From positions 3,362 through 67,361 of the forward strand of contig DASWLN010000168.1 in the NCBI GenBank assembly GCA_036396115.1: a stretch of 64,000 nt of DNA, in the 5' to 3' direction. Origin of the DNA: Candidatus Zixiibacteriota bacterium. GTDB taxonomy: Bacteria; Zixibacteria; MSB-5A5; DASWLN01. A model generated the notes under the pieces. That model saw only the letters and a list, made by a program, of their open reading frames with translations, made no database searches and had not been told where the DNA came from. Positions 1-64,000 of this stretch are shown here, piece after piece. Made by a program: the position numbers and the translations under genes. Each line of letters opens with the position of its first letter. Position 1 is the stretch's first letter.

Positions 1-2
1 TA

Positions 3-110
3 AGAGATCACGGATTTCTTAAAAGAATGTCGACCAAAGGAGGAAGGAAAGTATTGCAAAGAAGGAGAGGCAAGAAAAGAAAAAGGTTGACGGTCAAGCC
101 GGGCAGATGA
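3..110 (+). CDS. rpmH: 50S ribosomal protein L34, 5'-truncated at window edge
   Basis: Manual translation from nt 3 gives RDHGFLKRMSTKGGRKVLQRRRGKKRKRLTVKPGR*, matching the conserved L34 C-terminus. Stop TGA 108-110 overlaps the rnpA ATG (ATGA). Not in the ORF track because it is under 60 aa and partial. Confidence 0.6.
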   Translation, partial: RDHGFLKRMSTKGGRKVLQRRRGKKRKRLTVKPGR

Positions 111-442
111 AAGAGTCTTTACCTAAGGTAATCAAGAAGAAAGAGGAAATCGAGGAGACTATCCAGCAGGGAGAAAAAAGAAAAGGGAAGTATCTGCTCG
201 GGTTTGTGCGCCCTTATTCCCAAGAAAATTTTAGCTTCTGTATCTTAATCAATAGAAAGATAAAAAAAGCAGTTGAGCGAAATCGGATAAAAAGGCTTTT
301 AAGGGAGATAGTTCGCAAGAATAAGGAAATTTTCAGAACCAAAGGGAGGATTGCTCTGCTTTACATTTCCAGATCAGCCGAGACGAGCTATTCTGAACTG
401 GAGAATGACCTTAAGGGAATGTTTTATGAGAATGATCGATAA
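107..442 (+). CDS. rnpA: RNase P protein component
   Basis: 111 aa, basic, with motif KAVERNRIKRLLRE typical of RnpA. Position rpmH-rnpA-yidD-yidC. Confidence 0.85.
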   Translation: MKESLPKVIKKKEEIEETIQQGEKRKGKYLLGFVRPYSQENFSFCILINRKIKKAVERNRIKRLLREIVRKNKEIFRTKGRIALLYISRSAETSYSELENDLKGMFYENDR

Positions 443-656
443 GTTTTTGCAAGCGGTCTTAATAGTTATCATACGATTCTATCGATACAGTCTAAGTTAT
501 TTCTTTCCAAGCAGTTGTAGATTTGAACCGAGTTGTTCCGAATATGCCATTTCTGCTTTGAGAAGTTATGGAGTAGTAAAAGGGTCTTGGCTAACGATAA
601 AAAGATTATCCAGGTGCCATCCCTTTCATCCAGGCGGATATGACCCCATAAAATAG
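426..656 (+). CDS. yidD: membrane protein insertion efficiency factor YidD
   Basis: Conserved YidD core FYRYSLSYFFPSSCRFEPSCSEYAISALRSYG...RLSRCHPFHPGGYDP. Likely start is internal (MRMIDKF) overlapping the rnpA stop. Synteny. Confidence 0.8.
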   Translation: MRMIDKFLQAVLIVIIRFYRYSLSYFFPSSCRFEPSCSEYAISALRSYGVVKGSWLTIKRLSRCHPFHPGGYDPIK

Positions 657-666
657 GGAGAGATTT

Positions 667-2319
667 ATGGAAAAGAAAAACCTTTTAGCCTTAGTTCTAA
701 TCAGCCTACTCACTATGGGTTATTTCATCTATACGGGCTCCATTACCCCTAAAGAGCCGAGCCGTCCTTATTCTGCGAAAGGGGGGATTGAAATTGATAC
801 CTCTTCAGTAGGAACCCAGAAATCACCTGAGTTAAAAACGGAGCGCGGGAAGTTTGCTGTTCAGGATACAACCACACCGGAAAAAGTAGTAAAGGTGGAA
901 ACCGACCTTTACAGGGCACATTTCTCAAGTAGGGGCGCGACGTTGAAGAGTTTCTTGCTTAAGCGATATAAATATTCAGAGAATGGAAACCAAATTGAGC
1001 TTATTCCTCAAGATAGTCCGGGAAGTTTGGGCATACTGTTTTCGGATTCGACACTGTTTTCTTTCCAAGTTGACTTAGATAGTCTAATTCTTAATGACGT
1101 AACACAAAGGGGCACAATAACTTTCAATGGTCATGCAAAAGATGGCACAACAATAACAAAAAAATACACCTTCTATAATAACAAATATCATTTCAACTTA
1201 GAGCTCGAAATCTCAGAGGATGGACAGGCTGAATCGAGAAGAGATTATGCTTTGGCTTGGTCATCCGGGCTTGCCTCAACCGAGAAAGATCTAAACGAGG
1301 ACCTGCGCTATTTTGAGGCTTATTCTATGATGGGGCAGCAACTTCGCAGTAGTAAGAAATTCAAAAAGGAAAGTGGTACAGAAATGGATGTGCTGGAGGA
1401 ATCTAATTCTGGCCAGACCGACTGGGTAGCAACCAAAACTAAATATTTCTTGGCTTCAATTGTTCCCCTATCCAAGAAAGGATCAGGCTTTTCAGTTTAC
1501 GGGAAAAGGTGGTTTAGCGGTCAAGAGGGTCAAAGACTTGAGCACAAACAGATAGCTGTCTTCTTGGAGATGCCCTTCGCCAGGGATAGTATAGCAATAG
1601 ACAGTTTCATGGTGTACCTTGGTCCACTGGATTACAATAAATTAAGGAGCTATAAAATAGGACTTGAGAACACGGTTAACTTAGGGTGGAAAATAATCAA
1701 GCCGTTTTCCATTGCCATTCTTTGGATTTTCGTGAACTTGCACAAATTAATTCCTAATTATGGCTTGGTGATAATCATATTTACCATCTTAATGAAGATT
1801 GTGCTCCATCCCCTAACGCATAAGAGCACAAAATCAATGAGTAAGATGCAAGAGCTCCAGCCCAGGATAACAGAACTAAAGGAGAAGCACAAGGACGACA
1901 CTCAAAGGATGAACCAGGAGATGATGAAGCTTTATAAGGAGCAAGGAGTTAACCCTCTGGGCGGATGCCTGCCTTTATTGCTCCAGATGCCCTTGTTTTA
2001 TGGTCTGTTCGTGATCTTCCAAAGCACCATTGAGCTGAGAGGAGCAGAATTTGCTTGGTGGCTGAAGGATTTGTCGCAAAAGGACCCCTACTTTATCCTT
2101 CCTTTAATTATGTCAGTAGCTATGTTCTGGCAGCAGAAGATAACCATAAGAGATCCCAAGCAAAAGATGATGGTCTATCTTATGCCCATACTATTCTTCT
2201 TCCTTTTCAAAGGCTTCCCCGCAGGCTTGACCCTTTATTGGACACTCTTCAATATCCTCTCTTTGGCTGAACAGTATTACCTTAAAGCCAAACATGCCAG
2301 CGAAGCAGTTTCCGCATGA
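667..2319 (+). CDS. yidC: membrane protein insertase YidC
   Basis: 550 aa with an N-terminal TM, a large periplasmic domain and a conserved C-terminal 5-TM Oxa1/YidC core (NPLGGCLPLLLQMPLFYGLF..., basic tail). Synteny. Confidence 0.9.
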   Translation: MEKKNLLALVLISLLTMGYFIYTGSITPKEPSRPYSAKGGIEIDTSSVGTQKSPELKTERGKFAVQDTTTPEKVVKVETDLYRAHFSSRGATLKSFLLKRYKYSENGNQIELIPQDSPGSLGILFSDSTLFSFQVDLDSLILNDVTQRGTITFNGHAKDGTTITKKYTFYNNKYHFNLELEISEDGQAESRRDYALAWSSGLASTEKDLNEDLRYFEAYSMMGQQLRSSKKFKKESGTEMDVLEESNSGQTDWVATKTKYFLASIVPLSKKGSGFSVYGKRWFSGQEGQRLEHKQIAVFLEMPFARDSIAIDSFMVYLGPLDYNKLRSYKIGLENTVNLGWKIIKPFSIAILWIFVNLHKLIPNYGLVIIIFTILMKIVLHPLTHKSTKSMSKMQELQPRITELKEKHKDDTQRMNQEMMKLYKEQGVNPLGGCLPLLLQMPLFYGLFVIFQSTIELRGAEFAWWLKDLSQKDPYFILPLIMSVAMFWQQKITIRDPKQKMMVYLMPILFFFLFKGFPAGLTLYWTLFNILSLAEQYYLKAKHASEAVSA

Positions 2320-3709
2320 AAAAAAAAATTTCAAAGCCGGCAGTGATACTATTGCCGCCATTTCCACTCCTCCAGGAGAAGGCGGAATAGGCATTGTTCG
2401 GCTCTCCGGCAACGACTCCTTCAAAATCGCAGACAAGCTCTTCGCAGGCAAGACCCTGCCCAGCCAGATGAAAAGCCATACTGTCTGTTTTGGAAAACTG
2501 ATGGATGCCACAAGCAGCGAATTGTTAGATGAGGTGCTGGTGACCGTATTGCGTTCCCCTAATAGCTACACTTGTGAGGATATGGTGGAGATAAGTTGTC
2601 ACGGAGGCGGTTTGGTTCTATCCAAAATATTAGAGCAAACGCTCAGATGCGGAGCAAGATTAGCCAATCCCGGAGAGTTCACCCTGAGAGCTTTTTTAAA
2701 TGGAAGAATGGACTTGGCTCAGGCTGAAGCCGTGGTTGATATAATCCGGGCAAAGACAGATTCAAGTTTGAAAGTTGCCCTGCAGAATTTGGAAGGTAAG
2801 CTCTCAAAAAAACTAAATCATTGCCGTGAAAGACTAATCGATATATTGGCAGAGATAGAGTTAGGAGTGGATTTCATTGAGGAAGATGTTGAGGAATTAG
2901 ATAGAAAAAAGATAACCAAGAAGATAACCGAACTGGAAATAGATATAAAGAATCTCTTGGACAGCTATGTTGAAGGCCGCATTTTAAGAGAGGGATTGAA
3001 TGTTGTTATTGTGGGAAGCCCCAATGTTGGCAAATCAAGTCTTTTGAATGCGTTCTTAGGGAAAGACAGGGCAATTGTAACTCCGATTCCAGGAACGACC
3101 AGAGACACAATAGAAGAATTCGTTAGCATAAAAGGGATTCCAGTAAGACTGGTTGATACTGCCGGGTTCCATATCTCTAAGAACAAAATAGAATTAGAGG
3201 GGATAAGAAGGGCGAAAGTTGAGATAGATAAGGCAGACCTTGTGGTTTGGGTTGTTGATTTGTCAAAGAAACTTAGTGAAAATGAGAGAAAGTTAGAAGA
3301 ATTAATTTCCAAGTATAAGTATGTCGTGGCACTAAATAAGATCGATATAGCTTCAAGTCGAACTGTAAAGAAAATGCTGGCAGAATTCAAAAAAAGAGAT
3401 GTTATGAGAATATCGGCATTGCAATCCATTGGTATTAAAAACCTTAGAGATTTCATTATTTCTTCCTTTATAGGCAAGACTAAATCAGAGAACAACCTGA
3501 TTATCTCCAATTTAAGACATAAGCAATTATTAGAAAAGAGCTTAGAGAATTTGAAAAGGGCAAAAGAAAGTCTTGAAAAGGGAATGAGTCCTGAATTCGT
3601 TGCTCTTGATCTAAGAATGGCGCTTGACTCTATTGGTGAGATAGTTGGAAAAGTGGTTACAGATGATATCTTAAATCGAATATTCTCCAAATTTTGTGTA
3701 GGTAAGTGA
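2294..3709 (+). CDS. mnmE: tRNA modification GTPase MnmE
   Basis: DTIAAISTPPGEGGIGIVRLSG N-domain, G-domain motifs GSPNVGKSSL/DTAGF/NKID and the C-terminal CxGK tetrapeptide (CVGK). Confidence 0.9.
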   Translation: MPAKQFPHEKKNFKAGSDTIAAISTPPGEGGIGIVRLSGNDSFKIADKLFAGKTLPSQMKSHTVCFGKLMDATSSELLDEVLVTVLRSPNSYTCEDMVEISCHGGGLVLSKILEQTLRCGARLANPGEFTLRAFLNGRMDLAQAEAVVDIIRAKTDSSLKVALQNLEGKLSKKLNHCRERLIDILAEIELGVDFIEEDVEELDRKKITKKITELEIDIKNLLDSYVEGRILREGLNVVIVGSPNVGKSSLLNAFLGKDRAIVTPIPGTTRDTIEEFVSIKGIPVRLVDTAGFHISKNKIELEGIRRAKVEIDKADLVVWVVDLSKKLSENERKLEELISKYKYVVALNKIDIASSRTVKKMLAEFKKRDVMRISALQSIGIKNLRDFIISSFIGKTKSENNLIISNLRHKQLLEKSLENLKRAKESLEKGMSPEFVALDLRMALDSIGEIVGKVVTDDILNRIFSKFCVGK

Positions 3710-3832
3710 AGCCTCCCCGTGATAAATCACGGAGCTTCCCAAATATGAAAGGCCCTCGGCTTCCCTCGGCTTCGCCGAGAGGCGAGCGAGACTTTCTGGT
3801 AGAGGCGAGTAATTATAATATAAGATGTTACA

Positions 3833-5719
3833 ATGATAATCTATAAAGAAGAATATGAAGTGATTGTGGTCGGTGCTGGCCATGCTGGTTGTGAGGCTGC
3901 GCTTGCCACATCCCGTATGGGTCACAAAACCCTACTTCTGACAATGAATAAAGAGGCGATTGCTCAAATGTCTTGCAATCCGGCAGTTGGTGGTCAGGCA
4001 AAAGGGCATTTAGTCAGAGAGATAGATGCATTAGGTGGAGAGATTGGGTTTAATACAGATAAGGCAGCTGTTCAACTAAAGGTTCTAAACAAGAGAAAGG
4101 GTCCTGCAGTTTGGTCAACCAGGGCACAGTGCGATCGCACAGCATATCGTGTTGCTATGCGGCAGGTGCTTGAAAGTCAGCCGAATCTCTGGGTAAAACA
4201 AGGAAATATAATTGAGATATTGGCTGACAAGAACAAAGCAAAAGGAGTATTGACCGAGACCGGAACCGCCTATTTAGGCAAAATCCTTATTCTCTGTGTG
4301 GGGACATTTTTAAACGGCTTGATCCATATAGGACTTACGAAATTTGAAGCCGGAAGGATGGGCGAATTTCCAGCAAGAGGGATAACTGAAAATCTGATTA
4401 AACTCGGTTTTGAAGCGGGAAGACTTAAAACCGGTACTCCACCAAGACTAGATGGAAAGACAATTGATTTTGAAAAGACGGAAATCCAATGGGGAGATGA
4501 AAATCCAACCCCATTTTCTCTGAGAACTAACAAATTATCCTTCAAGGACTTACCCTGTTTTTTGACTTATACAAATTCGGATACACACAAATTCATATTG
4601 AAAAACTTAGATCGCTCACCTCTTTACAGCGGGATTATAAAGGGCATCGGACCACGCTATTGTCCCTCAATTGAAGATAAAGTTGTAAGATTCAAAGAGA
4701 AGCCGAGACATCAGCTTTTTCTTGAACCAGAAGGTTATAACACAAATGAATACTATCTAAATGGGTTTGCCACAAGCCTGCCTGAAGATGTCCAGCTTTC
4801 CGCTTTAAGAACAGTGGCAGGCTTGGAAAAAGTGGAGATGACCAGGCCCGGATATGCGATTGAGTATGATTTCTTCCCTCCGATTCAACTGAAGAACAGT
4901 TTGGAAACAAAGTTGATTGAAAACCTTTTCTTTGCCGGGCAACTAAACGGGACTTCCGGATATGAGGAGGCAGCAGCACAGGGCATAGTGGCAGGCATAA
5001 ATGCCGGTCTGAAATTAGAAGAAGAAGAGGCATTTGTGTTGGACCGAAGTCAGGCTTATATTGGTGTCCTGATAGATGATTTGATAACCAAAGGGACAAG
5101 CGAGCCTTACCGTATGTTCACCTCCCGGGCTGAGTATCGACTCCTTCTAAGAGAGGATAATGCGGACCAGAGGTTAACAGAATATGGGCATAAATTCGAC
5201 TTAATAGATAAGGAAATATACTCTCGAGTTAAGATCAAGATGAAGAATATAGAGGAGGAAAGAGGAAGGCTCAAAAGGACTTACACTAAACTCTCCTTTT
5301 TTAATCTTGAGTCCGACAATAACAAGAGAATATCTTTAGCTGATGCCTTAAAGATTCCGGGTATAACTTACGAGAATTTGGCTAAGGTGGACAAGGCCAG
5401 CCAGAGCATTTCTCCTCATGTAGCTTTGCAAGTAGAGTTGGAGACTAAATATGAGGGGTATATCAAAAGACAGGAAGAAGAGGTGGCGAAATTCAGAAGG
5501 CTTGAGAATATGGTTATTCCACAAGATTTTGATTATCAAGGACTTAGTGGTTTCAAGAAAGAGGCTTTGGAAAAGTTAAATAAAATCAAGCCAGTTTCAG
5601 TTGGTCAGGCTTCGCGCATATCCGGCGTCTCACCAGGTGATATTGCAGTTCTCTTGGTCCACCTGAAGCGTCATAAAGAGGGGAAAGTTTCACGTGAAAC
5701 AAAGACATTTTTGATATAG
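3833..5719 (+). CDS. mnmG: tRNA uridine 5-carboxymethylaminomethyl modification enzyme MnmG (GidA)
   Basis: 628 aa with an FAD-binding N-terminus YEVIVVGAGHAGCEAALA. Globally GidA-like. Confidence 0.95.
   Translation: MIIYKEEYEVIVVGAGHAGCEAALATSRMGHKTLLLTMNKEAIAQMSCNPAVGGQAKGHLVREIDALGGEIGFNTDKAAVQLKVLNKRKGPAVWSTRAQCDRTAYRVAMRQVLESQPNLWVKQGNIIEILADKNKAKGVLTETGTAYLGKILILCVGTFLNGLIHIGLTKFEAGRMGEFPARGITENLIKLGFEAGRLKTGTPPRLDGKTIDFEKTEIQWGDENPTPFSLRTNKLSFKDLPCFLTYTNSDTHKFILKNLDRSPLYSGIIKGIGPRYCPSIEDKVVRFKEKPRHQLFLEPEGYNTNEYYLNGFATSLPEDVQLSALRTVAGLEKVEMTRPGYAIEYDFFPPIQLKNSLETKLIENLFFAGQLNGTSGYEEAAAQGIVAGINAGLKLEEEEAFVLDRSQAYIGVLIDDLITKGTSEPYRMFTSRAEYRLLLREDNADQRLTEYGHKFDLIDKEIYSRVKIKMKNIEEERGRLKRTYTKLSFFNLESDNNKRISLADALKIPGITYENLAKVDKASQSISPHVALQVELETKYEGYIKRQEEEVAKFRRLENMVIPQDFDYQGLSGFKKEALEKLNKIKPVSVGQASRISGVSPGDIAVLLVHLKRHKEGKVSRETKTFLI
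5686..5701. promoter_or_regulatory. parS-like centromere site (aGTTTCACGTGAAACa), 15/16 match to the tGTTTCACGTGAAACa consensus
   Basis: Perfect 14-bp palindromic core GTTTCACGTGAAAC seen directly in the sequence. Lies in the 3' end of mnmG, ~1.6 kb upstream of parAB. Confidence 0.75.
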
Positions 5720-5934
5720 AAAATCGTAGGCGACCCATATGGGTCGCTTTCTTTGGAGTGCATCCTACGGATGCCGCATCGTCACGGACGGGGCACTCCA
5801 TATATAAAAAATGGATTCCCGCCTTCGCCATGCACGAACGGTGCAGGGTTTTCGCTGGAAGGACATAAAAATACGACATAAAAATTAAGCCAGCAATTTA
5901 ATTGACCGATAATTTCTATAACAGGGAGGTAATT

Positions 5935-6438
5935 ATGAATGAGAAATTCTATTATTCAAAAAGATTCTTGCGGGGGATGCTAGTTCTTGGGATTGGTTCG
6001 ATGTTCATATGTATAACTACAGTAGTGCTTGTGTCCATAAAGGACCTACCCTTCATATCAACGGAAAATCTATTATATTCCTTGCAATTCATATGCTTTG
6101 CCATTGTTGCTGCTGGGTCTTTTAGGATCCTCTTTAAGGTGAAGAGTAAGCCTGCAATTACTATAACGGACAACAAGATAGTCTTTGGGCCATATATTGT
6201 TAAGAGATTTTTTGGTGATGGTAGAAAGTTAGAACTTAACTTCGGACAGATTATTTCAGCTGTTGTAATAGACAATTGGAATATTTTTGTCCGCCCTCTT
6301 TTTGGTAAAAGGAAAGATATTGAGGTGAAATTCAAAATAGACGACGATAAAGTGAGGTCGTTTCATATCTATCTCAGTGTAGTCGACAACCCAGAAAGAC
6401 TAATTGAAATCCTCAAGCAGCACATAAAATTTGTGTGA
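5935..6438 (+). CDS. hypothetical small membrane protein (paralog of 20004..20543)
   Basis: N-terminal 2-TM segment plus a soluble domain. Shares EKFYY...ITDNKIV/ITDEKIV...L(I/V)(E/D)ILKQ with the ORF at 20004. Likely start at MNEKFYY. Confidence 0.5.
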   Translation: MNEKFYYSKRFLRGMLVLGIGSMFICITTVVLVSIKDLPFISTENLLYSLQFICFAIVAAGSFRILFKVKSKPAITITDNKIVFGPYIVKRFFGDGRKLELNFGQIISAVVIDNWNIFVRPLFGKRKDIEVKFKIDDDKVRSFHIYLSVVDNPERLIEILKQHIKFV

Positions 6439-6450
6439 ATTAGCGGTTAC

Positions 6451-6479
6451 GTAGGAACAGAACAGTGTTCTGTTCCTAC
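6451..6479. repeat. REP-like palindrome variant GTAGGAACAGAACAGTGTTCTGTTCCTAC
   Basis: Perfect inverted repeat. Same GTAGG(G)A...TCCCTAC architecture as the copies at 20436, 25034, 41731 and in the island clusters. Confidence 0.7.
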
Positions 6480-6603
6480 AAAAAGAAACCATAGCGATTT
6501 TTTGGAGTATCCCGCCTTTGGCGGGACCAAGAAAAAATAAAGCTAAGGCTTTATAGTCCAACTTCTTAGGTAGAACATAAAAGTCCTACGGATAAAAGGA
6601 AAA

Positions 6604-6619
6604 AGTTTCACGTGAAACT
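6604..6619. promoter_or_regulatory. second parS-like site (AGTTTCACGTGAAACT)
   Basis: Same 14-bp core palindrome. Its central CGTG contains the GTG start of rsmG. Confidence 0.7.
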
Positions 6620-7280
6620 TGAAACTTTAAAGGTTGTCTCCTCAGAGTGGGGAGCACCTCTTTCTTCAGAACAAATAGCTAAACTCTCTATTTTCGTTGA
6701 ACATCTCTTGGCTTGGAGTAGGCGGTTTAACCTAATCTCCAAAAAAGACTCGAACATAGAGGCCATCACCAAACATATCCTCGACTCATTAACCCTCCTT
6801 AGGTTTATATCTATCCCTCGGAATGCTAAAATCATAGATATCGGCTCAGGGGCTGGCTTTCCAGGCATCCCCCTAAAAATTGCCAGAGAAGATTTAGATT
6901 TCAGTTTGGTGGAGTCAACTCACAAGAAATTCTTATTCTTGAAGGATATTGCCCAGAAACTTGAATTATCCAATTTTTGTATTTTTAACCAAAGAGCAGA
7001 GGAGTTATCCGGCTGCGATGAATTCAAAAACAAATACGATTTCGCAACTGCGAAGGCATTGACCGACCTGACTGGAACAGTTAAGATTTGCTTCCCTTTT
7101 CTTAAGAAGGGAGGAGCCTTAATCGCTTACAAAGGAGAGAAATTAGAACAGGAGCTAAAAGAGCTAAAACAAAGGGTTAGAGAAGAAGCATTTGAAGTCA
7201 CAAAAAGAGAGACGATTTTCATTTCCAAGATAAATCTGAAAAGAAACCTGGTGGCTATTGAAAAAAGACTTGATTTTTAA
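6612..7280 (+). CDS. rsmG: 16S rRNA (guanine527-N7)-methyltransferase RsmG (GidB)
   Basis: LLAWSRRFNLIS motif and SAM-binding IDIGSGAGFPGIPLKI. Synteny after mnmG. Confidence 0.85.
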   Translation: MKLETLKVVSSEWGAPLSSEQIAKLSIFVEHLLAWSRRFNLISKKDSNIEAITKHILDSLTLLRFISIPRNAKIIDIGSGAGFPGIPLKIAREDLDFSLVESTHKKFLFLKDIAQKLELSNFCIFNQRAEELSGCDEFKNKYDFATAKALTDLTGTVKICFPFLKKGGALIAYKGEKLEQELKELKQRVREEAFEVTKRETIFISKINLKRNLVAIEKRLDF

Positions 7281-7324
7281 AGGGAAGTTCATTTATCTTG
7301 CTAGTTATTGGATAGGAGTACCGA

Positions 7325-8086
7325 TTGGGGAAAATAATTGCAATCACAAATCAAAAAGGGGGAGTGGGGAAAACCACCACTGCGGTTAATTTAGCTTCCT
7401 GTTTAGCGGTGGCTGAAAAAAGAACATTGCTTGTGGATATCGATCCCCAAGCCAACAGCACCAGCGGTATTGGTTTGGATAAGAACAAGTTAGATAAGAC
7501 CATATACGAAGTTTTAATCAACGAAACCGCGATTGAAGATGTAATCCGTAAAACCGAAATACCATTTTTGGAAGTTGCCCCCTCTCATTTGAGACTGGTT
7601 GGAGCTGAAATTGAATTGGTGAATATGTTTGCACGGGAAAAAAAACTTGCAAGCGCACTGGAGCCGATAAAGAATAAATACGACTTCATTATTGTTGATT
7701 GTCCCCCTTCTCTGGGCCTTTTGACCTTGAACACCTTGACTGCGGCTGATTCAGTTTTAATCCCCATCCAGTGTGAATATTACGCCTTAGAAGGATTAGG
7801 GCAATTGCTTAATACTATAAAACTTGTCCAAAGACATCTCAACCCAAGTTTGAAAATCGAGGGAGTTCTTTTGACTATGTATGACAGTCGGCTTAACCTT
7901 TCCAAGCAAGTGGCAGAAGAGGTAAGAAAACATTTTTCAGACAAAGTGTACAAGACTGTAATCAGTCGTAACGTCAGGCTTTCCGAAGCTCCCAGCTTTG
8001 GCAAACCGATTATCCTTTACGATATCCTTTCAACCGGAGCAGAAAATTATATAAACTTAACCAAGGAAATATTAGATCATGAGTAA
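7325..8086 (+). CDS. parA: chromosome partitioning ATPase ParA/Soj
   Basis: Deviant Walker [15 protein letters not shown]. Full-length ParA similarity. TTG start. Confidence 0.9.
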
Positions 8087-8930
8087 AACAGTATTAGGTA
8101 AAGGAATTGAGGCTTTGATTCCTGGTCTTCCCGAGGATAAGTTTGAGGGAAAAGGGAATCTGATTCAACTTGAAATCAAGAAAGTAAAACCAAATCCGTA
8201 TCAGCCGCGAGGCGCCTTCGACCAAACAAAGTTGGAGGAACTGGTTGACTCTATCCGGCAGAGGGGTTTGGTTCAGCCCTTAGTGGTCAGGCGAAAAGAG
8301 GACGGGTTTGAATTGGTAGTTGGAGAGAGAAGACTTTTGGCAGCCCAGAAGGCAGGATTGAATTTCGTGCCGGCGCTCCTGTTGGATAAACTGACCAAAC
8401 AGGAAATGATGGAGATGGCTTTGGTGGAGAATATCCAAAGAGAGGATTTAAATCCAATTGACCAAGCCAAAGGATACAGCCGACTCATAACCGAATGCGG
8501 GGTTTCCCAGAAAGAGCTTTCCAAAAGAATTGGCAAGGACCGCTCCTCTGTTTCTAACATCTTGCGGCTCTTGAACTTACCTGACAAAATACAGCGATAT
8601 CTGTCAGAAGGCAAGCTTTCCGAGGGGCATGCCAGAGCCATTTTGGCGATTCCAGATAAGAAGAGCCAAATATCTTTGGCAGAAAGGATCGTAAGACAGG
8701 GTTTATCTGTGCGCAGAGCTGAAGAGCTTGTTTATAAAAGAAAAGAGGCAAGAAAGGGAACAAAAAAGTACAAGACATCAAAATATTCTGATTTGGAAGA
8801 TAGATTAAGGGAATACCTTAAAACAGCGGTTAAAATTAGTCAGAAACAAGGAAAAGGTAGAATTGAAATAGAATTTTACTCAGAAGAGGATTTAGGTCGA
8901 ATTCTTGAGTTATTCAATTTGAAGATTTGA
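8079..8930 (+). CDS. parB: chromosome partitioning protein ParB/Spo0J
   Basis: ParB box [28 protein letters not shown], an HTH and a C-terminal dimerisation domain. Overlaps the parA stop. Confidence 0.9.
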
Positions 8931-8931
8931 T

Positions 8932-9708
8932 ATGCCAAGAAGGTATGTTAATTTTATCATAGTTCCTGAAGATAAATCAGAAGGAATAAAGCTTAGATTG
9001 TCAACTCTGGCTGTGAAGTTCCTCTTGGGAATTATCCTGGTGGTAGTCGTGGTAATGGCTATTATGTCGATATTTTATGTCAAGGCATTATCTATTGCTA
9101 TGTTGAACAATGAGTTGAAAAAAGAGAATCAAAGGCTGAGAGAATATAACTCCAAGGTTGTGCAAATGGAGAAGGAGCTCGAGGACTACAGGTCATTTTT
9201 CTCTAGAGTTGCGAATTTAGCTGGCGTTGATCAAGATTTGATAGCTAAGAATGGAGAGAGGGTGGCTCAAGTGTTGGGAAATACGTTGGATTCCACAGTT
9301 GACTACTCTATCGGTCCGCAGGAGGTGGACACTCAAGTTGCAGATATTCCGAGCGGCTTGCCTTTGGGGGGATGGATTAGTAGAGATTTTAGCACCGAGC
9401 ATAAGGCTATAGATATTGCAGCAAAGGAGGGAACCGAGGTAAAAGCAGCTGCAGATGGAGTAGTCAAATTCGTTGGCTGGGACGAAACCTTTGGCAACCT
9501 GATTATTCTAAAACATAAAGGCGATATTGAGACCTATTATGGACATAACCAGAAGATTTTAGTAAAGCCCAATCAGAAAGTGAAAAAGGGAGAGACGATC
9601 TCGCTATCAGGAAACACAGGCAAAAGCACAGCCCCGCACTTACATTATGAAATTAAAAAGGATGATAAATCAGTTAATCCCTGGAACTATATGGGGAAGA
9701 AACGCTAG
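8932..9708 (+). CDS. M23 family metallopeptidase with N-terminal TM and coiled coil (EnvC/LytM-like)
   Basis: M23 motifs HKAIDIAA...GNTG.STAPHLHYEI. Confidence 0.85.
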   Translation: MPRRYVNFIIVPEDKSEGIKLRLSTLAVKFLLGIILVVVVVMAIMSIFYVKALSIAMLNNELKKENQRLREYNSKVVQMEKELEDYRSFFSRVANLAGVDQDLIAKNGERVAQVLGNTLDSTVDYSIGPQEVDTQVADIPSGLPLGGWISRDFSTEHKAIDIAAKEGTEVKAAADGVVKFVGWDETFGNLIILKHKGDIETYYGHNQKILVKPNQKVKKGETISLSGNTGKSTAPHLHYEIKKDDKSVNPWNYMGKKR

Positions 9709-9737
9709 AGGTCAAAATGCAAAAAAGGAAGGAAAAA

Positions 9738-10073
9738 ATGGAGGGAGGGTTAAATACCTTTGTGGGCAAAGGTTCAACTATCAATGGTGAGTTGGAAGTG
9801 GCGGGTGGTGTCAGGATAGACGGGACAGTTAAGGGAAAGGTGACGGCAAGCGAGACAGTTATAGTTGGAGCAGAGGGGATTATTGAAGCGGATATTGATA
9901 CTAAGATTACGGTGGTGGGTGGAAGGGTGTCCGGAGTAATTACTGCTCTGGATAAAGTGGAGCTCCAGTCTAAGTCAATGATAATCGGGGATATCACAAC
10001 TAAGAATCTGGTAGTTGAGCAGGGAGCGATTTTTCACGGAAAATGCAATATGAAAGAAGGGATGACAGAATAG
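9738..10073 (+). CDS. bactofilin family cytoskeletal protein
   Basis: DUF583-type beta-helical repeats (GELEVAGGVRIDGTVKGKV..., VVGGRVSGVI...). Size ~110 aa. Confidence 0.8.
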   Translation: MEGGLNTFVGKGSTINGELEVAGGVRIDGTVKGKVTASETVIVGAEGIIEADIDTKITVVGGRVSGVITALDKVELQSKSMIIGDITTKNLVVEQGAIFHGKCNMKEGMTE

Positions 10074-10295
10074 AGGTATAAAAGGTAGTGTTTTTGTTGA
10101 TAAGTAACGAGCCTTTGTGGAAATCAGAGTAACTATTTGATAGATCTTGTCTTAAATGAATGTTACTTAGAAGAAAAACAAAGGGTTATCCACATAGATT
10201 CTGGTAAGTCAAGGCAGATTTGATAATTACTCAATCTTTGAAAATCTTAAAATTAACTGAATACCTCAACTCGTTACATATTAAGGACTAAGTTG

Positions 10296-10330
10296 TGGGA
10301 GGGGTTGTCTTATCCTCCCTTTTGTTTTTC
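10296..10330 (+). terminator. candidate intrinsic terminator (GGGAGGGG-loop-CCTCCC followed by a T-tract)
   Basis: Hairpin plus TTTTGTTTTT seen in the sequence, ~220 nt downstream of the bactofilin gene. Confidence 0.35.
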
Positions 10331-10365
10331 AGGTGAAATCAAAACCCAGTAATAATAGGTGAATC

Positions 10366-11223
10366 GTGAGCCTGTTGGGTGCGCATATGTCAATCTCAGG
10401 TGGGGTTTTCAATTCTTTATTGGAAGGTGAACAAGTAGGGTGCAATACCGTTCAGATATTCACTAAAAGTAGCAATCAGTGGCAAGCTAAGACATTGAGC
10501 GCGAATGAGATAGATAGATTTTATAAAGAGCAAGAAAGAACTAAAATAAACCCAGTTGTCGCGCATAATTCATATCTTATAAACTTAGGGTCTCCGGACA
10601 GAGGTCTATTAGAAAAATCAAGAGAATCGATGCTAATCGAATTGGGACGTTGTGGGAGATTGTCCATCCCCTATCTGGTGATACATCCTGGCTCGCACCT
10701 GGGAGATGGTGAGAAAAAAGGAATAAAAAGGATCGCTGATTCAATCAATTGGTTGTTGGGTAAGACTGCAAAAGATGAAGTGAAGATCGGATTAGAGACA
10801 ACTGCCGGCCAGGGCTCTAATATAGGTTATCGCTTTGAGCAATTAGCTGAGATAATGGGCTTAATCGAAGACAAAAAAAGAGTGGGAATCTGTTATGATA
10901 CTTGCCATACCTTTGCGGCTGGATATGATATAAGGAACAAGGAAAGTTATGAAAAAACTTGGAAAGAGTTTGATAGAATTCTGGGGACGAAAAATCTCTT
11001 GGCTATTCATATGAATGATTCCAAAAAAGGGTTGGGTTCAAAAATAGATAGGCATGAACATATTGGCAAAGGGGAGATCGGCTTGGCAGGTTTTAAACTT
11101 ATTATGAATGACCAAAGATGGGAGAACGTCCCCAAAATTTTGGAGACGCCCAAAAAAGAGGATAAACTCAAATTAGATAAGATGAATCTGGCAACTTTGA
11201 GAAGGTTGATAGTTAAGAAATAG
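10366..11223 (+). CDS. nfo: deoxyribonuclease IV (endonuclease IV, AP endonuclease)
   Basis: LLGAHMSISGG N-terminus, a TIM-barrel Nfo metal-binding pattern (HPGSHLG, ETTAGQGS, DTCHTFAAGYD, HMNDSK) and a C-terminus KILETPK. Confidence 0.9.
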   Translation: MSLLGAHMSISGGVFNSLLEGEQVGCNTVQIFTKSSNQWQAKTLSANEIDRFYKEQERTKINPVVAHNSYLINLGSPDRGLLEKSRESMLIELGRCGRLSIPYLVIHPGSHLGDGEKKGIKRIADSINWLLGKTAKDEVKIGLETTAGQGSNIGYRFEQLAEIMGLIEDKKRVGICYDTCHTFAAGYDIRNKESYEKTWKEFDRILGTKNLLAIHMNDSKKGLGSKIDRHEHIGKGEIGLAGFKLIMNDQRWENVPKILETPKKEDKLKLDKMNLATLRRLIVKK

Positions 11224-11404
11224 TTTTGGAGTGCATCCCGCCGATGGTGGGATGCATGCATTGACACGGTCAATGCACTCCATAAATATTAGCGCGTAGG
11301 GCCGAAGTAAATCTATCGCCCGAAGAGTAGGAGACTATTGAAAAAGAATGTTTTGACGGGGCTGACCCAAAAGGATCTTTTGATTCATTTAAACGTCTCT
11401 CGGC

Positions 11405-11510
11405 TGTCATTGCGAGGAGTCCCGATATCCATCGTGACGACGTGGCAATGCTGAATTAAGTTCAGGATCGCCACGCTCCCCCCGACAAGTCGGGGTCGCT
11501 CGCGATGACA
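11405..11510. repeat. MITE-like element with TGTCATTGCGAG / CTCGC(A/G)ATGACA terminal inverted repeats
   Basis: One of at least 9 copies in the window. ~80-105 bp, GC-rich, internally palindromic. Confidence 0.75.
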
Positions 11511-11577
11511 ATGGACTTATGGGTCAACCCCACTACCCTATAAAAAATCTAATACTTAAGAACAGAAGGGATAAAAT

Positions 11578-13470
11578 ATGAAGAGAATTTGGTTTTTGCT
11601 TATCTTGGTTTTGTTTTTCTGGTGGAGAGGCTCTTATTCTATGGTTCTTTTGGATATAAAGGTGGAAGAGGGTAAGAAGGGGAAGGTGGAGAGTTTCAGC
11701 TTGATTGACCAGGGCACAGTCGAACTCTATGATTCACTTGAAACCTCAGCATTCTTGGGTAACTTCACCCTCTCAGCCCAGGCCGCAACTTTCGACAGCG
11801 TTAACTTGACGTTAGATCTGTCCCTTTTCACTTTGGGTCCAGATATTCAGAGTTACTTCAAAGAATATTTGCTCAAAACTGGAGAAGAAACTGTGCTGCC
11901 AGAGCTTAGGGTAAAGGATGATATCCTCTTCAGGGTAAAGATCACTCCTCATATAAAGGCTGAAGAGACAAATAGATGCAATTTGAATACCAAAGATGCG
12001 GAGACCTGGTATTCCGACCCCAGCACGCATTTCTATTATCACTACATTCTCGAAACTCTGCCGGACTACCACTGGAACACAAACAAAGGGGTGTTAGAGG
12101 ATTTTTATCATAGGATTTGGGATAGGTTCGGTTTTTGGGATCCTGACAAGATCGATTATTTTTTAGTCCCCTGCGAGCTTAAGGAGATATACTGGGATAA
12201 AAGGTATGGTCAGGGGCTCGATCCCACCAAAAGGAAAATCTACGTGATATATAATCAGAGCACGCGCAGCGTGGATGGGCCGGGAGTGGGGATGTTCTTG
12301 TTCTATAGATACTGGGGGTATGCGCCAGCTATGGTGGTGGAGGGAGCTACGGGAAATATCGGGCTGGCTCATTATCAAGCCCAAAAACTAAAAAAAAGAG
12401 GTATGCTTTTTAGCTTGAAAGAACTGGAAATCAGTAAAGATTACAAGTCCAAACCCAAGGAAATCGCTTTCTATCAAGCCAGCTCTTTTATAAAATATTT
12501 AGTTGATACTTACGGTTTGGGGAGGTTTAAGAAATTTTACGAAGAGGTTACGGATTTGACTTTTGAACAAGCCCTATTTAAGGTTTATGGGAAAAAGTTG
12601 CCTCAACTGGAAAAGGAATGGTTAGCATACCTTGATACTTTCAAAGAGTATGAGGCGAATTTGGTTTACTTCGTCACGCTTAAAACGCAATACCGACACT
12701 ACGCAGAGGCAATTGACCTTTTAAATGACCTCTTGGAGATGTCAGAAAACAAGGCTGGTTATTTGAGCGACCTGGCTGGCATCCATTATACCTTAGGAGA
12801 TTACGAGAAAGCAAAAGAGTACTACTTGAAGTTGTTGGATTTGAAGCCGGAAAACCCGCTTTTCATCTGTCTTTTGGGGAACACTTATAATCTTTTGGGA
12901 GATTATGGCCAGGCGGAAAGCTTGTATGTGAAAGCAATCGGGCTGGATACTAGTTACATAACCCCGCTTTTGAAGTTAGGCGAACTATATCTGGCAGAAG
13001 GGGAATACCAGAAGGGAAAGGAGCTTTTCGACAAGGGATTATCCAAGGGACCGGGCACAGAGGAAGCGGCTTTGCTTTTCTTAGGGTCAGCAGAGTGTAA
13101 GAAGAATTTGGGCCAGCCGGAAGAGGCACAGGAAGATTTGGAAAAAGGGCTTTACCAGTGCCAGGTTATGCTGAATAGTTTTCCTGAAAGGCCAGCTCCT
13201 TATTATTACAGTGGCAAGGTTTATCTGGCTATGGGATTTCCTGATACCGCAGCATATTACTTGGAAACAGCGGCCACACTGGAGGATATTCCTTATAGAC
13301 GGGGTAAAATTCTTTTGGACTTGGCTGGGGCTTACTCTGCAGTTGGGGATTTGGAATTAGCACAGAAGGCTTACCAGGAGATATTAGACATAAACTGTGG
13401 AGCAAGGGAAAAAGAGCAGGCGGAGAAGCTCTTGGCTCAACCCAAAGAAAGAAAGGAGGGTAGTAAATGA
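11578..13470 (+). CDS. secreted TPR-repeat protein (unknown N-domain plus C-terminal TPRs)
   Basis: Signal-peptide-like N-terminus and multiple TPR-like repeats (YTLGDYEKAKEYYLKLLDLKPEN...). Confidence 0.65.
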   Translation: MKRIWFLLILVLFFWWRGSYSMVLLDIKVEEGKKGKVESFSLIDQGTVELYDSLETSAFLGNFTLSAQAATFDSVNLTLDLSLFTLGPDIQSYFKEYLLKTGEETVLPELRVKDDILFRVKITPHIKAEETNRCNLNTKDAETWYSDPSTHFYYHYILETLPDYHWNTNKGVLEDFYHRIWDRFGFWDPDKIDYFLVPCELKEIYWDKRYGQGLDPTKRKIYVIYNQSTRSVDGPGVGMFLFYRYWGYAPAMVVEGATGNIGLAHYQAQKLKKRGMLFSLKELEISKDYKSKPKEIAFYQASSFIKYLVDTYGLGRFKKFYEEVTDLTFEQALFKVYGKKLPQLEKEWLAYLDTFKEYEANLVYFVTLKTQYRHYAEAIDLLNDLLEMSENKAGYLSDLAGIHYTLGDYEKAKEYYLKLLDLKPENPLFICLLGNTYNLLGDYGQAESLYVKAIGLDTSYITPLLKLGELYLAEGEYQKGKELFDKGLSKGPGTEEAALLFLGSAECKKNLGQPEEAQEDLEKGLYQCQVMLNSFPERPAPYYYSGKVYLAMGFPDTAAYYLETAATLEDIPYRRGKILLDLAGAYSAVGDLELAQKAYQEILDINCGAREKEQAEKLLAQPKERKEGSK

Positions 13471-14054
13471 GGGTGTTAGCAATTAGTGGTAGTCCGGTGA
13501 ACGGCGGGAACGTGGAGGTATTGTTGGAAGAGATAAGCATGGGAGCAGAAAGCAGGGGAGCGAAATTCAGCTTAATTCACTTAAATGATTTAGAGATTCT
13601 ACCCTGTCAGGCTTGTGGCAAAAGCCTGGAACCAAACTTTTGCTTCTATGCGGATGGGATGGGATTAGTTTATGAAAAGTTATTGGCTTGCGATATTTTA
13701 GTCTTGGGCTCGCCCATCTATTTTGATTCTCTTTCTGCCCAGACTAAGCTTTTCATCGACCGCTGCAACTGTATAAGACCGATAGTTGAAACCCCTAAAG
13801 GAGATTTCATTTTCAAAAATAGATTCAAGAAACAAAGAAAGGGAGTAGCAGTTCTGGTGGGTGGAAAAAGGGGAAGGTTCGAAGGGGCTTTGACTGTCTT
13901 GAGAGGTTTTTTCAAGTGGGGGAATTTCAAGTTGGTGGATAGTCTGATTTATAAACATGATGATTGGGAGGTGGGAGGGGTAAAAAACAATAAAGAAGTG
14001 ATGAAGAGGGCTTTTGAGTTGGGGGAGGGGTTGGCACAAGGCAAGGCAAAGTAA
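13467..14054 (+). CDS. NADPH-dependent FMN reductase / iron-sulfur flavoprotein family protein
   Basis: MRVLAISGSP..GN flavodoxin-like N-terminus. CQACGK plus additional Cys residues. Overlaps the upstream gene by 4 nt. Confidence 0.65.
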   Translation: MRVLAISGSPVNGGNVEVLLEEISMGAESRGAKFSLIHLNDLEILPCQACGKSLEPNFCFYADGMGLVYEKLLACDILVLGSPIYFDSLSAQTKLFIDRCNCIRPIVETPKGDFIFKNRFKKQRKGVAVLVGGKRGRFEGALTVLRGFFKWGNFKLVDSLIYKHDDWEVGGVKNNKEVMKRAFELGEGLAQGKAK

Positions 14055-14079
14055 AAGATTTTAATTTTTCTATGTTTAA

Positions 14080-14400
14080 CTGTCAGGAGTAGCTCCTGAC
14101 AGAACAATAAAACCTATAACATTTATTGAAGGCGACATTCGCGAATGTCGCCTTCAAATATGTAGGGGCGTATTGCAATACGCCCCTATGCGCTCTACAT
14201 TTCTTGTTCGCATTTTGTTCATGCGGGAATTGGATTTCCCGCATGGCTTCAGGAAATAATCTCCCCTAACCCCTCTTTTTCAAAGAGGGGAACAGAATAA
14301 TCCCTCCCCCTTTAGCAAAGGGGGACTAATGGTTCGACATGCTCACCATCCTGAGCGAAGTCGAAGGAGGGGGATTTGAAAAAGACAAACACTTGCGTGC
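14080..14400. repeat. intergenic cluster of GC-rich palindromic repeats (several families)
   Basis: TGTCAGGAGTAGCTCCTGACAG, GTAGGGGCGTATTGCAATACGCCCCTA, CCCCTCTTTTTCAAAGAGGGG and GGTTCGACATGCTCACCATCCTGAGCGAAGTCGAAGGA all recur elsewhere (36290, 24960, 28430/21790, 21730/34880). Confidence 0.7.
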
Positions 14401-14470
14401 AGTAAAAAGATATTAACCTATTGGTCTAATTCCCGTATGAATGATAAGTCTAAGCGGGCTTCATAAACCG

Positions 14471-15268
14471 CTACATTTTTTGTTCGCACTTTTTCTTTAA
14501 ATTCTTTACCAATTCCAAATTATTTTTTTGCCTTTCCCTTAGTTTTTCATCCAAGGGATAGCTTAATATCTTTTCACACTCTTTTTGGCATTCCTCCATT
14601 TTTCCTAAATTGTAGAGGGCATTTGCCATTTTTGTCCTGCACTCGATTAGATTATAGTAATTTTTTGGCTGGCTTTTTTCTATTTTCACAAGAAGTTGGG
14701 AGTAGGAGGCATAAGCCCCTTCCCAATCACCACTTTGATATTGGGCGGAAGCCAAAGGCCATAAGAAAAGCTTCCCTTGAGGATACTTCTCACACATATC
14801 CTTGGAATGCATTACGGCTAAAGGATACCAGCCTTCATTGATATAGACCCAAATCAAAGCATTAGTTGCCGCTTCTTTGGAAAAGATGCTTTTTGTGGCG
14901 GCAATTTTCAAAAACTCTATCCCCTCTTTTCTTTTATCCCCCAAAAATGGAAGCCACTGAAAATTCTTGGTGACGATGCTACTCCAATAATAGTAGCTAC
15001 CCAAGCCCAAATAGGCGTCAGATAGCGTAGAATCCAAATCTATCGCTTTCTTCAAATTAGATTTAGCCCTTAAGCCATCTTTCAAGGCAGACCACAACTT
15101 GCCCCTTTTCCCCTCATAAACTGCTAAGTATCCATACGAGTTTCCTAAGAAAAGAGGGGCCCAGGCATCTTTTGGGTTGGCTTTGATTTTCTCTTTGCTA
15201 AGGTCAATACTCTTTTGGATATTTTGATGAAACCTCTTTTCCTCAAAATAATCTTCTTCATCCATCAT
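14471..15268 (-). CDS. hypothetical TPR-like protein (tandem paralog of 15474..16490)
   Basis: Shares WLPFLGDKRKEGIEFLK / WWLPFFGDKRKLGIEQTK and overall helical-repeat character with the neighbouring gene. Confidence 0.5.
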   Translation of the reverse strand: MMDEEDYFEEKRFHQNIQKSIDLSKEKIKANPKDAWAPLFLGNSYGYLAVYEGKRGKLWSALKDGLRAKSNLKKAIDLDSTLSDAYLGLGSYYYWSSIVTKNFQWLPFLGDKRKEGIEFLKIAATKSIFSKEAATNALIWVYINEGWYPLAVMHSKDMCEKYPQGKLFLWPLASAQYQSGDWEGAYASYSQLLVKIEKSQPKNYYNLIECRTKMANALYNLGKMEECQKECEKILSYPLDEKLRERQKNNLELVKNLKKKCEQKM

Positions 15269-15473
15269 CTTAACCTGCAGAACTGCAGCTAAGAAGAAAT
15301 ACCCTTCCGGCTCTTGAGAATAATCTTTTATAATTTGGCTAAAGCAACTTTCCGCTTGAAGAAAATTGTCACCAAGCGTGGCATCAATTCCCTGTAAAAT
15401 GGATTCCCTGGAGACTTGGGCAAAAGAGTAATTGATACCCAGAAGGAAAATTAAACAAAAAAGAAAGAAGGTC

Positions 15474-16490
15474 TTAAGGTTGATTATGCTGCTGAATGTT
15501 TTTCTTAATATCTTGGGCTTTTTGAATGAACTCTTTGATATGGTCGTCGGATTTCCCTTGGGTTTGATATTTCAAAATCTGGTCAATCTGCTCTAAGCAG
15601 TTAGCTTTGTCCCCCATTACCTGATAAAGATAGGCAATCCAATATTTTGTTTCCACCATACCACGAGGAGTGGAATACTTGGAAGCCCCAAAGGTCTTAA
15701 GCAAAGCCTGGTAGGTCTCTTGGGCATCTTTATACATCCCCTTTTTGATTTGAGTCTGACCCAAGAACCACAAAAGGAAAGGGTCATCCGGCTTTATCTT
15801 TTTTAAGTCCGGGCCAAGTGCTAATGCAGAATCATACTGTTGATTCTCCACATAGATTCTCAAAAGCCCATATTTCGCTTCATCTCGGGTGAACTTGCCC
15901 TTTTGGATAGCCAATTTGGTCTGCTCAATACCCAACTTTCGCTTATCCCCAAAAAAGGGAAGCCACCACAGCATTTTGGATTTGATGCTACGATAAAAAT
16001 TGTAAGCTCCCAAGCCAAAATAGATATCATAATAGGCGGAATCGGTCTCTACCCCCTTTTCCAAAATCTTTTTGGCTTTGCCCCCATCCCAAAAAGCTCC
16101 CCACCAATCTCCATTAAAAGACCGATAGATGCCGCGGTATCCGTAAGAGCCACCCAGATAAAGCAGGTCCTCGGCCGTGTAATTCCCCCTCTTCATCCTC
16201 TCCTCACCCTTTTGTATAGCTAAATTAATATATTTCTCAAACTCCCCTCGATAGGATTGGTTTCGGTAGTCATCAATGATAGATACAAAAGAAACGGCAA
16301 CATACATATATCCGCCGGCATCATCCGGATTAAGTTGTATAAGTTTCTTGAACTCTGCTATCCCCTCATCGAATTTGTCCTGATGTATATAGTCTATTCC
16401 CGCAAAGATTATGCTGTCCCTGTCCTCGGCATATAGGGTAAAAGGGTAGAGAAATAGAAATAAAAGAATGGCTAATATTTTTGATTTCAT
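15474..16490 (-). CDS. hypothetical secreted TPR-like protein (tandem paralog)
   Basis: Signal peptide MKSKILAILLFLFLYPFTLYA. Paralog of 14471..15268. Confidence 0.5.
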   Translation of the reverse strand: MKSKILAILLFLFLYPFTLYAEDRDSIIFAGIDYIHQDKFDEGIAEFKKLIQLNPDDAGGYMYVAVSFVSIIDDYRNQSYRGEFEKYINLAIQKGEERMKRGNYTAEDLLYLGGSYGYRGIYRSFNGDWWGAFWDGGKAKKILEKGVETDSAYYDIYFGLGAYNFYRSIKSKMLWWLPFFGDKRKLGIEQTKLAIQKGKFTRDEAKYGLLRIYVENQQYDSALALGPDLKKIKPDDPFLLWFLGQTQIKKGMYKDAQETYQALLKTFGASKYSTPRGMVETKYWIAYLYQVMGDKANCLEQIDQILKYQTQGKSDDHIKEFIQKAQDIKKNIQQHNQP

Positions 16491-16494
16491 ATCT

Positions 16495-17472
16495 TTAACC
16501 AGTAAATTTTCGTCTCAAGCTTTCCCCTGTTTTCTCCAAAGGATGAGAAGAGACCTGTTTTTTTATTTTTACGTAATTTTTCATTCCAGCTTTATATTCC
16601 CTAATCCATTTTCTGGCGAAAGCCCCATTTTTTATTTCGGCTAAAACCTTTCTCATATTTTGTTTAACTTTATCATCTATTACCCTTTTCCCTGACAAAT
16701 AGGAGCCGTATTCTGCGGTCTTGCTTATGCGATTATACATTCCACTGATACCATAAGATTTAATCAAATTCACAATAAAATCCAATTGATGAACACATTC
16801 AAGATAGGCATTTCCCTCGGGTAGTCCAGCCTGGACCAAGACCTCAAATCCTTTCTTCAAAAGTTCAGTTAATCCTCCACAAAGAACGGCTTGCTCACCA
16901 AATATATCCCCAATGGCTTCATCTCTGAAAGTTGTCCATAAGACGCCTGCTTTGGTTAAGCCAATTCCTTTGGCATAAGCCAAAACAAGCTTTTTGGCTT
17001 GTCCGGTGTAATCCTGATAAACCCCGACAAAACCTGTCACCCCTGTTTTGTTTTTATAATTTTCCCTTAAGATTTTTCCAGGGGAATGGGGGGCGACCAA
17101 TATTACATCTACATTTTTGGGAGGATGAATAAGTTTGAAGTGAATGCTAAATCCGTGGGCAAATAATAGAGTTTTGCCGAGGGGCAGGTATTTTTGTATT
17201 TTCGAAAAAACTTCTGGATGAGTATGGTCGGGAATTAAAAAAGAGATGATGTCACTTTCTTGAACCGCCTTTTCAATAGACAAAACTTCAAAACCATCTT
17301 TTTGGGCTAATTTGTTGTTTTTGCTTTTTGCCCTTAAGCCGATAATTACTTTACATCCACTATCCTTCAAATTGGCTGCCTGTGCCCTTCCCTGACTCCC
17401 ATAGCCCAAGATGCCAATGGTTTTATCTTTCAGATATTTTAAATTTGCGTTTTTGTCTTTGTAGATTTTCAA
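16495..17472 (-). CDS. ilvC: ketol-acid reductoisomerase
   Basis: N-terminal Rossmann GYGSQGRAQAANLKDSG and full-length class I KARI similarity. Confidence 0.9.
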   Translation of the reverse strand: MKIYKDKNANLKYLKDKTIGILGYGSQGRAQAANLKDSGCKVIIGLRAKSKNNKLAQKDGFEVLSIEKAVQESDIISFLIPDHTHPEVFSKIQKYLPLGKTLLFAHGFSIHFKLIHPPKNVDVILVAPHSPGKILRENYKNKTGVTGFVGVYQDYTGQAKKLVLAYAKGIGLTKAGVLWTTFRDEAIGDIFGEQAVLCGGLTELLKKGFEVLVQAGLPEGNAYLECVHQLDFIVNLIKSYGISGMYNRISKTAEYGSYLSGKRVIDDKVKQNMRKVLAEIKNGAFARKWIREYKAGMKNYVKIKKQVSSHPLEKTGESLRRKFTG

Positions 17473-17546
17473 ATACTTTCTCCATCCAGCTTTCTTCTTA
17501 TCGCTATCACTTAATCCTCTTTTAATCTCACCCGAAGACCGTTTGC

Positions 17547-17580
17547 TGTCATTGCGAGTCCGTAGGACAAAGCAATCTTG
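17547..17580. repeat. partial copy of the TGTCATTGCGAG MITE (one terminus only)
   Basis: TGTCATTGCGAGTCCGTAGGACAAAGCAATC. Other half absent. Confidence 0.5.
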
Positions 17581-17583
17581 ATG

Positions 17584-17871
17584 TTATAAATTGTCATATA
17601 AGTCTTCCCATTCCGGATTCATCTTGGTTATCATTGCGACCTTCTTTGTTCTCGAACCACCTTTAATCTGCTTTTCTCTGGTAATAGCATACTTGATATC
17701 GTTGGAAACCTCATAATATACTAACTTTGTAATATTATACTTCTTTGTGAAACCTTCAATCAACTTCTTTTTATGCTCATAAATCCTTTTTTTGAGATCG
17801 TTAGTTACCCCCGTATAAATTACTCTATTGTTCTGATTTGCTATTATGTAAACATAATATTCTTTTGTCAT
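17584..17871 (-). CDS. GIY-YIG nuclease family protein (UPF0213-like)
   Basis: YYVYIIANQNNRVIYTGVTNDLKKRIYEH = GIY-YIG motif. ~95 aa. Confidence 0.8.
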   Translation of the reverse strand: MTKEYYVYIIANQNNRVIYTGVTNDLKKRIYEHKKKLIEGFTKKYNITKLVYYEVSNDIKYAITREKQIKGGSRTKKVAMITKMNPEWEDLYDNL

Positions 17872-17929
17872 ATTCCATAGAGATTGCTTCGTTGTTGAAG
17901 CCGCCTAAAAACGCCCTGCTTCATCATTA

Positions 17930-18009
17930 TGTCATTGCGAGCGACCGCAGGGAGCGTGGTCCCGCCAACGGCGGGACTTCGTGATCGGTATGGACTCCTC
18001 GCAATGACA
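17930..18009. repeat. TGTCATTGCGAG MITE copy
   Basis: TIRs TGTCATTGCGAGCG...CTCCTCGCAATGACA. Confidence 0.75.
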
Positions 18010-18097
18010 GATTGAGAGGTAGTCGCCTTTAGCTTCGTAGATCAGGTGCCCTAAAGTACCTGACACTCTTCCCTACTTTTTTTAAATCCTCTCTTCA

Positions 18098-19486
18098 CTA
18101 ACCATCATCTTCCCCCTTATCTAATCCTCTTCTCTTCCTTTCCCACCACTCCATCCTCTTTTTAATTTCCTTCTCAAAACCAAACTCAGAAGGGGAATAA
18201 TATTTTCTGTTCTTAAGATTCTCTGGAAGATAGTCTTGATTTACGAAGTGGTCGGGGAAGCTATGGGGATATTTGTAATCTTTTCCATAACCGAGCTTTT
18301 TCATCAAGTCAGTTGGCGCATTTCTTATGTGCAAAGGAACTGGCAGGGCTTGGTGTTTTTGAATGTCCTCCTGCACAAGGCCAAATGCCCTATAAATGGC
18401 ATTGCTTTTGGGTGCAGTTGCTAAATACACAACTGCCTGGGCTAAAGCCAATTCCCCTTCAGGTGTTCCCAAAAAATGGTAAGCCTCTTTTGCCGCAATA
18501 GTTATCTGTAATGCCTGCGGGTCAGCATTGCCGATATCCTCTGAAGCGAAACGGACCAATCTGCGAGCGATATATAAAGGGTCCTCTCCGCCTGCTAACA
18601 TCCTTCCCAGCCAATAGAGCGAAGCATCAACGTCCGAGCCCCTTAAGCTCTTATGCAAAGCGGAGATTATATTGTAATGCTCCTCCCCGGCTTTATCATA
18701 AAGCAAAATCTTTTTCTGCATCACCTCTTGAGCGATTTCTAAAGTTATTTTTCTGGTTTGGTCTTTTTTATCCGGCTTGGTGGTCAGCACCGCAAATTCC
18801 AAAGCAGAAAGTGCCACCCGCGCATCACCATTTGAGGTTTGGACAATATATTCCAAAGCATCTGTGGAGAGTTTCACCTTGAAATTGCCCAACCCCCTTT
18901 GGTTATCTTCTAATGCCCTCTTCGAAATTAGCTCAACCTGCTCTAGTGTTAAAGAATTCAGGGTATAAACCTTACAGCGGGACAAGAGGGGAGAGATGAC
19001 TTCAAATGATGGATTTTCAGTTGTAGCGCCAATCAAGGTGATATTTCCCTTTTCAACATGCGGCAAAAACGCATCCTGTTGGGCTTTATTGAACCTGTGA
19101 ATCTCATCCACAAAGAGGATAGTTTTTTTACCGTAGAAATTCCTTTGTTTTGTGGCTTCATTCATCACGTCTTTTATTTCCTTTATGCCGGAAGTCACTG
19201 CGGAGAAGGGAATGAAATGAGCATCGGCTGTTTTGGCGATAACATGGGCTAAGGTTGTTTTTCCGCTTCCCGGTGGTCCCCAGAGGATAATGGATTGTAT
19301 CTTATCTTCTAAGATCGCCCTTCTTAAGGGAGAGTCTTTGCCCAGGATATGTTCCTGACCAACCAACTCATCCAAATTTTGTGGCCTCATCCTGTCAGCC
19401 AAAGGCCCCTTTGGTATTTTGGCTTTGAGTTTTTCTTCTTCAAAAAGGTCAGATTTTTCCTTATTCATATTGATCAAAATACTCAC
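18098..19486 (-). CDS. rarA: replication-associated recombination protein A (AAA+ ATPase RarA/MgsA)
   Basis: Walker A GPPGSGKTTLAHVIA and Walker B ILFVDEIHRFNKAQQD. MgsA C-terminal domain. Confidence 0.9.
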   Translation of the reverse strand: MSILINMNKEKSDLFEEEKLKAKIPKGPLADRMRPQNLDELVGQEHILGKDSPLRRAILEDKIQSIILWGPPGSGKTTLAHVIAKTADAHFIPFSAVTSGIKEIKDVMNEATKQRNFYGKKTILFVDEIHRFNKAQQDAFLPHVEKGNITLIGATTENPSFEVISPLLSRCKVYTLNSLTLEQVELISKRALEDNQRGLGNFKVKLSTDALEYIVQTSNGDARVALSALEFAVLTTKPDKKDQTRKITLEIAQEVMQKKILLYDKAGEEHYNIISALHKSLRGSDVDASLYWLGRMLAGGEDPLYIARRLVRFASEDIGNADPQALQITIAAKEAYHFLGTPEGELALAQAVVYLATAPKSNAIYRAFGLVQEDIQKHQALPVPLHIRNAPTDLMKKLGYGKDYKYPHSFPDHFVNQDYLPENLKNRKYYSPSEFGFEKEIKKRMEWWERKRRGLDKGEDDG

Positions 19487-19529
19487 TTTGGAGAGTATTT
19501 ACAAGATAAAAATTCAACCTACTACCATA

Positions 19530-19700
19530 ACCAACACCCTAGGGTTTCTGTAGGGGTTCGCCTGCCCGGCCAGGGATTTGCACAGCATCTTGACGACATC
19601 GAGTCCACCGGTCGCACCAGAGAACCTAGCCCCCTGTTGTCCCCCTTATCAGGGGGATTGTGTCGCACCCTAAAGGACATACTCTTGTCATTCTGACTCC
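19530..19700. repeat. intergenic repeat block (GGATTTGCACAGCATCTTGACGACATC family plus CCCCTTATCAGGGG hairpins)
   Basis: Near-identical segments at 36190-36300 and 37425-37460. Confidence 0.6.
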
Positions 19701-19870
19701 GCCTTGGCGGGGGAAGAATCTAATGGTTTCGATAAGTTAGAAAATCGAGATTCTTCGCCCCGATAAATCGGGACTCAGAATGACATTATGACATGGCTTC
19801 AGGGGCACAGGAAGCGTTCCTCCCCTGATAAGGGGAGGTTAGGAGGGGTTTATGCGACCCAAAGAGCCTT

Positions 19871-19950
19871 TGTCATTGCGAGCGCTAGCGAAGCAATCTG
19901 AAGTAATCTCGGGATTGCTTCGTCGTCCATATGGACTCCTCGCAATGACA
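19871..19950. repeat. TGTCATTGCGAG MITE copy
   Basis: TIRs TGTCATTGCGAGCGCTAGCGAAGCAATC...GGACTCCTCGCAATGACA. Confidence 0.75.
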
Positions 19951-20003
19951 GATTGTTAAGCCAGCAATTCAATTGCCGATAATTTTTGTAAAGGGAGGTA
20001 AAT

Positions 20004-20543
20004 ATGGAGGAAAAATTCTATTATACAAGACAGTTTGTTAACTCGCAATTAATTGCCGCAATTCTATTTTTAGTAACGGCAATCTTGTGGAACGTTGCGT
20101 ATTCTTTGGAAGGTTGGTCAGTTTGGTGGAGAATATTTGGATTGTTATATACTCTTCTCTGTTTACACTATCTTACGATATCAATCATTATCAAAAATAA
20201 GCCCTCGGTTATTATAACCGATGAAAAGATAGTTGCCAGATCGCCATTTTTTCTCAAACATAAAATCAGTTTTGAGCAGATTATTCCGACCGCCATTATT
20301 GGTGAAAAAATTAAGCTGAAATACAAGAAGCCAAACAATAAGGAAGGTTCTTTTTCCATTGCCCACCTTCGTAAGATTGATAACTGCGAAAGACTGGTTG
20401 ATATCCTCAAGCAGCGCAAAAATTTGTATAGGAAAGTAGGGACAGGTCGCGACCTGTTCCTACAACTAAATCAACGAAACTATTACCGAATCTGCCACAG
20501 GCAGGGCTTTTTTGGTAAGACGCAAGGAGCTGCCTTGTTTTGA
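20004..20543 (+). CDS. hypothetical small membrane protein (paralog of 5935..6438) with a repeat-derived C-terminal tail
   Basis: Paralog alignment ends at ...LVDILKQRKNL. The last ~30 codons read through a REP palindrome at 20436-20463. Confidence 0.5.
   Translation: MEEKFYYTRQFVNSQLIAAILFLVTAILWNVAYSLEGWSVWWRIFGLLYTLLCLHYLTISIIIKNKPSVIITDEKIVARSPFFLKHKISFEQIIPTAIIGEKIKLKYKKPNNKEGSFSIAHLRKIDNCERLVDILKQRKNLYRKVGTGRDLFLQLNQRNYYRICHRQGFFGKTQGAALF
20436..20463. repeat. REP palindrome GTAGGGACAGGTCGCGACCTGTTCCTAC inside the 3' end of the ORF at 20004
   Basis: Same sequence as 25034 and 41731. Confidence 0.75.
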
Positions 20544-21584
20544 TAAAAACCCCAGCCCGGTTAAGTGGTTTATTTTATCTTTTCTTATATCTTCCAATTT
20601 AACTTTGAAATCTTTCTGAAATTGTCTTAGGTCGATTCCTTCAGTTTTTCTCAATCCCAGAAAAATAGCTTCAGTTATGAGTTGCTCTTTAGATGGCTTT
20701 TCTTCAAACTGAATTGCTTTCCCCTTCTTTTTCATCAACTCTATATATTTCCTGACCCCTCTTAGGTTTCCCCAACGTTTATCTTTGTAAAATGAATGAG
20801 CTGACGCCCCAAAACCCAAATATTCTTTATGATTCCAGTAGTTGAGATTATGCTTGCTTTCAAAGCCGGGCAAAGAGAAATTTGATATTTCGTATTGTTT
20901 ATACCCCTTTGAAGTCAAATAATCAATTGCCCAAAGATACATCTGGCGAACTTTCTCGTCTGTTAGTAGTTTAATTTTCCCCTCTTTTTTCATCTGGTAG
21001 AATTTAGTTTCTTTTTCAATGGTTAAACTGTATGTGGAGATATGCTGAGGGGAAAGTCCAACTGCTTTTTTTAAAGAACTTTTCCAGGACCTAAGAGTCT
21101 GCTCGGGTATGCCAAATATCAAATCCAAGCCGATATTCTCAAATCCGCCTGCTTTAAGCAAGTTAAAGCTATGAATGGCTTGATCTGCACTATGAATTCT
21201 GCTTAAGTTTTTGAGCTCCTTATCATTAAAACTCTGAACTCCTAAGCTTACCCTGTTAAAACCCATATTTCTCAATCCCCTTATCCTGTTTTCATCCAAC
21301 GTATTAGGGTTGGCTTCAATAGTTATCTCGCAATTTGGGGTTAAGGTACAGTCCCTCTTAATAACTTGCATAATTTTATCCAATTGCTCTAATTTCAGAA
21401 CAGTAGGGGTGCCGCCACCTAAATAGATGGTGTCAATTTTAAGACTTGAAAAACTCTTAATCTCATACAAAAGCGCTGAAACGTACTTCTCCACTAAATT
21501 TCGGTCAAGGGGGATGGAGGCAAAATCACAATAAGGGCATTTTGAAAGACAGAAAGGTATGTGCAGATATATTGAAAGAGACAT
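20466..21584 (-). CDS. hemW: radical SAM family heme chaperone HemW (coproporphyrinogen III oxidase-like)
   Basis: Canonical CxxxCxxC (CLSKCPYCDF) near the N-terminus. HemN-like C-terminal domain. Confidence 0.85.
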   Translation of the reverse strand: MSLSIYLHIPFCLSKCPYCDFASIPLDRNLVEKYVSALLYEIKSFSSLKIDTIYLGGGTPTVLKLEQLDKIMQVIKRDCTLTPNCEITIEANPNTLDENRIRGLRNMGFNRVSLGVQSFNDKELKNLSRIHSADQAIHSFNLLKAGGFENIGLDLIFGIPEQTLRSWKSSLKKAVGLSPQHISTYSLTIEKETKFYQMKKEGKIKLLTDEKVRQMYLWAIDYLTSKGYKQYEISNFSLPGFESKHNLNYWNHKEYLGFGASAHSFYKDKRWGNLRGVRKYIELMKKKGKAIQFEEKPSKEQLITEAIFLGLRKTEGIDLRQFQKDFKVKLEDIRKDKINHLTGLGFLSKQGSSLRLTKKALPVADSVIVSLI

Positions 21585-21649
21585 CAGAAATGCAAACTAT
21601 AGCAAACGGATTAAATGTTGTTACATATTAGAGCAATATGCAATCTATC

Positions 21650-21915
21650 TTAAAATCCCCCTCCCTTCGACTTTGCTCAGGCCTTCGGCTCTGAGGCTCA
21701 GGCTCGAAGAGATGGTGAGGACATTCGGCTGAGCGGTTCGACCGTCCTGAGCGGCTCACCGTCGAAGGACTCAGTCGAAGCCCATATCGAACCATCAAGT
21801 CCCCCTTTTTCAAAGGGGAAGTCCTCTTTTTCCCCTCTTTGGAAAAGAGGCCCGCTTCGCCCGTCTCGCCGATGGCTCGCCGAGGCGGGCCGAATCGAGG
21901 CGAGGGCGAGGGGAG
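21650..21915. repeat. intergenic GC-rich repeat block (reverse-complement copies of the 14330 and 28361-28480 families)
   Basis: GGACTCAGTCGAAGCCCATATCGAACC..., CCCCTTTTTCAAAGGGG and CGCCGAGGCGGGCCGAATCGAGGCGAGGGCGAGGGG match 28366-28420 in reverse. Confidence 0.6.
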
Positions 21916-21945
21916 ATTCATTGAACGTAAATTAATGCGTTTGTA

Positions 21946-22620
21946 TTATCTAACCCGGCTTCCAATTCTACTCCAACGAACCCTGTCAGGGATATGATAC
22001 AGATTATAGAAGAAGATTTCAATTAAGGGGAAAATGTATGGGCTTCTTAACTTTGGCGCATTGGGATCCGGAGCCCAGGAGAATATTACCAAATCTACCT
22101 TTCCTTTGAGATTTCCTTTTTCCACAAATCCCCAGGTCCTTGAGTCTTCACTCTTATCGCGGTTATCTCCCAGGACAAAGAGCTCATCGATTGGCACCTG
22201 TATTGGTCCAAAATTGTCGCGGGTGGAGTAAAGAGCAGGTATTATGTATTTGTCCGTGAACTTAACCTTTTCAGAGTCGCGGAACATCCTTCCATCCACA
22301 GATACAACTTTGCCTACAATCTCCACAGTCTGTCCCTCGGTTGCCGCGCATCGTTTTATGAGAGTCTTGGTGAGATTTAATGGATATCTAAAGACGACAA
22401 TATCTTCTGGTTGCGGAGCTCTGAATCTGTAAGCTAATTTATTGACCACCACCCAGTCTCCGACCAGAAGCGTATCCTCCATTGAGCCCGTAGGAACGCG
22501 ATATATCTGCACCACAAAGTTACCCAAGAGGAATATGACTATTGCGATCAAGAGCAATATGACAAAAAGCCGCCTTCTGGGAGAGGCGATGTTCCTTTTT
22601 TTGCTGGCTAATTGAACCAT
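21946..22620 (-). CDS. lepB: signal peptidase I
   Basis: N-terminal TM. Catalytic Ser motif TGSMEDTL and a Lys box (IKRCAA). S26 family. Confidence 0.85.
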   Translation of the reverse strand: MVQLASKKRNIASPRRRLFVILLLIAIVIFLLGNFVVQIYRVPTGSMEDTLLVGDWVVVNKLAYRFRAPQPEDIVVFRYPLNLTKTLIKRCAATEGQTVEIVGKVVSVDGRMFRDSEKVKFTDKYIIPALYSTRDNFGPIQVPIDELFVLGDNRDKSEDSRTWGFVEKGNLKGKVDLVIFSWAPDPNAPKLRSPYIFPLIEIFFYNLYHIPDRVRWSRIGSRVR

Positions 22621-22685
22621 TTCCCCTCTTTTCCCATTCGTTAGTTTTATCGGAAGTTATGTTCAAAAAATTAACAACTGGAGAT

Positions 22686-24485
22686 TTATCTTTCTATCTT
22701 AAGAAGGGCTAAGAAAGCTTCCTGTGGTATCTCCACTGTGCCGATCTGCCTCATCCTCTTTTTCCCCTCTTTTTGCTTTTCCAGAAGTTTTCTTTTGCGG
22801 GTGATATCTCCACCATAGCATTTGGCAGTCACATTTTTCCTTATGGGGCTAATCCTCTCTCGGGAGATTATGCGCGAGCCGATAGCACCCTGGATTATCA
22901 CCTCGAAAAGTTGTCGTGGAATGAGCTGTCTTAGTTTGGTGCATAATTGTTTGCCCAGATAGTAAGCCTTTTCCTGATGGACAATGATTGAGAGAGCATC
23001 CACTGGTGTGCCATTTATCAAAATATCCATTTTAACCAACTTAGAGGGTCTAAATTCCAATAACTTGTAATCCATAGAAGCATATCCACGTGAAATGGTT
23101 TTCAATCTGTCATAGAAATCGAAAATTATCTCGGACAGGGGTATGTGATAATGCAGGCGGACACGGTTTTTGTCCGCATATTCGGTGGTGATGTAGATCC
23201 CCCTGCGCTCCGTGGCCAATTTCATTATGTTACCGATGTATTCCGAAGGAGAGATTATCACCAATTCCACATACGGTTCCTCTATTTTCTCCATTTGGTT
23301 GGAGGGAGGAAGAGCGGCGGGGTTGTCCACCAAAATGACTTTTCCATCGGTGCGGGTTACCTTGTATTCAACATTGGGAGTGGTGTTTATGATGGATAGA
23401 CCATATTCCCTCTGCAGCCTTTCCTGAATGATCTCCATATGTAGCATTCCCAGAAAGCCACAGCGGAATCCAAAACCTAAAGCGTTCGATTTCTCCGGCT
23501 CAAAACTCAAGGAGGCATCATTCAATTTCAATTTGGCGATGGAATCTTTCAGCTCCTCAAAGTTTTCCGCCAGGCTGGGATAGATTCCAGAAAAGACCAT
23601 AGGCTTTATATCCCTGAAGCCGGGCAGGGGCTCTATGGCTGGATTGGCCGCATCAGTTATGGTGTCGCCGACCTTAGTATCAGCCACGTTTTTTAGATTT
23701 GCCATAATATAACCCACGTCACCAGCTGAGAGTTTCTGTTGAGGCACGAACTTCATTTTCAAATATCCAATCTCCTCTACCTCATACTCTCCGGGATGAG
23801 AGAAAAATTTTATCTTGGTCCCTTTGGAGACTGTGCCCTCTTTGACTCGAATATAGGGTATTGCTCCTCTATAGGAATCGAAAATGGAGTCAAATATCAT
23901 ACCTCTTAAAGGAGATGAGCTTTCTCCCTCGGGCGGAGGGACCCTCCTCACTATTTCCTCCAAAACCCGGTCTATCCCTTTGCCCAATTTGGCGCTGGTG
24001 AGGATGATATCCTCCACATTAACTCCCAAAAGCTCTATTAAGTTTTTCTTTACAGTTTCTATTTGGGCACTGGGAAGATCGATTTTATTAATAACCGGTA
24101 TGATCGTCAGGTTATTTTCCAAAGCTAAATAGAGGTTGGAGATGGTCTGAGCTTCCACTCCCTGAGAGGCATCCACTAAAAGCAATGCCCCCTCACAGCA
24201 GGCTAGGCTGCGCGAAACCTCATAAGTGAAGTCAACATGGCCCGGAGTGTCAATCAGGTTCAAGATGTAAATTTCCCCATCTTTTGCTTTATATTCCATT
24301 CTTATAGCGTGCGACTTTATGGTAATCCCCTTTTCCCTTTCCAGGTCCATATCATCCAGGACCTGCTCACGCATCTGATGAGGGGAGACAGTCCCGGTTT
24401 TCTCCAAAAGCCTATCTGCCAAGGTTGATTTGCCATGGTCAATATGGGCGATAATGGAGAAGTTTCTTACGTTGGAGCTTTTCAC
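22686..24485 (-). CDS. lepA: elongation factor 4 (LepA)
   Basis: [21 protein letters not shown]1 motif. 599 aa. LepA C-terminal domain. Confidence 0.95.
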
Positions 24486-24594
24486 GATTTTTCCTTAAGT
24501 GAAAGATTATAATAAACTTTTGGCCAGAAGTCAACTTTTAAAGGTAAGAGCTTAGATGTCTTATAGTATGGGTGAGCTTCCGGAATGGAAAAAA

Positions 24595-24690
24595 TGTCAT
24601 TGCGAGGAGTCCCGAGAGCTTTCGGGACGACGAAGTCCCGCCTTTCGCGGGACTTCGCTCCACACGACAGAATCAGGACTCGCAATGACA
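24595..24690. repeat. TGTCATTGCGAG MITE copy
   Basis: TGTCATTGCGAGGAGTCCCGAG...GGACTCGCAATGACA. Confidence 0.75.
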
Positions 24691-25033
24691 GAAAACGATT
24701 TGCAGATTATTTTATAGAAGGCGACCCATATGGGTCGTCTTCTACTTCTAATACGATGCATTCGTATCCCTGCCTTGCCCTCAAGGCAGGAGATAGGCCC
24801 ACGTTGAGGGCAACGTGGGTTTACGGTTTTAGAGATGAGGGATCGCCTCTGGGAAATAACCTCTTCGTAGTGCGGGGAATTTATCCCCGCACGGGCTGGG
24901 ACGAACCTGTCCCGTGCCGGATGGTGCGGGATTCCCAGTTCTACGAGAGAAATTAAAAATGTAGGGGCGAGGTGACCTCGCCCCTACATTAAAAATCGTC
25001 CTGACTTATCGGGATTACTACATTAAGATAGGA

Positions 25034-25061
25034 GTAGGGACAGGTCGCGACCTGTCCCTAC
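25034..25061. repeat. REP palindrome GTAGGGACAGGTCGCGACCTGTCCCTAC
   Basis: Perfect 28-bp palindrome upstream of pth. Confidence 0.8.
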
Positions 25062-25170
25062 ATATAAATATCCCCCCTCTTTTTGCCTTGACAAAGGTTC
25101 AGATTTGGTTATTTTTATGAATCAAGCCCAGACTTGGGCTTGATTATTAGTTTATTCTTTTTGGCGGCTT

Positions 25171-25731
25171 ATGATTAAGCTTTTATTGGGGTTGGGAAAT
25201 CCAGGAAGAAAATATAGTTCAACTCGACACAACTTAGGTTATCGTTTGGTTGAGCTTTTAGCCAAAAGAAGCAAGAGAAAGTTTAAGTACGGTAAGGGAA
25301 GTTATATTTTCACTGAAGTCAAAATAAAAAGAAAAAAAGTAATTCTGGTCAAGCCGCAGACTTTTATGAACCAGAGCGGCATAGCGGCTAAAGATTGCTT
25401 GGATGATTTCAGTTTAAGCCCGGAAGAGCTTCTGGTGTTATGCGATGACATGAATCTTCCTTTGGGTAAATTGAGAATCCGACCAAAAGGAGCAGATGGC
25501 GGGCATAATGGCCTGAAATCGATAATTTCTCTTCTGAATACACGGGATTTTGCCCGTTTGAGAATGGGGATAGGGCTTCCCTCTCCTGAAATTAGAGCGG
25601 AAGATTACGTTTTGCAGGATTTCAGGTCAATTGAAAAAGATGAAGTAGCAAAGATACTAAAGGATGCCAGCTCGGCAGTGGAAACAGTAATATTCCAAGG
25701 TATAACCGAAAGCATGAATCGATTTAACTGA
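25171..25731 (+). CDS. pth: peptidyl-tRNA hydrolase
   Basis: LLLGLGNPGRKYSSTRHNLGY N-terminus and GHNGLKS motif. Confidence 0.9.
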   Translation: MIKLLLGLGNPGRKYSSTRHNLGYRLVELLAKRSKRKFKYGKGSYIFTEVKIKRKKVILVKPQTFMNQSGIAAKDCLDDFSLSPEELLVLCDDMNLPLGKLRIRPKGADGGHNGLKSIISLLNTRDFARLRMGIGLPSPEIRAEDYVLQDFRSIEKDEVAKILKDASSAVETVIFQGITESMNRFN

Positions 25732-25803
25732 AAGAATAATGGAAGTTCCCTGCTCTGGATTTTTTCCGGGGCCAAAAGTTTTTGGTCCGAAGGGAGGTGA
25801 AAC

Positions 25804-26142
25804 TTGAGAAAGTACGAGACGGTTTTCGTTTTAGATTCCTCTTTAGACAAAGCCACCACAGACCAGGAGGTGAAAAGAGTTGAGGATTTAATTGCCAGCC
25901 GGGAGGGGAAGGTCATAAAGGTGGACAGATGGGGAATCAGAAGGCTGGCATATCCCATAGCCAAGAAGCAACAGGGTTACTACACTTTGATCATCTTCGA
26001 GGGAGGGTCAGATTTACTCGGTGAATTGGAAAGAAGCTATAAACTGAACGAATCCTGTTTACGCTGGATAACCGTGGTATGTGAAGCGGAAGAGGAGCCA
26101 GCGGAAAAGAGCCCATCCAAAGAAGAAAAAGACCAAGTGTAG
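25804..26142 (+). CDS. rpsF: 30S ribosomal protein S6
   Basis: RKYETVFVLDSSLD...WGIRRLAYPI. Acidic C-terminal tail. TTG start. Confidence 0.9.
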   Translation: MRKYETVFVLDSSLDKATTDQEVKRVEDLIASREGKVIKVDRWGIRRLAYPIAKKQQGYYTLIIFEGGSDLLGELERSYKLNESCLRWITVVCEAEEEPAEKSPSKEEKDQV

Positions 26143-26181
26143 TATTTTTGTTTTGGGGCTAACTTATAAGGAGGAAAATAA

Positions 26182-26412
26182 ATGGAAGAATTAATTCGTA
26201 AAAAGGGAGTTTGCCGTTTTTGCGAAGGAAGAGCACCGAGAATAGACTACAAGGATGAGAAATTGCTTAGAAGATTCATCACCGAAAGAGGAAGGATACT
26301 TCCTCGTCGCATAACCGGCAATTGCGCCCTGCATCAGCGCCGGTTATCCATTGCTATCAAGCGCAGTCGACACTTAGCCCTGCTTCCCTTCACTTCGGAA
26401 GTCTATCGCTAA
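26182..26412 (+). CDS. rpsR: 30S ribosomal protein S18
   Basis: CRFCEG...[24 protein letters not shown]...[18 protein letters not shown]. Confidence 0.9.
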
Positions 26413-26415
26413 ACA

Positions 26416-27366
26416 GTGGAAAGAGATACGAATAGCTCTTTGAAAAATAAAGTGTGGATCTGGGCATCTTTGTGTTTGCTTCTGACTCTGGGATATGCCT
26501 TCTCATCCGGGATATGGGTAGTCAGTTATTTTTTGGGTATTGCACTTGCCCTATGCCTGACTATCTTTTTTTGGAGAAGCAAAAGGTACGGCCTAATTGG
26601 TGCAGTCTTTTTGGCAGCCCTGTTTTATGCTCTAAGGGGAGGAAATTCCGTTGTTTTTCTTTCTAAATGTTTACTTCCCGCACTGATATTAAGTTTAGGC
26701 CTAAAGCATAAGAGAAACCCGAGTTTAATCATCTTTCTGGCAATTATCCCCCATTTAGTGATTTTAGGACTAACAGTTGCCCACTACGGGGATATAGTTT
26801 TCATTTTCAGGGACCAGTTAGGGGAGTTAGCCCAAAGGATAGCCGGAGTCTTCGAGATTTTTGGTATAAATGCGATTGTATTACAGACAAAGATATTTTC
26901 TATCTTTGATACTCTAGCTCAACTTATTTTTGGTTTCGAGCTTCTTTCGAGCTGGGTTGAGGTATTCTTGATTTATCTTTTAATCCAGCTTATTGGAGAC
27001 AAGCTGGGATGGGATACGATTAAGCTCACCCGCTTTGGTCTTTGGCATAGCCAAGAGAGATTTGGTTGGGTGGCTCTTTTGAGTTTGGTTCTTTTTTTGG
27101 TAGGAGGGAAGCTGTTTGAGATAGTATCCAAAAATGCCGCCTTGGTTTTTGGATTTTGGTATACGGTCGTAGGCTTTTCAATAAGCGAGTACTTCTTTGG
27201 AAAATCGAAAGTGAATATGTGGATTAAGATTTTGTTCTATGTTTTTGTTTTGGTAACTCAAATTCTTTCTTTTGTGCTTTTGTCCTTGCTGGGATTTTTT
27301 GACAGCTGGTTAGATTTCAGAAAATTAGGGAAGAAGTCATTATCTAATAAAGGAGTAAATATATGA
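26416..27366 (+). CDS. polytopic membrane protein between rpsR and rplI (YybS/DUF2232-like position)
   Basis: ~8 predicted TM helices. Same genomic position as Bacillus yybS, upstream of rplI. The family assignment is by context only. Confidence 0.45.
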   Translation: MERDTNSSLKNKVWIWASLCLLLTLGYAFSSGIWVVSYFLGIALALCLTIFFWRSKRYGLIGAVFLAALFYALRGGNSVVFLSKCLLPALILSLGLKHKRNPSLIIFLAIIPHLVILGLTVAHYGDIVFIFRDQLGELAQRIAGVFEIFGINAIVLQTKIFSIFDTLAQLIFGFELLSSWVEVFLIYLLIQLIGDKLGWDTIKLTRFGLWHSQERFGWVALLSLVLFLVGGKLFEIVSKNAALVFGFWYTVVGFSISEYFFGKSKVNMWIKILFYVFVLVTQILSFVLLSLLGFFDSWLDFRKLGKKSLSNKGVNI

Positions 27367-27815
27367 AGGTTATCTTAAGGGAAGATATACCAAGCCTGGG
27401 GAAATGTGGAGAGGTGATAGAGGTTAAACCCGGCTATGCCAGGAATTACCTCATTCCTAAGAATTTAGTCATTATGGCTACGAAGGGAAGCCTAAAAGCT
27501 ATAAATGAGGTAAGCAAGCAAAAGGAGCTGAGGGAGAATAAGAAGAAAAAGGAGAGCCTTAAGCTCAAGGGTGCCATTGAAAAGATATCCTGCACTGCTG
27601 AGGTGAATGTGGGCGAGGAAGATAAAGTGTTTGGTTCGGTCACCAGCCAGGATATAGTTTCACTCTTAAAGGAGAAGGGTTTTGACATAGACAAGAAAAA
27701 ACTAGAGTTGGAAAACCCGATTAAAGTCCTGGGAGTTTATACACTTCCAATTAAACTTCATCCAGAAGTAGTTGCCAATTTGAAACTTTGGGTAGTCAAA
27801 AAAGAAGGGAGATAA
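27363..27815 (+). CDS. rplI: 50S ribosomal protein L9
   Basis: MKVILREDIPSLGKCGEVIEVKPGYARNYLIPKNLV. Confidence 0.9.
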   Translation: MKVILREDIPSLGKCGEVIEVKPGYARNYLIPKNLVIMATKGSLKAINEVSKQKELRENKKKKESLKLKGAIEKISCTAEVNVGEEDKVFGSVTSQDIVSLLKEKGFDIDKKKLELENPIKVLGVYTLPIKLHPEVVANLKLWVVKKEGR

Positions 27816-27816
27816 A

Positions 27817-28305
27817 ATGGCCATGGTTGAGGTCAAAGTGAACGGATTAGCTCTGGATATAGTAACCAACTCCCCAGTGGTGATACTCTCCGATATTGAG
27901 TCAGACAGGCTTCTGCCAATCTGGATAGGGCATTATGAAGCCTGGGCAATTGCTATGGAGCTTTCCGGTCTTGCTTCCAAGCGGCCCCTCACTCATGATT
28001 TGATTAAATCTGCAATCGAGCTGATGGGAGGGAAGGTGGAGAAAGTGGAAGTGACTCAATTAGTTAATCAAACCTTCTATGCTAAGGTTCATATCCAGAA
28101 GAACGGCTCACTTATGGAGTTGGATGCCAGGCCTTCTGATTCTATAGCTTTAGCACTTAAGACCCAGGCACCGGTTTTTGTGGACGAGAAGCTGTTCGAG
28201 GCAAAAAGGGAAGAGATGGAAGGTAAAGAGATGGGCGATATGGAATCTTTAAAGGAACGGCTCAAAAGGATTAATCCGGAAGATTTCGGTAAGTTCTCTC
28301 TTTAA
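27817..28305 (+). CDS. bifunctional nuclease family protein (DUF151/BFN) with UVR-like C-terminal motif
   Basis: VILSDIESDRLLPIWIGHYEAWAIAMELSG matches the BFN core. C-terminus ESLKERLKRINPEDF. Confidence 0.7.
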   Translation: MAMVEVKVNGLALDIVTNSPVVILSDIESDRLLPIWIGHYEAWAIAMELSGLASKRPLTHDLIKSAIELMGGKVEKVEVTQLVNQTFYAKVHIQKNGSLMELDARPSDSIALALKTQAPVFVDEKLFEAKREEMEGKEMGDMESLKERLKRINPEDFGKFSL

Positions 28306-28360
28306 ACCCAAATTATGCATTAGAAGCGAAGCGAACTAATGCATAATTTGGGATAAATCT

Positions 28361-28485
28361 CCCCTCGCCCTCGCCTCGATTCGGCCCGCCTCGGCGAGCC
28401 ATCGGCGAGACGGGCGAAGCGGGCCTCTTTTCCAAAGAGGGGAAAAAAGAGGTCTCCCCCTTTGAAAAAGGGGGATTAAGGGGGA
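28361..28485. repeat. GC-rich repeat block (CGCCTCGGCGAG family plus CCCCTTTGAAAAAGGGGG hairpins)
   Basis: Reverse-complement match to 21790-21915. Confidence 0.6.
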
Positions 28486-28553
28486 TTTTAGAATAGATTG
28501 CATATTGCTTTAATATGTAACCTTTATCTTCTGTCAAGGGCAAAAAACGTTAT

Positions 28554-30401
28554 ATGCTAAAGAAACCATTCATATTCCTCTTAATTCTTGCGATTTTGAT
28601 TACGGCTTATTCTATTCACGCTTTAGCTCAGGCGCCGGAAAATGAGTTTAAGCAAGCCCTGTCGCTTTATTCCGATGGCAATTACAAAGAAGCCAGGGTG
28701 AGGTTCGAGAAGTTGATTTCCACCTATCCGGCAGACGAACATTTATCGATTTTCAAGTTTATGCTCTCCAAGTGCGATTACTATCTGGGAGATTACATCC
28801 TGGCTCAGAGCGGATTCAGAAGTTTTGTAACCGAGTTTCCGCAAAGCCTATATTTGGGAGATGCCCATTTCATGCTGGGGAATATTGATTATCTAGAGGG
28901 GAACAAATTTGAGGCGGCAGTGGAATACCTCAAAGCATACGATTATGCGGAGAATGAAGAGCTCAAAGGTTTAGCCTATAACTCACTTATTCCTCTTCTG
29001 AAAGTGGGTTTGAGCTTAAGTGAACACGATAGGTTGGTTCGGCAAAGCAGGGGAAGAAAATTGGCGGATGAGGTATTGTTTCAATTGGCTCAAAGGGAGC
29101 TTGAGCGTAAAAACTTTGCTGAAGCCAAGGACTTTTTGGAGCAGTATATTGAAAATTATCCTGAAGGCAGTCATCTTAAAGAAGCAGAAGAGCTTCTGAA
29201 ACCCGTGGCTTCGCCCCGAGGCGAGTATGTATCTAAGCCCACTCAAGATATATATCCGAGACTTCCCTCGGCTTCGCCGAGAGGCGAGCGTCCCGAGACG
29301 AGCAAGATAGGCGTTTTGGTACCGCTATCCGGAGTTTATCAGACTTACGGTGAGAATCTTCTGAAAGGGATAAAGCTGGCTGTGGCGAAATACTATCCCC
29401 AAAGAATTGAGCTAACAGTCAAGGACACCCAGGAGAACCCAATTGTAACCGCCCATAAGACCAAGGAGTTAATTGAGGAGAACGGCGTCATAGCCATAAT
29501 TGGTCCATTGAAAAGTGATTGTGCCGCCTCTGCTGCGGCTGTGGCTAATTGCCTTTCTGTTCCGCTGGTCTGTCCAGCCGTATCAGAGGAGGGGATAACC
29601 ACTTTGGGCAAATATATTTTTCAATTAAGCACCAGCACTGAGAAAATGGGGAGAGCAATGGCACACTATGCCACAACTAGTATGGGACTGACGGAATTTG
29701 TCATTTTGGCGCCGGATGATTCCTATGGGAGAAACACAGTGAGTGGTTTTGAGGAGGAGGTGAAACACTTAGGAGGGAAAATTGCCGCTTGCCAGTTCTA
29801 TTCTCGAGAAAGCACAGATTTTGGAAATGAATTGAGAGCCATCCGGGATATTCTTTTCAAGGAAAAGGAAAAAAGGGAGGGCGGAATAGATACCACCAAA
29901 TACGTTGACATCCAAGGCAAGCCTTTACCTCTTGATGCCATTCCAGTTCAGGTAGACGGATTTTTCCTGCCGGGTTACAGCGAGGACGTTATCCTCATCG
30001 CTCCGCAAATAGCCTTCACCAAGATAGAAACGCATCTTTTGGGGAGTGAGGGGTGGAAAAATAAAAGGATCATCGAGCTTTCCGGAGATTATGTGCAGAA
30101 GGCAGTTTTCGTCTCAGATTCCTATGAGGATGAGAATGACTCTTCTGACTTTGTTTCTTCCTATGAAAAAACCTATGCTGAAAAACCGGATAAGGTAGCT
30201 GTTTTAGGTTATGACAGTATCAAGTTCTTGGGCTTGGCCTTGGAGGGAAAGAGTTGGACCTCTCAAGAAATAGGAGACTGTTTAAGCAAAGTGAAGGATT
30301 TTGACGGAGCATCGGGCAAGTTTTTACTTAATCCTCAACATGAGAACGAGAGCTTTTCCATATTTACCATAGAGGGAAAGAAATTCAAAAAACTAGAATA
30401 G
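28554..30401 (+). CDS. TPR-domain plus type I periplasmic-binding-domain fusion protein (LpoA-like architecture)
   Basis: Signal peptide, N-terminal TPRs and a C-terminal LivK/Peripla_BP_6-like domain (IGVLVPLSGVYQTYGEN...IGPLKS). The interdomain linker carries an in-frame repeat insertion. Confidence 0.6.
   Translation: MLKKPFIFLLILAILITAYSIHALAQAPENEFKQALSLYSDGNYKEARVRFEKLISTYPADEHLSIFKFMLSKCDYYLGDYILAQSGFRSFVTEFPQSLYLGDAHFMLGNIDYLEGNKFEAAVEYLKAYDYAENEELKGLAYNSLIPLLKVGLSLSEHDRLVRQSRGRKLADEVLFQLAQRELERKNFAEAKDFLEQYIENYPEGSHLKEAEELLKPVASPRGEYVSKPTQDIYPRLPSASPRGERPETSKIGVLVPLSGVYQTYGENLLKGIKLAVAKYYPQRIELTVKDTQENPIVTAHKTKELIEENGVIAIIGPLKSDCAASAAAVANCLSVPLVCPAVSEEGITTLGKYIFQLSTSTEKMGRAMAHYATTSMGLTEFVILAPDDSYGRNTVSGFEEEVKHLGGKIAACQFYSRESTDFGNELRAIRDILFKEKEKREGGIDTTKYVDIQGKPLPLDAIPVQVDGFFLPGYSEDVILIAPQIAFTKIETHLLGSEGWKNKRIIELSGDYVQKAVFVSDSYEDENDSSDFVSSYEKTYAEKPDKVAVLGYDSIKFLGLALEGKSWTSQEIGDCLSKVKDFDGASGKFLLNPQHENESFSIFTIEGKKFKKLE
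29201..29300. repeat. in-frame copy of the CCTCGGCTTCGCCGAGAGGCGAGCG repeat inside the CDS at 28554
   Basis: Same repeat as at 3751-3792 and 63741-63795. Encodes ASPRGEYVSKPTQDIYPRLPSASPRGERPETS in the linker. Confidence 0.7.
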
Positions 30402-30409
30402 GAGAGAAA

Positions 30410-30628
30410 TTGGACCAACAGGAAAGAAAAGTGGCTTTGAAGGTCTTCATAGACGGCAAGGAAAGGGATGTTACCTTTGATGAACTGACTCTGTCCAATA
30501 ATCTGGCTTTGGAGTCTTTGCTTAGGGTTTTAGCCCGAAAGAAAGTCGTTGATTCGAAGGAGCTTATGGAAGAGATGGAAAGGGTGAGAAAAGAAAGAAT
30601 GCCAGATCTCCCTTTGGATAAGAAATAG
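30410..30628 (+). CDS. hypothetical protein (72 aa)
   Basis: ORF with RBS-like GGAG upstream. First of three closely spaced small genes. Confidence 0.35.
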   Translation: MDQQERKVALKVFIDGKERDVTFDELTLSNNLALESLLRVLARKKVVDSKELMEEMERVRKERMPDLPLDKK

Positions 30629-30630
30629 AT

Positions 30631-31068
30631 ATGTCTGAACAAGTTATGCTTAACTGGAAAGTCCATCCATTTAAAAGAAACAAAAAAGTTTCAATCGGAG
30701 TGATTTTGCTTTTATTTTTGGTCTGGGGCATAGTGTATCTTGCCACAGGCAGTTTACTTTTTTTGGCAATTGCAGTCGTTATGTTGTTGGGTTCCCTTTC
30801 AGGGTTCTTCCTGCCGACCGAATATGAGTTTTATACGAATAAGATAAAAGTGAAATATTTTTTAGCCAGCTTGGAGAAAGAGTGGAAGAATTATCGCAGT
30901 TTCTATATAGATAAGAATGGAGTGCTTTTGAGTCCTTTTAAAGAACCATCCAGATTGGAGAACTTCAGAGGGGTATATCTCAGACTGGACAGAAACTCAG
31001 AGATAAAAGATAAGGTTATAGATTTTATCAAATCTAAGATGGATAATTCTGTTGACGGTTCACGGTAG
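30631..31068 (+). CDS. hypothetical membrane protein (145 aa, 2 TM)
   Basis: Starts 3 nt after the previous stop. Confidence 0.4.
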   Translation: MSEQVMLNWKVHPFKRNKKVSIGVILLLFLVWGIVYLATGSLLFLAIAVVMLLGSLSGFFLPTEYEFYTNKIKVKYFLASLEKEWKNYRSFYIDKNGVLLSPFKEPSRLENFRGVYLRLDRNSEIKDKVIDFIKSKMDNSVDGSR

Positions 31069-31129
31069 ATGGTTCATAGTTAAACCATTAATTACGGACT
31101 GTGAACCATGAACCATAGGTGAATTAAAT

Positions 31130-31561
31130 ATGATTTTTCGTCAGAAATTCTCGCTTCCCGACTTTAAGGAAACAGATTCAAATCTCAAGACCCAAAATTC
31201 GGGGAATCTGACACCAGAGCAGGAAGAGCTTTTACGTAAGGTGGCACAGAAGGTTGTGCGCTGGAAGATGTCGGTCCCAGCCATTCTTTTCCTGGAGTCA
31301 GTCAAGCCCCTAAATTACCTTGGAAGTCAGATGATGGTCTTCTTTGAACCGTTTGTTCAGACCGTTTTCACCTGGAAAGATTATGACCAATACAGAATTA
31401 TTATGGAGGAAAGGGAAAATGTCGAAAAATTGTTACAGAAGATAGAGGAGTTGGATGCCATAGAAAAAGAAAAAGAAAAAGAAGGAAAAAAGAAAATAAA
31501 GGAAAAAAGAAAGAATTTACCCTGGGGCAAAAGAATTTGGAGTTATATAAGCGGAAGGTGA
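31130..31561 (+). CDS. hypothetical protein with Lys/Glu-rich C-terminus
   Basis: ORF only. No family recognised. Confidence 0.35.
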   Translation: MIFRQKFSLPDFKETDSNLKTQNSGNLTPEQEELLRKVAQKVVRWKMSVPAILFLESVKPLNYLGSQMMVFFEPFVQTVFTWKDYDQYRIIMEERENVEKLLQKIEELDAIEKEKEKEGKKKIKEKRKNLPWGKRIWSYISGR

Positions 31562-31581
31562 TAGATTGAAATATAATAAGT

Positions 31582-31682
31582 TGTCATTGCGAGGAGCCCC
31601 GATGGCAATCGGGACGACGAAGCAATCTTGAAATTAAAACCGAGATTGCTTCGCTTCCCCTACAGGGTCGCTCGCAATGACA
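31582..31682. repeat. TGTCATTGCGAG MITE copy
   Basis: TGTCATTGCGAGGAGCCCCGATGG...GGGTCGCTCGCAATGACA. Confidence 0.75.
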
Positions 31683-31807
31683 GAATATATGTGCAGGGGT
31701 GAAGTTTATCTATTGCCTGAGCTGGTAGAGACGCAAAATTTTGCGTCTCTACAAACCACAGGGAATTCATCCCTGTGCGGATAATCATTTCGAAAATGGA
31801 GGTAAAT

Positions 31808-32446
31808 ATGAAAAGGATTTTAATTGCTTTGTTAGTGTTAGTTTTGTGCTTTAGTTTGACTTTGGCCCAAGAAGAAAAACCACTCTCCGGCAAGAAGGTT
31901 GTGATGATAATTGCCCCTAAAGATTTCAGGGACGAGGAGTTATTGGAGCCAATGACTATTCTCTTAGGTAAAGGAGCAGAGGTTGCTGTTGCCAGCAGTT
32001 CCCTTGATACGAGCGTTGGGATGTTGGGTGCGAAAATGAAGCCGGAGATTTTGGTTTCAAATATCAAAGCCAAAGACTGGGATGCAATTGTTCTGGTTGG
32101 TGGACAGGGAGCCAGAGAGTACTGGAATGATAAAGTTTTACATACCATCCTGAAAGATGCAGTAAAAGAAGATAAGATAATTGGAGCGATTTGCATCGCT
32201 CCGGTGACCTTAGCCAACACTGGCATATTGAAAGGCAAGAAAGCAACGGTGTATGAAGGTGTGGCAGACAAGCTAAAATCAAAAGGGGCAAGTTATACCG
32301 GCTCGGATGTACAAGAGGACGGCAAACTAATAACTGCCAATGGTCCTAAGGCGGCTGGGAGATTTGCGGAGGTGTTAGTAGAAGCTTTAGGAAAGGGACA
32401 AAAAGTGTGTCCAAAAACAGGTTTAAAGACCTGCCCTTTGCATTAA
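31808..32446 (+). CDS. DJ-1/PfpI family protein, secreted
   Basis: Signal peptide. DJ-1 core GKKVVMIIAPKDFRDEE...IGAICIAPV with nucleophile-elbow Cys. Confidence 0.8.
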   Translation: MKRILIALLVLVLCFSLTLAQEEKPLSGKKVVMIIAPKDFRDEELLEPMTILLGKGAEVAVASSSLDTSVGMLGAKMKPEILVSNIKAKDWDAIVLVGGQGAREYWNDKVLHTILKDAVKEDKIIGAICIAPVTLANTGILKGKKATVYEGVADKLKSKGASYTGSDVQEDGKLITANGPKAAGRFAEVLVEALGKGQKVCPKTGLKTCPLH

Positions 32447-32559
32447 GACAGTTTACCCTGCACCATTACGGTGCAGGGTTTAGAAGTTTAAAAAGTTTGT
32501 AGTTGCTCGTCTGCCCTTGGCAGGGCAGGGATTTATCGAACAAATTCTTGTCGGATAAA

Positions 32560-32700
32560 TCCGACCGCTACAATAAAGGAGATTGCTTCGTCGTCCTTCG
32601 ACAAAAGCTTCGGGACTCCTCGCAATGACAGTATATGGTATTGTCATTGCGAGCGTAGCGAAGCAATCTATGCAGTTGCCGCGATATTCATCGGGACGGT
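32560..32700. repeat. two abutting TGTCATTGCGAG MITE termini (tail of one copy and head of the next)
   Basis: ...GGACTCCTCGCAATGACAGTATATGGTATTGTCATTGCGAGCGTAGCGAAGCAATC... Confidence 0.65.
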
Positions 32701-32797
32701 TTTAGATAAAATCAAATTCGTCCCATAAATGTGGCAACTACATTAAGACATTGAAAACAAATATAATAACTCGAATGGACAAACAACAAGGAGCAAT

Positions 32798-34624
32798 ATG
32801 AAGGATTTAAAACCTGAAAATGTCAATGTAATTTTAGCCACGGATTGTGGAAGCACCACCACCAAAGCGATCTTAATCGAAAAAAAGGGAAGCGGATATC
32901 GCCTCATCGTTCGCGGCGAAGCTCCCACCACGGTGGAAGCACCTTTTGAGGATGTTACTATGGGGGTCTTAAATGCAGTGGGAGAGGTGGAGGAACTGAC
33001 CGGGAGAAAGCTTTTGGATGAGAACGGTAGAATCATCTCGCCTGCCAAGGGAAATATTGGCTGTGATATTTATATCTCCACTTCCAGCGCGGGTGGTGGT
33101 CTGCAGATGATGGTGGCTGGAGTTGTTCGCACTATGACTGCAGAATCAGCGGAGAGGGCGGCTCTGGGTGCAGGTGCGATTGTGATGGACGTTATCTCCT
33201 CAAATGATAAAAGACTTCCTCATGAGCAGATTCAAAGAATCAGGCACTTAAGGCCAGATATGATTTTGCTTTCCGGTGGAATCGATGGTGGAACCACCAC
33301 ACACGTGGTTGAGCTAGCAGAGTTGATTTCTGCGGCTGACCCCAAACCGAGATTGGGAAGCGGATATAAGCTTCCGGTAATCTATGCCGGAAATGTTAAT
33401 GCGCGCGAAGCGGTTAAAGAGACTTTGTCCGGAAAAACAGATTTGGATATTGTGGACAATATTCGTCCGGTTCTGGAAAGAGAAAATCTTTTGCCTGCCA
33501 GAGAGAAGATTCACGACCTTTTCATGGAGCACGTTATGGCTCAGGCGCCGGGGTACAAAAAGCTTATGACCTGGACCGATGCACCGATAATGCCCACTCC
33601 CGGAGCAGTTGGTTTAATCATCAAGATCATTGCGGACTTGGAGAAGATAGAGGCTGTGGGTGTGGATATAGGAGGAGCGACAACTGACATCTTTTCAGTT
33701 TTTCAGGGGGTTTTCAATCGGACCGTCAGCGCCAATCTGGGTATGAGTTATTCGGTCTCAAATGTATTTGCCGAAACCGGACTTCCCAATGTTATGCGCT
33801 GGGTTCCTTTCCATATGGATGAGCGGGATTTAAGAAACAGGGTAAAAAATAAAATGATTCGTCCAACCACCATTCCCCAGATGATGGAGGAGTTGATTTT
33901 CGAGCAAGCCATTGCCAAAGAAGCGTTAAGATTGGCTTTCATTCAACACAAATCGTTTGCCACGGTCTTGAAAGGTATACAGCAACAGAGGACCATTGCG
34001 GATGCATTTGACCAGACTGCCAGTGGTCAAACCCTGGTGAATATGATGAGTCTGGATATCTTAGTTGGCTCAGGCGGAGTGCTCTCGCACGCACCTCGCA
34101 GACAACAAGCCGCCTTAATGCTGATTGATAGTTTCCTGCCAGAGGGGATAACCCGCTTAGCAGTGGATAGCATATTTATGATGCCGCAATTAGGAGTGCT
34201 TTCCACCATTCATCCCAAAGCAGCCAAGGACGTGTTTGATAAAGATTGCTTGATTCATTTAGGAACTTGCATCGCTCCAGTGGGCGGAGGAAAAGAGGGG
34301 AAGGAGATTTTAAAATATAAGTTTAAGCTACCTAGTGGAAAAGAGGAGGAAGGGGTTTTGAAATACGGGGAAATGAAAAGGATTCTTTTGGATGTAGGAG
34401 AAAAAGCAGAAGCGAGCCTGGAGCCCTATAGGGGTTTTGACATCGGCAAAGGAAAGGGAGCAAAAGTCGAGACCAAAATAAGTGGAGGAGTTGCCGGGAT
34501 AATTTTGGATGGCAGAGGAAGACCGTTTAGTTTGCCCACAGATGACAAAATCAGAGTGAATAAGCTCAAAGAGTGGATGCTGGCTCTGGATATTTATCCC
34601 AAAGAAGCGCTGGAGAGCTTGTAA
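32798..34624 (+). CDS. GlmL/MutL-like ASKHA (acetate/sugar kinase-Hsp70-actin fold) protein, 608 aa
   Basis: N-terminus ILATDCGSTTTKAIL resembles the glutamate mutase L family phosphate-1 motif. A second DIGGATTDIFSV motif is present. Longer than canonical GlmL. Confidence 0.45.
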   Translation: MKDLKPENVNVILATDCGSTTTKAILIEKKGSGYRLIVRGEAPTTVEAPFEDVTMGVLNAVGEVEELTGRKLLDENGRIISPAKGNIGCDIYISTSSAGGGLQMMVAGVVRTMTAESAERAALGAGAIVMDVISSNDKRLPHEQIQRIRHLRPDMILLSGGIDGGTTTHVVELAELISAADPKPRLGSGYKLPVIYAGNVNAREAVKETLSGKTDLDIVDNIRPVLERENLLPAREKIHDLFMEHVMAQAPGYKKLMTWTDAPIMPTPGAVGLIIKIIADLEKIEAVGVDIGGATTDIFSVFQGVFNRTVSANLGMSYSVSNVFAETGLPNVMRWVPFHMDERDLRNRVKNKMIRPTTIPQMMEELIFEQAIAKEALRLAFIQHKSFATVLKGIQQQRTIADAFDQTASGQTLVNMMSLDILVGSGGVLSHAPRRQQAALMLIDSFLPEGITRLAVDSIFMMPQLGVLSTIHPKAAKDVFDKDCLIHLGTCIAPVGGGKEGKEILKYKFKLPSGKEEEGVLKYGEMKRILLDVGEKAEASLEPYRGFDIGKGKGAKVETKISGGVAGIILDGRGRPFSLPTDDKIRVNKLKEWMLALDIYPKEALESL

Positions 34625-34639
34625 ATTTACATTTAAAGC

Positions 34640-34945
34640 CAGCGGGAACTCCCCACCTGTTAAGGTGGGAATAAGAGCAGTTTGTGAGTTTTTGTGTCAT
34701 TCCTGTCCCGCATTTCTGCGGGATAAACTCCAGTCTCAAGACGCAGAATTCGCGCAGAGCCCGTCCCGTACTGGATACGGGAAATCCAGAAAAGGAAAGC
34801 AAGTATGGATCCCCGATTAAACCCTCGGGGATGACAAGACGTAGTAAGGGCAATTCATGAATTGCCCTTACAAACAGCAAGAACCACACCCGTCCTTCGA
34901 CATGCTCAGGATGGTGAGCAAGGTCGAACCATAAAGGCGCGGGAG
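34640..34945. repeat. intergenic GC-rich repeat block
   Basis: Contains TCCTTCGACATGCTCAGGATGGTGAGCAAGGTCGAACC (family at 14330/21730) and GTCCCGCATTTCTGCGGGATA hairpins. Confidence 0.55.
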
Positions 34946-35013
34946 TTGATATATTGAAATTGAGATTAACGAATTACTCATATAATCATAATAAATAAAC
35001 AAAAGAGGTTTTT

Positions 35014-36141
35014 ATGGGTCATGCATATACCCCCGGTTTAAAAGTAACAGAAAGAGTCCTTTTAATAAAAAACAGAATCTTGCCTTTAAAAGGGGAAGTA
35101 TTAGTGAAGGTTGGGGATAAAGTTCATCCCGATACGGTTGTAGCCAGAACTCTTCTGCCGGGAAACGTTGAGCCGGTGAACGTGGCTAATAAATTGGGCA
35201 TTCCAGCAGAGGATGTGGAGTTTCATATGCTCAAAAAGGAGGGAGACAAGGTAGAAGAAAAAGAGACCATTGCAGAAAGCAGAAGTTTTTTTGGTCTTTT
35301 TAGGTCTGATGTCCATTCCCCAATTGTGGGAAAAATCGAGAGCGTCTCGCATATTACCGGGCAGGTATTGATTCGGGGAAATCCAATTCCGGTTGAGATA
35401 AAGGCATATCTGGAAGGGGAGGTGGTGGAGGTCTTTGAGAAAGAAGGGGTGGCGGTCAGCACCTGGGGCTCTTTCATTCAGGGGATTTTTGGAATAGGCG
35501 GGGAAACGCATGGACAGATAAAAGTGTTAACCAAGGATAACAAGGAAGTGCTGACTGACAAGCTGATTGATAAAAGCTGTAAAGGAAAAGTGATTATAGG
35601 CGGAAGTATAGTGACCAGCAATGCCATTCATCAGGCGATTTCAGTTGGGGCTTGTGGAATTGTGGTAGGTGGATTGGACGACAAAGACTTAAGGGAGTTT
35701 TTGGGGTATGACTTAGGTGTAGCCATAACCGGCTCAGAGGATTTAGGGATAACTCTGGTCATAACCGAAGGTTTCGGTCAGATAAATATGGCGGAGAAGA
35801 CCTTTGAACTCTTTAAATCCAAAGAGGGAAAGGAAGCTTGCATTAATGGGGCTACGCAGATTCGGGCCGGGGTTATTCGTCCGGAGGTAGTTATCCCCTA
35901 TGAAGGAGATGTGCATAAGAAGGAAGAGAAAGAGAATTTGGGAAATGTCGGCTTAACCACGGGTTATCCAGTGAGGGTGATTCGTCAGCCCTATTTTGGG
36001 GAATTAGGAAAGGTGGTAGCTTTGCCTCCGCAACTGCAGAAATTGGAGTCGGAATCAAAAGCTCGAGTGTTGGAAGTCCAGTTCAAGGATGGCAGAAAGG
36101 TGGTAGTCCCACGGGCGAACGTGGAGATGCTGGAGGAGTAG
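35014..36141 (+). CDS. hypothetical protein, 375 aa (possible partner of the GlmL-like gene)
   Basis: ORF with a good RBS. No family recognised. Confidence 0.4.
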   Translation: MGHAYTPGLKVTERVLLIKNRILPLKGEVLVKVGDKVHPDTVVARTLLPGNVEPVNVANKLGIPAEDVEFHMLKKEGDKVEEKETIAESRSFFGLFRSDVHSPIVGKIESVSHITGQVLIRGNPIPVEIKAYLEGEVVEVFEKEGVAVSTWGSFIQGIFGIGGETHGQIKVLTKDNKEVLTDKLIDKSCKGKVIIGGSIVTSNAIHQAISVGACGIVVGGLDDKDLREFLGYDLGVAITGSEDLGITLVITEGFGQINMAEKTFELFKSKEGKEACINGATQIRAGVIRPEVVIPYEGDVHKKEEKENLGNVGLTTGYPVRVIRQPYFGELGKVVALPPQLQKLESESKARVLEVQFKDGRKVVVPRANVEMLEE

Positions 36142-36184
36142 TAAAGCAGTTTTGAGTTTTGAGAAAATTCTTTAGGTGTAGAGG

Positions 36185-36330
36185 CAAGGAATCCTCAACC
36201 CCTCTTGATCTCCCCTTATCAGGGGAGCAACCAGCAGAGTCCCCCTGACAAGGGGGACAACAGGGGGTTAGTCAGGAGCTTTGGGGTTGATGTTCTGTCA
36301 GGAGCTACTCCTGACGGATATAAAACAGAA
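36185..36330. repeat. intergenic repeat block (CCCCTTATCAGGGG / TGTCAGGAGCTACTCCTGACGG families)
   Basis: Matches 19600-19680 and 14080-14105. Confidence 0.6.
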
Positions 36331-36503
36331 AAGAGAAATATCAGGACTATGGTTCGACATAACCCAAAAGAGAGTCTTGAGTTTCAAGAGACGGGGGCTA
36401 ATAAAGTATTGTGCAGGCTAAATCCTTTAACTAAATGGGGGTTGATAAGATATATTGATCCCTAGGCCACGGCATAAGGATTTTTTTGTTGAGGAGGTAA
36501 TAA

Positions 36504-37283
36504 ATGAAATTAGATGATATCAAGATCTCTCGAGCCATAATCGAATCCTATAAGGATAAACTCGTCCGAGCTTTAGATGTAGATGTTGCTATAGTTGGCG
36601 CTGGCCCTGCGGGGATGGTATGCGGGTACTATCTAGCTTGTGCCGGTAAAGATGTTGTCATATTCGAAAGGAAGCTATCAGTGGGTGGTGGTATGTGGGG
36701 CGGTGGAGCGATGTTTAATCAAATAGTGATTCAAGGAAAAGCTAAAAAGATCATGGATGAGTTTGATATCCATACCGAACTCTATGAGAAGGGTTACTAC
36801 ATTGCGGACTCGATTGAAGCAGTTTCAACTATCTGCTCGAAGACCGCGAAGGCAAAAGTTAAGATCTTCAACCTTCTAAGCGCAGAGGATGTGTTGGTAA
36901 AGGATAAGCGGGTATGCGGTTTGGTCCTTAACTGGACCGCGGTTGAGATGGCCGGTTTGCATGTAGACCCAATCACCATGCGTGCGCGTTTCGTAGTGGA
37001 TGCTACGGGCCATGCGGCTGAGATAGTGCATATCATAGAAAGGAAGTCCGGTATGAAACTGAAGACGGCAACAGGTAAGATCCAAGGGGAACAGTCGATG
37101 TGGGCAGAGGCAGGTGAAGATGCGATCCTTGGAAATTCTAAAGAGGTCGCCTCAGGTTTATATGTCTGCGGGATGTGTGCTAACGCGGTGTTTGGTGCAC
37201 CACGCATGGGTCCCGTATTCGGAGGCATGCTCTTATCCGGAGAGAAGGTTGCCCGTGAGCTAATTGGGAAGTTATGCCAATGA
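36504..37283 (+). CDS. thi4: thiazole synthase Thi4 (archaeal/eukaryotic-type, thi4 family)
   Basis: [26 protein letters not shown] fold, GGGMWGGG, and the VVDATGH motif with Thr rather than Cys before GH. Confidence 0.85.
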
Positions 37284-37475
37284 TGGCGTAAGAATAGCTC
37301 GAGGATGCCTGCAAATTGATTCAGGGGAAGGAAAAGTATTTTGAGATTTGGTTTGATAACACAACCATCTTTAGTAAAGCAATTTAAGAGTTTAGAGGTT
37401 TATAGGTTTAGAGAATTATGTGGCGATTCGATTTGCACAGTATCTTGACGACATCAAATCCAAAAACCTTGTTCT

Positions 37476-37569
37476 TGTCATTGCGAGGATCCCGCCACAA
37501 GCGGGAGACGAAGCAATCCCTTTTTCGAAATCGAGACTGCTTCGTTCCCTACGAGGACTCGCAATGACA
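37476..37569. repeat. TGTCATTGCGAG MITE copy
   Basis: TGTCATTGCGAGGATCCCGCC...GAGGACTCGCAATGACA. Confidence 0.75.
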
Positions 37570-37710
37570 TATAATTACTTGGCAGGCGACATTCGCGAAT
37601 GTCGCCTTCATTGGGTCGCATTGACCATGTCAATATTCTATGAACAAGAAATGGACCCCAAAGCTGGACAGGATAAGCCTCTGTCTATTATCTGACAAAA
37701 AGGAGGGCAC

Positions 37711-38184
37711 TTGACCGATTCAAATCATTTCAATCTCAAAAATTGTCTTATTGGGCTTGCCGCCTTAACAGTGGCAATTCTTATTATCCTATATGCGGTC
37801 AAAGTCTGGCTGGTGGATAAAGCCCCATCCAGCCATTCTTCAGATAGCGGTTCAATAACACTAGGAAGCAGCTCTTTTGAAAAACGATCCTCCAAAGCGA
37901 TTACTTGGCAGGAAGCTGACAAGCATTATGGGGAAAATGTAACAATTGAAGGCAGGATCGCAGGAACATACAATTCAGGAAAGGTTTGCTTTCTTAATTT
38001 TGACACAAATTACAAGAACTCATTTACCGCAGTTATCTTCGCATCGGATTTTCACCTTTTTCCCGCAAATCCTGAAAGTTACTACGATGGTAAAAAAGTC
38101 CGCATAAAAGGTCGCATCAAAGAATATAGTGGCAGGCCGGAGATTATCCTAAACAACCTTACTCAGATAGAGGTGATAAAATAA
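37711..38184 (+). CDS. hypothetical membrane-anchored protein with C-terminal OB-fold-like domain
   Basis: N-terminal TM. C-terminal GKKVRIKGRIKEYSGRPEIILNN is reminiscent of tRNA_anti/BOF-type OB folds. Confidence 0.4.
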   Translation: MTDSNHFNLKNCLIGLAALTVAILIILYAVKVWLVDKAPSSHSSDSGSITLGSSSFEKRSSKAITWQEADKHYGENVTIEGRIAGTYNSGKVCFLNFDTNYKNSFTAVIFASDFHLFPANPESYYDGKKVRIKGRIKEYSGRPEIILNNLTQIEVIK

Positions 38185-38400
38185 ACCCAGATTTCGCAAT
38201 AGCAAAATCTGCCCAGAGGGCCGCTACATCCCGCTTCAGCGGGATTAGTCCCGCCTTAGGCGGGACCAGAGGGGGTCCCTAGACAAAATTTGCGTTGCAC
38301 CTTTTTGGTATAATTGGTTATTATGTAAGCACCGACTCCTGAACAACTTGAAAACATTGCTCATTTTCTAAGGCAAATTGTGGGATAAAAAGGGGGACTT

Positions 38401-39654
38401 TTGGGACGAAAACTCTGCGCGACTCTTCTTGCACTAACCTTATCCCTAATCCCAGCCGCAGGCCGCTCAAGCGATTTTGTCCTAAGTAGTTTTGTTGAAG
38501 CCGGAAGCTGGTCCACAACACAGGACTGCGAAGAGGATCTGGATGAAACTTTCTCCTATCAGTATTATCATCTAAGATTTGAAGAGAAACTATCCACCAA
38601 GTCAAAATACAGCCTCAGCTCCTTTTTATACCATAAAAATTACACTTCCCTCGATTCCCTGGACAATTTGTCCCGCACGCTAAACTTTCTTTGGTCCTAT
38701 GATGCGGTAAAATCAGGCGCCAAGACCTTCAGTTTGGATCTGGCGCTGGGATATCGGGGAAAGCGCTACGAGGACAACAAAGCCTTTGACTATGACAAGG
38801 TGTACATCCTTCCTTCAGCCGTCTTTGTGCTAAAGGACAATTTAAAACTAGATTTCTCCTTTGGAGTGGAAAACTTCAATTACCTGTCAGGCAAAAACAA
38901 AGATGAGTTCAAGCTTTTGGGCGCAATCGGGTGTGAGAGGTTTTTCGAAAAGAAACAGTTGAAGTTGGGCCTGGGTTACAAAATAGAAAATTCAAGTAAA
39001 AGCCGGCAAGGCCGCAAGAAATTAAAACAGGATGTCTCAATAGGGGCTGTGCTCAAGCCCAAAGCCTCACTTTTGTCTGAACTTGCCTTAAAAATGACCT
39101 TTGGCCAAAGGGACACCAAAGACGATGAAGACCAAGACCAAGATTACGATTATTGCTACAGATCCTTCCTCATCCGAACCAAACACAAGCTCAAAAAGAA
39201 AGTAACCTTTGGCTTTGAGTGTGGATACTTTAAGAAAACTTATGTCAGCGCCCTTTTGGGGTACCATTCTTACCACATTGCCAACAATTGGGACTACCAA
39301 ATTCTGGATAACGAAAAGCACAAAGTAACCTTGGGGCTATGGCTTGAACACAAAAGCGTGGATTATATTGGCGGCCAAAGAAGCGACTACCGAAAGGAGA
39401 CTATCAAAACCAAAGTCAACTTCCAGACCAAAAAGGAATGGAAGCTTGGAGCTGGACTAGAAGAGAATTTTTACATATACCAAACACCAGCCAAAGACAA
39501 AAACAGGACTTATTTTGTATTTTCGCTGGAGAAAGCATTTTTCTCAAGGCGTTTTCTTTTGCAGGCTGATTTTAAAACAAGATTTACTGACTACAAATAC
39601 CAAAACGACCAGGAACAGAAGGCAGTTAGATTGGGAATTGAATATAGGTTTTAA
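38401..39654 (+). CDS. putative outer-membrane beta-barrel protein
   Basis: Signal peptide. Alternating amphipathic strands. C-terminal ...LGIEYRF with terminal Phe typical of OMPs. Confidence 0.5.
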   Translation: MGRKLCATLLALTLSLIPAAGRSSDFVLSSFVEAGSWSTTQDCEEDLDETFSYQYYHLRFEEKLSTKSKYSLSSFLYHKNYTSLDSLDNLSRTLNFLWSYDAVKSGAKTFSLDLALGYRGKRYEDNKAFDYDKVYILPSAVFVLKDNLKLDFSFGVENFNYLSGKNKDEFKLLGAIGCERFFEKKQLKLGLGYKIENSSKSRQGRKKLKQDVSIGAVLKPKASLLSELALKMTFGQRDTKDDEDQDQDYDYCYRSFLIRTKHKLKKKVTFGFECGYFKKTYVSALLGYHSYHIANNWDYQILDNEKHKVTLGLWLEHKSVDYIGGQRSDYRKETIKTKVNFQTKKEWKLGAGLEENFYIYQTPAKDKNRTYFVFSLEKAFFSRRFLLQADFKTRFTDYKYQNDQEQKAVRLGIEYRF

Positions 39655-39656
39655 AG

Positions 39657-39880
39657 GTACGGAACAGGCATGGAGCGTTCCGTACAAAAACGGCGACATT
39701 AGAAATTGTGCCCCCGTAGGGACAGGTCGGGTGGAACATCCCGCTAGAAGGTATGATAGGGAGCAGACATGCCGCCGTGGTAATGAACGGGCATGGCGCC
39801 GTAGGGACAGGTCGAGTGGAACATCCCGCTAGAAGCGTGGAACCTGTCCTTACAGAGACGTCAATATCAAACAATCCCGG
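39657..39880. repeat. island REP cluster R1 (GTACGGAACAGGCATGGAGCGTTCCGTAC, GTAGGGACAGGTCG(G/A)GTGGAACATCCCGCTAGAAG units)
   Basis: Direct copy of these units recurs at 41648-41785 on the other side of the AbiE pair. Confidence 0.8.
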
Positions 39881-40001
39881 TTATTACCGGTTCGTATGAA
39901 TCCGTGGGTACAAAATCCCCAGAGAGAATATTTATTGACATACGAAGCTGGCAAGAGTATATTATTTTCAGTTTATCAAAAAGCACCCAACGGGGTTAAA
40001 T

Positions 40002-40775
40002 GTGAAAGAAAAAGTAATAGCAAAAAAGACGCTTTCTATTAAGGAAATAGACCTCATAACGCGTTTGGAATTCTATGGGAAAGAAATCTATACCAAAGGG
40101 GAGATTGTCTCTTTCTGTGGTGGTAGCAAACCCGCGGCATACTTGATAAAGAAGTTGTTGGAAAAAAACAGATTGAGGAAGATTATCAAAAACGTCTATC
40201 TTTTTGTTCCAATGAAGGCTCCAGGTGGCCTCTGGGCTGGGAATGAGTATTTAATTGCCAAAGCTTTGGCAAGAGGAGCTCGCTATTACATAGGATATTC
40301 CGCAGTATTTAATTCCTATGGCTTTACAGATCAAGTTGCGCAAACTATGCATGTTATCAATGATAGATATTCAATGCGTAAAACAGTTTTTGGGGTCAGG
40401 TATAAGTTGATAAAAGTTTTGCCCAACCGGCTTTACGGGTTAGAGACTCGCAAAATAGACAACGAGGATGTTGTTTTCCCGAAAAAGGAACGGGCAATGA
40501 TAGATGTGTTTGAGTTTTATAATGTAAGGAAAGCATACAGCATATTAACCGACCAAATATCTGAACTTAATACGCCCCTTCTTATCAACTATCTGACGCA
40601 ATATCCTGTTCTGGGAGTGCGAAGACGCGTGGGCTATTTTCTCGAAAAACTGAGGATCAATAGAGACCTTTTGAGTAAAATAAAAGTTGGCGAAAAAGGA
40701 TACTCCCCCTTATACGACATAGGCTCAAATCAAGGAAAGATCAATAATCGATGGAGAATTGTTATCAATGGATAG
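40002..40775 (+). CDS. abiEi: type IV toxin-antitoxin antitoxin AbiEi-like transcriptional regulator
   Basis: ~257 aa with an N-terminal wHTH. Immediately upstream of, and overlapping, an AbiEii-family gene. Confidence 0.65.
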   Translation: MKEKVIAKKTLSIKEIDLITRLEFYGKEIYTKGEIVSFCGGSKPAAYLIKKLLEKNRLRKIIKNVYLFVPMKAPGGLWAGNEYLIAKALARGARYYIGYSAVFNSYGFTDQVAQTMHVINDRYSMRKTVFGVRYKLIKVLPNRLYGLETRKIDNEDVVFPKKERAMIDVFEFYNVRKAYSILTDQISELNTPLLINYLTQYPVLGVRRRVGYFLEKLRINRDLLSKIKVGEKGYSPLYDIGSNQGKINNRWRIVING

Positions 40776-41631
40776 GGACAAGCTGGCGAGAATAATACCT
40801 GTCATTGCGCAAGAATATAACTTCAGATTGGAAATCATTGAGAAAGACTTTTATTTGACCCTCATTTTGAATAGTGTTGAGTCGCATTTAAGCGACAAAA
40901 TCGTCTTCAAGGGCGGAACGCTCTTAAATAAAATTCATCTTAATTATCACAGACTGAGCGAGGATATCGATTTTACATACCTTAGTCCGGATGGCTTAGA
41001 CACCCGCTCGAAAAGATCACATGCTTTGGCCCCGATAAGAGAGAAGATGCCCGAACTGTTGAAGCTTTTGGACCTGAAAAGCGAAAAACCCGAAGGGCAA
41101 GGTTTTAATAACTCCACTCAATATGTATTCAACATTTCCTACCCTTCTTTGATTTCCGGAAAGGACGAAAACATACAGTTAGAAATTTCATTAAGACAAA
41201 CGCCTATAGATAAGCCCGTGCATAATGTCATCGCACATTTTTATAAGGATCCTTTTACGGGTGAGGATTTAATTCCCAAGAATAAGATACTCTCGCTTTC
41301 TTTAAATGAAGCGGTTGCGGAGAAACTCAAAGCTTCAATAACAAGGAAAGATGCAGCTATCCGCGATTACTATGACTTATGGTATATATCGGAGACCAAA
41401 TTCGACTTTGAAGATAAAAAGTTCCTTTACATATTCAAGAAGAAGCTTGAATCCGAGAAATACAGAGCCAATTATTCATATAATTTCGGCTTGGATCAAA
41501 AAAAGGTTGAATTGCTTCATAAGCAAATAGAGACGGAATTAATACCTGTTATTCATGTAGGTGAAAGTTTTGATCTTGATAAAGTTTTCAGGCGGTTTAA
41601 TAGGATCTTGCAGAAAATATGGCGTGCGTGA
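40759..41631 (+). CDS. abiEii: nucleotidyltransferase AbiEii/AbiGii toxin family protein (DUF1814)
   Basis: IVFKGGTLLNKIHLNYHRLSEDIDFTY matches the KGGTAL...RFSEDID NTase signature. Confidence 0.8.
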   Translation: MLSMDRDKLARIIPVIAQEYNFRLEIIEKDFYLTLILNSVESHLSDKIVFKGGTLLNKIHLNYHRLSEDIDFTYLSPDGLDTRSKRSHALAPIREKMPELLKLLDLKSEKPEGQGFNNSTQYVFNISYPSLISGKDENIQLEISLRQTPIDKPVHNVIAHFYKDPFTGEDLIPKNKILSLSLNEAVAEKLKASITRKDAAIRDYYDLWYISETKFDFEDKKFLYIFKKKLESEKYRANYSYNFGLDQKKVELLHKQIETELIPVIHVGESFDLDKVFRRFNRILQKIWRA

Positions 41632-41647
41632 TATCCGTAAAAAGATA

Positions 41648-41785
41648 GTAGGGAACGGTCGCGTGGAACATCCCGCTAAAAGCGTGGAACCTGTCCCTAC
41701 AAAAACGGTGACATTAGAAATTGTGCCCCCGTAGGGACAGGTCGCGACCTGTCCTTAACAGAGACACCAATATCACAAGTTGTTT
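41648..41785. repeat. island REP cluster R2
   Basis: GTAGGGAACGGTCGCGTGGAACATCCCGCTAAAAGCGTGGAACCTGTCCCTAC plus GTAGGGACAGGTCGCGACCTGTCC. Confidence 0.8.
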
Positions 41786-41965
41786 GGCCTCGAGTTGGGA
41801 GAATTGAGTTGACAGAGCAATGAATTTGGAGCATATAAATAGGGTAGGTAAGATTGGTAAGACAGCTTATCCGCGAGCAAAGCAAATTCGCGCAACGAAG
41901 ATAGGACGATGGTGGGTTAAGCCTGAGGATTTAGAAAGTTTTATTAAAAGCAGGAGCAACATTCA

Positions 41966-42412
41966 ATGATGAAAATGACAAAAATTAGAGACAAATTAGA
42001 TTTAATTAGAGGGGAAATTATTTCATCTACAGCAAGAGTTGAATTTATTCTGGGCTATAAGTTAAGAAAATATTTTTTCCCCAAGGCCAATAATAAAGCA
42101 ACGATTCTTTTCTGGAACGTTATTAATACTCCTTTCCTTAATTTTGATAATAAAATTAGTCTTTATGAATCAATCCCGTATTTTAAAAAATTAAAAGGTC
42201 ATTCAGAGATTAAGAAATCTTTAAGGTTTATCCAAAAATTGAGAAATAAAATGGCTCATTGGGAACTGGATGAAAAGGAAAGCGACTTGAAGAATATTGT
42301 TATGTTTACATTGGTCGGGAAATATAGAAAAATAACAATTAATGATAGTTCAATTGAAGATTATAGGAAGCATGTTAATTTTCTTCTAAACAAATTTGGT
42401 TATAGTAGATGA
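41966..42412 (+). CDS. small HEPN-domain protein (Rx4-6H motif LRNKMAH)
   Basis: 148 aa, all-helical. HEPN signature seen directly in the sequence. Sits 115 nt upstream of the PHP-ATPase gene. Confidence 0.5.
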   Translation: MMKMTKIRDKLDLIRGEIISSTARVEFILGYKLRKYFFPKANNKATILFWNVINTPFLNFDNKISLYESIPYFKKLKGHSEIKKSLRFIQKLRNKMAHWELDEKESDLKNIVMFTLVGKYRKITINDSSIEDYRKHVNFLLNKFGYSR

Positions 42413-42526
42413 ATTTATCAGGCTTCGGTACTTGGATGCATTCATTAAGGCAAGGACAAATAAGTGAGAAAGATTTATTAATTCTGTTGAATCACATGCA
42501 TTGGGAGAGAATATAGATGCTGACAG

Positions 42527-45355
42527 ATGGAACGTTGTATGGATAAAGGTGCGCATTTTTACAGGTGTGATTTTCAAGTTCACACTCCGCGTGATCTAAA
42601 TTGGGCTGGTCCCGAGGCCGTTACACCCGAAGAAAGAAAGACATATGCGGAAGAACTGATTTTGGTTTGTCGATCCAAAGGTCTCGATGCAATCGCGATC
42701 ACGGATCATCATGACTTCGCCTTCTTCCCATACATCAAACAAGCGGCTAAAGATGAGCTTGACGACAACGGTCAACGGGTTTCTGCACACAAAAGGATCG
42801 TTGTCTTTCCTGGCATTGAAGTTACTTTAACTGCTCCGAATTGCCAAGCGTTACTTATCCTCGACGCAGACTTCCCGGAGAATCTCCTTCCAAGCGTTTT
42901 AACCGCACTGGCCATCACACCTGCGCCGGCAGAACATTCAAAGCACGCGGATGTACAGCGAATTCCCCAGAATGTTGTTAGCGATCTGACGGATTTATAT
43001 CAAAAACTGAATAGTCACCAGCAACTGAAGAATCGGTTTATCGTTTTACCTAATGTGAGCGAAACCGGATGCGGCACAATGCTACGATCCGGATTTGGTA
43101 ATTTCTATAAATCAATGCCATGCGTTGGTGGCTACACGGACGGCCCAGTGTCGCAATTTGGTACCGGGAACTTATCGATTGTTCGAGGAGAAAATCGAGA
43201 GTACGGTTTTAAGGCGATCGGAATCTTTCAAACATCTGATAATAGAAAACGCAATCACGAAGACCTCGGCAAATACACCACATGGGTTAAGTGGTCTGAG
43301 CCAACAGCGGAGGCCTTAAGACAGGCGTGTTTAGCAAAAGAATCAAGGATATCGCAAGAAGTTCCTTTGTTACCACCGGTATTCGTGACGTCAATTGATG
43401 TTTCTAACAGTAAATTCATGGGACAAATTTATCTGGAATTTAGCCAGCAATACAACGCCATAATCGGTGGTCGTGGAACTGGAAAATCAACAATCTTAGA
43501 ATATCTTAGATGGGGTTTGTGCGATCAGGTTTCAGAAATTGTACAAGATGAGGGAGAAATTCCTGGGTATCAGGAAAAAAGAAGGAAGCTTATAGAAAAG
43601 ACCCTGCTTCCGTTTGATTCTACGGTTCAGATTTCATTTGTCAAAAACAACGTTCCCCACATCCTTAGAAGAAAATCCGGAACGAACGAGATGTCTCTAA
43701 AAATTGGATCGGGGGAATTTCAACCTTGTGGTGAGGAGGATGTTAGAAACTTGCTCGCAATCCAAGCCTACAGCCAAAAGCAATTAAGCAGTGTCGGTGT
43801 CAGCATTGAGGAATTGAAAAGGCTGATTTATAGCCCCATCAGGCAAACGCTTAACGAGTTTGATTTAAAATTTGAGAAATTGCGCTCCGATATCAGAAGT
43901 TGCTATGAACTATGGCAGCAAAAAAAATTGATCGCATCTGAAATTGAGAAGGGCGAGCTTGAGCTTAAGTCATTGACTGAGCAAGTGGAAGGTCTCCGAC
44001 AAGGGCTAAAAGGAATCTCTGATCAAGATAAGGCTACAATTGCCTCCCATAAGCAATATGAAATTGTTGAGCAACATGTTGACGGTTGGCACGGAGAACT
44101 GGCGACGGCAAGAGAGGCATTAGAAACCATCAAAAGAGAACTCGCCGAGTATCCCACGACCGTACCTGATGATGTCAAATTGCCTGACACTGAGCTCATA
44201 GTTGTTACGGATATTCAGAAGACACTCAAAGACATTTTTGATGAGATTAACGCGACAGTTGATTCTTTGGGTGACAGATTAAATCCTAAGGGAGAGGTTC
44301 TGACCAAGTTAAACGATTTGATAGATAGTTGGAAAGGTGCTCTCAATCAACATAAGCGACAATATGAATCCGCAAAGCAAAAATCAACTTCACAGGAATC
44401 GACCTTAAAGCAAATCCAGATAATCGAAGATAGGGTTAAAGAAATAAGAAGATCTTTAACGGAAAGAAAGCAAGCCATGCTAAAAACAGGAGATCCCGAC
44501 ACAAAATTTAACGTCCTTAAAGAAGAGTGGTTTAACGCCCATAAGGAAAAGGCTGATTTGTTTCAAGCCCAAAGTGAGAAGTTGAATGAATTATCTGATG
44601 ATAATTTAAAAGCAACTCTAGGCAGAGGAAAGGGCACGGTAAACCTAGAAAACGTGCTAAAGGAGATAATCTCAGGTTCAAACGTGAGGAAGGAGAAAAT
44701 AGAATCTTTGTGCCAGAGAATTAAAGAGGCGACGGATCCTATTCAACAATGGAATCAAATCTTGGCCGAGTTTGAAGCAATTGCTCACTTCGATCCAACC
44801 AAAACCCCCGCCGCGACTTTACCGGCAACACCGATTTTAAGCTCTATCGGTTTTAGTGCAAACGATCTACGCAAAATAGCAGAGAAAATAAATAGCGAAA
44901 ACTGGATTGATCTATTTCTTGTTCAGTTGGACGATCTGCCTTTGTTTGAGTATCGTACTCGTGAAGGTGAGTATATAGAATTCACAGATGCTTCTGCCGG
45001 TCAACAGGCAACGTCTCTAATGAGGGTTTTATTAAATCAAGAAGGGCCTCCTCTTATAATTGATCAGCCGGAGGATGACTTGGATAATCGGATGGTTTCG
45101 GATATTGCGACTTTAATTTGGAAATCCAAGAAAACGAGGCAGTTAATATTCACAAGCCACAATGCAAACATTGTGGTTAATGGCGATGCAGAGTTGGTTG
45201 TCTGTTGCGGATACAAGGTTACGGGTGATCAATCAAAGGGTGAAATTAAGAATCAGGGAGCAATTGATATTGAGGAGATACGAGAGGAAATTATAGAGGT
45301 TATGGAGGGCGGCGAGGCAGCATTTAAGCTTCGCAAAGAAAAGTTTGGATTTTGA
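42527..45355 (+). CDS. PHP-family phosphoesterase fused to a Rad50/SMC-like ABC ATPase with a long coiled-coil insert (PplA-like defense protein)
   Basis: PHP motifs CDFQVHTPRD, AIAITDHHD, FPGIEVT. Walker A IIGGRGTGKSTILEYL. ~400 aa coiled coil. ABC signature SAGQQ, Walker B LIIDQPEDDLD, H-loop FTSHN. Alternative start at 42539. Confidence 0.7.
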   Translation: MERCMDKGAHFYRCDFQVHTPRDLNWAGPEAVTPEERKTYAEELILVCRSKGLDAIAITDHHDFAFFPYIKQAAKDELDDNGQRVSAHKRIVVFPGIEVTLTAPNCQALLILDADFPENLLPSVLTALAITPAPAEHSKHADVQRIPQNVVSDLTDLYQKLNSHQQLKNRFIVLPNVSETGCGTMLRSGFGNFYKSMPCVGGYTDGPVSQFGTGNLSIVRGENREYGFKAIGIFQTSDNRKRNHEDLGKYTTWVKWSEPTAEALRQACLAKESRISQEVPLLPPVFVTSIDVSNSKFMGQIYLEFSQQYNAIIGGRGTGKSTILEYLRWGLCDQVSEIVQDEGEIPGYQEKRRKLIEKTLLPFDSTVQISFVKNNVPHILRRKSGTNEMSLKIGSGEFQPCGEEDVRNLLAIQAYSQKQLSSVGVSIEELKRLIYSPIRQTLNEFDLKFEKLRSDIRSCYELWQQKKLIASEIEKGELELKSLTEQVEGLRQGLKGISDQDKATIASHKQYEIVEQHVDGWHGELATAREALETIKRELAEYPTTVPDDVKLPDTELIVVTDIQKTLKDIFDEINATVDSLGDRLNPKGEVLTKLNDLIDSWKGALNQHKRQYESAKQKSTSQESTLKQIQIIEDRVKEIRRSLTERKQAMLKTGDPDTKFNVLKEEWFNAHKEKADLFQAQSEKLNELSDDNLKATLGRGKGTVNLENVLKEIISGSNVRKEKIESLCQRIKEATDPIQQWNQILAEFEAIAHFDPTKTPAATLPATPILSSIGFSANDLRKIAEKINSENWIDLFLVQLDDLPLFEYRTREGEYIEFTDASAGQQATSLMRVLLNQEGPPLIIDQPEDDLDNRMVSDIATLIWKSKKTRQLIFTSHNANIVVNGDAELVVCCGYKVTGDQSKGEIKNQGAIDIEEIREEIIEVMEGGEAAFKLRKEKFGF

Positions 45356-45405
45356 TAGGTGGGAAAAATTATTAAGGCTTTATTCAATTAAACAGTAGGT
45401 AAAAA

Positions 45406-45729
45406 ATGGCGATGAAGAAATCTGAACTTTACAGCTCTCTTTGGAAAAGCTGCGATGAATTAAGAGGCGGGATGGACGCCTCACAGTATAAAGACTATGT
45501 GTTGGTTTTGTTGTTTGTCAAATACATCTCTGATAAATATGCTGGCGTGACTTACGCCCCGATCACTATTCCTCAAGGTTCAGGCTTCAAGGATATGGTG
45601 GCACTCAAGGATAAGGCGACTATTGGCGACGACATCAACAAAAGAATTATCCAAAAAATTGAAGAGGCAAATCCATCGCTTGGAAATATTGCCGTTGATT
45701 TTAACGATCCAGCAAAATTAGACAGGTGG
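45406..45729 (+). pseudogene. hsdM: type I R-M methyltransferase HsdM, N-terminal fragment only
   Basis: SELYSSLWKSCDELRGGMDASQYKDYVLVLLFVKYISDKY is the HsdM_N signature. The reading frame then runs straight into repeat cluster R3, with no MTase catalytic domain. Confidence 0.65.
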
Positions 45730-45815
45730 CCCACAGCTCTGCTGTGGGACAATTGCGGAACGGTCTCGTGGAACATCCCGCTAGTGGCGTGGAACCTGTC
45801 CTTACAGAGATGTTG
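45724..45815. repeat. island REP cluster R3 (GGTGGCCCACAGCTCTGCTGTGGG plus CGGAACGGTCTCGTGGAACATCCCGCTAGTGGCGTGGAACCTGTCC)
   Basis: Same composite as 51098-51180. Confidence 0.8.
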
Positions 45816-45908
45816 ACAGAGCAAGCGGGATTGTTCTATAATATAGAACAGTTGTATGATATGAGCGAACTTGATCTATTATAATTTCAAGAATTTTGGG
45901 TAGGGTCA

Positions 45909-46817
45909 ATGATTATTGCAGAACGACAAGTTAAACCTTTTCTCAAATGGGCCGGCGGTAAAGGTCAGCTTATCGAACAAGTTGTTTCATACTTACCCTC
46001 TTCTCTAAAGGAAGGAAGAATAAAGAAATACTTTGAACCTTTTTTGGGCGGTGGGGCTCTTTTCTTCTGGTTGGCCAAACAATACGAGTTCAGGTCGTCT
46101 TACTTGTACGAAATTAATCCCGCAGTATGTCTTTGTTATCAAGTCATCAAAAAGAATGTGAGAAAGCTGGTTAAGGAATTACAGCAGTTGGAATTAGAAT
46201 ACTTTTCGTCTACTGAAAATAGAAAAGAACAAATTTACTACGATAGACGAGAAGAATTTAATGCGTTTTTACACGGGAAGGCATCCAATGGCGTTGTCCA
46301 TCGAACTGCCCTGTTAATATTTCTTAATAAAACGTGTTATAATGGGCTCTATCGCGTGAATTCACAAGGCGAATTTAATGTTCCCTTCGGACGATATAAG
46401 AAACCTACGATTTGCGACGAAGACAATCTTCATGCTGTTAGTGAATTACTGCAAAAGGCAGAGATCGTTTGTGGGGATTTTGCGCTATGTTTGGACTATG
46501 CGGACGACAAATCTTTTGTTTACTTTGATCCGCCATATCGACCCATATCTTCGACGTCAAGCTTTACGAGTTATTCAAAGGGTGTTTTTGATGATGCCGA
46601 GCAGAAACGCTTAAGAAAGGTTTATGGTTCGCTCGATAAGAAAGGTGCTTGCATAATGCTAAGCAATTCTGACCCAAAGAACATGAACCCCGAAGATAAT
46701 TTCTTTGATGAATTGTATAACAGATATCGTATTGTAAGGTTGAATGCAACAAGACTTATCAATTGCAACGCCAACCAAAGGGGCGTTATCACCGAGATAT
46801 TAGTGATGAACTATTAA
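45909..46817 (+). CDS. Dam-family (alpha-class, D12) N6-adenine DNA methyltransferase
   Basis: PFLKWAGGKGQL motif I and DPPY motif IV (FDPPY). Confidence 0.85.
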   Translation: MIIAERQVKPFLKWAGGKGQLIEQVVSYLPSSLKEGRIKKYFEPFLGGGALFFWLAKQYEFRSSYLYEINPAVCLCYQVIKKNVRKLVKELQQLELEYFSSTENRKEQIYYDRREEFNAFLHGKASNGVVHRTALLIFLNKTCYNGLYRVNSQGEFNVPFGRYKKPTICDEDNLHAVSELLQKAEIVCGDFALCLDYADDKSFVYFDPPYRPISSTSSFTSYSKGVFDDAEQKRLRKVYGSLDKKGACIMLSNSDPKNMNPEDNFFDELYNRYRIVRLNATRLINCNANQRGVITEILVMNY

Positions 46818-46826
46818 AAAGGATGT

Positions 46827-47600
46827 ATGATGGCGAATAGCAAATCTTGGAAGAAAATTGTTGACGACTATGAAATCTTAGGGCACGACTTTGACAAATC
46901 GCCGTTTGTGCTTTCTGCAAATCAAATAAAGAGAGCATGTCAGGAATTTAAAGAAACCGGCGAGAAAGAGGTTCGTATTTTGTGCAAACAGGATAATCGT
47001 GAAGACCGACCAGACGTCTTCATTGAAAATGGTCTTTTCCTGCTACCTGTCAGAAATGGCCTCTACAATATCATTAAAGGAGAGGGATATGTTGATATTC
47101 CGGAAATAAAGAAAGAGACTGCTATTTATTCTTCAATGCTTGATTTTAAATTAGAGACAACAGAAGTTGGGAACTCTGAAATGCAACATCTTGATTATGC
47201 TTATGCTAGCAGTCTAATACGCACATTCATGGACGATTCGTCGCTTGTATTGACAATAAGGGGAAGAAAGTACACGCCGGAATTCGAATTTTCTATTGGA
47301 AAGCATCAGATTAAAGTAGCAAGCGTACAAACTGAAGTTGACGCTGGTTATGAGGGGAAAAATCAGGTTGTTTTGATTGAGGCAAAAAATTTCAGTGCAA
47401 CAAACATTATTATTCGGCAACTTTACTATCCCTTTAGACAATGGCAGGCGCGAACGAAGAAAAAAGTAGTCACTTTATTTTTTGATAAAAACCCTGGCGA
47501 TAATTCTTATTCAATTTGGCATTTTGAATTTACAGATTCCCAGAACTATAACAGCATTCGGTTAGTAAAATCTGGTAAATATAGAATCATAGAAAAATAA
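46827..47600 (+). CDS. putative type II restriction endonuclease (PD-(D/E)xK)
   Basis: EVDAGY...VVLIEAK provides the D...E-x-K core. Sandwiched between two MTases as in DpnII/MboI/LlaDCHI-type systems. Confidence 0.5.
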   Translation: MMANSKSWKKIVDDYEILGHDFDKSPFVLSANQIKRACQEFKETGEKEVRILCKQDNREDRPDVFIENGLFLLPVRNGLYNIIKGEGYVDIPEIKKETAIYSSMLDFKLETTEVGNSEMQHLDYAYASSLIRTFMDDSSLVLTIRGRKYTPEFEFSIGKHQIKVASVQTEVDAGYEGKNQVVLIEAKNFSATNIIIRQLYYPFRQWQARTKKKVVTLFFDKNPGDNSYSIWHFEFTDSQNYNSIRLVKSGKYRIIEK

Positions 47601-47617
47601 ATGAGTCATTAAGCGCA

Positions 47618-48406
47618 ATGGATAAGAAAAATACTGATGAAAGATTGGAACCTCAAACAACTACCGTCTGGTCATTTCCAAATCGTGGTAAGTGGCTGTC
47701 GCATAACGCCAAGTATCGCGGCAACTGGGCACCACAGATTCCCAACAATCTAATTCAACTTTATTCTAAGGAAGGCGATATCGTTTTAGATCCTATGGTG
47801 GGAAGTGGGACGACAATGATTGAGGCCAAGTCTCTTGGTCGCAAAGGTCTTGCTTTTGACATTCACCCCGAAGTTGTCAAGTTGGCGCAGGATGCTTGCA
47901 TGTTTTCGTCGGAACAGAAGCATTTCGAGCCAGCTATTGAACAAGGGGACGCGCGGAATTTGAAATCACTGAAAGATCATAGCGTCGATTTCATCGCAAC
48001 GCACCCGCCCTATCTGAATATCATCAAATACGGAAGAAAGGACGTTGACGGTGACCTCTCTGCTATAAGCAGCCTCAAGAAATTCTGCGATGAAATTGAA
48101 AAGGTTGCTGGAGAATGTTATCGTATTCTAAAACCCGGAAAATTCTGTGCTATTCTGATTGGTGATACGCGTCGAAAGCGGCATTATGTTCCTCTTGCCT
48201 TTTCGGTCATGCAACGCTTTCTGAAGCCAGGATTTGTATTGAAAGAAGACGTTATTAAGATTCAACACAACTGTGCGACGACCAGATACTGGAATGCACA
48301 AATAAAGGACTTCTTGCTCATTATGCACGAACATTTATTTGTTTTTCGCAAGCCAGACGTTGATGAGGACAAATTTCTTTATAAGGATAGCATCTATAAT
48401 GTTTAG
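47618..48406 (+). CDS. beta-class N6/N4 DNA methyltransferase (N6_N4_Mtase family)
   Basis: Motif IV (HPPY) precedes motif I-like DPMVGSGTT (circularly permuted order typical of beta-class). Confidence 0.8.
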   Translation: MDKKNTDERLEPQTTTVWSFPNRGKWLSHNAKYRGNWAPQIPNNLIQLYSKEGDIVLDPMVGSGTTMIEAKSLGRKGLAFDIHPEVVKLAQDACMFSSEQKHFEPAIEQGDARNLKSLKDHSVDFIATHPPYLNIIKYGRKDVDGDLSAISSLKKFCDEIEKVAGECYRILKPGKFCAILIGDTRRKRHYVPLAFSVMQRFLKPGFVLKEDVIKIQHNCATTRYWNAQIKDFLLIMHEHLFVFRKPDVDEDKFLYKDSIYNV

Positions 48407-48413
48407 GTAAAGG

Positions 48414-48443
48414 CAGGTGGCCCACAGCCCTGCTGTGGAAGAA
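48414..48443. repeat. island REP unit R4 (GGTGGCCCACAGCCCTGCTGTGG hairpin)
   Basis: Identical to the 5' part of R3 and R5. Confidence 0.7.
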
Positions 48444-48536
48444 TTTCAATAAGACCCAAGAATTGTTTGTAGTTCACACATAGAATTGGTATAAATATAG
48501 ATAGCTCCAAGTTCCCTCTAAGACAAGGAGGCTTTT

Positions 48537-49337
48537 ATGAAAGAAGTAACCTCAGAAATCGACGGATTGGTGGTTCGTTCTAGCGGGATATGGATTAAAC
48601 AAAAATATTACTACTTGAAAAGATACCTGGATATTTTTTCAAAAGGAATGAAGAATAGATGGAAAGGAAATTTAACTTATATTGATCTATTTGCTGGACC
48701 TGGGCGTTGTTTAATAGAATCTATTAAGGAAGAAGAAGACGGTTCTCCTTTAATAGCATTGCAGTACGATTTTAAGAAATACGTTTTTGTTGAAGAATCA
48801 AAAGAACTAATTGAGGCTTTGAAAACAAGATGTAAAAATTCCCCCAAGTTTAGCAGGATTGAATTTTTAGAAGGAGATTGCAATAATGTTGTTGATGAAA
48901 TTATTCCTCAGGTTGACCCAGCCGGTTTAAACCTTATTTTTATTGATCCTACCGGAATCGATATCCATTACAAGACCATTGAAAGAATTGTTAAAAACAA
49001 CCGATCTGATTTGTTAATTAATGTTCAGCTCGGGATGTATATCACTAGAAATTTTCTTGCCTATAAGAAAAAGGGTGATAATTCAAAACTGGGATTATTC
49101 TTAGGGGGTAACGTTGATTGGGATAAATTAAAGAATCCCCAGGATGCAGTTAAGTTGTATAAAGAGCGTATCAAGGGGCTGGGTTATCAGACAGTAGAAT
49201 TCAAAGACATTACTATTAAAAATACCCTAAATGCCCCGATGTACTTTTTATTATTTGCTTCAAAGAATCCAAAAGGCCTGCATTTTTGGAAAGAGATAAC
49301 TAAAAAAGATCATTCTGGGCAGTTCGAGTTGTTTTAG
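48537..49337 (+). CDS. TcmP-like (three-Cys-motif partner protein) family candidate
   Basis: Recalled resemblance to TIGR04474-type proteins. Contains YIDLFAGPG, reminiscent of C5-MTase motif I (DLFAGxGG). Immediately upstream of a Cx3Cx3C protein. Confidence 0.5.
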   Translation: MKEVTSEIDGLVVRSSGIWIKQKYYYLKRYLDIFSKGMKNRWKGNLTYIDLFAGPGRCLIESIKEEEDGSPLIALQYDFKKYVFVEESKELIEALKTRCKNSPKFSRIEFLEGDCNNVVDEIIPQVDPAGLNLIFIDPTGIDIHYKTIERIVKNNRSDLLINVQLGMYITRNFLAYKKKGDNSKLGLFLGGNVDWDKLKNPQDAVKLYKERIKGLGYQTVEFKDITIKNTLNAPMYFLLFASKNPKGLHFWKEITKKDHSGQFELF

Positions 49338-49387
49338 CAAGAAAATTATCTTTCAGTATAATTCGTGGAAGATGGTATAATATAAAC

Positions 49388-50170
49388 ATGGAAAAAATTT
49401 ACCGTAAGTCTCTTTTGTACAAAAGTGAAGTCGAATACGCAGATTTTTGTTTGAATCATGTAGAAGGATGCTCCCATGGTTGCAAATATCCGTGCTATGC
49501 TTATATGATGAAAAAGAGGTGCGGGATTGTTAAAAGCTACGATGACTGGTGCAAACCAAAAATAGTAGGTAATGCGTTAGACCTCTTAGACAAAGAAATT
49601 CCTAAATATAAAAGCAAGATCAAATATGTGCACCTCTGTTTTTCTACTGATCCATTTATGTATAATCAAGAAGAAGTGAGCGATTTAAGCCTGAAAATAA
49701 TCGATAAGCTTAATTTAAACGGTATCCGTTGCACTGTTCTGACAAAAGGCGTTTTTCCTGAAGAAGTTGGTCATAAAACTGTTTTTAGCAAAAACAACGA
49801 ATATGGCATTACACTTGTTTCATTGGATGAAAATTTCAGAAAGAAATTTGAGCCAAATTCAGCCCCTTTTCGCAATAGAATTCGTTCGCTTGAGGATATA
49901 CACAAACAAGGTTTTAAGACCTGGGTGAGCATGGAACCATACCCTACTCCTAATTTGATTAAGCAAGATTTGCTTGAAATATTGGAAGCGGTGTCCTTTG
50001 TGGACCAGATTATCTTTGGCAGGTTGAATTACAGTGTGAAATCCTCGGAGTTTGGACATGCAAAGGAATTCTATAACAGTATGGCCTCGTCAGTGATTAA
50101 GTTTTGCAGGAAGCACAAGATCAAATACCATATTAAAGATGGAACCCAGAAGCTAAGTGGTGGACAATAG
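49388..50170 (+). CDS. non-canonical three-Cys-motif radical-SAM-like protein
   Basis: CLNHVEGCSHGCKYPCY gives a Cx3Cx3C cluster in place of the canonical Cx3Cx2C (compare hemW in this window). Confidence 0.5.
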   Translation: MEKIYRKSLLYKSEVEYADFCLNHVEGCSHGCKYPCYAYMMKKRCGIVKSYDDWCKPKIVGNALDLLDKEIPKYKSKIKYVHLCFSTDPFMYNQEEVSDLSLKIIDKLNLNGIRCTVLTKGVFPEEVGHKTVFSKNNEYGITLVSLDENFRKKFEPNSAPFRNRIRSLEDIHKQGFKTWVSMEPYPTPNLIKQDLLEILEAVSFVDQIIFGRLNYSVKSSEFGHAKEFYNSMASSVIKFCRKHKIKYHIKDGTQKLSGGQ

Positions 50171-50336
50171 TCTCTTTTTAAGGCACTACTCGGCAGACAA
50201 AACAGGGATTGCTTCGCTAAAGCTCACAATGACAGCTGAATACTGCAACTTAGTACGCCACCAAAGTTTTAGCGAGTGAAGGGAAAAGGGACCTTACCCG
50301 ATGGGTGGGGTACACTTGTTATCATGGGAGAAAAAC

Positions 50337-51044
50337 ATGACTAGGGCAGATAAATTTTTGTCTCTTTTTAATCTTATTGAAAAAACCCTTCACAAAATAA
50401 GTCCTCGCGAGCCTGGTGAGGGTTTTAAGGAAATGATTAATCGTCTCAGCAAGTCTAACAAGATTATTTGCCAATATAAATATGATTTAAGGGACTACGC
50501 CGACCTTAGAAATGCAATAGTTCATCAGTTTACAGGGGAAGCCATCGCCGAACCGCACGAAGATGTTATTGCCAATCTACAAACAATCCATGATATTTTG
50601 GTTAGACCACCGACAGCCATTGAAATTTCCTCCAAACCTGTTTATTGTTGCGAAGCAAAGGATAAAATTGTTGATGTAGTAAAAACAATGACAGCCAAAG
50701 TTTACACCCATGTCCCCGTTTACGAAGATGATAGATTCGTTGGTGTTTTCTCCGAATCCAGTATTGCAAGGTGGTTAGGCGAAAATGCGGAGAAAGACGG
50801 ATTTCTTTTGAATGAAACGAGAGTTGGGGAACTAAAACAATTCTTTGAGAAAGATAATGACCCCTTCAATTCTTACAAATTTGTTTCAAAGGATATTGAC
50901 GTATTTACTATTATGGACTATTTCTTATCTTTTGTTAATGAAAATAAACGTTTAGGAGCTATTTTTGTAACGAATAGCGGCAGGAGCAGTGAAGGAATAT
51001 TAGGAATTATTACATCATGGGATTTACCAAGAATTGATAAATAG
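50337..51044 (+). CDS. HEPN-like N-domain plus tandem CBS-domain protein
   Basis: N-terminal helical domain with Rx4H (LRNAIVH). C-terminal CBS pair (VYTHVPVYEDDRFVGVFSESSIARWL and GAIFVTNSGRSSEGILGIITSWDL). Confidence 0.5.
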   Translation: MTRADKFLSLFNLIEKTLHKISPREPGEGFKEMINRLSKSNKIICQYKYDLRDYADLRNAIVHQFTGEAIAEPHEDVIANLQTIHDILVRPPTAIEISSKPVYCCEAKDKIVDVVKTMTAKVYTHVPVYEDDRFVGVFSESSIARWLGENAEKDGFLLNETRVGELKQFFEKDNDPFNSYKFVSKDIDVFTIMDYFLSFVNENKRLGAIFVTNSGRSSEGILGIITSWDLPRIDK

Positions 51045-51097
51045 AAGAGAAAAGGTACTATATTCATCGGGGCTCAGTAATACTTACCACCCCACCG

Positions 51098-51325
51098 GCA
51101 GGTGGCCCACAGCCCTGCTGTGGGAGAGTTGCGGAACGGTCTCGTGGAACATCCCGCTGAAAGCGTGGAGCCGTTCCCTACAGAGAAGGTTGCGTGGGTG
51201 ATTTTAGGGTAGGGAACAGGCATGCCTGTTCCGTACAAAACGGCCGCGTGGATGATTGTGATGTAGGGACAGGTCACGTGGATGATTTTAGCGTAGGGAA
51301 CAGTCGCGACTGTTCCCTACAAAAA
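51098..51325. repeat. island REP cluster R5
   Basis: GGTGGCCCACAGCC..., CGGAACGGTCTCGTGGAACATCCCGCTGAAAGCGTGGAGCCGTTCCCTAC, GTAGGGAACAGGCATGCCTGTTCCGTAC, 30-nt CGCGTGGATGATTGTGA units and GTAGGGAACAGTCGCGACTGTTCCCTAC. Confidence 0.8.
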
Positions 51326-51345
51326 GATGAAGGCGATGTTTGTGT

Positions 51346-52629
51346 ATGAAAGTCAATACAAAACCGGATAAACTATGGGATGTGGTGGTGATTGGTGGTG
51401 GGCCGGCGGGGATGATGGCAGCGGGGAGGGCGGCTGAGTTGGGTCGCTCGGTTTTGCTCGTCGAGAAAAACGCAATTCTTGGCAAAAAGCTTCTCCTTAC
51501 CGGCGGCGGACGGTGTAATCTTTCCAATAATAAACCAGAACTTCGCACGATGCTGGCAAAATACAAAGGCGTTGACCAATTTCTTTTCTCCGCTTTTTCA
51601 CAGTTCGGCGTAGAAGATACGCTTGAGTTTTTTAAGCGGCAAGGGATGGCGACCAAGGAGGAAGCGGAGGGGAGGATTTTCCCTGTTTCAAATAAAGCGC
51701 AAACAGTGTTGGACGTACTGGTGAGCTATATGAAAGAGGGCGGTGTTGAATTACGAACCAACTCTGTAGTTACAAGGCTTTGGGTTGATGCTTCCAATAC
51801 CGCCACACAGCACATCCGTATCCGACTTAAGGACAAAACAGAGTTGTTGGCGCAATCCTGCGTTGTTGCCAGCGGAGGCACGGCACGTCCGGCAACCGGT
51901 TCAACTGGGGATGGATTTGCGTGGCTTAAAAAAATCGGCCACACCATCATCCAGGACGACGTTGCGCTTGTGCCCGTCGCGCTTAAAGATGCGTGGGCAA
52001 AGAAACTGAGCGGAGTAACGCTTATAGATATTAAGCTCACCACTTTTCAAAACAAAGAGAAACAGGAAGTTGGGAAAGGTGAACTGCTCTTTACGCACTT
52101 TGGCATCAGCGGGCCAACAGTTTTAGATATGAGTAAAGAAATAGGAGAACTTTTAAAATACGGCGAAGTTACCATCATGCTAGATATATTTCCGAAACTT
52201 GATCACGGCGCGCTCAGGGATAAACTGCAGACGCTTTTGAATAGCCAGAGTAACAAGAAGTTAAAAAATACGATGAATAAGCTCGTCCCTTTAGCGCTTG
52301 TGCCGGCGATACTCCGACTGACTGGTGTAGATGGCCAGTTACCCAGTCATAGCCTGAGGCGCGAGCATAGGATAAAATTGGTTAGTGTGATGAAGGCCAT
52401 CCCGCTTAATGTCAAGGGTTTGCTTGGTGCGGATAAAGCGATTGTCTGTTCTGGTGGCGTAGCGCTCGAAGAAGTAGATTTCAGAACCATGCAGTCGCGC
52501 CTGGTACCAAATTTATATATTGTGGGCGATTTACTGAACATCGATCGCCCCTCAGGAGGCTATAGCCTCCAGCTCTGTTGGACAACCGGCTTTGTGGCGG
52601 GGAGCAATACGGAACGGTCGCGTGGATGA
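51346..52629 (+). CDS. HI0933/BaiN-family NAD(P)/FAD-dependent flavoprotein
   Basis: VVVIGGGPAGMMAAGRAA, GGGRCNLSN and the C-terminal HI0933 domain. Its last codons overlap the start of repeat cluster R6. Confidence 0.85.
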   Translation: MKVNTKPDKLWDVVVIGGGPAGMMAAGRAAELGRSVLLVEKNAILGKKLLLTGGGRCNLSNNKPELRTMLAKYKGVDQFLFSAFSQFGVEDTLEFFKRQGMATKEEAEGRIFPVSNKAQTVLDVLVSYMKEGGVELRTNSVVTRLWVDASNTATQHIRIRLKDKTELLAQSCVVASGGTARPATGSTGDGFAWLKKIGHTIIQDDVALVPVALKDAWAKKLSGVTLIDIKLTTFQNKEKQEVGKGELLFTHFGISGPTVLDMSKEIGELLKYGEVTIMLDIFPKLDHGALRDKLQTLLNSQSNKKLKNTMNKLVPLALVPAILRLTGVDGQLPSHSLRREHRIKLVSVMKAIPLNVKGLLGADKAIVCSGGVALEEVDFRTMQSRLVPNLYIVGDLLNIDRPSGGYSLQLCWTTGFVAGSNTERSRG

Positions 52630-52795
52630 TTGTGATGTACGGACAGGTCGCGACCTGTCCCTACAAAAACGGCCGCGTGGTTGATTGTGACGTTAGGAAC
52701 GGTCGCGTGGATGATTTTGGCGTAGGGAACAGGCATGCCTGTTCCCTACTTGAGAGCGTGGAACCGTTCCCTACAGAAACACCAATATCAAAAAA
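52609..52795. repeat. island REP cluster R6
   Basis: Tandem 30-nt CGCGTGGATGATTGTGA units interleaved with GTACGGACAGGTCGCGACCTGTCCCTAC and GTAGGGAACAGGCATGCCTGTTCCCTAC. Confidence 0.8.
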
Positions 52796-52807
52796 TGCCA
52801 ATCAACA

Positions 52808-52969
52808 ATGCGAAATAGAAAACCAAACCGTTTGAAGGGGTATGATTATTCGCAAAGTGGTGTGTATTTTGTAACCGTGTGTGCACAAAACCGCATTGAA
52901 TGGTTTGGTGAAATCGAAAACGGGGAAATGGCCTTATGCCTGGAAAAAGAAGAATCTGGATGTATATAA
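52808..52969 (+). pseudogene. REP-associated tyrosine transposase (RAYT, IS200-like Y1 transposase) N-terminal remnant
   Basis: Manual translation gives MRNRKPNRLKGYDYSQSGVYFVTVCAQNRIEWFGEIENGEMALCLEKEESGCI*. The GYDYSQxGxYFVTxCxxNR block is the characteristic RAYT N-terminus. It terminates after 53 aa, before any HUH or Tyr motifs. Abuts R6. Confidence 0.55.
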
Positions 52970-52987
52970 TCGGTTAGGGAAAGAAAA

Positions 52988-53581
52988 ATGATAATCCGTT
53001 GCACGGCAAGATTTTTAAAAGAAATGGGATTAACCAAGGCCGATCTCACCAGCAACACTTCAGAAGAATCAGAGTTGGGCGAGTGGTATACTAATCTGTT
53101 TTTTGTCGAACGTAAGAAATGTGTGATTTTTACTAATGCCCGAACTTTATTTACGTTCATATGGTTTGATGTTGATAGATCAGAGATCAGGAATCTTGGT
53201 AAGCTTTTCCGCATTGGTTTCGGCAAGGCCCTATTGGATGAAGATTTCGATGGTGCGTTGATACAGCATCTCGTTAACGAGTGCCGAGATATACGATTTG
53301 CCAAAACACAAGACAGAAGCGTACTCGGCGTTATGGTGGATCACGTCAAGAACACAAAATGGATGGTCATACGCGATGGCGGATTAGAAAAATCCGATTT
53401 CTCTGAAATAATAAAACAACTTAATCGCACACCGCTTTTAACGAAAGACTTTACTTATTCTATTGAGGAGCTTGGGAAGGTTTTGGGAGTTGCTGTAGAT
53501 ACGAAACTTAATTTTAATCCGTCTAATACGTTTTTGTCATCAAGCGCGCCCGAAATAAGGGACAATAAGGAACAGGCTTAA
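52988..53581 (+). CDS. hypothetical protein, 197 aa
   Basis: Protein-like composition on the island's coding strand. No family recognised. Confidence 0.4.
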   Translation: MIIRCTARFLKEMGLTKADLTSNTSEESELGEWYTNLFFVERKKCVIFTNARTLFTFIWFDVDRSEIRNLGKLFRIGFGKALLDEDFDGALIQHLVNECRDIRFAKTQDRSVLGVMVDHVKNTKWMVIRDGGLEKSDFSEIIKQLNRTPLLTKDFTYSIEELGKVLGVAVDTKLNFNPSNTFLSSSAPEIRDNKEQA

Positions 53582-53589
53582 GAGACAAT

Positions 53590-53770
53590 ATGGTTGATTG
53601 TGACGTACGGAACGGTCTCGTGGAACATCCCGCTGAAAGCGTGGAACCGTTCCCTACAAAAACGGCCGCGTGGATGATTGTGACGTACGGAACGGCCGCG
53701 TGGATGATTGTGACATGTGGAACGGTCGCGTGGAACATCCCGCTAACAGCGTGGAACCGTTCCCTACGAA
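53590..53770. repeat. island REP cluster R7
   Basis: Three tandem 30-nt units flanked by CGGAACGGTCTCGTGGAACATCCCGCTGAAAGCGTGGAACCGTTCCCTAC copies. Confidence 0.8.
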
Positions 53771-53797
53771 AACCGAATATACCTCGAGGAGGTTTGA

Positions 53798-54847
53798 GTG
53801 CCATTTAACCCGAAATTCACTATTACCGCGAAAATCAACAAGGCGCTGGTAGAAATTGAACGGGTGCGGGGGTTCTTAGATGCGTTGAAGCTCAAGGATG
53901 ACTGGTTTATTGATATGCAACAAAAAGCATTAATCTTAGAGTCGCACCATTCCACGCATATTGAAGGCACAGCCTTAAGCTTGCAGCAAGCCAAGTCCAT
54001 CCTGGAAGGCAAAAAGGCCAATGGTGTCAGGGCTGACGATAAAAGGGAACTTACAAATTACAAGAAGGCCATGGATTTGGTTTCAAGATATCTTGGCAAG
54101 GATGATCCAATCACCGAAAGCGCTATCTCTGGGCTTCACAAAGTTACTGTGAAAAGCGTCCGTGGCGGACAGGCAGACCCGGGCAATTACCGGAAAATCC
54201 AGAATTATGTGGTCAATTCCCGCACCCGGAAAGTAATTTACACCCCGCCGGGTCCGCTTACGGTCCCGCTTCTCATGCGCGAGTTTGTAGATTGGCTCAA
54301 CAAAACCGAGGAGGTGTCGCCGATTCTTGTTGCCGGCATAGCGCAGTTTCAGTTTGTGCATATTCATCCCTTTGTTGACGGCAATGGCCGGATGGCCCGG
54401 CTTCTCTCAACTTTAATCCTTTACAAAACCGGCTATGACTTCAAGCGGTTATTTACCATCTCGGAGTATTACGACAAAGACCGTCCAAGCTACTATAAGG
54501 CCATCCAGTCAGTGCGTGAGGGCAATATGGACATGACCGGCTGGCTGGAGTACTTCGTTTGTGGCCTGCGTTCGCAGATGGAAGAAATCCAAGCTAAAGG
54601 CCAGCAGTTAATTAAACAAGATGTCAAACTTCAGAAGATTAAAAAACTTGGGATTGGCCTGCGTCAGGAAAAGGCGGTCAAGCATCTAATTATTAAAGGT
54701 ACGATTACGGTTAATGAATATCAGGAGATTGCCTCATGTGTCCGACGGACAGCCCAGAGAGATTTGGAAGATTTAGTTGACAAAGGCATCATCCAAGCCG
54801 TGGCCAAGAGCGCTACCGATCCCACAAAGTATTACGTTTTACTGTGA
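53798..54847 (+). CDS. Fic/DOC family protein (putative AMPylase)
   Basis: Canonical Fic motif HPFVDGNGRMARL and a C-terminal wHTH (TAQRDLEDLV). Confidence 0.85.
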   Translation: MPFNPKFTITAKINKALVEIERVRGFLDALKLKDDWFIDMQQKALILESHHSTHIEGTALSLQQAKSILEGKKANGVRADDKRELTNYKKAMDLVSRYLGKDDPITESAISGLHKVTVKSVRGGQADPGNYRKIQNYVVNSRTRKVIYTPPGPLTVPLLMREFVDWLNKTEEVSPILVAGIAQFQFVHIHPFVDGNGRMARLLSTLILYKTGYDFKRLFTISEYYDKDRPSYYKAIQSVREGNMDMTGWLEYFVCGLRSQMEEIQAKGQQLIKQDVKLQKIKKLGIGLRQEKAVKHLIIKGTITVNEYQEIASCVRRTAQRDLEDLVDKGIIQAVAKSATDPTKYYVLL

Positions 54848-55062
54848 CACGTTACTGTGACATACTGTGACATGCTACTGTGACATACGGAACGGTCTCG
54901 TGGTTGATTTTAGCGTAGGGAACAGGCATGCCTGTTCCCTACAAAAACGGACGCGGGGATGATTGTGACATACGGAATGGTCGCGTGGATGATTGTGATG
55001 TAGGGACAGGTCGCGTGGATGATTGTCGCGTAGGGAATGGTCGCGACCATTCCCTACAAAAG
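54841..55062. repeat. island REP cluster R8
   Basis: (T)ACTGTGACA x4 tandem, then GTAGGGAACAGGCATGCCTGTTCCCTAC, 30-nt units and GTAGGGAATGGTCGCGACCATTCCCTAC. The Fic stop codon lies in the first ACTGTGACA unit. Confidence 0.8.
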
Positions 55063-55332
55063 ATAAAATCATTATCGGAATTGGTCGGTGCATTCAAAAC
55101 AACGTCATCAAAGCATATTCGTCAATTGTGTTTGCCTGAGTTTGGATAGCAACGGTCATTCTACGACCATGTAATACGTGATGAGAAATCATTATGTGAT
55201 GTCTAGATTTACATACAAAATAACCCACCAGGCTGGGATTTAGATAGAAATAATACGGAGAATTTGTTTATGTGATTCATTTTGTGCTGTCACTAAATAT
55301 AGGATCATAGTATAATCTATAGGAGGGCGAAG

Positions 55333-55641
55333 ATGGAGCTAGCACTTAAGATTATAGGGATGTTTTTGGGGGTTTTGGCCCGGACTTATGTCCCTTACTT
55401 ACGAAAACTAAAAGAGGGGAAGGAAACCAAGTTCAAAAAATGTTATACTCTCTCAACAGTGGCGTCGCTTGTTTTGGGTTTGATCATAACTTTACTTGTC
55501 TTTCCGCAATTTGATATTGCCAAAGCGGGCGTTGGCCTGGAAGCTTCCATCAAGTTATTCTGTCTTGCCTTTGGTTTCGGTTTTGGATGGAATAGCATAG
55601 TTTCGGAGACGATCAAATGGACAACAGGAGGCAAAAATTAG
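55333..55641 (+). CDS. hypothetical small membrane protein (102 aa)
   Basis: Three hydrophobic segments. ORF only. Confidence 0.3.
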   Translation: MELALKIIGMFLGVLARTYVPYLRKLKEGKETKFKKCYTLSTVASLVLGLIITLLVFPQFDIAKAGVGLEASIKLFCLAFGFGFGWNSIVSETIKWTTGGKN

Positions 55642-55863
55642 ATCGCCACGAGGAGGTTGTGCTCTCAAATCCTCGAAAACCGATTGGTGATAGATTTCTC
55701 TTGACTTAACTTATTGTTTCTGTAAATTGGAGTAAATAATTTTCTAAACCCTAGGATGATGAATGGGAGATAGTCCTGTTTCGATTGTAGTCCTTTTGGG
55801 AAGGGGCAAGAAATAATAATCAAATCACCTTGAGAATTAAAGGTGATTTTTTCTTTTTAAAAT

Positions 55864-57024
55864 ATGGTGCTTTCAAAGAAAATGAACTTTCTGTTTATCC
55901 TCATAATATTCGCATCTTCTTGTTCACTTGTGTGGGCAGACCAGCCTCCAATCCCACCAACTGAAGTTAAGGGCTCTGATACAAAAAACGATGCCGGTGG
56001 AAGCATAACTCTCAGCTGGAAGAGGTCGCCAGATGATGGGGCGGGGAAAAACAATATTGTCTCTTATAAGGTATTAAGGTCAAGCCAAGAAGAAGGATTC
56101 TACATCTTGATAAGTGATGTGACCGCTGGCGCAGAACAGTTTCTGGATAACAATGCCAAAGATGGGATAAAATATTTTTACAAGATAAAAGCTATAAGCA
56201 ATGAAGGTTTTTCTTTGTCCTTGCCCAGCCCAGCCATCGTGTCCAAGGCACAGTGGTTCGATACAACAAAGATCTATATACTGGCGATGTCGGTAATTCT
56301 CTTTTCGGCTATTCTTTATTTCATATCTAAAGCTAAATCGGGTAAGGAGCTTTTCATTCGCAAGATCGCCGGCTTAGACGCGGTGGATGAGGCGGTAGGT
56401 CGCGCTACGGAAATGGGGCGCAAGATAATTTACATTCCCGGAATCAATGACCTGGATGACATCCAAACTATAGCAGGTATAACCATTTTGGGTCGGGTGG
56501 CGAAATTAGTGGCTGAATATGAAGCTAAGCTTGAAGTTCCGGTTAGCCGTTCTATGGTTATGGTATCCTGTCGTGAAACAGTTAAGGAAGCATATATTAA
56601 CGCTGGTCGCCCGGATGCCTACAGCGATGATATGGTGCATTACCTGACGGATGACCAGTTTGCTTATGCGGCGGCATGCGATGGTATTTTCGTTAGAGAA
56701 AAACCGGCCGCTATATTTTTGATGGGAACTTTTTTTGCTGAATCTTTGGTCTTGGCTGAGACCGGAAACTCGGTGGGTGCAATTCAGATTGCAGGAACTG
56801 CCCGGCCTGCACAATTGCCATTCTTTGTGGCGGCTTGCGATTACACTTTAATCGGAGAGGAGCTTTTTGCTGCTTCCGCCTATCTTTCCAAAGACCCGAA
56901 GCTTTTGGGGAGCCTGAGGGGGCAGGATGTGGGGAAAGTGTTGTTCTTGCTTGGAATTTTGGTAGGGACGATCCTGATCTCTTTTAATATTTTGGATATA
57001 AGTTTTATCTTTAATGTAAGGTGA
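55864..57024 (+). CDS. cassette copy A, gene 1: signal peptide - Fn3-like ectodomain - TM - conserved ~230-aa domain - C-terminal TM
   Basis: Fn3 pattern (ITLSWKRSP...YKVLRS...YFYKIKAISNEG). Conserved motifs GLDAVDEAVGRATEMGR, AETG, QLPFFVAACDYTLIGEEL are shared with the genes at 59349 and 62816. Confidence 0.6.
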   Translation: MVLSKKMNFLFILIIFASSCSLVWADQPPIPPTEVKGSDTKNDAGGSITLSWKRSPDDGAGKNNIVSYKVLRSSQEEGFYILISDVTAGAEQFLDNNAKDGIKYFYKIKAISNEGFSLSLPSPAIVSKAQWFDTTKIYILAMSVILFSAILYFISKAKSGKELFIRKIAGLDAVDEAVGRATEMGRKIIYIPGINDLDDIQTIAGITILGRVAKLVAEYEAKLEVPVSRSMVMVSCRETVKEAYINAGRPDAYSDDMVHYLTDDQFAYAAACDGIFVREKPAAIFLMGTFFAESLVLAETGNSVGAIQIAGTARPAQLPFFVAACDYTLIGEELFAASAYLSKDPKLLGSLRGQDVGKVLFLLGILVGTILISFNILDISFIFNVR

Positions 57025-57042
57025 ATTGGGAGTTAGCCTAAA

Positions 57043-57696
57043 ATGCGCAGAGAGGTACCGATAGCCATAACAGCAGTAGTAGGCATCATCTTTTTGATGT
57101 CATACTTCACGCCCCATTTCCCCTTAAATGTATTGCACAACTCGGCAACTGATATATTTATGATAATCGCTGCCTTTTCCATCCTCTTAGGGGTTCTAAA
57201 TCTGGTCCGGGTGAATCTGGAGAAAATATCCAAAAAGAAGAGGGATTGGCCCTTCAGCATAGTTTTGATCTTAGGTCTTCTGGTTATGACTATCGTGGGA
57301 TTGGGTTTCTCGAAAGGCAGAAATTTCATGGAGCTGGGGACTAACTTCCGCTACCTGTACGATTATGTGTATAATCCCCTATCAGCCACCATGTTCTCCA
57401 TTCTGGCTTTTTTCATTGCCTCTGCCTCTTACCGTGCTTTTCGTGGACGTAACTTAGAGGCAACCCTGCTTTTGGTGGCGGCTTTTGTAGTTATGCTGGG
57501 AAGAGTCCCAATAGGTTATTATCTTTCCTCCTGGCTACCAACAAATTATCATCTGGGAGATGCTGCTAGCTGGATTATGAACGTTCCTCAAAAGGCGGGA
57601 CAAAGAGCAATCATGATTGGCATTGCTTTAGGTGTGGTCTCAACTTCGATACGTATCATCCTGGGCTTGGAGCGGACCTATCTGGGTGGGGAATAG
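57043..57696 (+). CDS. cassette copy A, gene 2: ~6-TM membrane protein
   Basis: Paralog of 60540..61190 (shared ...AFFIASASYRAFRGRN.../...AFYIASAAYRAFRART...). Confidence 0.55.
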   Translation: MRREVPIAITAVVGIIFLMSYFTPHFPLNVLHNSATDIFMIIAAFSILLGVLNLVRVNLEKISKKKRDWPFSIVLILGLLVMTIVGLGFSKGRNFMELGTNFRYLYDYVYNPLSATMFSILAFFIASASYRAFRGRNLEATLLLVAAFVVMLGRVPIGYYLSSWLPTNYHLGDAASWIMNVPQKAGQRAIMIGIALGVVSTSIRIILGLERTYLGGE

Positions 57697-57717
57697 AAAC
57701 TATTTTGGAGGAAATAA

Positions 57718-58569
57718 GTGAACTTTTTTGAGAAGCTTTTGGTCATTGACCGCCGAGTTATCTTTCTTTTCGTGGCTGTGGCTATTGCCGTTCCCCTCTT
57801 TTTCAAAGTCAATCTGAAAGTCGATATCACTCCCGAAGTAAGGAAAGTTTACGATATAATGGAGAATCTGCCGGAGGGGTCTAAGGTACTAGTCGCTTTC
57901 GATTACGATCCCGGCTCCATGCCGGAACTTCAGCCCATGGCGGAATCCTTTATCAGGCACTGCATAAGAAAAAAATTGAAGATGATTATTATGGGTTTGT
58001 GGCCCCAGGGGTTTATTCAGGCGAATCAGGCTTTGGAGAAGGTGCTGAAAGAAGAAGAATTCAAGGATGTTAAGCTAGAGGAAGGTGTGGATTGGGTCAA
58101 CTTGGGTTATGCTGCAGGGAATGAGGTGGTCATTGAGAGGATGGGAAGCGATATTTCAGCTGTTTTTGCTGCAGATTATAGAGGCATGAAATTAGGCAAT
58201 CTGCCTTTAATGAAAGGCGTCAAAAACTTCAGCAATATCGATTTCATATATAACCTGTCCGCTGGTTATCCGGGAACACAGGAGTGGGTGCAGTTTGCGG
58301 TTGATAAATTTGGCGCTAAATTAGCGGCTGGAAACACTGCGGTGCAAGCGCCCCTGATCTACCCTTTTTATCCTAAACAGCTTTTGGGGGTGTTGGGTGG
58401 TATGAAAGGGGCAGCAGAATATGAAGTTCTGATGGGAATTCCTGCTACGGGGGTAAAATACATGTTCTCACAGTCAGTTGCCCATGGAGTGGTCTGTTTC
58501 TTTGTTATAATAGGTAATTTAGCTTTCTTTTTAACCAGAGGTAAAAGAAAAAGCGGAGGTCAAAAGTGA
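57718..58569 (+). CDS. cassette copy A, gene 3: bitopic protein (N- and C-terminal TM, central soluble domain)
   Basis: Paralog of 61194..62051 (shared DYDPxxxxELxP, GMKGAAEYE). Confidence 0.55.
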   Translation: MNFFEKLLVIDRRVIFLFVAVAIAVPLFFKVNLKVDITPEVRKVYDIMENLPEGSKVLVAFDYDPGSMPELQPMAESFIRHCIRKKLKMIIMGLWPQGFIQANQALEKVLKEEEFKDVKLEEGVDWVNLGYAAGNEVVIERMGSDISAVFAADYRGMKLGNLPLMKGVKNFSNIDFIYNLSAGYPGTQEWVQFAVDKFGAKLAAGNTAVQAPLIYPFYPKQLLGVLGGMKGAAEYEVLMGIPATGVKYMFSQSVAHGVVCFFVIIGNLAFFLTRGKRKSGGQK

Positions 58570-59234
58570 GCGAAGCTATTGGACTATGGATCGGCGCGCT
58601 TTTGACTTTGGGGATTTTTAGTTTTCTCTATAAGGACAACCCTCTTTATAAATTTTGCGAAGCCCTTTTTGTAGGAATCTCTGCGGGGTATTTTGTCGTT
58701 ATTTCATATTGGCAGATCATAGTTGCAAAAATGGTGGATGTGCTCAGGGTGGGTTTCGATTATTGGATAGTCTTGAGATATTTTGATTTTCAGAGCTGGC
58801 TTCCGCTGTTGGGAGGCGTTTTTGGAATCTTGATGCTTTTGCGTCTGTTCCCCAAGATCGGTTGGATATCGCGTTGGTCATTGGCTTTAGTGGTTGGCAC
58901 CACAGCCGGCTTATATTTCACCGTCTACTTAGTGAGCAATGGTATGATGCAAGTCAAGAGCACCATAATCCCTTTGTATGTGGCTGGGGATATGAGCACA
59001 ACCATCGGCAATATCGTGGTGGTCTTAGGCACCGTCTGTGGGCTGATTTACTTTTTCTTCTCCAAAGAGCATAAAGGCGTTTTTGGCGGAGTGGCTAAGA
59101 TAGGAATCTGGTTTATTATGATTACCTTTGGGGCCTCTTTTGGTTATACTGTTATGTCGCGTATGTCGCTATTGATTGGAAGGATGGATTATTTGGGGAT
59201 ATCTTTTGGGGAATTTTTGAAGTTGCTTAAGTGA
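58566..59234 (+). CDS. cassette copy A, gene 4: ~6-TM membrane protein
   Basis: Paralog of 62066..62797 (shared LYKDNP(L/F)YKF(C/A)E, FFFS(K/R)EHKG(V/A)FG). Confidence 0.55.
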   Translation: MSEAIGLWIGALLTLGIFSFLYKDNPLYKFCEALFVGISAGYFVVISYWQIIVAKMVDVLRVGFDYWIVLRYFDFQSWLPLLGGVFGILMLLRLFPKIGWISRWSLALVVGTTAGLYFTVYLVSNGMMQVKSTIIPLYVAGDMSTTIGNIVVVLGTVCGLIYFFFSKEHKGVFGGVAKIGIWFIMITFGASFGYTVMSRMSLLIGRMDYLGISFGEFLKLLK

Positions 59235-59348
59235 AATAGAAGAGTTAAATTATAAAAAGCAATATTAGTATCCCCGCCTTGGCCTAAAAGAGCGGGAAAC
59301 CTTGGCCCATCTTGAGGGCAAGATGGGTTTACTGCTTACAAAAAGCAA

Positions 59349-60536
59349 ATGAAAAAGAGAAGGTCATATCCTTTAATTCTATTCTTGCTGTTAGGGTTTC
59401 TTTTGATTTGGGTTATTGCTTTTGCCCAAGAAGAATCTCCCTTACCTCCAAGCCAGGTCAAGGTCAAAGACACACCCAATGACAATGGTCATTCCTTAAC
59501 CATCACCTGGAAGTCATCACCGGACAGCGCCAAGATTCTAGGTTATGAGATTTTGAGGTCTGATTCTCCGGATGGTGAATTTAAAGTGGTGGGACAGGCA
59601 TTAGCCACAGATACCTTATATAAGGACAAGGGAGATAAGGAAAAAGAAAGCCCCAACTATTTCCCCAGTCATAAGAATTTTTATTACAAAGTAAGAGCAA
59701 AAACGGATGGACTGTCTTCCGAGTCAGAAATCTCCTTACCAGCTTATGCTTTCCAGCAATGGTATCACGCTGGGAAAACCCCGGTGTTGGTAGCAGTCCT
59801 CATCTTCAGCACCTTAACCCTGATCTTCATCAGCAAAGCCAAAAAAGGCAAGGAGCTTTATGTTAGACCTCTGGCTGGAATTGGGGCAGTGGATGAGGCG
59901 ATTGGCCGTGCGACCGAAATGGGAAGACCTATACTTTTCATTTTAGGCTTAGGAACCGCGGCGGATATCGCCACGATTGCTGGTTTTACCATCTTGAGCC
60001 GAGTAGCAAAAAGAACAGCGGAATATAAGACTAGAATAATAGTTCCCTGCAATGACCCCATTGTGATGGCAGTTGCTCAGGAAACAGTGAAGGCGGCTTA
60101 CATGGATGCCGGCAGACCGGAGGCTTATGAAGAAAAGAACATATTCTTTCTCACCTCCATGCAGTTTGCTTATGTGGCTGGGGTGAATGGAATAATGTTA
60201 AGAGAAAGGACCGCCACCAACTTCTATATGGGACTGTTCTACGCGGAATCGTTAATCTTGGCAGAGACCGGCTCAATTGCCGGCTCAATTCAGATCTCGG
60301 GGACTGACCAGATGTCTCAACTTCCTTTCTTTGTGGCGGCAACCGACTATACTCTAATCGGCGAAGAGCTTTATGCGGCAAGCGCCTATCTGGGTAGAGA
60401 GCCGTTGCTTTTGGGAGCGCTCAAAGCGCAAGATTGGGCCAAGGGGATACTTTTGATTTGTTTAATACTAGGAACTATCTTCACCAGTTTACATTTAGAT
60501 TTCTTTGCTAACCTTTTCAAATTCAGTTTGGAATAA
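59349..60536 (+). CDS. cassette copy B, gene 1: Fn3-like ectodomain - TM - conserved domain protein
   Basis: Same architecture and motifs as 55864..57024. Confidence 0.6.
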   Translation: MKKRRSYPLILFLLLGFLLIWVIAFAQEESPLPPSQVKVKDTPNDNGHSLTITWKSSPDSAKILGYEILRSDSPDGEFKVVGQALATDTLYKDKGDKEKESPNYFPSHKNFYYKVRAKTDGLSSESEISLPAYAFQQWYHAGKTPVLVAVLIFSTLTLIFISKAKKGKELYVRPLAGIGAVDEAIGRATEMGRPILFILGLGTAADIATIAGFTILSRVAKRTAEYKTRIIVPCNDPIVMAVAQETVKAAYMDAGRPEAYEEKNIFFLTSMQFAYVAGVNGIMLRERTATNFYMGLFYAESLILAETGSIAGSIQISGTDQMSQLPFFVAATDYTLIGEELYAASAYLGREPLLLGALKAQDWAKGILLICLILGTIFTSLHLDFFANLFKFSLE

Positions 60537-60539
60537 GAT

Positions 60540-61190
60540 ATGAGAAGACAACTTCCCATCTTGGTAGTTTTCATATCCGGGATTTTCATGGCGATACAGT
60601 ATTTTGTTCCCAGTGAGCCGGCAGAGTTTGTGCAGGAATACGCTATGGACTGGGTAATAGTTATTGGAGTATTTGCCATGGGTTTGGGATTGTGGAGCTT
60701 GACTAAAGTAAACTGGATCAAGGTTCAAAGACAAACGCCAGGTTGGGGTTATAATTTAGTCACCATTTTGGGAATGGTTTTTATGTTGGTGGTGGGACTG
60801 ATTTGGGATCCAGGATTAGGGTTTTTCCCGGGAGAAAAGTCGCAAGTAAGTGGAACCTGGTTTATGAACTTTTTCTGGTATATCTATCTTCCCATTCAGA
60901 CGGTTATGTTTTCCCTTTTAGCTTTTTATATTGCATCGGCGGCTTATCGCGCTTTCAGGGCAAGAACCATCTTAGCAAGTATTTTACTTGTTACCGCCAT
61001 AGTGATTATGTTGCGCCTTATTCCATTGGGAGCTGTTTCCGGCATAAACCAGTGGTTGGCTAACTGGATTCTGATAGTCCCCAATATGGCGGCTAAAAGA
61101 GCTATCTGGATGGGGGTTGGTTTGGGAATGGTGGCTATGGCCTTAAAGATAGTTTTGGGTATTGAACGTTCTTATATGGGCAGAGATTAA
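60540..61190 (+). CDS. cassette copy B, gene 2: ~6-TM membrane protein
   Basis: Paralog of 57043..57696. Confidence 0.55.
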   Translation: MRRQLPILVVFISGIFMAIQYFVPSEPAEFVQEYAMDWVIVIGVFAMGLGLWSLTKVNWIKVQRQTPGWGYNLVTILGMVFMLVVGLIWDPGLGFFPGEKSQVSGTWFMNFFWYIYLPIQTVMFSLLAFYIASAAYRAFRARTILASILLVTAIVIMLRLIPLGAVSGINQWLANWILIVPNMAAKRAIWMGVGLGMVAMALKIVLGIERSYMGRD

Positions 61191-61193
61191 TTT

Positions 61194-62051
61194 ATGGGTT
61201 TCTATGAAAAATTGATGAGTCTGGACCGCAGATGGGTCTATCTATGTGTGGCGATTGCAGTGGTTTTGCCGTTTCTTTTAGAAGAATTCGGGGTTCCGAT
61301 ATTTATACCACCCTATATTACTCCAGAAGTGAAAAGCGTTTACAACTTTGTAGAGAAACTAAGAGAAGATGATGTACTTTTTCTGGCTATCGATTACGAT
61401 CCGATGGCCAAGGCGGAGTTGCACCCTGTGGCTAGGGCAGTATTAAAACAGTGTTTCAAAAAGAATGTCAAGGTTATCATTTCCGCTCTTAGTCAAAATG
61501 GTCCGGGAATGGCAGAGCAGCTTATATCCCAGACTGCTAAAGAATATAACAAAGTTGATGGGGTAGATTATGTTTATTTGGGATACAAACCCTTTCCGGC
61601 CCTGGTGATTATGGGTATGAGCCAGAATTTTAAGTTGTTCTTCCCTAAGGACTATTACGGCACCCCGCTTGATTCTTTGCCTATGATGGCAAAAGTAAGA
61701 AACATCAAAGACACTAAGGGAGTGATTGACGTTGCAGCGGGAAGTGTGGCGGATATGTGGATAAATGAAGGTGCCGGAAGATACAACTATCCATTAGCTT
61801 TAGCAGTTACTGGAGTTATGGCTGCGGACTATTATCCTTTTTTGAATTCAGGTCAACTATTTGGACTGGTGAGTGGAATGAAAGGCGCGGCTGAATATGA
61901 GTATTTAATGGAGAAAGGTGGGTATATGAAAAAAGAGGAGTTTGACGCTTCTCGCGGTATGCCCATCCAGATGTTTGCCCATATTGTAGTCATACTCTTC
62001 ATTATCATTGGAAATGTCGGGTATTTTATGTCTAGAAGAAAAAAGTCTTAA
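61194..62051 (+). CDS. cassette copy B, gene 3: bitopic membrane protein
   Basis: Paralog of 57718..58569. Confidence 0.55.
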   Translation: MGFYEKLMSLDRRWVYLCVAIAVVLPFLLEEFGVPIFIPPYITPEVKSVYNFVEKLREDDVLFLAIDYDPMAKAELHPVARAVLKQCFKKNVKVIISALSQNGPGMAEQLISQTAKEYNKVDGVDYVYLGYKPFPALVIMGMSQNFKLFFPKDYYGTPLDSLPMMAKVRNIKDTKGVIDVAAGSVADMWINEGAGRYNYPLALAVTGVMAADYYPFLNSGQLFGLVSGMKGAAEYEYLMEKGGYMKKEEFDASRGMPIQMFAHIVVILFIIIGNVGYFMSRRKKS

Positions 62052-62065
62052 AGGGGAGATAAGGC

Positions 62066-62797
62066 GTGAGCTTAGTTGATTTTATGTGGATGAGCATAGG
62101 TGCTCTTTTGACGCTTTTCACATTCTCCTATCTGTATAAAGATAACCCATTCTATAAATTCGCCGAGCATCTGGTAGTGGGAGTCTCAGCCGGATATTTT
62201 GCAGTGCTTCTTTATTATAGCTCTTTTATGCCAAAGGTCATAGATACGGTATTCAGGCCTATTGAATGGAAATATTTTATCCTGGCTTTCAAACAGATAA
62301 AGCCAGAGTATCTATTGGCAGCACTCAAAGGTAGTCAGTGGTGGTATCTTGTCCCGGGGATATTAGGGGTTATGATGTGGACTCGTTTCTCCAGAAAACT
62401 TTCCTGGATTTCTCGCTTCTCACTTGCCTTCTACATGGGCATAGGAATTGGTGCCTCCATACCCTTGACTTTGCAGAACTATGTGTTGAAGCATTTGACT
62501 TCGACTATACAGCCGGTCAATTTCACCAGCTTAACCGGAATATGGCGGCTTTTGATAGTGATTCTTGTATTTTGTACCTTGGTTTATTTCTTTTTCTCTC
62601 GCGAGCACAAAGGGGCATTCGGAGCTTCCGCCAAAGTCGGAATATGGGTTCTAATGATTGCTTTTGGAGCGGGATTTGGTTTAACGGTTATGGGCAGGGT
62701 GGCGCTTCTGGCGGAGAGGGTTATTTTCCTGAGGGATTATTGGGTTGAGTTGAAATATTTCCTTTATATGCTTTTCAAATACGGGATGCTGCTTTAA
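62066..62797 (+). CDS. cassette copy B, gene 4: ~6-TM membrane protein
   Basis: Paralog of 58566..59234. Confidence 0.55.
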   Translation: MSLVDFMWMSIGALLTLFTFSYLYKDNPFYKFAEHLVVGVSAGYFAVLLYYSSFMPKVIDTVFRPIEWKYFILAFKQIKPEYLLAALKGSQWWYLVPGILGVMMWTRFSRKLSWISRFSLAFYMGIGIGASIPLTLQNYVLKHLTSTIQPVNFTSLTGIWRLLIVILVFCTLVYFFFSREHKGAFGASAKVGIWVLMIAFGAGFGLTVMGRVALLAERVIFLRDYWVELKYFLYMLFKYGMLL

Positions 62798-62815
62798 CCC
62801 CAACCCCTTATAAAT

Positions 62816-63619
62816 TTGATCTCTAAAATTATCTTCTATTTATCATTCTGGTTTGATTTCAATCGGGTCAATGTCTTAGTTACACTTCTGGTCTTCTTTT
62901 CCTTCCTGATTTATTTTATCGGAAGAGCCAAAAAAGGGAAATCCCTTTTTATTCGTCGCATTGCCGGCTTGGATGCTATCGAGGAGGCAGTTGGCCGCGC
63001 CACCGAGATGGGAAGGCCCGTACTTTATATCCCCGGAATAGAAGATATGGATAACATTCAAACCGTAGCCAGCATGATAATCTTAGGTAACGTTGCCAAG
63101 ATGGCAGCGCGCTATGAGACTACCTTGATTGTTCCCATCTGTAGGCCGTTTGTGGTGCCGGTGGCAGAGGAATCAGTGCAGCAGGGCTACATGGCTGCTG
63201 GCCGTCCGGATGCTTACGATAAGAACAGTGTGCGTTATATCTCAGATGAGCAGTTCGCCTATACTGCCGGGGTGAATGGGATAATGCTACGGGATAAACC
63301 AGCCGCAAATCTCTTGTTCGGGTCCTTCTTCGCTGAGTCATTGATTATGGCTGAAACCGGCTTTTCCACCGGAGCGATTCAGGTAGCAGGCACAGCTAAT
63401 ATTCATCAACTTCCTTTCTTTGTGGTAGCTTGCGATTACACCATAATTGGAGAGGAGCTTTATGCGGTCTCGGCTTATCTTTCCAAGGAGCCGAAACTCT
63501 TGGGAACACTTAAAGGTTCTGATTTGGCAAAGCTTATTATAATGATAATACTCATTTTGGGCGCGATTTTAGCCACAGCTAATGTCGAGTGGTTTAGAAA
63601 TCTGTTTTTTGTGCAGTAA
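62816..63619 (+). CDS. cassette copy C, gene 1 variant: TM plus conserved domain, lacking the Fn3 ectodomain
   Basis: Shares FIRRIAGLDAIEEAVGRATEMGRP...AETG...QLPFFVVACDYTIIGEELYA with the genes at 55864 and 59349. Followed by a MITE rather than genes 2-4. Confidence 0.55.
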   Translation: MISKIIFYLSFWFDFNRVNVLVTLLVFFSFLIYFIGRAKKGKSLFIRRIAGLDAIEEAVGRATEMGRPVLYIPGIEDMDNIQTVASMIILGNVAKMAARYETTLIVPICRPFVVPVAEESVQQGYMAAGRPDAYDKNSVRYISDEQFAYTAGVNGIMLRDKPAANLLFGSFFAESLIMAETGFSTGAIQVAGTANIHQLPFFVVACDYTIIGEELYAVSAYLSKEPKLLGTLKGSDLAKLIIMIILILGAILATANVEWFRNLFFVQ

Positions 63620-63653
63620 TTTTGTATGTAGCAGGGTTGGCCAAGAAGTCTAT

Positions 63654-63809
63654 TGTCATCGCGAGTGACCAGGGGGAGCGTGGCGATCTCGATTTCATAA
63701 TCCATGATGTTATAAGAGATTGCCACGTCGTCCGCCGCAGGCCCTCGGCTTCCCTCGGCTTCGCCGAGAGGCGAGCGCCGAGAGGCGAGCGAGACTCCTC
63801 GCAATGACA
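63654..63809. repeat. TGTCATTGCGAG MITE copy with nested CCTCGGCTTCGCCGAGAGGCGAGCG repeat
   Basis: TGTCATCGCGAGTGACC...CCTCGGCTTCCCTCGGCTTCGCCGAGAGGCGAGCG...GACTCCTCGCAATGACA. Confidence 0.7.
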
Positions 63810-64000
63810 GCCGAGGAATGTTTGAGTGAATTAAAAGACCCTTAAGATATTGACAAAATGGGTGTCATTCTGAGTAAAGCGAAGAATCTCTAGTCTTTGA
63901 TTTATGATAAGGCGAGATGGATTCGCTTCGCTCACCATGACAATCCCCCGCGCTTTTCAACATATCCACTAGAGGAAAAGGATTTTATGCGACGCGAAGT

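What the first reader, a model, noticed from the sequence alone, without database searches (positions are those of the whole stretch)
11405..11510. Abundant MITE-like family with TGTCATTGCGAG terminal inverted repeats (at least 9 copies in 64 kb)
Copies at 11405, 17547 (half), 17930, 19871, 24595, 31582, 32560 (two abutting ends), 37476, ~50200 (fragment) and 63654 share the ends TGTCATTGCGAG(G/C)...(C)CTCGCAATGACA. Their GC-rich interiors are themselves partly palindromic (CGGGACGACGAAGTCCCG-type). All are intergenic, usually within 100 bp of a gene end. This density of roughly one copy per 7 kb in an AT-rich genome is notable. The elements could act as terminators or mRNA stabilisers, or mark recombination hot spots.
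Basis: seen in the sequence. Interest (0 to 1): 0.55.

Follow-up and report, generated by a model that had tools for sequence, protein, structure and literature searches.

The report
Hairpin repeats tied to Ssn nuclease
The repeats are real: they are pairs of small DNA hairpins of the known "CGTC/TGTC-tagged REP" kind, and the same window carries the small GIY-YIG (Ssn-type) single-strand DNA nuclease gene that such hairpins accompany, a partnership first described in 2025 and seen here in a divergent form that the published search pattern misses.

Summary
TGTCATTGCGAG (up to 1 mismatch) occurs 18 times in 64 kb against 0.23 expected, making 7 complete units and 4 single ends, all intergenic. 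They are not classical MITEs: there is no target-site duplication and no transposase. Each "terminal repeat" is the outer half of a separate hairpin arm, (T/C)GTC-AT-NNN-GAG...CGA(A)-N'N'N'-AT-CTC, and NNN and N'N'N' co-vary within an arm. A unit is two such arms with their tags facing outwards. The "half copy" at 17547 is the 3' arm of a 95-aa GIY-YIG gene (17584-17871, minus strand). That protein is 50% identical to Neisseria SsnA and keeps all three residues shown to be essential for cleavage. All 84 homologous loci examined, from many phyla, have at least one such arm within 500 bp, and 79% have arms on both sides. The system therefore matches two published descriptions: CGTC-tagged REPs (Di Nocera 2013) and Ssn nucleases with their hairpin motifs (Chenal 2025). 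Ssn binds the hairpin in single-stranded DNA only and cuts a few nucleotides outside the tag. Two things go beyond those papers: an expanded hairpin form that the published SRM pattern misses entirely (0 of 84 loci), and comparative evidence of rearrangements at unit edges. How the repeats multiply remains open.

The parts
11405..11510 (.). Tags-out hairpin doublet (the finding's own copy), made of two different arms. Left arm: ATTGC...GCAAT. Right arm: ATCGC...GCGAT.
   Evidence: Folds at -31 kcal/mol, z -5.8. The right arm forms the basal AT..AT stem. Lies inside a 341-bp segment (11205-11544) that the close relative L087 lacks.
17547..17583 (+). 3' arm of the ssn unit, with its head at 17547 (TGTCATTGCGAG-TCCGTAGGA-CAAAGCAATCTT).
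   Evidence: basal stem formed. Homology with relative L087 starts exactly at base 17547.
17584..17871 (-). ssn gene: 95-aa single-domain GIY-YIG nuclease of the Ssn family (GIY-YIG_unchar_3 type).
   Evidence: Pfam PF01541, E 3.4e-16. 50% identical to the N. gonorrhoeae SsnA orthologue, E 3e-32, with Y8/Y19/E66 aligned to Y6/Y17/E64. Model pLDDT 82; best structural matches are UPF0213, Slx1 and UvrC-N. It is the only copy in the window.
17872..17929 (-). 5' leader of ssn. It holds an inner block (CGAAGCAATCT, 8 nt before the ATG) but has no tag of its own; the neighbouring doublet abuts it.
17930..18009 (.). Tags-out doublet with a non-canonical inner block (GTGGTCCCGCC...GGCGGGACTTCG central hairpin).
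   Evidence: In relative L087 the interior is replaced by a different ~70-bp module.
19871..19950 (.). Tags-out doublet; both arms are canonical (ATTGC/GCAAT).
   Evidence: (z -7.2).
24595..24690 (.). Tags-out doublet with a non-canonical inner block (GAAGTCCCGCC).
   Evidence: (z -7.7). The L087 orthologue carries the paired change TGTCATTGCGgG / CcCGCAATGACA, and synteny ends about 8 bp beyond 24690.
31582..31682 (.). Tags-out doublet; both arms are canonical, each with its own inner GC hairpin.
   Evidence: (z -8.0).
32578..32630 (-). Single arm with its head at 32630.
   Evidence: basal stem formed.
32642..32669 (+). Single minimal arm (TGTCATTGCGAGCGTAGCGAAGCAATCT), 11 nt from the previous head.
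37476..37569 (.). Tags-out doublet. The left arm is canonical; the right arm's inner block has one mismatch (GCAGT).
   Evidence: (z -8.1).
50203..50234 (-). Single arm with its head at 50234 (TGTCATTGTGAG; a G-T against the inner GCAAT).
63654..63809 (.). Long tags-out doublet (156 bp) made of two different arms. The left arm is ATCGC/GCGAT. The right arm has an ATTGC head and a long GC-rich insert.

Best explanation
The repeats are Ssn-related hairpin motifs, that is, members of the CGTC/TGTC-tagged REP superfamily. The window also holds their cognate ssn gene.

Anatomy. Each arm is a single-strand hairpin made of an unpaired tag (T/C)GTC, a basal stem AT-NNN paired with N'N'N'-AT, and a C immediately after the stem. 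Between the stem halves lies a variable insert, which is often a second GC-rich hairpin. Most copies are doublets of two arms in inverted orientation with the tags outside. The ssn gene sits between two such arms, where the ORF-less doublets have only a short spacer.

Mechanism. This is inferred from the characterised 50%-identical homologue, not shown here. When the DNA is single-stranded (incoming transforming DNA, replication, repair or recombination intermediates), the 95-aa Ssn protein binds the hairpin in one orientation and cuts that strand a few nucleotides outside the tag. It does not act on duplex DNA or RNA.

Expected consequence (inferred). The repeats mark places where single-stranded DNA is cut. 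This modulates recombination or transformation around them and makes them rearrangement-prone.

Open point. How the repeats multiply is not established.
For: Shown here:
- The motif is 78-fold over chance in the window.
- The ssn ORF is a confident GIY-YIG domain. It is 50% identical to the gonococcal SsnA orthologue, which itself sits among 12 NTS copies in 1.5 kb. The three residues whose mutation abolishes cleavage are conserved.
- Of 84 homologous loci from many phyla, 47 have both 12-mer ends correctly oriented within 150 bp and 63 have at least one.
- With the arm definition (tag plus own complementary inner block), 84 of 84 loci have an arm on at least one side and 66 of 84 on both, against 2 of 168 shuffled flanks.
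- Covariation within arms: 121 of 173 variant arms carry their own matching inner triplet. The permutation mean was 23.3 and the maximum 38. The contingency table is almost purely diagonal for TCT, CCT, CGC, GCT, ACT, CCC, TCC and TAC.
- In units whose two ends differ, the inner block follows its own end.
- 10 of 18 window arms fold with the basal AT..AT stem.

From the literature:
- PMC3733652: CGTC tags 'changed to TGTC', stems beginning with complementary AT, and tags-outside (HH) dimers predominant.
- PMC11893778: Ssn is ssDNA-specific. The C after the palindrome is critical for binding, the three nucleotides before it are critical for cleavage, and the cut lies upstream of the tag. Cognate pairs have co-varying specificity.
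Against: - The published SRM search pattern finds no match in the window, or near any of the 84 loci. Membership on the DNA side therefore rests on shared architecture, not on the published criterion.
- The arms have a 5-bp basal stem and a large insert, not the 8-9-bp stem and 4-5-nt loop that define the four CGTC families.
- 8 of 18 window arms lack a canonical inner block. Two doublets use a different central hairpin and may not be substrates.
- As whole doublets, the predicted lowest-energy fold pairs the two ends with each other rather than within arms.
- Expression signals of ssn are weak: a -10 box at the start codon in 9 of 63 loci and an SD-like motif in 12 of 63.
- dN/dS against the closest relative is 0.54, based on only 21 differences.
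- No biochemistry exists for this orthologue.
Confidence: 0.85

Rival explanations
1. The arm-ssn-arm unit (about 365-390 bp) is itself a selfish mobile element. The ORF-less doublets are its non-autonomous derivatives, copied by Ssn acting in trans. This would be the GIY-YIG counterpart of REPIN/RAYT or IS200/IS605, so the repeats exist because they replicate, not because they serve the host. This rival concerns why the repeats exist; it does not dispute that they are Ssn motifs.
For: - The ORF occupies the position of the doublets' spacer, and the stop codon often overlaps the inner block.
- The protein is 65-72% identical, and the ends are identical 12-mers, across very distant phyla. That suggests horizontal spread.
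- Units cluster 8-fold over expectation.
- Single arms, mixed doublets and module swapping show turnover.
- A 341-bp segment containing a unit is present in the window and absent in the relative.
- The authors of PMC11893778 note that the architecture is 'identical' to that of insertion sequences.
Against: - No clean filled-versus-empty site of exactly one unit was found.
- There is no target-site duplication.
- On any one strand only one arm of a tags-out doublet is in the cleavable orientation, so IS608-style excision of a single strand is not directly available.
- The ssn gene is syntenic and about 90% identical between close relatives, so it has been vertically inherited on this timescale. 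It also sits at the same uvrB-uvrA site in two related genomes.
- It is essentially absent from phages and rare in viral contigs.
Confidence: 0.35
2. Classical MITEs: deletion derivatives of an insertion sequence, mobilised by a DDE-type transposase that recognises the 12-bp terminal inverted repeats.
For: Size of 80-156 bp, inverted ends, intergenic location and multiple copies.
Against: - No target-site duplication of 2-8 bp above chance in 121 units.
- The only gene consistently framed by these ends is a GIY-YIG nuclease.
- Covariation shows that the ends belong to within-arm hairpins.
- Single arms occur on their own.
Confidence: 0.03
3. The units act at the RNA level as transcription terminators or as 3'-end mRNA stabilisers, like some E. 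coli REPs. The link to ssn would then be incidental.
For: Strong predicted hairpins. Many copies lie just downstream of genes. REPs in other bacteria stabilise mRNA (discussion in PMC3733652 and PMC12306157).
Against: - No terminator-like site overlaps a unit and there is no T-tract.
- Copies also lie between divergent genes (19871, 24595).
- The conserved unpaired tag and the orientation-specific C after the stem match the requirements of a DNA-binding nuclease that does not bind RNA.
- The association with ssn is far above background.
Confidence: 0.1
4. The GIY-YIG gene is a free-standing homing endonuclease gene that has invaded the spacer of a pre-existing, independently spreading palindromic repeat.
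For: GIY-YIG is a classic homing-endonuclease fold. The ORF sits precisely in the spacer of the doublet.
Against: - The characterised homologue does not cut duplex DNA at all, which homing requires.
- The protein has no DNA-binding extension.
- The window has one ssn copy against about 11 ORF-less sites, with no partial ORFs in other units.
Confidence: 0.05

Closest known systems
Ssn nucleases and their Ssn-related motifs (SRM/NTS); prototype N. meningitidis SsnA with NTS (dRS3) repeats. Chenal et al., Nat Commun 2025, PMC11893778.
   Same: - Single-domain GIY-YIG protein of 94-95 aa, 50% identical, with catalytic Y, Y and E conserved.
- The gene is flanked by hairpin repeats that also occur in many copies elsewhere in the genome.
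- The hairpin has an unpaired HGTC tag, a stem that starts with AT, and a C right after the stem.
- The stem sequence co-varies with the lineage.
   Different: - The arms here have a 5-bp basal stem, a conserved GAG / CGA(A) internal loop and a 5-35-nt variable insert. NTS has a continuous stem of about 9 bp and a 4-nt loop.
- The published SRM pattern matches none of them (0 in the window, 0 of 84 loci).
- The host is a Zixibacteria MAG, and relatives are mostly from uncultivated phyla rather than Pseudomonadota.
- The arms nearest the gene face tags-out, whereas the nearest NTS copies at the gonococcal gene face tags-in.
- Activity and biological role are untested here.
CGTC-tagged REPs, families CGTC-1 to CGTC-4. 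Di Nocera, De Gregorio and Rocco, BMC Genomics 2013, PMC3733652.
   Same: Terminal CGTC tag, 'changed to TGTC' in many repeats. Stems begin with complementary AT. Short unpaired tail. Predominantly tags-outside (HH) dimers with spacers of 20-100 bp. Both homo- and heterodimers occur. Location is intergenic.
   Different: - The family definitions require stems of 8-9 bp and loops of 4-5 nt with a tail of about CCA. Here the stem is 5 bp with a large structured insert and the tail is CTC.
- Those repeats were reported from 5 phyla and were said to lack a dedicated enzyme.
REP / REPIN with RAYT (GTAG-tagged REPs and their HUH tyrosine transposase-like genes).
   Same: Short tagged hairpins, inverted doublets, a single vertically inherited enzyme gene flanked by the repeats, and many ORF-less copies.
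   Different: The enzyme fold is different (GIY-YIG, not HUH/Y1) and so is the tag (GTC, not GTAG). Separate GTAG-type palindromes also occur in this window (24958-24990, 25035-25062).
IS200/IS605 insertion sequences (for example IS608).
   Same: A small enzyme recognises subterminal hairpins in single-stranded DNA and cuts at a short distance from them. There is no target-site duplication.
   Different: In IS608 both hairpins are read on the same strand and the HUH enzyme also rejoins DNA. Here the arms are inverted, and GIY-YIG enzymes are hydrolytic with no known strand-transfer activity.
Bacterial MITEs (for example Correia/NEMIS, RUP, ERIC, Nezha).
   Same: Size, inverted ends, intergenic abundance and strong folding.
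   Different: MITEs have target-site duplications and derive from transposase-encoding insertion sequences. Neither holds here.

Membership tests
Ssn nuclease family (cd10448, GIY-YIG_unchar_3) | Single-domain GIY-YIG protein under 150 aa (prototype 94 aa) | tested here: met
   95 aa. Pfam GIY-YIG covers residues 5-76, E 3.4e-16. No other domain. The model has a GIY-YIG fold.
Ssn nuclease family (cd10448, GIY-YIG_unchar_3) | Homology to Neisseria SsnA (the paper's criterion: E < 1e-10 with about 75% coverage) | tested here: met
   tblastn to N. gonorrhoeae gives E 8e-22 at 99% coverage. BLASTP to the 94-aa ORF embedded among NTS copies gives 50% identity over 86 aa, E 3e-32. CDD assignment itself could not be run.
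Ssn nuclease family (cd10448, GIY-YIG_unchar_3) | Catalytic residues Y6, Y17 and E64 (mutation abolishes cleavage) | tested here: met
   Y8, Y19 and E66 align to them and are invariant in 27 homologues.
Ssn nuclease family (cd10448, GIY-YIG_unchar_3) | Site-specific cleavage of single-stranded DNA only (not dsDNA, not RNA), a few nucleotides upstream of the motif | not testable with these tools
   Needs purified protein and oligonucleotides. Inferred from the homologue.
Ssn-related motif (SRM) as published | Match to HGTCWYN(0-2)YYVSBRHN(0-5)WNVSBRGN(0-2)RNCYNB | tested here: not met
   0 matches in the window (0.12 expected). Positive controls work: 7 matches in the Neisseria locus and 5 in the Rhizobium locus. 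0 of 84 loci of this clade match.
Ssn-related motif (SRM), functional features | Oriented hairpin: GTC immediately before the stem, a stem beginning with AT, and a C immediately after the stem | tested here: met
   Position logo over 121 units. Arm sequences. 10 of 18 window arms fold this way. Triplet covariation.
Ssn-related motif (SRM), functional features | Repeats flank the ssn gene on both sides and are multi-copy elsewhere in the genome | tested here: met
   Window: arms at 17547 and at 17930-18009 around the gene, plus 9 other sites. 66 of 84 loci have arms on both sides. Whole-genome counts could not be made.
CGTC-tagged REP superfamily (Di Nocera 2013) | Unpaired terminal tag CGTC (TGTC or CCTC allowed) | tested here: met
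   First base T in 97, C in 14 and A in 6 of 121 units; GTC is nearly invariant.
CGTC-tagged REP superfamily (Di Nocera 2013) | Stem begins with complementary AT residues | tested here: met
   AT-NNN paired with N'N'N'-AT in 383 of 470 TGC-type arms and 121 of 173 variant arms.
CGTC-tagged REP superfamily (Di Nocera 2013) | Stem 8-9 bp, loop 4-5 nt, 3-nt tail (about CCA), as in families CGTC-1 to CGTC-4 | tested here: not met
   Basal stem of 5 bp, then the GAG/CGA(A) internal loop and a 5-35-nt insert; the tail is CTC. This does not fit any of the four defined families.
CGTC-tagged REP superfamily (Di Nocera 2013) | Predominantly HH dimers (tags outside) | tested here: met
   7 tags-out doublets against 4 single arms in the window. 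Definition taken.
MITE (miniature inverted-repeat transposable element) | Target-site duplication flanking the element | tested here: not met
   For 2-8 bp, observed counts equal expected counts in 121 units.
MITE (miniature inverted-repeat transposable element) | A parent insertion sequence with the same ends that encodes a transposase | tested here: not met
   The gene framed by the ends is a GIY-YIG nuclease in 84 of 84 loci examined.
REP/RAYT (REPIN) system | GTAG tag and a flanked HUH/Y1 (RAYT) gene | tested here: not met
   The tag is (T/C)GTC and the enzyme is GIY-YIG.

The most novel reading that the evidence does not exclude
The Ssn nuclease is the long-missing 'dedicated enzyme' that generates and spreads the whole CGTC/TGTC-tagged REP superfamily. 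On this reading the arm-ssn-arm unit of about 365-390 bp is one of the smallest autonomous mobile elements known, and the ORF-less tags-out doublets are its non-autonomous progeny.

One conceivable route is as follows. Ssn cuts a few nucleotides outside each tag, on opposite strands. That would leave each broken end carrying a full single-stranded copy of the doublet. Fill-in synthesis would then duplicate the doublet. This would fit three observations: the 8-fold clustering of units, spacers between neighbours that are never shorter than 5 nt, and the absence of short target-site duplications.
Probability: 0.25. Interest if true: 0.8.

Novelty: new member of a known kind. Interest (0 to 1): 0.38.

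Why it matters
The finding places an abundant repeat of a Zixibacteria genome in a system that was only explained in 2025: small GIY-YIG nucleases that cut single-stranded DNA at their own genomic hairpin repeats.

Three points go beyond the published descriptions:
1. A large clade of Ssn genes, spread over Chloroflexota, Cyanobacteria, Planctomycetota, Nitrospirota, Omnitrophota, CPR and others, uses an expanded hairpin that the published SRM pattern does not detect in any of 84 loci. Published association figures (71% and 42%) and repeat counts are therefore likely underestimates for such lineages.
2. The triplet covariation within arms gives a ready-made table of candidate enzyme/site specificities, which is relevant to the proposed use of Ssn enzymes as ssDNA tools.
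3. Comparison with a close relative shows indels, module replacement and synteny breaks exactly at unit edges. This supports a role in genome dynamics outside Neisseria.

The open question of how these repeats multiply becomes testable with this compact unit.

Tried and rejected
- Rfam gave nothing at gathering thresholds over the whole window. A permissive scan of 17400-20050 gave only a chance snoRNA hit. There are no tRNAs.
- A full-text search for the 11-mer found only unrelated primers.
- Searches for GIY-YIG with MITE, REPIN or palindromic repeats, and for COG2827, found no bacterial link. The 2024 MITE survey PMC11602168 does not mention it. The link was found only by searching GIY-YIG together with CGTC.
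- I first thought the two arms of a unit pair with each other along their whole length. Own-arm fit (0.286) was no better than cross-unit fit (0.223, sd 0.148), so I dropped that.
- My first covariation table allowed AT[CG] and so could also match the opposite end. I redid it strictly with ATC[TC].
- The leaderless-mRNA idea (a -10 box 6-7 nt before the start codon) holds in only 9 of 63 loci, so I do not claim it.
- Phage carriage is not supported: one weak hit among 50,697 phage records and 34 of about 2.9 million viral contigs.
- The terminator role is not supported.
- I found no clean filled-versus-empty site of exactly one unit. The only presence/absence difference is a 341-bp segment.
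- The supplements of PMC11893778 are not held, so I could not check whether this variant or these phyla appear in its data tables.

Full report
**Observation.** The 12-mer TGTCATTGCGAG, allowing one mismatch, occurs 18 times on the two strands of the 64-kb window. Dinucleotide-preserving shuffles give 0.23. The hits pair into seven complete units: 11405-11510, 17930-18009, 19871-19950, 24595-24690, 31582-31682, 37476-37569 and 63654-63809. There are also four single ends, at 17547, 32619-32630, 32642-32653 and 50223-50234. All lie between long ORFs. The window is about 42% G+C. It has no tRNA and no Rfam match at gathering thresholds.

**The decisive lead.** The 'half copy' at 17547 lies directly after the stop codon of a 95-aa ORF (17584-17871, minus strand). 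That ORF is a confident GIY-YIG nuclease domain (Pfam E 3.4e-16). Read on the gene's strand, CGAAGCAATCT lies 8 nt before the ATG, and AGATTGCTTTG...CTCGCAATGACA follows the stop codon. The ORF-less units have only a short hairpin loop at the place the ORF occupies here.

The identical protein is on record from a Zixibacteria MAG. The family has thousands of members that are 64-72% identical across very different phyla.

I collected four contexts with the look-up of encoding contigs and 80 loci from named species genomes. Of these 84 genes, 47 have both 12-mers correctly oriented within 150 bp, and 63 have at least one. In many loci those are the only copies of the motif in about 12 kb. The typical full unit is 365-390 bp: (T)GTCATTGCGAG, variable segment, CGAAGCAATCT(C), ORF, T(G)AGATTGCTTCG, variable segment, CTCGCAATGAC(A). 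The stop codon often overlaps the inner block.

**Anatomy.**
- Edges are sharp. Across 121 units, conservation falls to background at the first base outside the 12-mer.
- There is no target-site duplication of 2-8 bp above chance.
- The two arms of a unit are not generally complementary beyond the conserved blocks.
- Each arm is instead self-contained. Where the outer block changes (ATTGC to ATTCT, ATCCT, ATACT, ATCGC, ATGCT, ATTCC, ATCCC or ATTAC), the inner block of the same arm changes to the complement.

I tested this without selecting for complementarity. Over 700 distinct arms, every arm was searched for every candidate inner triplet, and the contingency table is almost purely diagonal. 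121 of 173 non-majority arms carry their own matching block, against a permutation mean of 23.3 and a maximum of 38. In 64 units whose two ends differ, the inner block follows its own end (45 and 45) and not the other end (7 and 2).

The finding's own copy illustrates this. Its left arm is ATTGC...GCAAT and its right arm is ATCGC...GCGAT.

The unit is therefore an inverted doublet of hairpin arms of the form (T/C)GTC-[AT NNN]-GAG-insert-CGA(A)-[N'N'N' AT]-CTC. Ten of the 18 arms in the window fold with this basal stem. The arms of 17930-18009 and 24595-24690 use a different inner block, GAAGTCCCGCC. Folded as whole doublets, the lowest-energy structure is a cloverleaf closed by the two 12-mers, with z-scores of -4.3 to -8.1. 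The two alternative foldings cannot be told apart by energy alone. The covariation favours the within-arm stem.

**What it is.** The literature settles this.

Di Nocera et al. 2013 (PMC3733652) defined the superfamily of CGTC-tagged REPs:
[quoted passage not shown] - Dimers with the tags outside (HH) predominate.
- The elements 'apparently lack a dedicated transposase'.
- Neisseria dRS3 and Rickettsia RPE-4 and RPE-6 belong to the superfamily.

Chenal et al. 2025 (PMC11893778) showed the following:
- A 94-aa single-domain GIY-YIG protein of N. meningitidis, SsnA, binds the dRS3-containing hairpin NTS (CGTCATTCCCGCGMAVGCGGGAATCYRG) only as single-stranded DNA and cuts a few nucleotides upstream.
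- Y6A, Y17A and E64A abolish cleavage.
- The C after the palindrome is critical for binding, and the three bases before it are critical for cleavage.
- Homologues (cd10448) are flanked by their own 'Ssn-related motifs' (SRM) in many bacteria and cut their own motif.
- In Neisseria the system limits natural transformation.

**Membership tests.**
- Protein: met. A tblastn hit in N. gonorrhoeae is a 94-aa ORF with Y6 and Y17, embedded among 12 NTS copies in 1.5 kb. The window protein is 50% identical to it over 86 residues (E 3e-32), and Y8, Y19 and E66 align to Y6, Y17 and E64. These residues are invariant in 27 homologues.
- Fold: met. The predicted structure (pLDDT 82) matches only GIY-YIG folds: UPF0213 BH0048, Slx1 and the N-terminal domain of UvrC.
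- DNA, functional features: met. The GTC tag, the stem that starts with AT, the C after the stem, the tags-out dimers and the flanking of the gene are all present.
- DNA, published criteria: not met. The published SRM pattern finds 0 matches in the window, while it finds 7 in the Neisseria locus and 5 in a Rhizobium locus. It finds none within 500 bp of any of the 84 loci. The arm definition derived here finds 84 of 84 on at least one side and 66 of 84 on both, against 2 of 168 shuffled flanks. The arms also fail the stem and loop sizes that define families CGTC-1 to CGTC-4.

I therefore file the element as a member of the Ssn/SRM kind with a divergent, expanded hairpin. It is not a member of any defined CGTC family and not a MITE.

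**How it most likely works.**
- Shown here: the anatomy, the gene-repeat association and the covariation.
- Inferred from the homologue: Ssn binds an arm when the DNA is single-stranded and cuts that strand just outside the tag. On a tags-out doublet, each strand therefore carries one cleavable arm.
- Inferred consequence: cutting of single-stranded recombination, replication or transformation intermediates at these sites.

Comparison with a close relative fits a role in genome dynamics. L087 is syntenic with window 8113-24661 at 88-95% DNA identity.
1. The finding's copy lies in a 341-bp segment that the relative lacks. In the relative, nfo and the next gene overlap.
2. Homology begins exactly at base 17547, the tag of the ssn unit. 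Outside it the relatives carry an 865-bp methyltransferase gene that the window lacks.
3. Two orthologous doublets differ by replacement of an approximately 70-bp module.
4. The orthologue of 24595-24690 has a paired change in both ends, and synteny stops about 8 bp beyond it.

The ssn gene itself is about 90% identical and syntenic, so it has been vertically inherited on this timescale. Its dN/dS is 0.54, from only 21 differences.

**Rivals.**
- A selfish arm-ssn-arm element with ORF-less progeny remains possible. It is the most interesting reading, and the evidence is mixed (see the rival entries).
- The classical MITE model is rejected on target-site duplications and on the nature of the enzyme.
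- A terminator role is unsupported.
- Homing into duplex DNA conflicts with the enzyme's ssDNA specificity.

**Further observations.**
- Units cluster: 104 neighbour junctions within 60 nt against about 12.5 expected. The spacer is never shorter than 5 nt and has a mode of 7-8.
- Other lineages use other end types around their ssn genes: TGTCATTCTGAG in a Planktothrix plasmid and CGTCATCCCAGGG...CCCTGGGATC in Rhizobium.
- The family is essentially absent from phages and rare in viral contigs.
- A profile search found 7312 representative clusters at E up to 1e-10.

**Verdict.** The finding is real and now well explained. It belongs to a kind known since 2013 for the repeats and since 2025 for the enzyme. 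The added value is a divergent hairpin form missed by the published pattern, a wider phyletic range, and comparative evidence at unit edges.

Noticed in passing
window 24958-24990 and 25035-25062: Two perfect GC-rich palindromes that begin with GTAG (TGTAGGGGCGAGGTGACCTCGCCCCTACA and GTAGGGACAGGTCGCGACCTGTCCCTAC). They look like GTAG-tagged REPs, the other REP superfamily, co-resident with the TGTC-tagged one. No RAYT gene was looked for.
   Followed up: no
window 11205-11544: A 341-bp segment absent from the close relative L087. It contains the finding's unit and another long palindrome (GGAGTGCAT...ATGCACTCC). It is bounded by an imperfect direct repeat of about 16 bp (GATAGTTAAGAAATAG / AATACTTAAGAACAG) and changes the C-terminus and stop codon of nfo.
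   Followed up: partly
window 17473-17546; L087 10351-11215; L089 541-1317: Relatives carry a 258-aa methyltransferase gene between ilvC and the ssn unit. The window has an unrelated 74 bp there. The difference ends exactly at the tag of the ssn 3' arm.
   Followed up: partly
L087 about 2120-2190 and about 9860-9940: The same module of about 70 bp (CCCTAAACCGTTCTGGTTCAGGGCGAGCGACTACTTC.CTATCGCTCAGCACAGGCTCCGGGAGCG) sits inside two different doublets of the relative and is absent from the orthologous doublets of the window. The inserts within arms are therefore exchanged or inserted independently.
   Followed up: partly
L085 (Planktothrix agardhii plasmid p1, NZ_LR882964.1, gene 18847-19131): An ssn homologue (64% identical) with TGTCATTCTGAG-type repeats lies between an MmeI-type restriction-modification gene and the DISARM helicase gene drmA, that is, inside a defence-gene neighbourhood.
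   Followed up: no
L001 10001-10288 and L003 10001-10288: In two related genomes the ssn unit sits between uvrB and uvrA, with uvrC nearby. The 2013 REP paper noted CGTC and GTAG REPs inside uvrA and uvrB genes of other species.
   Followed up: no
window 24585-24956 (+), 37420-37695 (+), 63475-63804 (-): ORFs of 91-123 aa that start in or run through repeat units and have no Pfam match. Many database homologues of Ssn are also 120-170 aa long with N-terminal extensions. The repeats evidently seed spurious or extended gene calls.
   Followed up: partly
window 24685-24713 (+): The last six bases of a unit (ATGACA) serve as a -35-like hexamer, followed 17 nt later by TATTTT in the flank. The tags could create outward-facing hybrid promoters, as some insertion sequences do. 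This is a consensus match only.
   Followed up: no
all loci; window 32619-32653: Neighbouring units are 8-fold more frequent than independent placement predicts. The spacer between a tag and the next tag is never 0-4 nt (minimum 5, mode 7-8; 11 nt in the window).
   Followed up: partly
L124 (N. gonorrhoeae NZ_CP119140.1, 1881660-1883153): This record is in the plasmid collection but is 2.17 Mb long, so it is evidently a chromosome. The ssnA orthologue there carries no annotation in the distributed gene table.
   Followed up: no

What the first reader, a model, noticed from the sequence alone, without database searches (positions are those of the whole stretch)
29201..29300. GC-rich repeat inserted in-frame within a coding sequence (linker of the TPR-PBP fusion protein)
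The CCTCGGCTTCGCCGAGAGGCGAGCG repeat, otherwise intergenic at 3751 and 63741 and in reverse at 21850/28366, appears twice within the ORF at 28554. It is translated as ...ASPRGEYVSKPTQDIYPRLPSASPRGERPETS..., exactly between the TPR domain and the periplasmic-binding domain. The reading frame is preserved, which suggests a tolerated (or exapted) linker insertion rather than a pseudogene.
Basis: seen in the sequence. Interest (0 to 1): 0.6.

Follow-up and report, generated by a model that had tools for sequence, protein, structure and literature searches.

The report
24-base repeat pasted inside a gene
A tiny GC-rich hairpin repeat of 24 bases, normally found between genes, has been inserted twice in frame into the flexible linker of a cell-wall-enzyme activator gene, and the same unit also sits inside essential genes of many unrelated bacterial phyla.

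Summary
The 615-aa ORF at 28554..30401 has the architecture of LpoA (an activator of a penicillin-binding protein): TPR domain plus periplasmic-binding domain. It carries two extra pieces in its interdomain linker. One is 24 nt (29202-29225, PVASPRGE). The other is 48 nt (29255-29302, PRLPSASPRGERPETS).

Close orthologs show all three states. One has no insert (P0002, locus L001), one has only the first (P0003, locus L002), and this window has both. Six more distant homologs lack both, so these are gains.

The repeat resolves into a discrete 24-nt unit, CCC-NNG-GCTTCGCC-NNGA-GGCGAG. Insert 1 is one unit. Insert 2 is a unit nested in the TT^CG loop of a diverged unit, and the intergenic copies at 3753 and 63742 are nested the same way. 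There is no target-site duplication, and no stop codon in any of the six frames. A length of 3n makes every insertion frame-preserving.

The same 24-mer, or a 21-nt variant, lies at filled/empty sites and inside Pfam-confirmed housekeeping genes in other phyla: Omnitrophota, Nitrospira, Planctomycetes, Patescibacteria and others.

The kind is known (Rickettsia RPEs, intragenic REPs). This unit lacks their defining tags and sizes, and what mobilises it is unknown.

The parts
28554..30401 (+). Host gene: 615-aa LpoA-like protein with a signal peptide, TPR helices 4-219, linker 217-250 and a type-I periplasmic-binding fold 250-613.
   Evidence: ORF. Pfam Peripla_BP_6, LppC, TPR_6 and YfiO. AF2 mean pLDDT 87.7. 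Foldseek to LivK/LivJ and to full-length LpoA 5kcn. Identical to P0001, which NCBI names a penicillin-binding protein activator from Zixibacteria.
29202..29225 (+). Insert 1: one 24-nt unit, CCCGTGGCTTCGCCCCGAGGCGAG, translated as PVASPRGE (residues 217-224).
   Evidence: Absent from L001 and present in L002. The boundaries are unambiguous, AAA^...^TAT, with no duplication. The identical 24-mer separates two paralogous copies in Nitrospira L011.
29226..29254 (+). Native linker DNA (YVSKPTQDIY). It is an AT-rich inverted repeat, and its two feet are exactly the two insertion points.
   Evidence: The empty allele L001 10649-10677 folds as a 9-bp stem, z = -3.3. The window version gives z = -2.4.
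29255..29302 (+). Insert 2: a 48-nt composite, TCCGAGACTT[CCCTCGGCTTCGCCGAGAGGCGAG]CGTCCCGAGACGAG, translated as PRLPSASPRGERPETS (residues 235-250). It is a diverged outer unit (10 + 14 nt) with an inner unit in its TT^CG loop.
   Evidence: Absent from L001 and L002. The outer halves joined make 24 nt and match the unit at 15 of 24 positions (read from the sequence). The same nested layout occurs at 3753, at 63742 and in L016, L086 and L108.
29265..29288 (+). Inner 24-nt unit of insert 2, CCCTCGGCTTCGCCGAGAGGCGAG. It lies within the 29-nt stretch that is identical at all three sites.
3753..3809 (+). Intergenic copy: outer-left half 3753-3762, intact inner unit 3763-3786, then a degraded right part that ends in GAGGCGAG.
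63742..63789 (+). Intergenic copy: a perfect unit inside a unit, CCCTCGGCTT[CCCTCGGCTTCGCCGAGAGGCGAG]CGCCGAGAGGCGAG. It abuts a member of the ...CTCCTCGCAATGACAG repeat family.
28309..28514 (.). Context: a 206-nt composite of other palindromic repeats in the intergenic space just upstream of the gene. L001 has nothing there, and L002 has an unrelated repeat at the same place.
   Evidence: This shows that repeat gain and loss is frequent in this lineage.

Best explanation
SHOWN. A discrete 24-nt GC-rich, hairpin-capable DNA unit (CCC-NNG-GCTTCGCC-NNGA-GGCGAG) that is dispersed in this genome was inserted at the DNA level into the linker-coding part of an LpoA-like gene. The first insertion is shared with the lineage of L002. 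The second is a unit nested within a diverged unit, 48 nt in total, and is seen only in this lineage. Neither insertion has a target-site duplication.

SHOWN. The unit length is a multiple of three, and the unit has no stop codon in any of the six frames. Any insertion into an ORF therefore keeps the frame and adds 8 residues per unit.

INFERRED. The inserts are simply translated. In the frame used they encode Ser/Pro/Arg/Gly/Glu-rich, disorder-prone peptide. They survive because they lengthen an already flexible tether between two independently folding domains from about 10 to about 34 residues.

INFERRED, weaker. The unit spreads by copy-and-paste through single-stranded DNA. It appears to prefer junctions between stems and unpaired DNA, such as hairpin feet and hairpin loops. 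A trans-acting, sequence-specific enzyme would carry this out. An HUH/Y1 transposase of the RAYT/IS200 type is the leading candidate, but it is unproven.
For: Repeat and chance:
- Exact 25/29-mer at three sites, none in shuffles.

Polarity and cleanness of the insertions:
- Protein alignment shows 0, 1 and 2 inserts among ~90%-identical orthologs, and no insert in six outgroups.
- The DNA gaps are exactly 24 and 48 nt.
- Informative sites show the gene is a recombination mosaic. The linker region groups the window with L002 (95.7% and 92.5% identity against 90.0% and 88.2% with L001). One gain therefore explains the shared insert 1.

Discreteness of the unit:
- Filled and empty paralogous sites differ by exactly 24 nt in L119 and in L095 vs L055. 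They differ by 21 nt in L058 vs L077.
- A single 24-nt gap separates two copies of a gene tail in Nitrospira L011. The inserted 24-mer and its peptide PVASPRGE are identical to insert 1.
- Tandem units lie exactly 24 nt apart in L129.
- Unit-in-unit nesting occurs at 63742, in L016 and in L086.

Frame neutrality:
- All unit variants are stop-free in all six frames, against 11.5% of random 24-mers from the window.

Location in the protein:
- pLDDT is below 50 only at residues 21-25 and 223-245. Both domains are confidently modelled.

Generality:
- 18 of 20 long ORFs that contain the unit in other genomes are Pfam-confirmed genes. They include RpoC, ValRS, LeuRS, ArgRS, PheRS-beta, transketolase, PurL-like, AcrB, MurE-type ligase, DnaX and PBP2/FtsI.
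- The Patescibacteria transketolase has about 28 extra residues at the unit relative to human transketolase.

Filtering by frame:
- 11 of those 18 genes use the S-P-R/L-G-E frame, against 6 expected (binomial p = 0.014).

Structure-directed targeting:
- The two insertion points are exactly the 5' and 3' feet of a 9-bp hairpin in the empty allele.
- Elsewhere the unit sits at loop edges of host palindromes, for example CCTGCCTG^CCGG^CAGGCAGG.

Not an assembly accident:
- The identical 615-aa protein is on three contigs of different length, and the ENA contig is identical over 3848 nt.
- Insert 1 is in an independent Logan assembly.
Against: - Translation of the inserts has not been observed. 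It rests only on ORF integrity.
- No mobilising enzyme was identified. tblastn with the Y1_Tnp protein of L001 finds nothing in the window, and ten further window ORFs show no transposase domain.
- The RAYT-like gene in the sister genome L001 is flanked by a different, GTAGGG-type repeat.
- The unit has neither the GTAG nor the CGTC tag that defines the REP superfamilies linked to RAYTs (read from the sequence; definition from PMC3733652).
- Predicted hairpins in the unit are weak: dG -5.4 to -6.3 kcal/mol, z about -1.6 to -1.9.
- The hairpin-foot observation is a single post-hoc case.
- Identity of a 24-mer across phyla is not what species-specific REP/RAYT pairs usually show.
- In RpoC of L059 the unit-encoded residues replace a variable loop with a net gain of only 2 aa, so that case is not a clean insertion.
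- Whether insert 2 arrived as one 48-nt piece or in two steps is unresolved.
Confidence: 0.8

Rival explanations
1. Exapted linker. The insertions happened as described, but they are kept because a longer, more flexible Ser/Pro/Arg/Gly/Glu tether improves the reach of the activator towards its synthase. Under this view they are selected for, not merely tolerated.
For: Both inserts use the same hydrophilic frame. That frame is over-represented among in-gene copies elsewhere (11 of 18, p = 0.014). The inserts lie exactly in the interdomain tether.
Against: Sister strains at ~90% identity do without one or both inserts. Frame enrichment is equally expected from purifying selection against the basic or hydrophobic alternative frames. 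Insert 1 is identical in the window and in L002, but with about 1.4 differences expected over 24 nt that carries no information.
Confidence: 0.12
2. The filled state is ancestral, and the shorter orthologs arose by precise deletions.
For: Hairpin-forming repeats are deletion-prone. Elements moved by single-strand transposases can excise precisely (background knowledge).
Against: Six outgroup homologs at 30-65% identity and the 58%-identity metagenome locus L122 are too short to hold the inserts or lack them. Insert 2 carries a 29-nt stretch identical to two intergenic copies tens of kb away, which points to recent arrival.
Confidence: 0.03
3. Assembly or binning artefact: a repeat k-mer path was spliced into the gene during metagenome assembly.
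For: The repeat is multi-copy, and short-read assemblers break or misjoin at repeats. Many unit copies in an Omnitrophota MAG lie about 90 nt from contig ends.
Against: The flanks of insert 2 (TCCGAGACTT and CGTCCCGAGACGAG) are unique in the window, and the gene is colinear on both sides. The same protein is on three contigs of different lengths, and the ENA contig is identical over 3848 nt. Insert 1 was recovered in a separate Logan run.
Confidence: 0.03
4. Chance or convergent similarity: the linker evolved an ASPRGE motif at the protein level, independently of the dispersed repeat.
For: In this frame the two in-gene copies differ only at synonymous positions (CCC CGA vs CCG AGA), which looks like protein-level constraint.
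Against: There are 29 identical nucleotides shared with non-coding copies. The two variants (CCCGTG...CCGA and CCCTCG...GAGA) are pre-existing subfamilies found in non-coding contexts in other phyla. The variable positions fall in the predicted 4-nt loop.
Confidence: 0.01
5. The unit spreads without a dedicated enzyme. Copies arise by template switching or gene conversion from ectopic copies at stalled forks, or by repair of breaks at hairpins, rather than by transposition.
For: No transposase was found nearby. There are no duplications. Insertions occur at hairpin feet and loops, where forks stall and nucleases cut. The flanks are biased to G before and C after the unit, which could reflect microhomology.
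Against: The ends are sharply defined and identical in unrelated contexts and phyla. Unrelated flanks at insert 1 (AAA^TAT) offer no microhomology. This rival concerns only the mobilisation step. It is compatible with everything else in the best explanation.
Confidence: 0.25

Closest known systems
Rickettsia palindromic elements (RPEs; Ogata et al. 2000, 2002, as summarised in PMC10969869 and PMC3733652)
   Same: Palindromic repeats are found both between genes and inserted in frame in functional protein-coding genes. There they add a peptide at positions compatible with the fold.
   Different: RPEs are about 100-150 bp and confined to Rickettsia. This unit is 24 nt (or 21), often nested, and is found with identical sequence in many phyla. 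Sequence relatedness to RPE families was not tested.
Intragenic REPs of the GTAG/CGTC superfamilies (Di Nocera et al. 2013, PMC3733652)
   Same: These are 20-40 bp GC-rich palindromes. They are mostly extragenic, with some copies inside genes including tRNA synthetase genes. Some families are inserted within host palindromes. They are hypothesised to be moved by RAYT tyrosine transposases.
   Different: The defining GTAG or CGTC tag is absent from this unit. No cognate RAYT was found. REP families are usually specific to a species or genus, whereas this 24-mer is identical in Zixibacteria, Nitrospira and Planctomycetes.
Mobile GC clusters of yeast mitochondria (e.g. GC42; Wu & Hao 2015, PMC4478555)
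   Same: Short GC-rich hairpin elements in a more AT-rich genome show presence/absence polymorphism between strains. Variation is concentrated in loops, and the mobilising mechanism is unknown.
   Different: GC42 is 42 nt with duplicated AG target nucleotides. Here the unit is 24 nt with no duplication. The host is an organelle rather than bacteria.
MITEs that create in-frame fusions (e.g. Coxiella QMITEs, PMC5896051; review PMC10969869)
   Same: Non-autonomous repeats can contribute coding sequence to host genes.
   Different: MITEs are 70-300 bp with terminal inverted repeats and target-site duplications. None of the three features holds here.
IS200/IS605 and RAYT single-strand (HUH/Y1) transposition
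   Same: Insertion leaves no target duplication. It depends on hairpins and single-stranded DNA. A Y1_Tnp gene is present in the sister genome L001 and in two unit-bearing loci, L011 and L049.
   Different: No enzyme is linked to this unit. Known elements need two hairpin ends or a tagged REP. This is a working analogy, not a membership claim.
LpoA (the host protein family)
   Same: It has an N-terminal TPR-like domain plus a C-terminal LivK-like binding fold. The Pfam LppC hit is above its cut-off, and the Foldseek alignment to full-length H. influenzae LpoA covers both domains.
   Different: There is no lipoprotein cysteine in the signal peptide. Activity on a penicillin-binding protein is untested.

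Membership tests
REP (GTAG/CGTC-tagged, RAYT-associated) | Small (20-40 bp) palindromic repeat able to form a stem-loop | tested here: met
   The unit is 24 nt and DNA folding gives a 5-8 bp stem, but weakly (dG -5.4 to -6.3, z -1.6 to -1.9).
REP (GTAG/CGTC-tagged, RAYT-associated) | GTAG or CGTC tetranucleotide at one end (PMC3733652) | tested here: not met
   Neither tetranucleotide nor its complement occurs in CCCTCGGCTTCGCCGAGAGGCGAG or CCCGTGGCTTCGCCCCGAGGCGAG (read from the sequence). Other repeats in the window do carry GTAG.
REP (GTAG/CGTC-tagged, RAYT-associated) | A RAYT (Y1_Tnp) gene flanked by the same repeat in the genome | tested here: inconclusive
   None in the 64-kb window (tblastn; Pfam of 10 ORFs). 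The Y1_Tnp gene of sister genome L001 is flanked by a different repeat. The rest of the genome was not available.
Rickettsia palindromic elements | Length about 100-150 bp encoding a conserved peptide of about 30-50 aa | tested here: not met
   Inserts are 24 and 48 nt, giving 8 and 16 aa.
Rickettsia palindromic elements | In-frame insertion in functional ORFs at structurally permissive sites | tested here: met
   Also seen in other genomes.
Rickettsia palindromic elements | Sequence similarity to an RPE family | not tested
MITE | Terminal inverted repeats of 15-30 bp | tested here: not met
   The unit ends are CCC... and ...GAG, and the whole unit is only 24 nt.
MITE | Target-site duplication | tested here: not met
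   Empty vs filled sites are AAA^TAT and ATA^CAA in the gene, and TGG^CAA in L011. None is duplicated.
Yeast mitochondrial GC clusters (GC42) | Duplicated AG target nucleotides flanking a ~42-nt element | tested here: not met
   No duplication and a 24-nt length.
LpoA-like penicillin-binding protein activator (host gene) | TPR-like N-domain plus type-I periplasmic-binding C-domain in one chain | tested here: met
   Pfam LppC 39.3 bits (cut-off 28.8), Peripla_BP_6 and TPR_6. AF2 model. Foldseek 5kcn, 5vbg and 5vat over 612-635 columns, E about 1e-15.
LpoA-like penicillin-binding protein activator (host gene) | Outer-membrane lipoprotein (lipobox cysteine) | tested here: not met
   The N-terminus MLKKPFIFLLILAILITAYSIHALAQAPE has no Cys. 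It looks like an ordinary signal peptide or anchor.
LpoA-like penicillin-binding protein activator (host gene) | Stimulates a class A penicillin-binding protein | not testable with these tools
   This needs biochemistry or genetics.

The most novel reading that the evidence does not exclude
The 21/24-nt unit is an undescribed, exceptionally small mobile DNA element shared across bacterial phyla. Its length is 3n and it is stop-free in all six frames. It inserts without duplication at stem/unpaired junctions of DNA hairpins, including its own loop, which yields nested and tandem arrays. It therefore colonises not only intergenic DNA but also loops and linkers of essential proteins such as RNA polymerase, aminoacyl-tRNA synthetases, DnaX and cell-wall enzymes. 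A still unidentified, horizontally travelling enzyme would drive it. Its size and composition may themselves be adaptations for survival in gene-dense genomes.
Probability: 0.35. Interest if true: 0.8.

Novelty: new variant of a known kind. Interest (0 to 1): 0.6.

Why it matters
- **Annotation.** Short S/P/R/G/E-rich or Arg-rich oddities in otherwise conserved proteins of uncultivated bacteria can be recognised as repeat-derived inserts. They need not be read as sequencing errors, lineage-specific motifs or pseudogene signs.
- **Protein evolution.** This is a clean natural series (0, 1 and 2 inserts in strains about 90% identical). It shows how linkers and surface loops can lengthen in 8-residue steps.
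- **Mobile DNA.** A discrete 24-nt unit has identical sequence in Zixibacteria, Nitrospira, Planctomycetes, Omnitrophota and others. It nests in hairpin loops, and no enzyme is known for it. This poses a concrete question that phylogenetic profiling and ssDNA biochemistry can address: what moves it, and how does it cross phyla?

Tried and rejected
- **Reverse copies at 21850/28366.** Rejected as the same repeat, because no minus-strand match exists at up to 3 mismatches. They share only half-motifs.
- **Rfam.** No family at gathering score in the whole window. Only sub-threshold chance hits in 28250-29400, none in the ORF.
- **Terminator and promoter scan of the gene.** Nothing at the inserts.
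- **Literature search for the repeat sequence and for the GTCATTGCGAG family.** Only unrelated primer hits. No paper found on such units in uncultivated phyla. One possibly relevant 2026 preprint could not be opened.
- **Metagenome scan for more alleles of the gene.** Only one locus, at 58% identity.
- **Other GC-rich islands in long ORFs of the window.** None matched a dispersed repeat, so this gene is the only clear in-ORF case in the 64 kb.
- **Transposase in the window.** None found.
- **Ends of the Omnitrophota contigs carrying the unit.** No transposase next to them.
- **Loop-variant census.** Not informative, because the loci were selected with the same pattern.
- **Raw hit count of the 18-mer in genome contigs.** Not evidence in itself. 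My arithmetic gives about 70 chance hits in 596 Gb, so single hits in GC-rich genomes were ignored. The argument rests on the shared extra 6 nt (49 of 96 hits in low-GC loci), on filled/empty pairs and on multiple contigs per genome.
- **Slippage origin of insert 2 from insert 1.** Rejected, because insert 2 matches distant copies exactly and differs from insert 1.
Full report
**1. The observation**

None of 100 dinucleotide-preserving shuffles gave a match. The identical stretch is in fact 29 nt (family D10). A degenerate 18-nt core, GCTTCGCCSMGAGGCGAG, adds a fourth site at 29208.

Both 29208 and 29271 lie inside ORF 28554..30401 (+, 615 aa), which reads through them as ...KPVASPRGEYVSKPTQDIYPRLPSASPRGERPETSKIG....

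The claimed reverse copies at 21850/28366 are not this repeat. There is no minus-strand match at up to 3 mismatches. Those sites share only GCTTCGCC and GAGGCGAG half-motifs and belong to a 130-nt inverted pair (I1).

**2. The host gene**

Pfam finds TPR_6/YfiO-type repeats in the N-terminal 210 residues. From residue ~250 it finds Peripla_BP_6, ANF_receptor and LppC, the last at 39.3 bits against a cut-off of 28.8. The protein is identical to a database entry that NCBI names 'penicillin-binding protein activator' from a Zixibacteria MAG.

An AlphaFold2 model built on 22 homologs has mean pLDDT 87.7. It shows TPR helices 4-219 and an alpha/beta binding fold 250-613. The only long low-confidence segment is 223-245. 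Foldseek matches the C-domain to LivK/LivJ-type binding proteins. It matches both domains to full-length Haemophilus influenzae LpoA (5kcn, 635 columns, E = 1.7e-15).

All full-length homologs share this two-domain layout, so it is the standard family architecture and not an unusual fusion. The N-terminus has no lipobox cysteine.

**3. Orthologs show the inserts are gains, and there are two**

- P0002 (locus L001, a JGI metagenome) reads ...ELFK-YMSKPTQDIY-KIGVLV... and has neither piece.
- P0003 (locus L002, an independent Logan assembly) has PVASPRGE but not the second piece.
- The window has both.
- Six homologs at 30-65% identity have neither.

In DNA the differences are clean gaps in colinear sequence:

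- 24 nt, CCCGTGGCTTCGCCCCGAGGCGAG, window 29202-29225, between AAA and TAT.
- 48 nt, window 29255-29302, between ATATATA and CAAGATA.

Neither insertion has a duplicated flank.

The three alleles form a recombination mosaic. In alignment columns 300-900, which include the linker, the window is closest to L002 (95.7% and 92.5%). In columns 900-1800 it is closest to L001 (94-96%). A single gain of insert 1 therefore suffices.

The same 615-aa protein is carried by three contigs of different lengths. The ENA contig is identical to the window over 3848 nt. A one-off assembly artefact is therefore unlikely.

**4. Anatomy of the repeat: a discrete 24-nt unit**

Insert 1 is 24 nt. Insert 2 parses as TCCGAGACTT[CCCTCGGCTTCGCCGAGAGGCGAG]CGTCCCGAGACGAG. 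Its outer 10 + 14 nt make another 24-mer that matches the unit at 15 of 24 positions. Several of the differences are G-to-A or C-to-T changes.

The intergenic copy at 63742 is CCCTCGGCTT[CCCTCGGCTTCGCCGAGAGGCGAG]CGCCGAGAGGCGAG, a perfect unit inside a perfect unit, split at TT^CG. The copy at 3753 begins the same way.

I tested discreteness on DNA from elsewhere. A scan of one genome per GTDB species for the 18-nt core returned more than 119 loci. By my arithmetic about 70 chance hits are expected in 596 Gb, so the raw count means little. However, in the 84 low-GC loci, 49 of 96 hits also share the six bases upstream (CCCTCG or CCCGTG), which were not part of the query. Several MAGs carry the unit on 3-7 contigs.

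I searched for 'empty' versions of each flank pair:

- Exact 24-nt differences: L119 against itself, L095 against L055, and nested cases.
- 21-nt differences for a shorter variant, CCCGCTTCGCCGCGAGGCGAG: L058 against L077, and L082.

In Nitrospira sp. ST-bin4 (L011), two copies of the 3' part of a Y1-transposase-like gene differ by a single 24-nt gap. The inserted sequence is identical, base for base, to insert 1 and is again read as PVASPRGE. In an IMG/VR contig, two units stand in tandem exactly 24 nt apart.

**5. Why the frame is preserved**

The unit lengths (24, 21) are multiples of three even in non-coding copies. Frame preservation is therefore a property of the element, not a lucky survivor effect. 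All variants lack stop codons in all six frames, whereas only 11.5% of random 24-mers from the window do.

Because the core is a near-palindrome, both orientations can encode S-P-R-G-E.

**6. The same thing happens in other phyla**

In low-GC loci many units lie in long ORFs. Of 20 tested, 18 have Pfam domains of real genes:

- RNA polymerase beta'
- Val-, Leu- and Arg-tRNA synthetases, PheRS beta and a class II tRNA synthetase
- transketolase
- FGAR amidotransferase
- AcrB
- DUF2207
- PEP-utilising enzyme
- PfkB kinase
- Mur ligase
- DnaX
- DNA methylase
- heptosyltransferase
- a transpeptidase (PBP2/FtsI type)
- a GDSL/TPR protein

Comparison with solved structures gives mixed detail. The Patescibacteria transketolase has about 28 extra residues at the unit relative to human transketolase. 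The ArgRS has at least 12 extra residues there. In RpoC the unit-encoded residues replace a variable loop with a net gain of only 2 residues, so that case is not a clean insertion.

All six frames occur, but 11 of the 18 genes use the S-P-R/L-G-E frame against 6 expected (p = 0.014). Adding the two window inserts and L011 gives 14 of 21 (p = 0.0018). This fits selection that retains hydrophilic, disorder-prone readings.

**7. Where it inserts**

There is no duplication and no strict target sequence. The base after the unit is C in 63 of 87 distinct contexts. The base before CCC is G in 34 of 51.

In other genomes the unit sits at loop edges of host palindromes. Examples are CCTGCCTG^CCGGCAGGCAGG, CCTGCCTACCGG^CAGGCAGG and GATCCTGAAA^CAAGTTCAGGAT. 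It also sits in its own TT^CG loop.

In the gene, the 29 nt between the two insertion points form an inverted repeat. In the empty allele this is TATATGTCT...GGACATATA, with DNA fold z = -3.3. The two inserts abut its 5' and 3' feet exactly. This is a single post-hoc case, but it points the same way as the others: insertion at junctions between a stem and unpaired DNA.

The hairpins predicted within the unit itself are modest (TCGCC-NNGA-GGCGA or CCTCGGC-TTC-GCCGAG; z -1.6 to -2.0).

**8. How it is mobilised is not known**

Sharp ends, no duplication and a taste for unpaired DNA resemble single-strand HUH/Y1 transposition (IS200/IS605, RAYT/REP). The sister genome L001 has a Y1_Tnp gene flanked by GTAGGG-type palindromes, and the window is full of such GTAG repeats. 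Two unit-bearing loci, L011 and L049, contain Y1_Tnp homologs.

Several points argue against this link:

- The unit lacks the GTAG/CGTC tag that defines the REP superfamilies (PMC3733652).
- No Y1 gene is in the window.
- Cross-phylum identity is atypical for REP/RAYT pairs.

An enzyme-independent route, by template switching or break repair at hairpins, cannot be excluded.

**9. Comparison with what is known**

In-frame palindromic repeats in functional genes are established for Rickettsia RPEs (PMC10969869; PMC3733652). They are also established for tagged REPs in several species, including in tRNA synthetase genes. Nesting of REPs in host palindromes is described too. Yeast mitochondrial GC clusters are a further analogue, with an AG target duplication (PMC4478555).

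The present unit fails the defining features of each family: RPE length, REP tag, MITE terminal repeats and duplication, and the GC42 duplication. I found no description of it. I therefore class it as a new variant of a known kind.

**10. Verdict**

- **Secure:** two DNA-level, frame-neutral insertions of a dispersed 24-nt unit into a disordered interdomain linker. The insertions are polymorphic among close strains.
- **Probable:** the inserts are translated and merely tolerated.
- **Open, and the interesting part:** what moves a 24-nt unit, why it is identical across phyla, and how often it remodels essential proteins.

Noticed in passing
window 29226-29254; L001 10649-10677: The native linker-coding DNA is itself an inverted repeat with a 9-bp stem (z = -3.3 in the empty allele). 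The two unit insertions sit exactly at its two feet.
   Followed up: partly
L011 1-176 vs 455-654 (Nitrospira sp. ST-bin4, MSXM01000050.1): Two copies of the tail of a Y1-transposase-like gene differ by one 24-nt gap. The inserted 24-mer and its peptide PVASPRGE are identical to insert 1 of the window.
   Followed up: yes
window 28554-30401 vs L001 and L002: The gene is a recombination mosaic among three strains. The 5' third, including the linker, groups the window with L002. The 3' half groups it with L001.
   Followed up: partly
window 20436, 25034, 41731, 51209, 51293, 52638, 52722, 54915, 55029: There are GTAG-tagged perfect palindromes (GTAGGGACAGGTCGCGACCTGTCCCTAC and GTAGGGAACAGGCATGCCTGTTCCCTAC). 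They are classical REP-like repeats of a different family from the finding. They resemble the repeats flanking the Y1_Tnp gene in L001 (3243-3806).
   Followed up: partly
window 39650-55070: Dense arrays of composite direct repeats (families D1-D7, units of 35-122 nt) lie between genes. These include a Fic-domain protein, DUF6933, an HI0933-like flavoprotein and a short HsdM N-terminal fragment ORF (45406-45816). They are not a CRISPR array, because the spacing is irregular at 85-5376 nt.
   Followed up: no
window 11405, 24595, 31582 (+) and 17990, 19931, 31663, 32611, 63790: The repeat family TGTCATTGCGAGGAG... / ...CTCCTCGCAATGACAG is present. In another genome (L119) the 24-nt unit is inserted in the middle of a member of this family, and an empty copy lies in the same locus.
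   Followed up: partly
window 21792-21921 and 28353-28482: A 130-nt inverted pair, 88% complementary, brackets about 6.4 kb that includes the pth and ribosomal protein S6/S18/L9 genes. The right arm is part of a 206-nt insertion absent from L001. L002 has an unrelated repeat at the same intergenic spot.
   Followed up: partly
L001 7194-7381: A 188-nt repeat-like insertion lies between the peptidyl-tRNA hydrolase and S6 genes in the sister genome. The window has only a one-base gap there (after 25730).
   Followed up: no
L129/L134 (IMGVR_UViG_3300009285_007532): A 37.6-kb contig classed as viral carries seven copies of the unit core, including a tandem pair 24 nt apart. This could be a vehicle for transfer between hosts, or it could be a misclassified cellular contig.
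   Followed up: no
L010, L032, L034, L041, L087, L093, L100, L114 (Omnitrophota MAG JBDRLG01): The unit sits in the loop of TTCTGCGG...CCGCAGAA inside a longer repeat, about 90 nt from many contig ends. That longer repeat evidently breaks the assembly. No transposase is seen on the retained side.
   Followed up: partly
L014 3060-3662 (Patescibacteria UBA10118 transketolase): An in-frame extra segment of about 28 aa is made of a larger palindrome with the 21-nt unit at its apex, at a position where human transketolase has 2-3 residues.
   Followed up: partly

What the first reader, a model, noticed from the sequence alone, without database searches (positions are those of the whole stretch)
39657..55062. 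Co-oriented accessory/defense island in which every module is delimited by the same composite REP cluster
Between 39.6 and 55.1 kb all genes are on the + strand and fall into seven blocks (AbiEi/ii; HEPN plus PHP-ATPase plus hsdM remnant; M-R-M; TcmP/3-Cys/HEPN-CBS; flavoprotein; 197-aa hypothetical; Fic). Each block is followed by a cluster (R1-R8) built from the same units: GGTGGCCCACAGCCCTGCTGTGG, CGGAACGGTCTCGTGGAACATCCCGCT..GCGTGGAACCGTTCCCTAC, 30-nt CGCGTGGATGATTGTGA tandem units and GTAGGGA..GGTCGCGACC..TCCCTAC palindromes. This cassette-plus-recombination-site layout resembles an integron/CALIN array, and also fits REP/BIME-mediated shuffling of defense modules.
Basis: seen in the sequence. 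Interest (0 to 1): 0.8.

Follow-up and report, generated by a model that had tools for sequence, protein, structure and literature searches.

The report
Defence island stitched by REP arrays
A 15.7-kb, strain-variable anti-phage gene island in an uncultured Zixibacteria chromosome has its modules separated by arrays of small palindromic repeats (REPs) that belong to a now-dead REP transposase gene lying inside the island; it is not an integron, but the repeats look like the seams at which modules are swapped.

Summary
Window 39,655-55,320 is an insertion. A related genome has the same flanking genes 105 nt apart, separated by one REP doublet. A sister genome carries a different, reordered gene set at the same site. 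The repeats are GTAG-headed REP/BIME-type arrays: 28-nt palindromes, a 53-nt long form, and 30-nt left-arm tandem units. They are about 20-fold enriched in the island per intergenic base, while a second palindrome family populates the rest of the window.

They flank DUF6933 and Fic. A relative has the RAYT intact.

The integron reading fails. No tyrosine recombinase was found, no attC core motifs, the hairpins are perfect and sequence-conserved, and modules have their own promoter-like sites.

Best explanation: a chromosomal defence hotspot whose REP arrays serve as recombination seams. Modules are bracketed by direct repeats of array pieces, and hsdM and RAYT are truncated at array edges. The arrays probably also act as transcript ends. 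Whether the RAYT catalysed the exchanges is untested.

Side finding: this RAYT family carries its own REP palindrome in-frame inside its ORF.

The parts
38401..39654 (+). Conserved left flank: 417-aa OMP-like protein with no family hit
   Evidence: Orthologs are 83% (L162) and 63% (L173) identical. It is colinear in all three genomes.
39657..39853 (+). R1 array: imperfect 28-nt palindrome directly after the OMP stop codon, 30-nt spacer, truncated long REP, then a full 53-nt long REP
   Evidence: The first palindrome is orthologous in the window, L162 and L173 (A4).
40002..41631 (+). AbiEi/AbiEii module (type IV toxin-antitoxin / abortive infection)
   Evidence: Pfam AbiEii 5e-30. PADLOC AbiEi 2e-38 and AbiEii 6e-40. 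A promoter-like site matching 11 of 12 positions lies at 39935. The positional homologs in L162 are only 32% and 53% identical.
41648..41758 (+). R2 array: long REP, the same 30-nt spacer, then a 28-nt palindrome. A 51-nt piece repeats R1 at 96% identity.
   Evidence: repeat family D12.
41966..45355 (+). 148-aa protein (Rx4H motif only) plus a 942-aa TrlF-family / Ppl-like PHP-ATPase
   Evidence: NCBIfam TrlF_fam_ATP 4e-154. PADLOC Ppl 4.5e-50. The 148-aa protein has no family hit.
45406..45722 (+). hsdM remnant (HsdM_N domain only). The ORF runs on into R3.
   Evidence: Pfam HsdM_N 3.6e-15, residues 10-103. The sequence shows hairpin A starting at 45725.
45723..45805 (+). R3: hairpin A (8-bp stem, CCT loop) plus a long REP with a degenerate head
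   Evidence: It is 88% identical over 88 nt to the start of R5 (family D2).
45909..48406 (+). Type II restriction-modification module: Dam-class MTase, REase (DUF6996/6997), N4/N6 MTase
   Evidence: A 12-of-12 promoter-like site lies at 45813.
48414..48440 (+). R4: hairpin A alone
48537..51044 (+). TcmP (PDC-M41A), a radical-SAM protein and a CBS-domain protein. A degenerate family-2 palindrome lies at 50207-50233.
   Evidence: TIGR04474 2.7e-46. Radical_SAM and CBS hits. PADLOC PDC-M41A. The rSAM block alone is shared with L162 at 93%. Family-2 palindrome.
51099..51320 (+). R5 array: hairpin A, long REP, 28-nt palindrome, two 30-nt units, 28-nt palindrome
51346..52629 (+). HI0933-type (aminoacetone oxidase family) flavoprotein. 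It has about 50% GC. Its natural TAG stop is replaced by the head of a REP unit.
   Evidence: Junction sequence. Best relatives outside this lineage are Patescibacteria.
52607..52774 (+). R6 array: 30-nt unit, palindrome, two 30-nt units, palindrome, right half of a long REP
52808..52936 (+). RAYT pseudogene, N-terminal fragment (residues 1-43 of the 185-aa L164 protein)
   Evidence: 79% identity.
52988..53581 (+). DUF6933 protein
   Evidence: Pfam 1e-39. It is 89% identical to L162, where it lies upstream of the flavoprotein.
53590..53767 (+). R7 array: long REP, two 30-nt units, long REP
53798..54847 (+). Fic-domain protein
   Evidence: Pfam Fic 7e-18. It is absent from L161/L164 and from L162.
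54840..54999 (+). R8 array: TACTGTGAC repeats, a 30-nt unit, a palindrome, two 30-nt units
55000..55272 (+). RAYT pseudogene, C-terminal fragment (residues 83-173, two in-frame stops). Its first 58 nt are the in-frame 30-nt unit plus the 28-nt palindrome.
   Evidence: (NF047646, 1e-7).
55333..55641 (+). Conserved right flank: 102-aa membrane protein, followed by DUF6754 operons
   Evidence: In L173 it lies directly next to the OMP gene.

Best explanation
Window 39,655-55,320 is a variable defence/accessory island. It occupies one intergenic hotspot of a Zixibacteria chromosome, between an OMP-like gene and a 102-aa membrane-protein gene. The repeats are REP/BIME-type arrays of a GTAG-headed REP family whose cognate HUH tyrosine transposase (RAYT/TnpA_REP) lies in the island as two dead fragments.

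SHOWN:
- The ancestral-type site holds a single REP doublet.
- The island begins immediately 3' of that orthologous REP.
- Content and order differ between close relatives.
- In this genome every junction between blocks is a REP array or hairpin A.
- Modules are bracketed by direct repeats of array pieces.
- Two genes end abruptly at array edges.

INFERRED:
- The arrays are the seams at which DNA segments are integrated, looped out and swapped. The mechanism would be Campbell-type recombination between array copies, using host homologous or microhomology recombination, and possibly RAYT-assisted while the enzyme was alive.
- Because each module has its own promoter-like site and no canonical terminator, the hairpin arrays probably also act as transcript 3' ends or stabilisers.
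For: (1) Empty site. L173 is colinear with window 27.0-39.66 kb and 55.32-63.6 kb. It has a 105-nt spacer containing one 30-nt-like unit and one 28-nt palindrome.

(2) Variable content. L162 is 87-89% identical in nucleotides. It has OMP-R1 followed by a different gene set: AbiE, GIY-YIG, RadC, another HsdM_N, rSAM, a second AbiE, an MntA-like pair, DUF6933 and the flavoprotein. DUF6933 lies on the other side of the flavoprotein.

(3) REP identity and RAYT link. The units have GTAG heads and form perfect hairpins. An intact 185-aa RAYT flanked by the same units lies next to the orthologous flavoprotein in L161/L164. The same palindromes flank RAYTs of this family in two unrelated genomes, L171 and L179; L178 and L169 have no RAYT-flanking copies.

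(4) Enrichment. 28 of 33 arms lie in the island, 10.3 per kb of intergenic DNA against 0.49 outside. Six of 12 intergenic gaps in the island carry arms against 2 of 24 outside (p=0.009). A second palindrome family shows the opposite distribution.

(5) Seams.
- hsdM is cut at hairpin A.
- RAYT residues 44-82, including the HUH motif, are missing between the two fragments, where DUF6933-R7-Fic-R8 now lies.
- The flavoprotein stop codon is fused to a REP head.
- Direct repeats bracket the modules: AbiE (51 nt, 96%); the RM plus Tcm modules (88 nt, 88%, with hairpin A between them); and RAYT-N through Fic (122 nt, 78%).
- In L164 the flavoprotein plus its REP array sits inside a ~60-nt direct duplication of REP tail, RAYT leader and the first 20 nt of RAYT.

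(6) Promoter-like sites matching 12 of 12 and 11 of 12 positions lie just after R3 and R1. No terminator-like sites lie between modules.
Against: - In L162 the modules differ without GTAG REPs between them. Turnover at this hotspot therefore does not need these arrays.
- The rSAM block is shared with breakpoints that do not lie at GTAG REPs. Its 3' end carries a family-2 palindrome instead.
- Any repeat inserted between non-homologous blocks will coincide with homology breakpoints, so coincidence alone is weak evidence.
- The left junction of the DUF6933 insertion, near 52,940, has no REP.
- The RAYT here is dead, so any catalysis lies in the past.
- The C-terminal fragment is 59% identical to the L164 RAYT and the N-terminal fragment 79%. 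They may be remnants of two copies rather than one split gene.
- Only 64 kb of this genome and three related loci were available, all from metagenome assemblies.
Confidence: 0.55

Rival explanations
1. The REPs are passive. They spread locally from the neighbouring RAYT into the 3' intergenic regions of an island that was already assembled and turns over by ordinary hotspot mechanisms, such as flank-mediated homologous recombination. The arrays act only as terminators or mRNA stabilisers, or do nothing, and have no role in module exchange.
For: - REPs are typically located downstream of ORFs and cluster around RAYT genes (PMC3733652; L171 and L179).
- L162 shows module turnover without these REPs.
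- All long REPs are co-oriented with the genes.
- No canonical terminators lie between modules.
Against: - It does not explain why hsdM and RAYT end exactly at array edges.
- It does not explain the direct repeats of 34-122 nt that bracket modules.
- It does not explain the leader/5'-RAYT duplication around the flavoprotein in L164.
- It does not explain why the island starts exactly at the 3' end of the orthologous REP.
Confidence: 0.25
2. A HUH-based gene-capture platform that works like an integron. The RAYT treats REP hairpins that bracket a gene as left and right ends, excises the segment as single-stranded DNA, and re-inserts it next to another REP. Cassettes of the form 'gene + 3' REP array' then stack head to tail beside the RAYT gene.
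For: - The layout is 'gene + 3' array'.
- Insertion lies exactly 3' of ...CCCTAC at the island's left end and at a GTAG/TAG microhomology at the flavoprotein stop.
- Unrelated genes bracketed by REPs lie immediately upstream of RAYTs in L164 (flavoprotein) and L171 (a 337-aa protein of unknown function).
- REP-head-like TAAGGGAC motifs lie at the edges of the DUF6933 block.
Against: - No RAYT has been shown to move genes.
- Most RAYTs of this family that were sampled sit singly among housekeeping genes with no cargo array (L178, L179).
- Modules here are 2-5 kb multi-gene units with their own promoters.
- The left junction at about 52,940 lacks a REP.
- L162 shuffles genes without REPs.
Confidence: 0.12
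3. An integron or CALIN array: cassettes with attC sites recombined by an IntI tyrosine recombinase.
For: There are co-oriented genes, each followed by a structured repeat.
Against: - No IntI or other tyrosine recombinase in the scanned ORFs of the window.
- No attC core motifs.
- The palindromes are perfect and sequence-conserved, without extrahelical bases.
- There are internal promoter-like sites.
- The repeats are demonstrably RAYT-type REPs.
Confidence: 0.02
4. An assembly artefact: short-read metagenome assembly joined modules from different strains through the shared repeat arrays.
For: Independent Logan contigs of the same organism break at the arrays (L001, L003, L175). This shows that the arrays trouble assemblers.
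Against: - The repeats are shorter than k=141 and only 78-96% identical.
- The ENA contig is identical to the window over every part of it that was fetched (20.2 kb).
- The Logan fragments agree with local adjacency.
- An independent sample and assembly (L162) shows an island at the same site.
Confidence: 0.05

Closest known systems
REP/BIME arrays and their RAYT (TnpA_REP) in Enterobacteria, Pseudomonas and Stenotrophomonas; REPIN-RAYT systems (PMC2817692, PMC3116915, PMC3733652, PMC8266576)
   Same: - The units are GTAG-headed palindromes 20-40 nt long.
- They are clustered into mosaic arrays downstream of ORFs.
- The cognate HUH Y1 transposase gene is flanked by the same repeats.
- A REP head can supply a TAG stop codon.
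   Different: - Units are head-to-tail and co-oriented, not alternating.
- In the available sequence the family is low-copy and concentrated in one island instead of spread genome-wide.
- The array units include 30-nt left-arm-only tandem repeats and a 53-nt long form.
- The RAYT is broken, with defence genes between its two fragments.
TnpA_REP subclass 2.4 of Quentin et al. 2018 (PMC6006769)
   Same: The paper describes a variable insertion domain between beta3 and alphaC, just after the HUH motif, and attributes it to short DNA repeats. That is the position of the in-frame palindrome and 30-nt units seen here.
   Different: - I did not place this protein in their classification.
- The text I read notes short repeats, but not that the insert is the cognate REP palindrome.
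- It also does not mention the compensatory changes that keep the insert a perfect palindrome.
Core chromosomal defence hotspots without mobility genes (P. aeruginosa cDHS, PMC10250203; E. coli hotspots, PMC10121019)
   Same: Conserved flanking genes with an empty site in one genome. Different sets of known defence systems (AbiE, type II RM, Ppl/TrlF-like, PDC-M41A) at the same site in others.
   Different: - The hotspot is marked by a REP in the empty state.
- In this genome the internal module boundaries are REP arrays.
- The island also holds non-defence cargo: the flavoprotein, DUF6933 and a RAYT.
Integrons, CALINs and the Vibrio superintegron VCR repeats (own knowledge)
   Same: Works-like resemblance only: co-oriented genes, each followed by a hairpin-forming repeat. 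The array content varies between strains.
   Different: - No IntI and no attC cores.
- The hairpins are perfect and sequence-conserved.
- Cassettes are multi-gene units with their own promoters.
- The associated enzyme is a HUH transposase, not a tyrosine recombinase.
Neisseria intergenic mosaic elements (dRS3/RS arrays) and minimal mobile elements (own knowledge, not checked here)
   Same: Arrays of short repeats lie between genes, at sites of variable gene content and rearrangement. Exchange is by recombination rather than by an element-encoded integrase.
   Different: The repeat family and the organisms are unrelated, and no RAYT is involved.

Membership tests
Integron / CALIN | intI tyrosine recombinase next to the array (required for an integron; absent by definition in a CALIN) | tested here: not met
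   No Phage_integrase-type hit among the window ORFs of at least 150 aa that were scanned. The rest of the genome could not be searched.
Integron / CALIN | attC sites with R'' (RYYYAAC) and R' (GTTRRRY) cores as an imperfect palindrome | tested here: not met
   Neither motif occurs in any of R1-R8. No complementary pair 45-150 nt apart occurs anywhere in the window. IntegronFinder and HattCI were not available.
Integron / CALIN | attC sites are conserved in structure but variable in sequence, with extrahelical bases on the folded bottom strand | tested here: not met
   The units are conserved in sequence. They fold into perfect 12-bp stems with 4-nt loops.
Integron / CALIN | Mostly promoterless, single-ORF cassettes | tested here: not met
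   Modules hold 1-3 genes and span 0.6-3.9 kb. The strongest promoter-like sites in the region lie at 45813 and 39935, just downstream of arrays (consensus scan only).
GTAG-type REP / BIME | Short palindrome (20-40 nt) with a GTAG head that forms a stable hairpin | tested here: met
   GTAGGGAMMGGTCGCGACCKKTCCCTAC and GTAGGGAACAGGCATGCCTGTTCCCTAC. Folds give z-scores of -3.9 to -5.7 for the arrays.
GTAG-type REP / BIME | Association with a RAYT gene flanked by the same repeats | tested here: met
   There are RAYT fragments in the window. The intact RAYT in L164 is flanked by the arrays. The same holds in L171 and L179.
GTAG-type REP / BIME | High copy number dispersed over the chromosome | tested here: inconclusive
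   Only 2 single REPs lie in the 48 kb outside the island. There is 1 in 21 kb of L173. No whole genome is available.
GTAG-type REP / BIME | REPs in alternating orientation within a BIME | tested here: not met
   The asymmetric units (long REPs and 30-nt units) are all in direct orientation on the + strand.
RAYT / TnpA_REP (HUH Y1 transposase) | HUH motif and the conserved C-terminal half; match to the family profile | tested here: inconclusive
   - The L164 protein has MPNHFHGI and WQKSFYDH. It matches NF047646 at 1e-14, but its 54.6 bits fall below the 80-bit cutoff.
- JGI names close homologs RayT.
- The window copy lacks the HUH region and has stop codons.
Chromosomal defence island / hotspot | Conserved flanks with presence/absence and content variation; several recognised defence systems | tested here: met
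   Empty site in L173 and different content in L162. PADLOC hits to AbiE, Ppl, type II RM and PDC-M41A.

The most novel reading that the evidence does not exclude
The RAYT/REP system of this lineage is, or was, a gene-capture platform based on HUH single-strand chemistry. Genes bracketed by REP hairpins would be excised and re-inserted 3' of other REPs. Stacked 'gene + REP array' cassettes would accumulate beside the RAYT gene, giving a functional analogue of an integron built from a domesticated IS200-like transposase. The palindrome conserved inside the RAYT ORF would be part of this system, as a self-target or control site.
Probability: 0.12. Interest if true: 0.9.

Novelty: new variant of a known kind. 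Interest (0 to 1): 0.6.

Why it matters
How defence islands at core hotspots exchange modules without integrases or transposases is an open question. Here a hotspot is marked by a REP when empty. When filled, it is subdivided by REP arrays that bracket modules as direct repeats and truncate genes. That yields a concrete, testable hypothesis: REP arrays are portable recombination seams, possibly used by their HUH transposase. It would also give REPs and RAYTs, whose benefit to the host is debated, a role in genome plasticity. A separate point bears on RAYT regulation and REP origin: this RAYT family keeps its own REP as a perfect in-frame palindrome through compensatory changes.

Tried and rejected
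- Integron features (recombinase, attC cores, attC-type folds) were looked for and not found.
- Rfam at gathering thresholds gave nothing on the window, L162 or L164. No tRNA or tmRNA was found as an integration target.
- IMG/VR scans:
  - Hairpin A and the 30-nt unit have no match.
  - The 15-nt core of the long REP gives 81 hits. That is roughly what I estimate for chance, and none shows the REP context.
  - The 28-nt palindrome occurs singly in about 9 contigs of varied GC, with no RAYT nearby.
  - A RAYT-profile scan of IMG/VR gave only one locus.
- The GTDB genome scan with the flavoprotein returned only distant relatives (66% identity or less, mostly Patescibacteria). None carries the repeats.
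- P0241 is an identical OMP on a 22-kb JGI contig and could have shown strain-level variation. It could not be retrieved.
- Looking up Thi4 returned only the same genome.
- I first read the two RAYT fragments as one split gene. Their unequal divergence from the L164 RAYT (79% against 59%) means two copies cannot be excluded.
- The genes upstream of the RAYTs in L171 and L169 are unrelated to each other, so there is no conserved partner gene.

Full report
WHAT THE WINDOW IS

- The window is a chromosomal stretch of an uncultured bacterium. NCBI names the exact flavoprotein sequence as coming from a candidate division Zixibacteria MAG (P0001).
- It starts with yidC, mnmE, mnmG, rsmG, parA and parB. 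It continues with housekeeping genes including ilvC, lepA, lepB, pth and rplI.
- GC skew is positive over most of the window, and nearly all genes from 25 kb onward are on the + strand.
- The sequence is identical to ENA contig ERZ27256988:k141_3834228 over every part of it that was fetched.

THE OBSERVATION

The repeat units are real and far above chance. I sort them into the following types.
- C: 28-nt perfect palindromes, GTAGGGAMMGGTCGCGACCKKTCCCTAC and GTAGGGAACAGGCATGCCTGTTCCCTAC.
- B: a 53-nt 'long REP'. It is a C unit with 25 nt (TGGAACATCCCGCTnnnnGCGTGGA) inserted at its tip.
- D: 30-nt units made of the left arm plus TGGATGATTGTGAC, repeated in tandem.
- E: TACTGTGAC repeats, which resemble the tail of D.
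- A: an unrelated hairpin, GGTGGCCCACAGCCCTGCTGTGG.

All asymmetric units are on the + strand. As single strands the arrays fold into perfect 12-bp stems.

The clusters are not uniform:
- R1 and R2 are B/C units with a shared 30-nt spacer.
- R3 is A+B.
- R4 is A alone.
- R5-R8 are mixtures that contain D units.

The exception is that neither 'HEPN' label is backed by a profile hit.

WHAT WAS MISSED: THE TRANSPOSASE

- Translating the 'non-coding' DNA after R6 and after R8 gives the N-terminus (52,808-52,936) and the C-terminal half (55,000-55,272, with two stop codons) of a REP-associated tyrosine transposase.
- A JGI contig (L161) and an ENA contig (L164) from a related organism carry the orthologous flavoprotein at 81% nucleotide identity. 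It is followed by an E-D-B array, an intact 185-aa RAYT and another array.
- That protein has the HUH motif. It matches NCBIfam REP_Tyr_transpos at 1e-14, below the family cutoff.
- It has more than 3,000 homologs, many of which JGI names RayT.
- In the window, residues 44-82, including the HUH motif, are missing. DUF6933, R7, Fic and most of R8 lie between the two fragments.
- The N-fragment is 79% identical to the L164 RAYT and the C-fragment 59%. The two pieces may be one split gene or remnants of two copies.

THE REPEATS ARE THIS TRANSPOSASE'S REPs

- The last two units of 'R8' are in-frame codons of the RAYT.
- In an alignment of 20 homologs from several phyla, the peptide VG[N/T/G]GRD[R/L][S/P]LQ is conserved between the HUH motif and KIKxLSELIGAFKTTSSK.
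- In all five genes whose DNA I fetched, this peptide is encoded by a perfect 28-nt palindrome. There are four sequence variants. One is GCAGGGAACGGCCGCGGCCGTTCCCTGC, which differs from the others through compensatory changes.
- Across the 72 homologs with a recognisable motif, 68 have residue combinations compatible with perfect complementarity. Ten of 13 distinct combinations are compatible, against 4.1 expected under shuffling (P about 0.0005).
- The same palindromes flank the RAYT genes in L171 and L179.
- Quentin et al. 2018 noted a variable insertion domain with short DNA repeats at this position in their TnpA_REP subclass 2.4. The feature is therefore partly known.

THE ISLAND IS AN INSERTION AT A HOTSPOT

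- L173 comes from the same sample and is probably the same organism as L164. It is colinear with the window on both sides.
- There the OMP-like gene and the 103-aa gene are only 105 nt apart. That spacer holds one D-like unit and one C palindrome.
- The C palindrome directly after the OMP stop codon is orthologous in all three genomes, and the island starts right after its ...CCCTAC.
- L162, a closer relative at 87-89% nucleotide identity, has OMP, an R1-like array, and then a different island. Its content is a diverged AbiE pair, GIY-YIG, RadC, a different HsdM_N-only ORF, the same rSAM gene (93%), a second AbiE pair, an MntA-like pair, DUF6933 (89%) and the flavoprotein (89%).
- In L162, DUF6933 lies upstream of the flavoprotein rather than downstream, and there is no RAYT.
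It is not met.

DISTRIBUTION

- Of 33 REP arms in the window, 28 lie in the island. That is 10.3 per kb of intergenic DNA, against 0.49 outside.
- By intergenic gap, 6 of 12 in the island carry arms against 2 of 24 outside (p=0.009).
- A second palindromic family (GTCATTGCGAG...CGAAGCAATC) occupies about nine sites in the core part of the window and only one, degenerate, in the island.
- L173 has a single GTAG REP in 21 kb, at the empty site. In L164 all arms surround the flavoprotein and RAYT.
- Within the sequence available, these are therefore not generic, evenly spread REPs.

SEAMS

- hsdM stops at hairpin A.
- The RAYT is interrupted at its internal REP.
- The flavoprotein's TAG stop is fused to a REP head.
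- The W-versus-L162 homology blocks for the flavoprotein end at 51,319/20 and 52,609, which are array edges. The DUF6933 block ends at 53,588, which is also an array edge.
- Direct repeats of array pieces bracket the modules:
  - 51 nt at 96% identity around AbiE.
  - A+B, 88 nt at 88%, around the RM and Tcm modules, with hairpin A between them.
  - 122 nt at 78% around RAYT-N through Fic.
- In L164 the flavoprotein with its array lies inside a ~60-nt direct duplication of REP tail, RAYT leader and the first 20 nt of RAYT.
- These are the footprints expected from Campbell-type integration or excision between copies of array sequence.

CAVEATS

- L162 turns over modules without GTAG REPs between them.
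- The rSAM block ends at a family-2 palindrome.
- The left junction near 52,940 has no REP.

NOT AN INTEGRON

- No tyrosine recombinase was found among the scanned ORFs of the window.
- There are no attC cores.
- The hairpins are perfect and sequence-conserved.
- The strongest promoter-like sites in the region lie just downstream of R1 and R3.

MECHANISM

I commit at about 0.55 to REP arrays acting as recombination seams of a chromosomal defence hotspot, with a probable secondary role as transcript ends.
- Shown: insertion at a REP-marked site, variable content, the REP-RAYT cognacy, enrichment in the island, direct-repeat bracketing, and truncated genes.
- Inferred: that recombination between arrays, and not later REP colonisation, produced the layout, and whether the RAYT took part.

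The passive-REP rival stands at 0.25. A HUH-driven capture platform stands at 0.12. It draws some support from REP-bracketed unrelated genes immediately upstream of RAYTs in L164 and L171. Other RAYTs of the family sit alone among housekeeping genes.

NOVELTY AND SCORE

- REPs, BIMEs, RAYTs and core defence hotspots are all known.
- A literature search returned no top-ranked paper containing both the REP phrase and the defence-island terms.
- I rate this a new variant of a known kind, with interest 0.6.
- Main limits: everything rests on metagenome assemblies, 64 kb of the focal genome, and three related loci.

Noticed in passing
window 55000-55057; L164 11655-11714; L169 4569-4596; L171 10268-10295; L178 10253-10280; L179 10268-10295: RAYTs of this family carry their own REP as a perfect 28-nt palindrome in-frame inside the ORF, encoding the peptide VGxGRDxxLQ just after the HUH motif. 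Compensatory nucleotide and amino-acid changes preserve it across phyla. In some members, 30-nt (10-codon) units are repeated in-frame upstream of it. This was partly noted for TnpA_REP subclass 2.4 by Quentin et al. 2018.
   Followed up: partly
window 11406, 17548, 17931-18008, 19872-19949, 24596-24689, 31583-31681, 32619-32653, 37477-37568, 63655-63808; one degenerate copy at 50207-50233: A second, unrelated palindromic repeat family (GTCATTGCGAG...CGAAGCAATC) is dispersed in intergenic regions of the core chromosome and almost absent from the island. It also occurs in L162 (about 5265-5300 and 6960-6995).
   Followed up: partly
window 14130-14156 and 37584-37610; L162 about 7000-7025: A third palindrome, AGGCGACATTCGCGAATGTCGCCT, is present as two identical 27-nt copies in the window, and as a variant in the sister genome's island.
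   Followed up: no
window 21826-21918 and 28345-28449; L002 20940-21043 (just beyond the window end): A repeat of about 100 nt is present in at least three copies at 91-94% identity. A 52-nt piece also matches L161 and L164. Its nature is unknown.
   Followed up: no
window 55864-63619: Three tandem paralogous gene sets each start with a DUF6754 protein (55864, 59349, 62816). They are followed by similar genes of about 217, 283 and 222-243 aa. L173 has the same triplication.
   Followed up: no
L162 about 7100-7300 and 9140-9330: A repeat of about 200 nt (AACCGGAGGGCGGTGGAGCACGGGTTCAAGTACTGG...) lies upstream of the MntA-like gene and upstream of DUF6933 in the sister island. It has no Rfam match and could be a non-coding RNA or a mobile-element end.
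   Followed up: partly
window 51346-52629: The flavoprotein (aminoacetone oxidase family) has about 50% GC against about 42% for the window. Apart from three close relatives (P0002, P0003 and the partial gene on L161), its best matches (77% or less) include many Patescibacteria/CPR and Omnitrophota, which suggests horizontal acquisition. In L164 it sits at a different chromosomal locus, after a MiaB-like gene, together with the RAYT.
   Followed up: partly
window 45406-45722; L162 3905-4219: Both islands carry an ORF of about 104 codons that encodes only the HsdM N-terminal domain. The two are only 42% identical over 43 residues. They are either independent remnants or a recurrent small gene.
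   Followed up: partly
L169 4278-4832 and 5097-5124: In an unrelated MAG (GCA_026990435.1), a RAYT of this family sits inside a type I restriction-modification operon, directly upstream of hsdR. A second copy of its palindrome lies inside the called hsdR ORF.
   Followed up: no
window 667-9708: The window starts with the origin-proximal gene set yidC-mnmE-mnmG-rsmG-parA-parB. The island therefore lies about 40-55 kb from the likely replication origin, on the leading strand.
   Followed up: no
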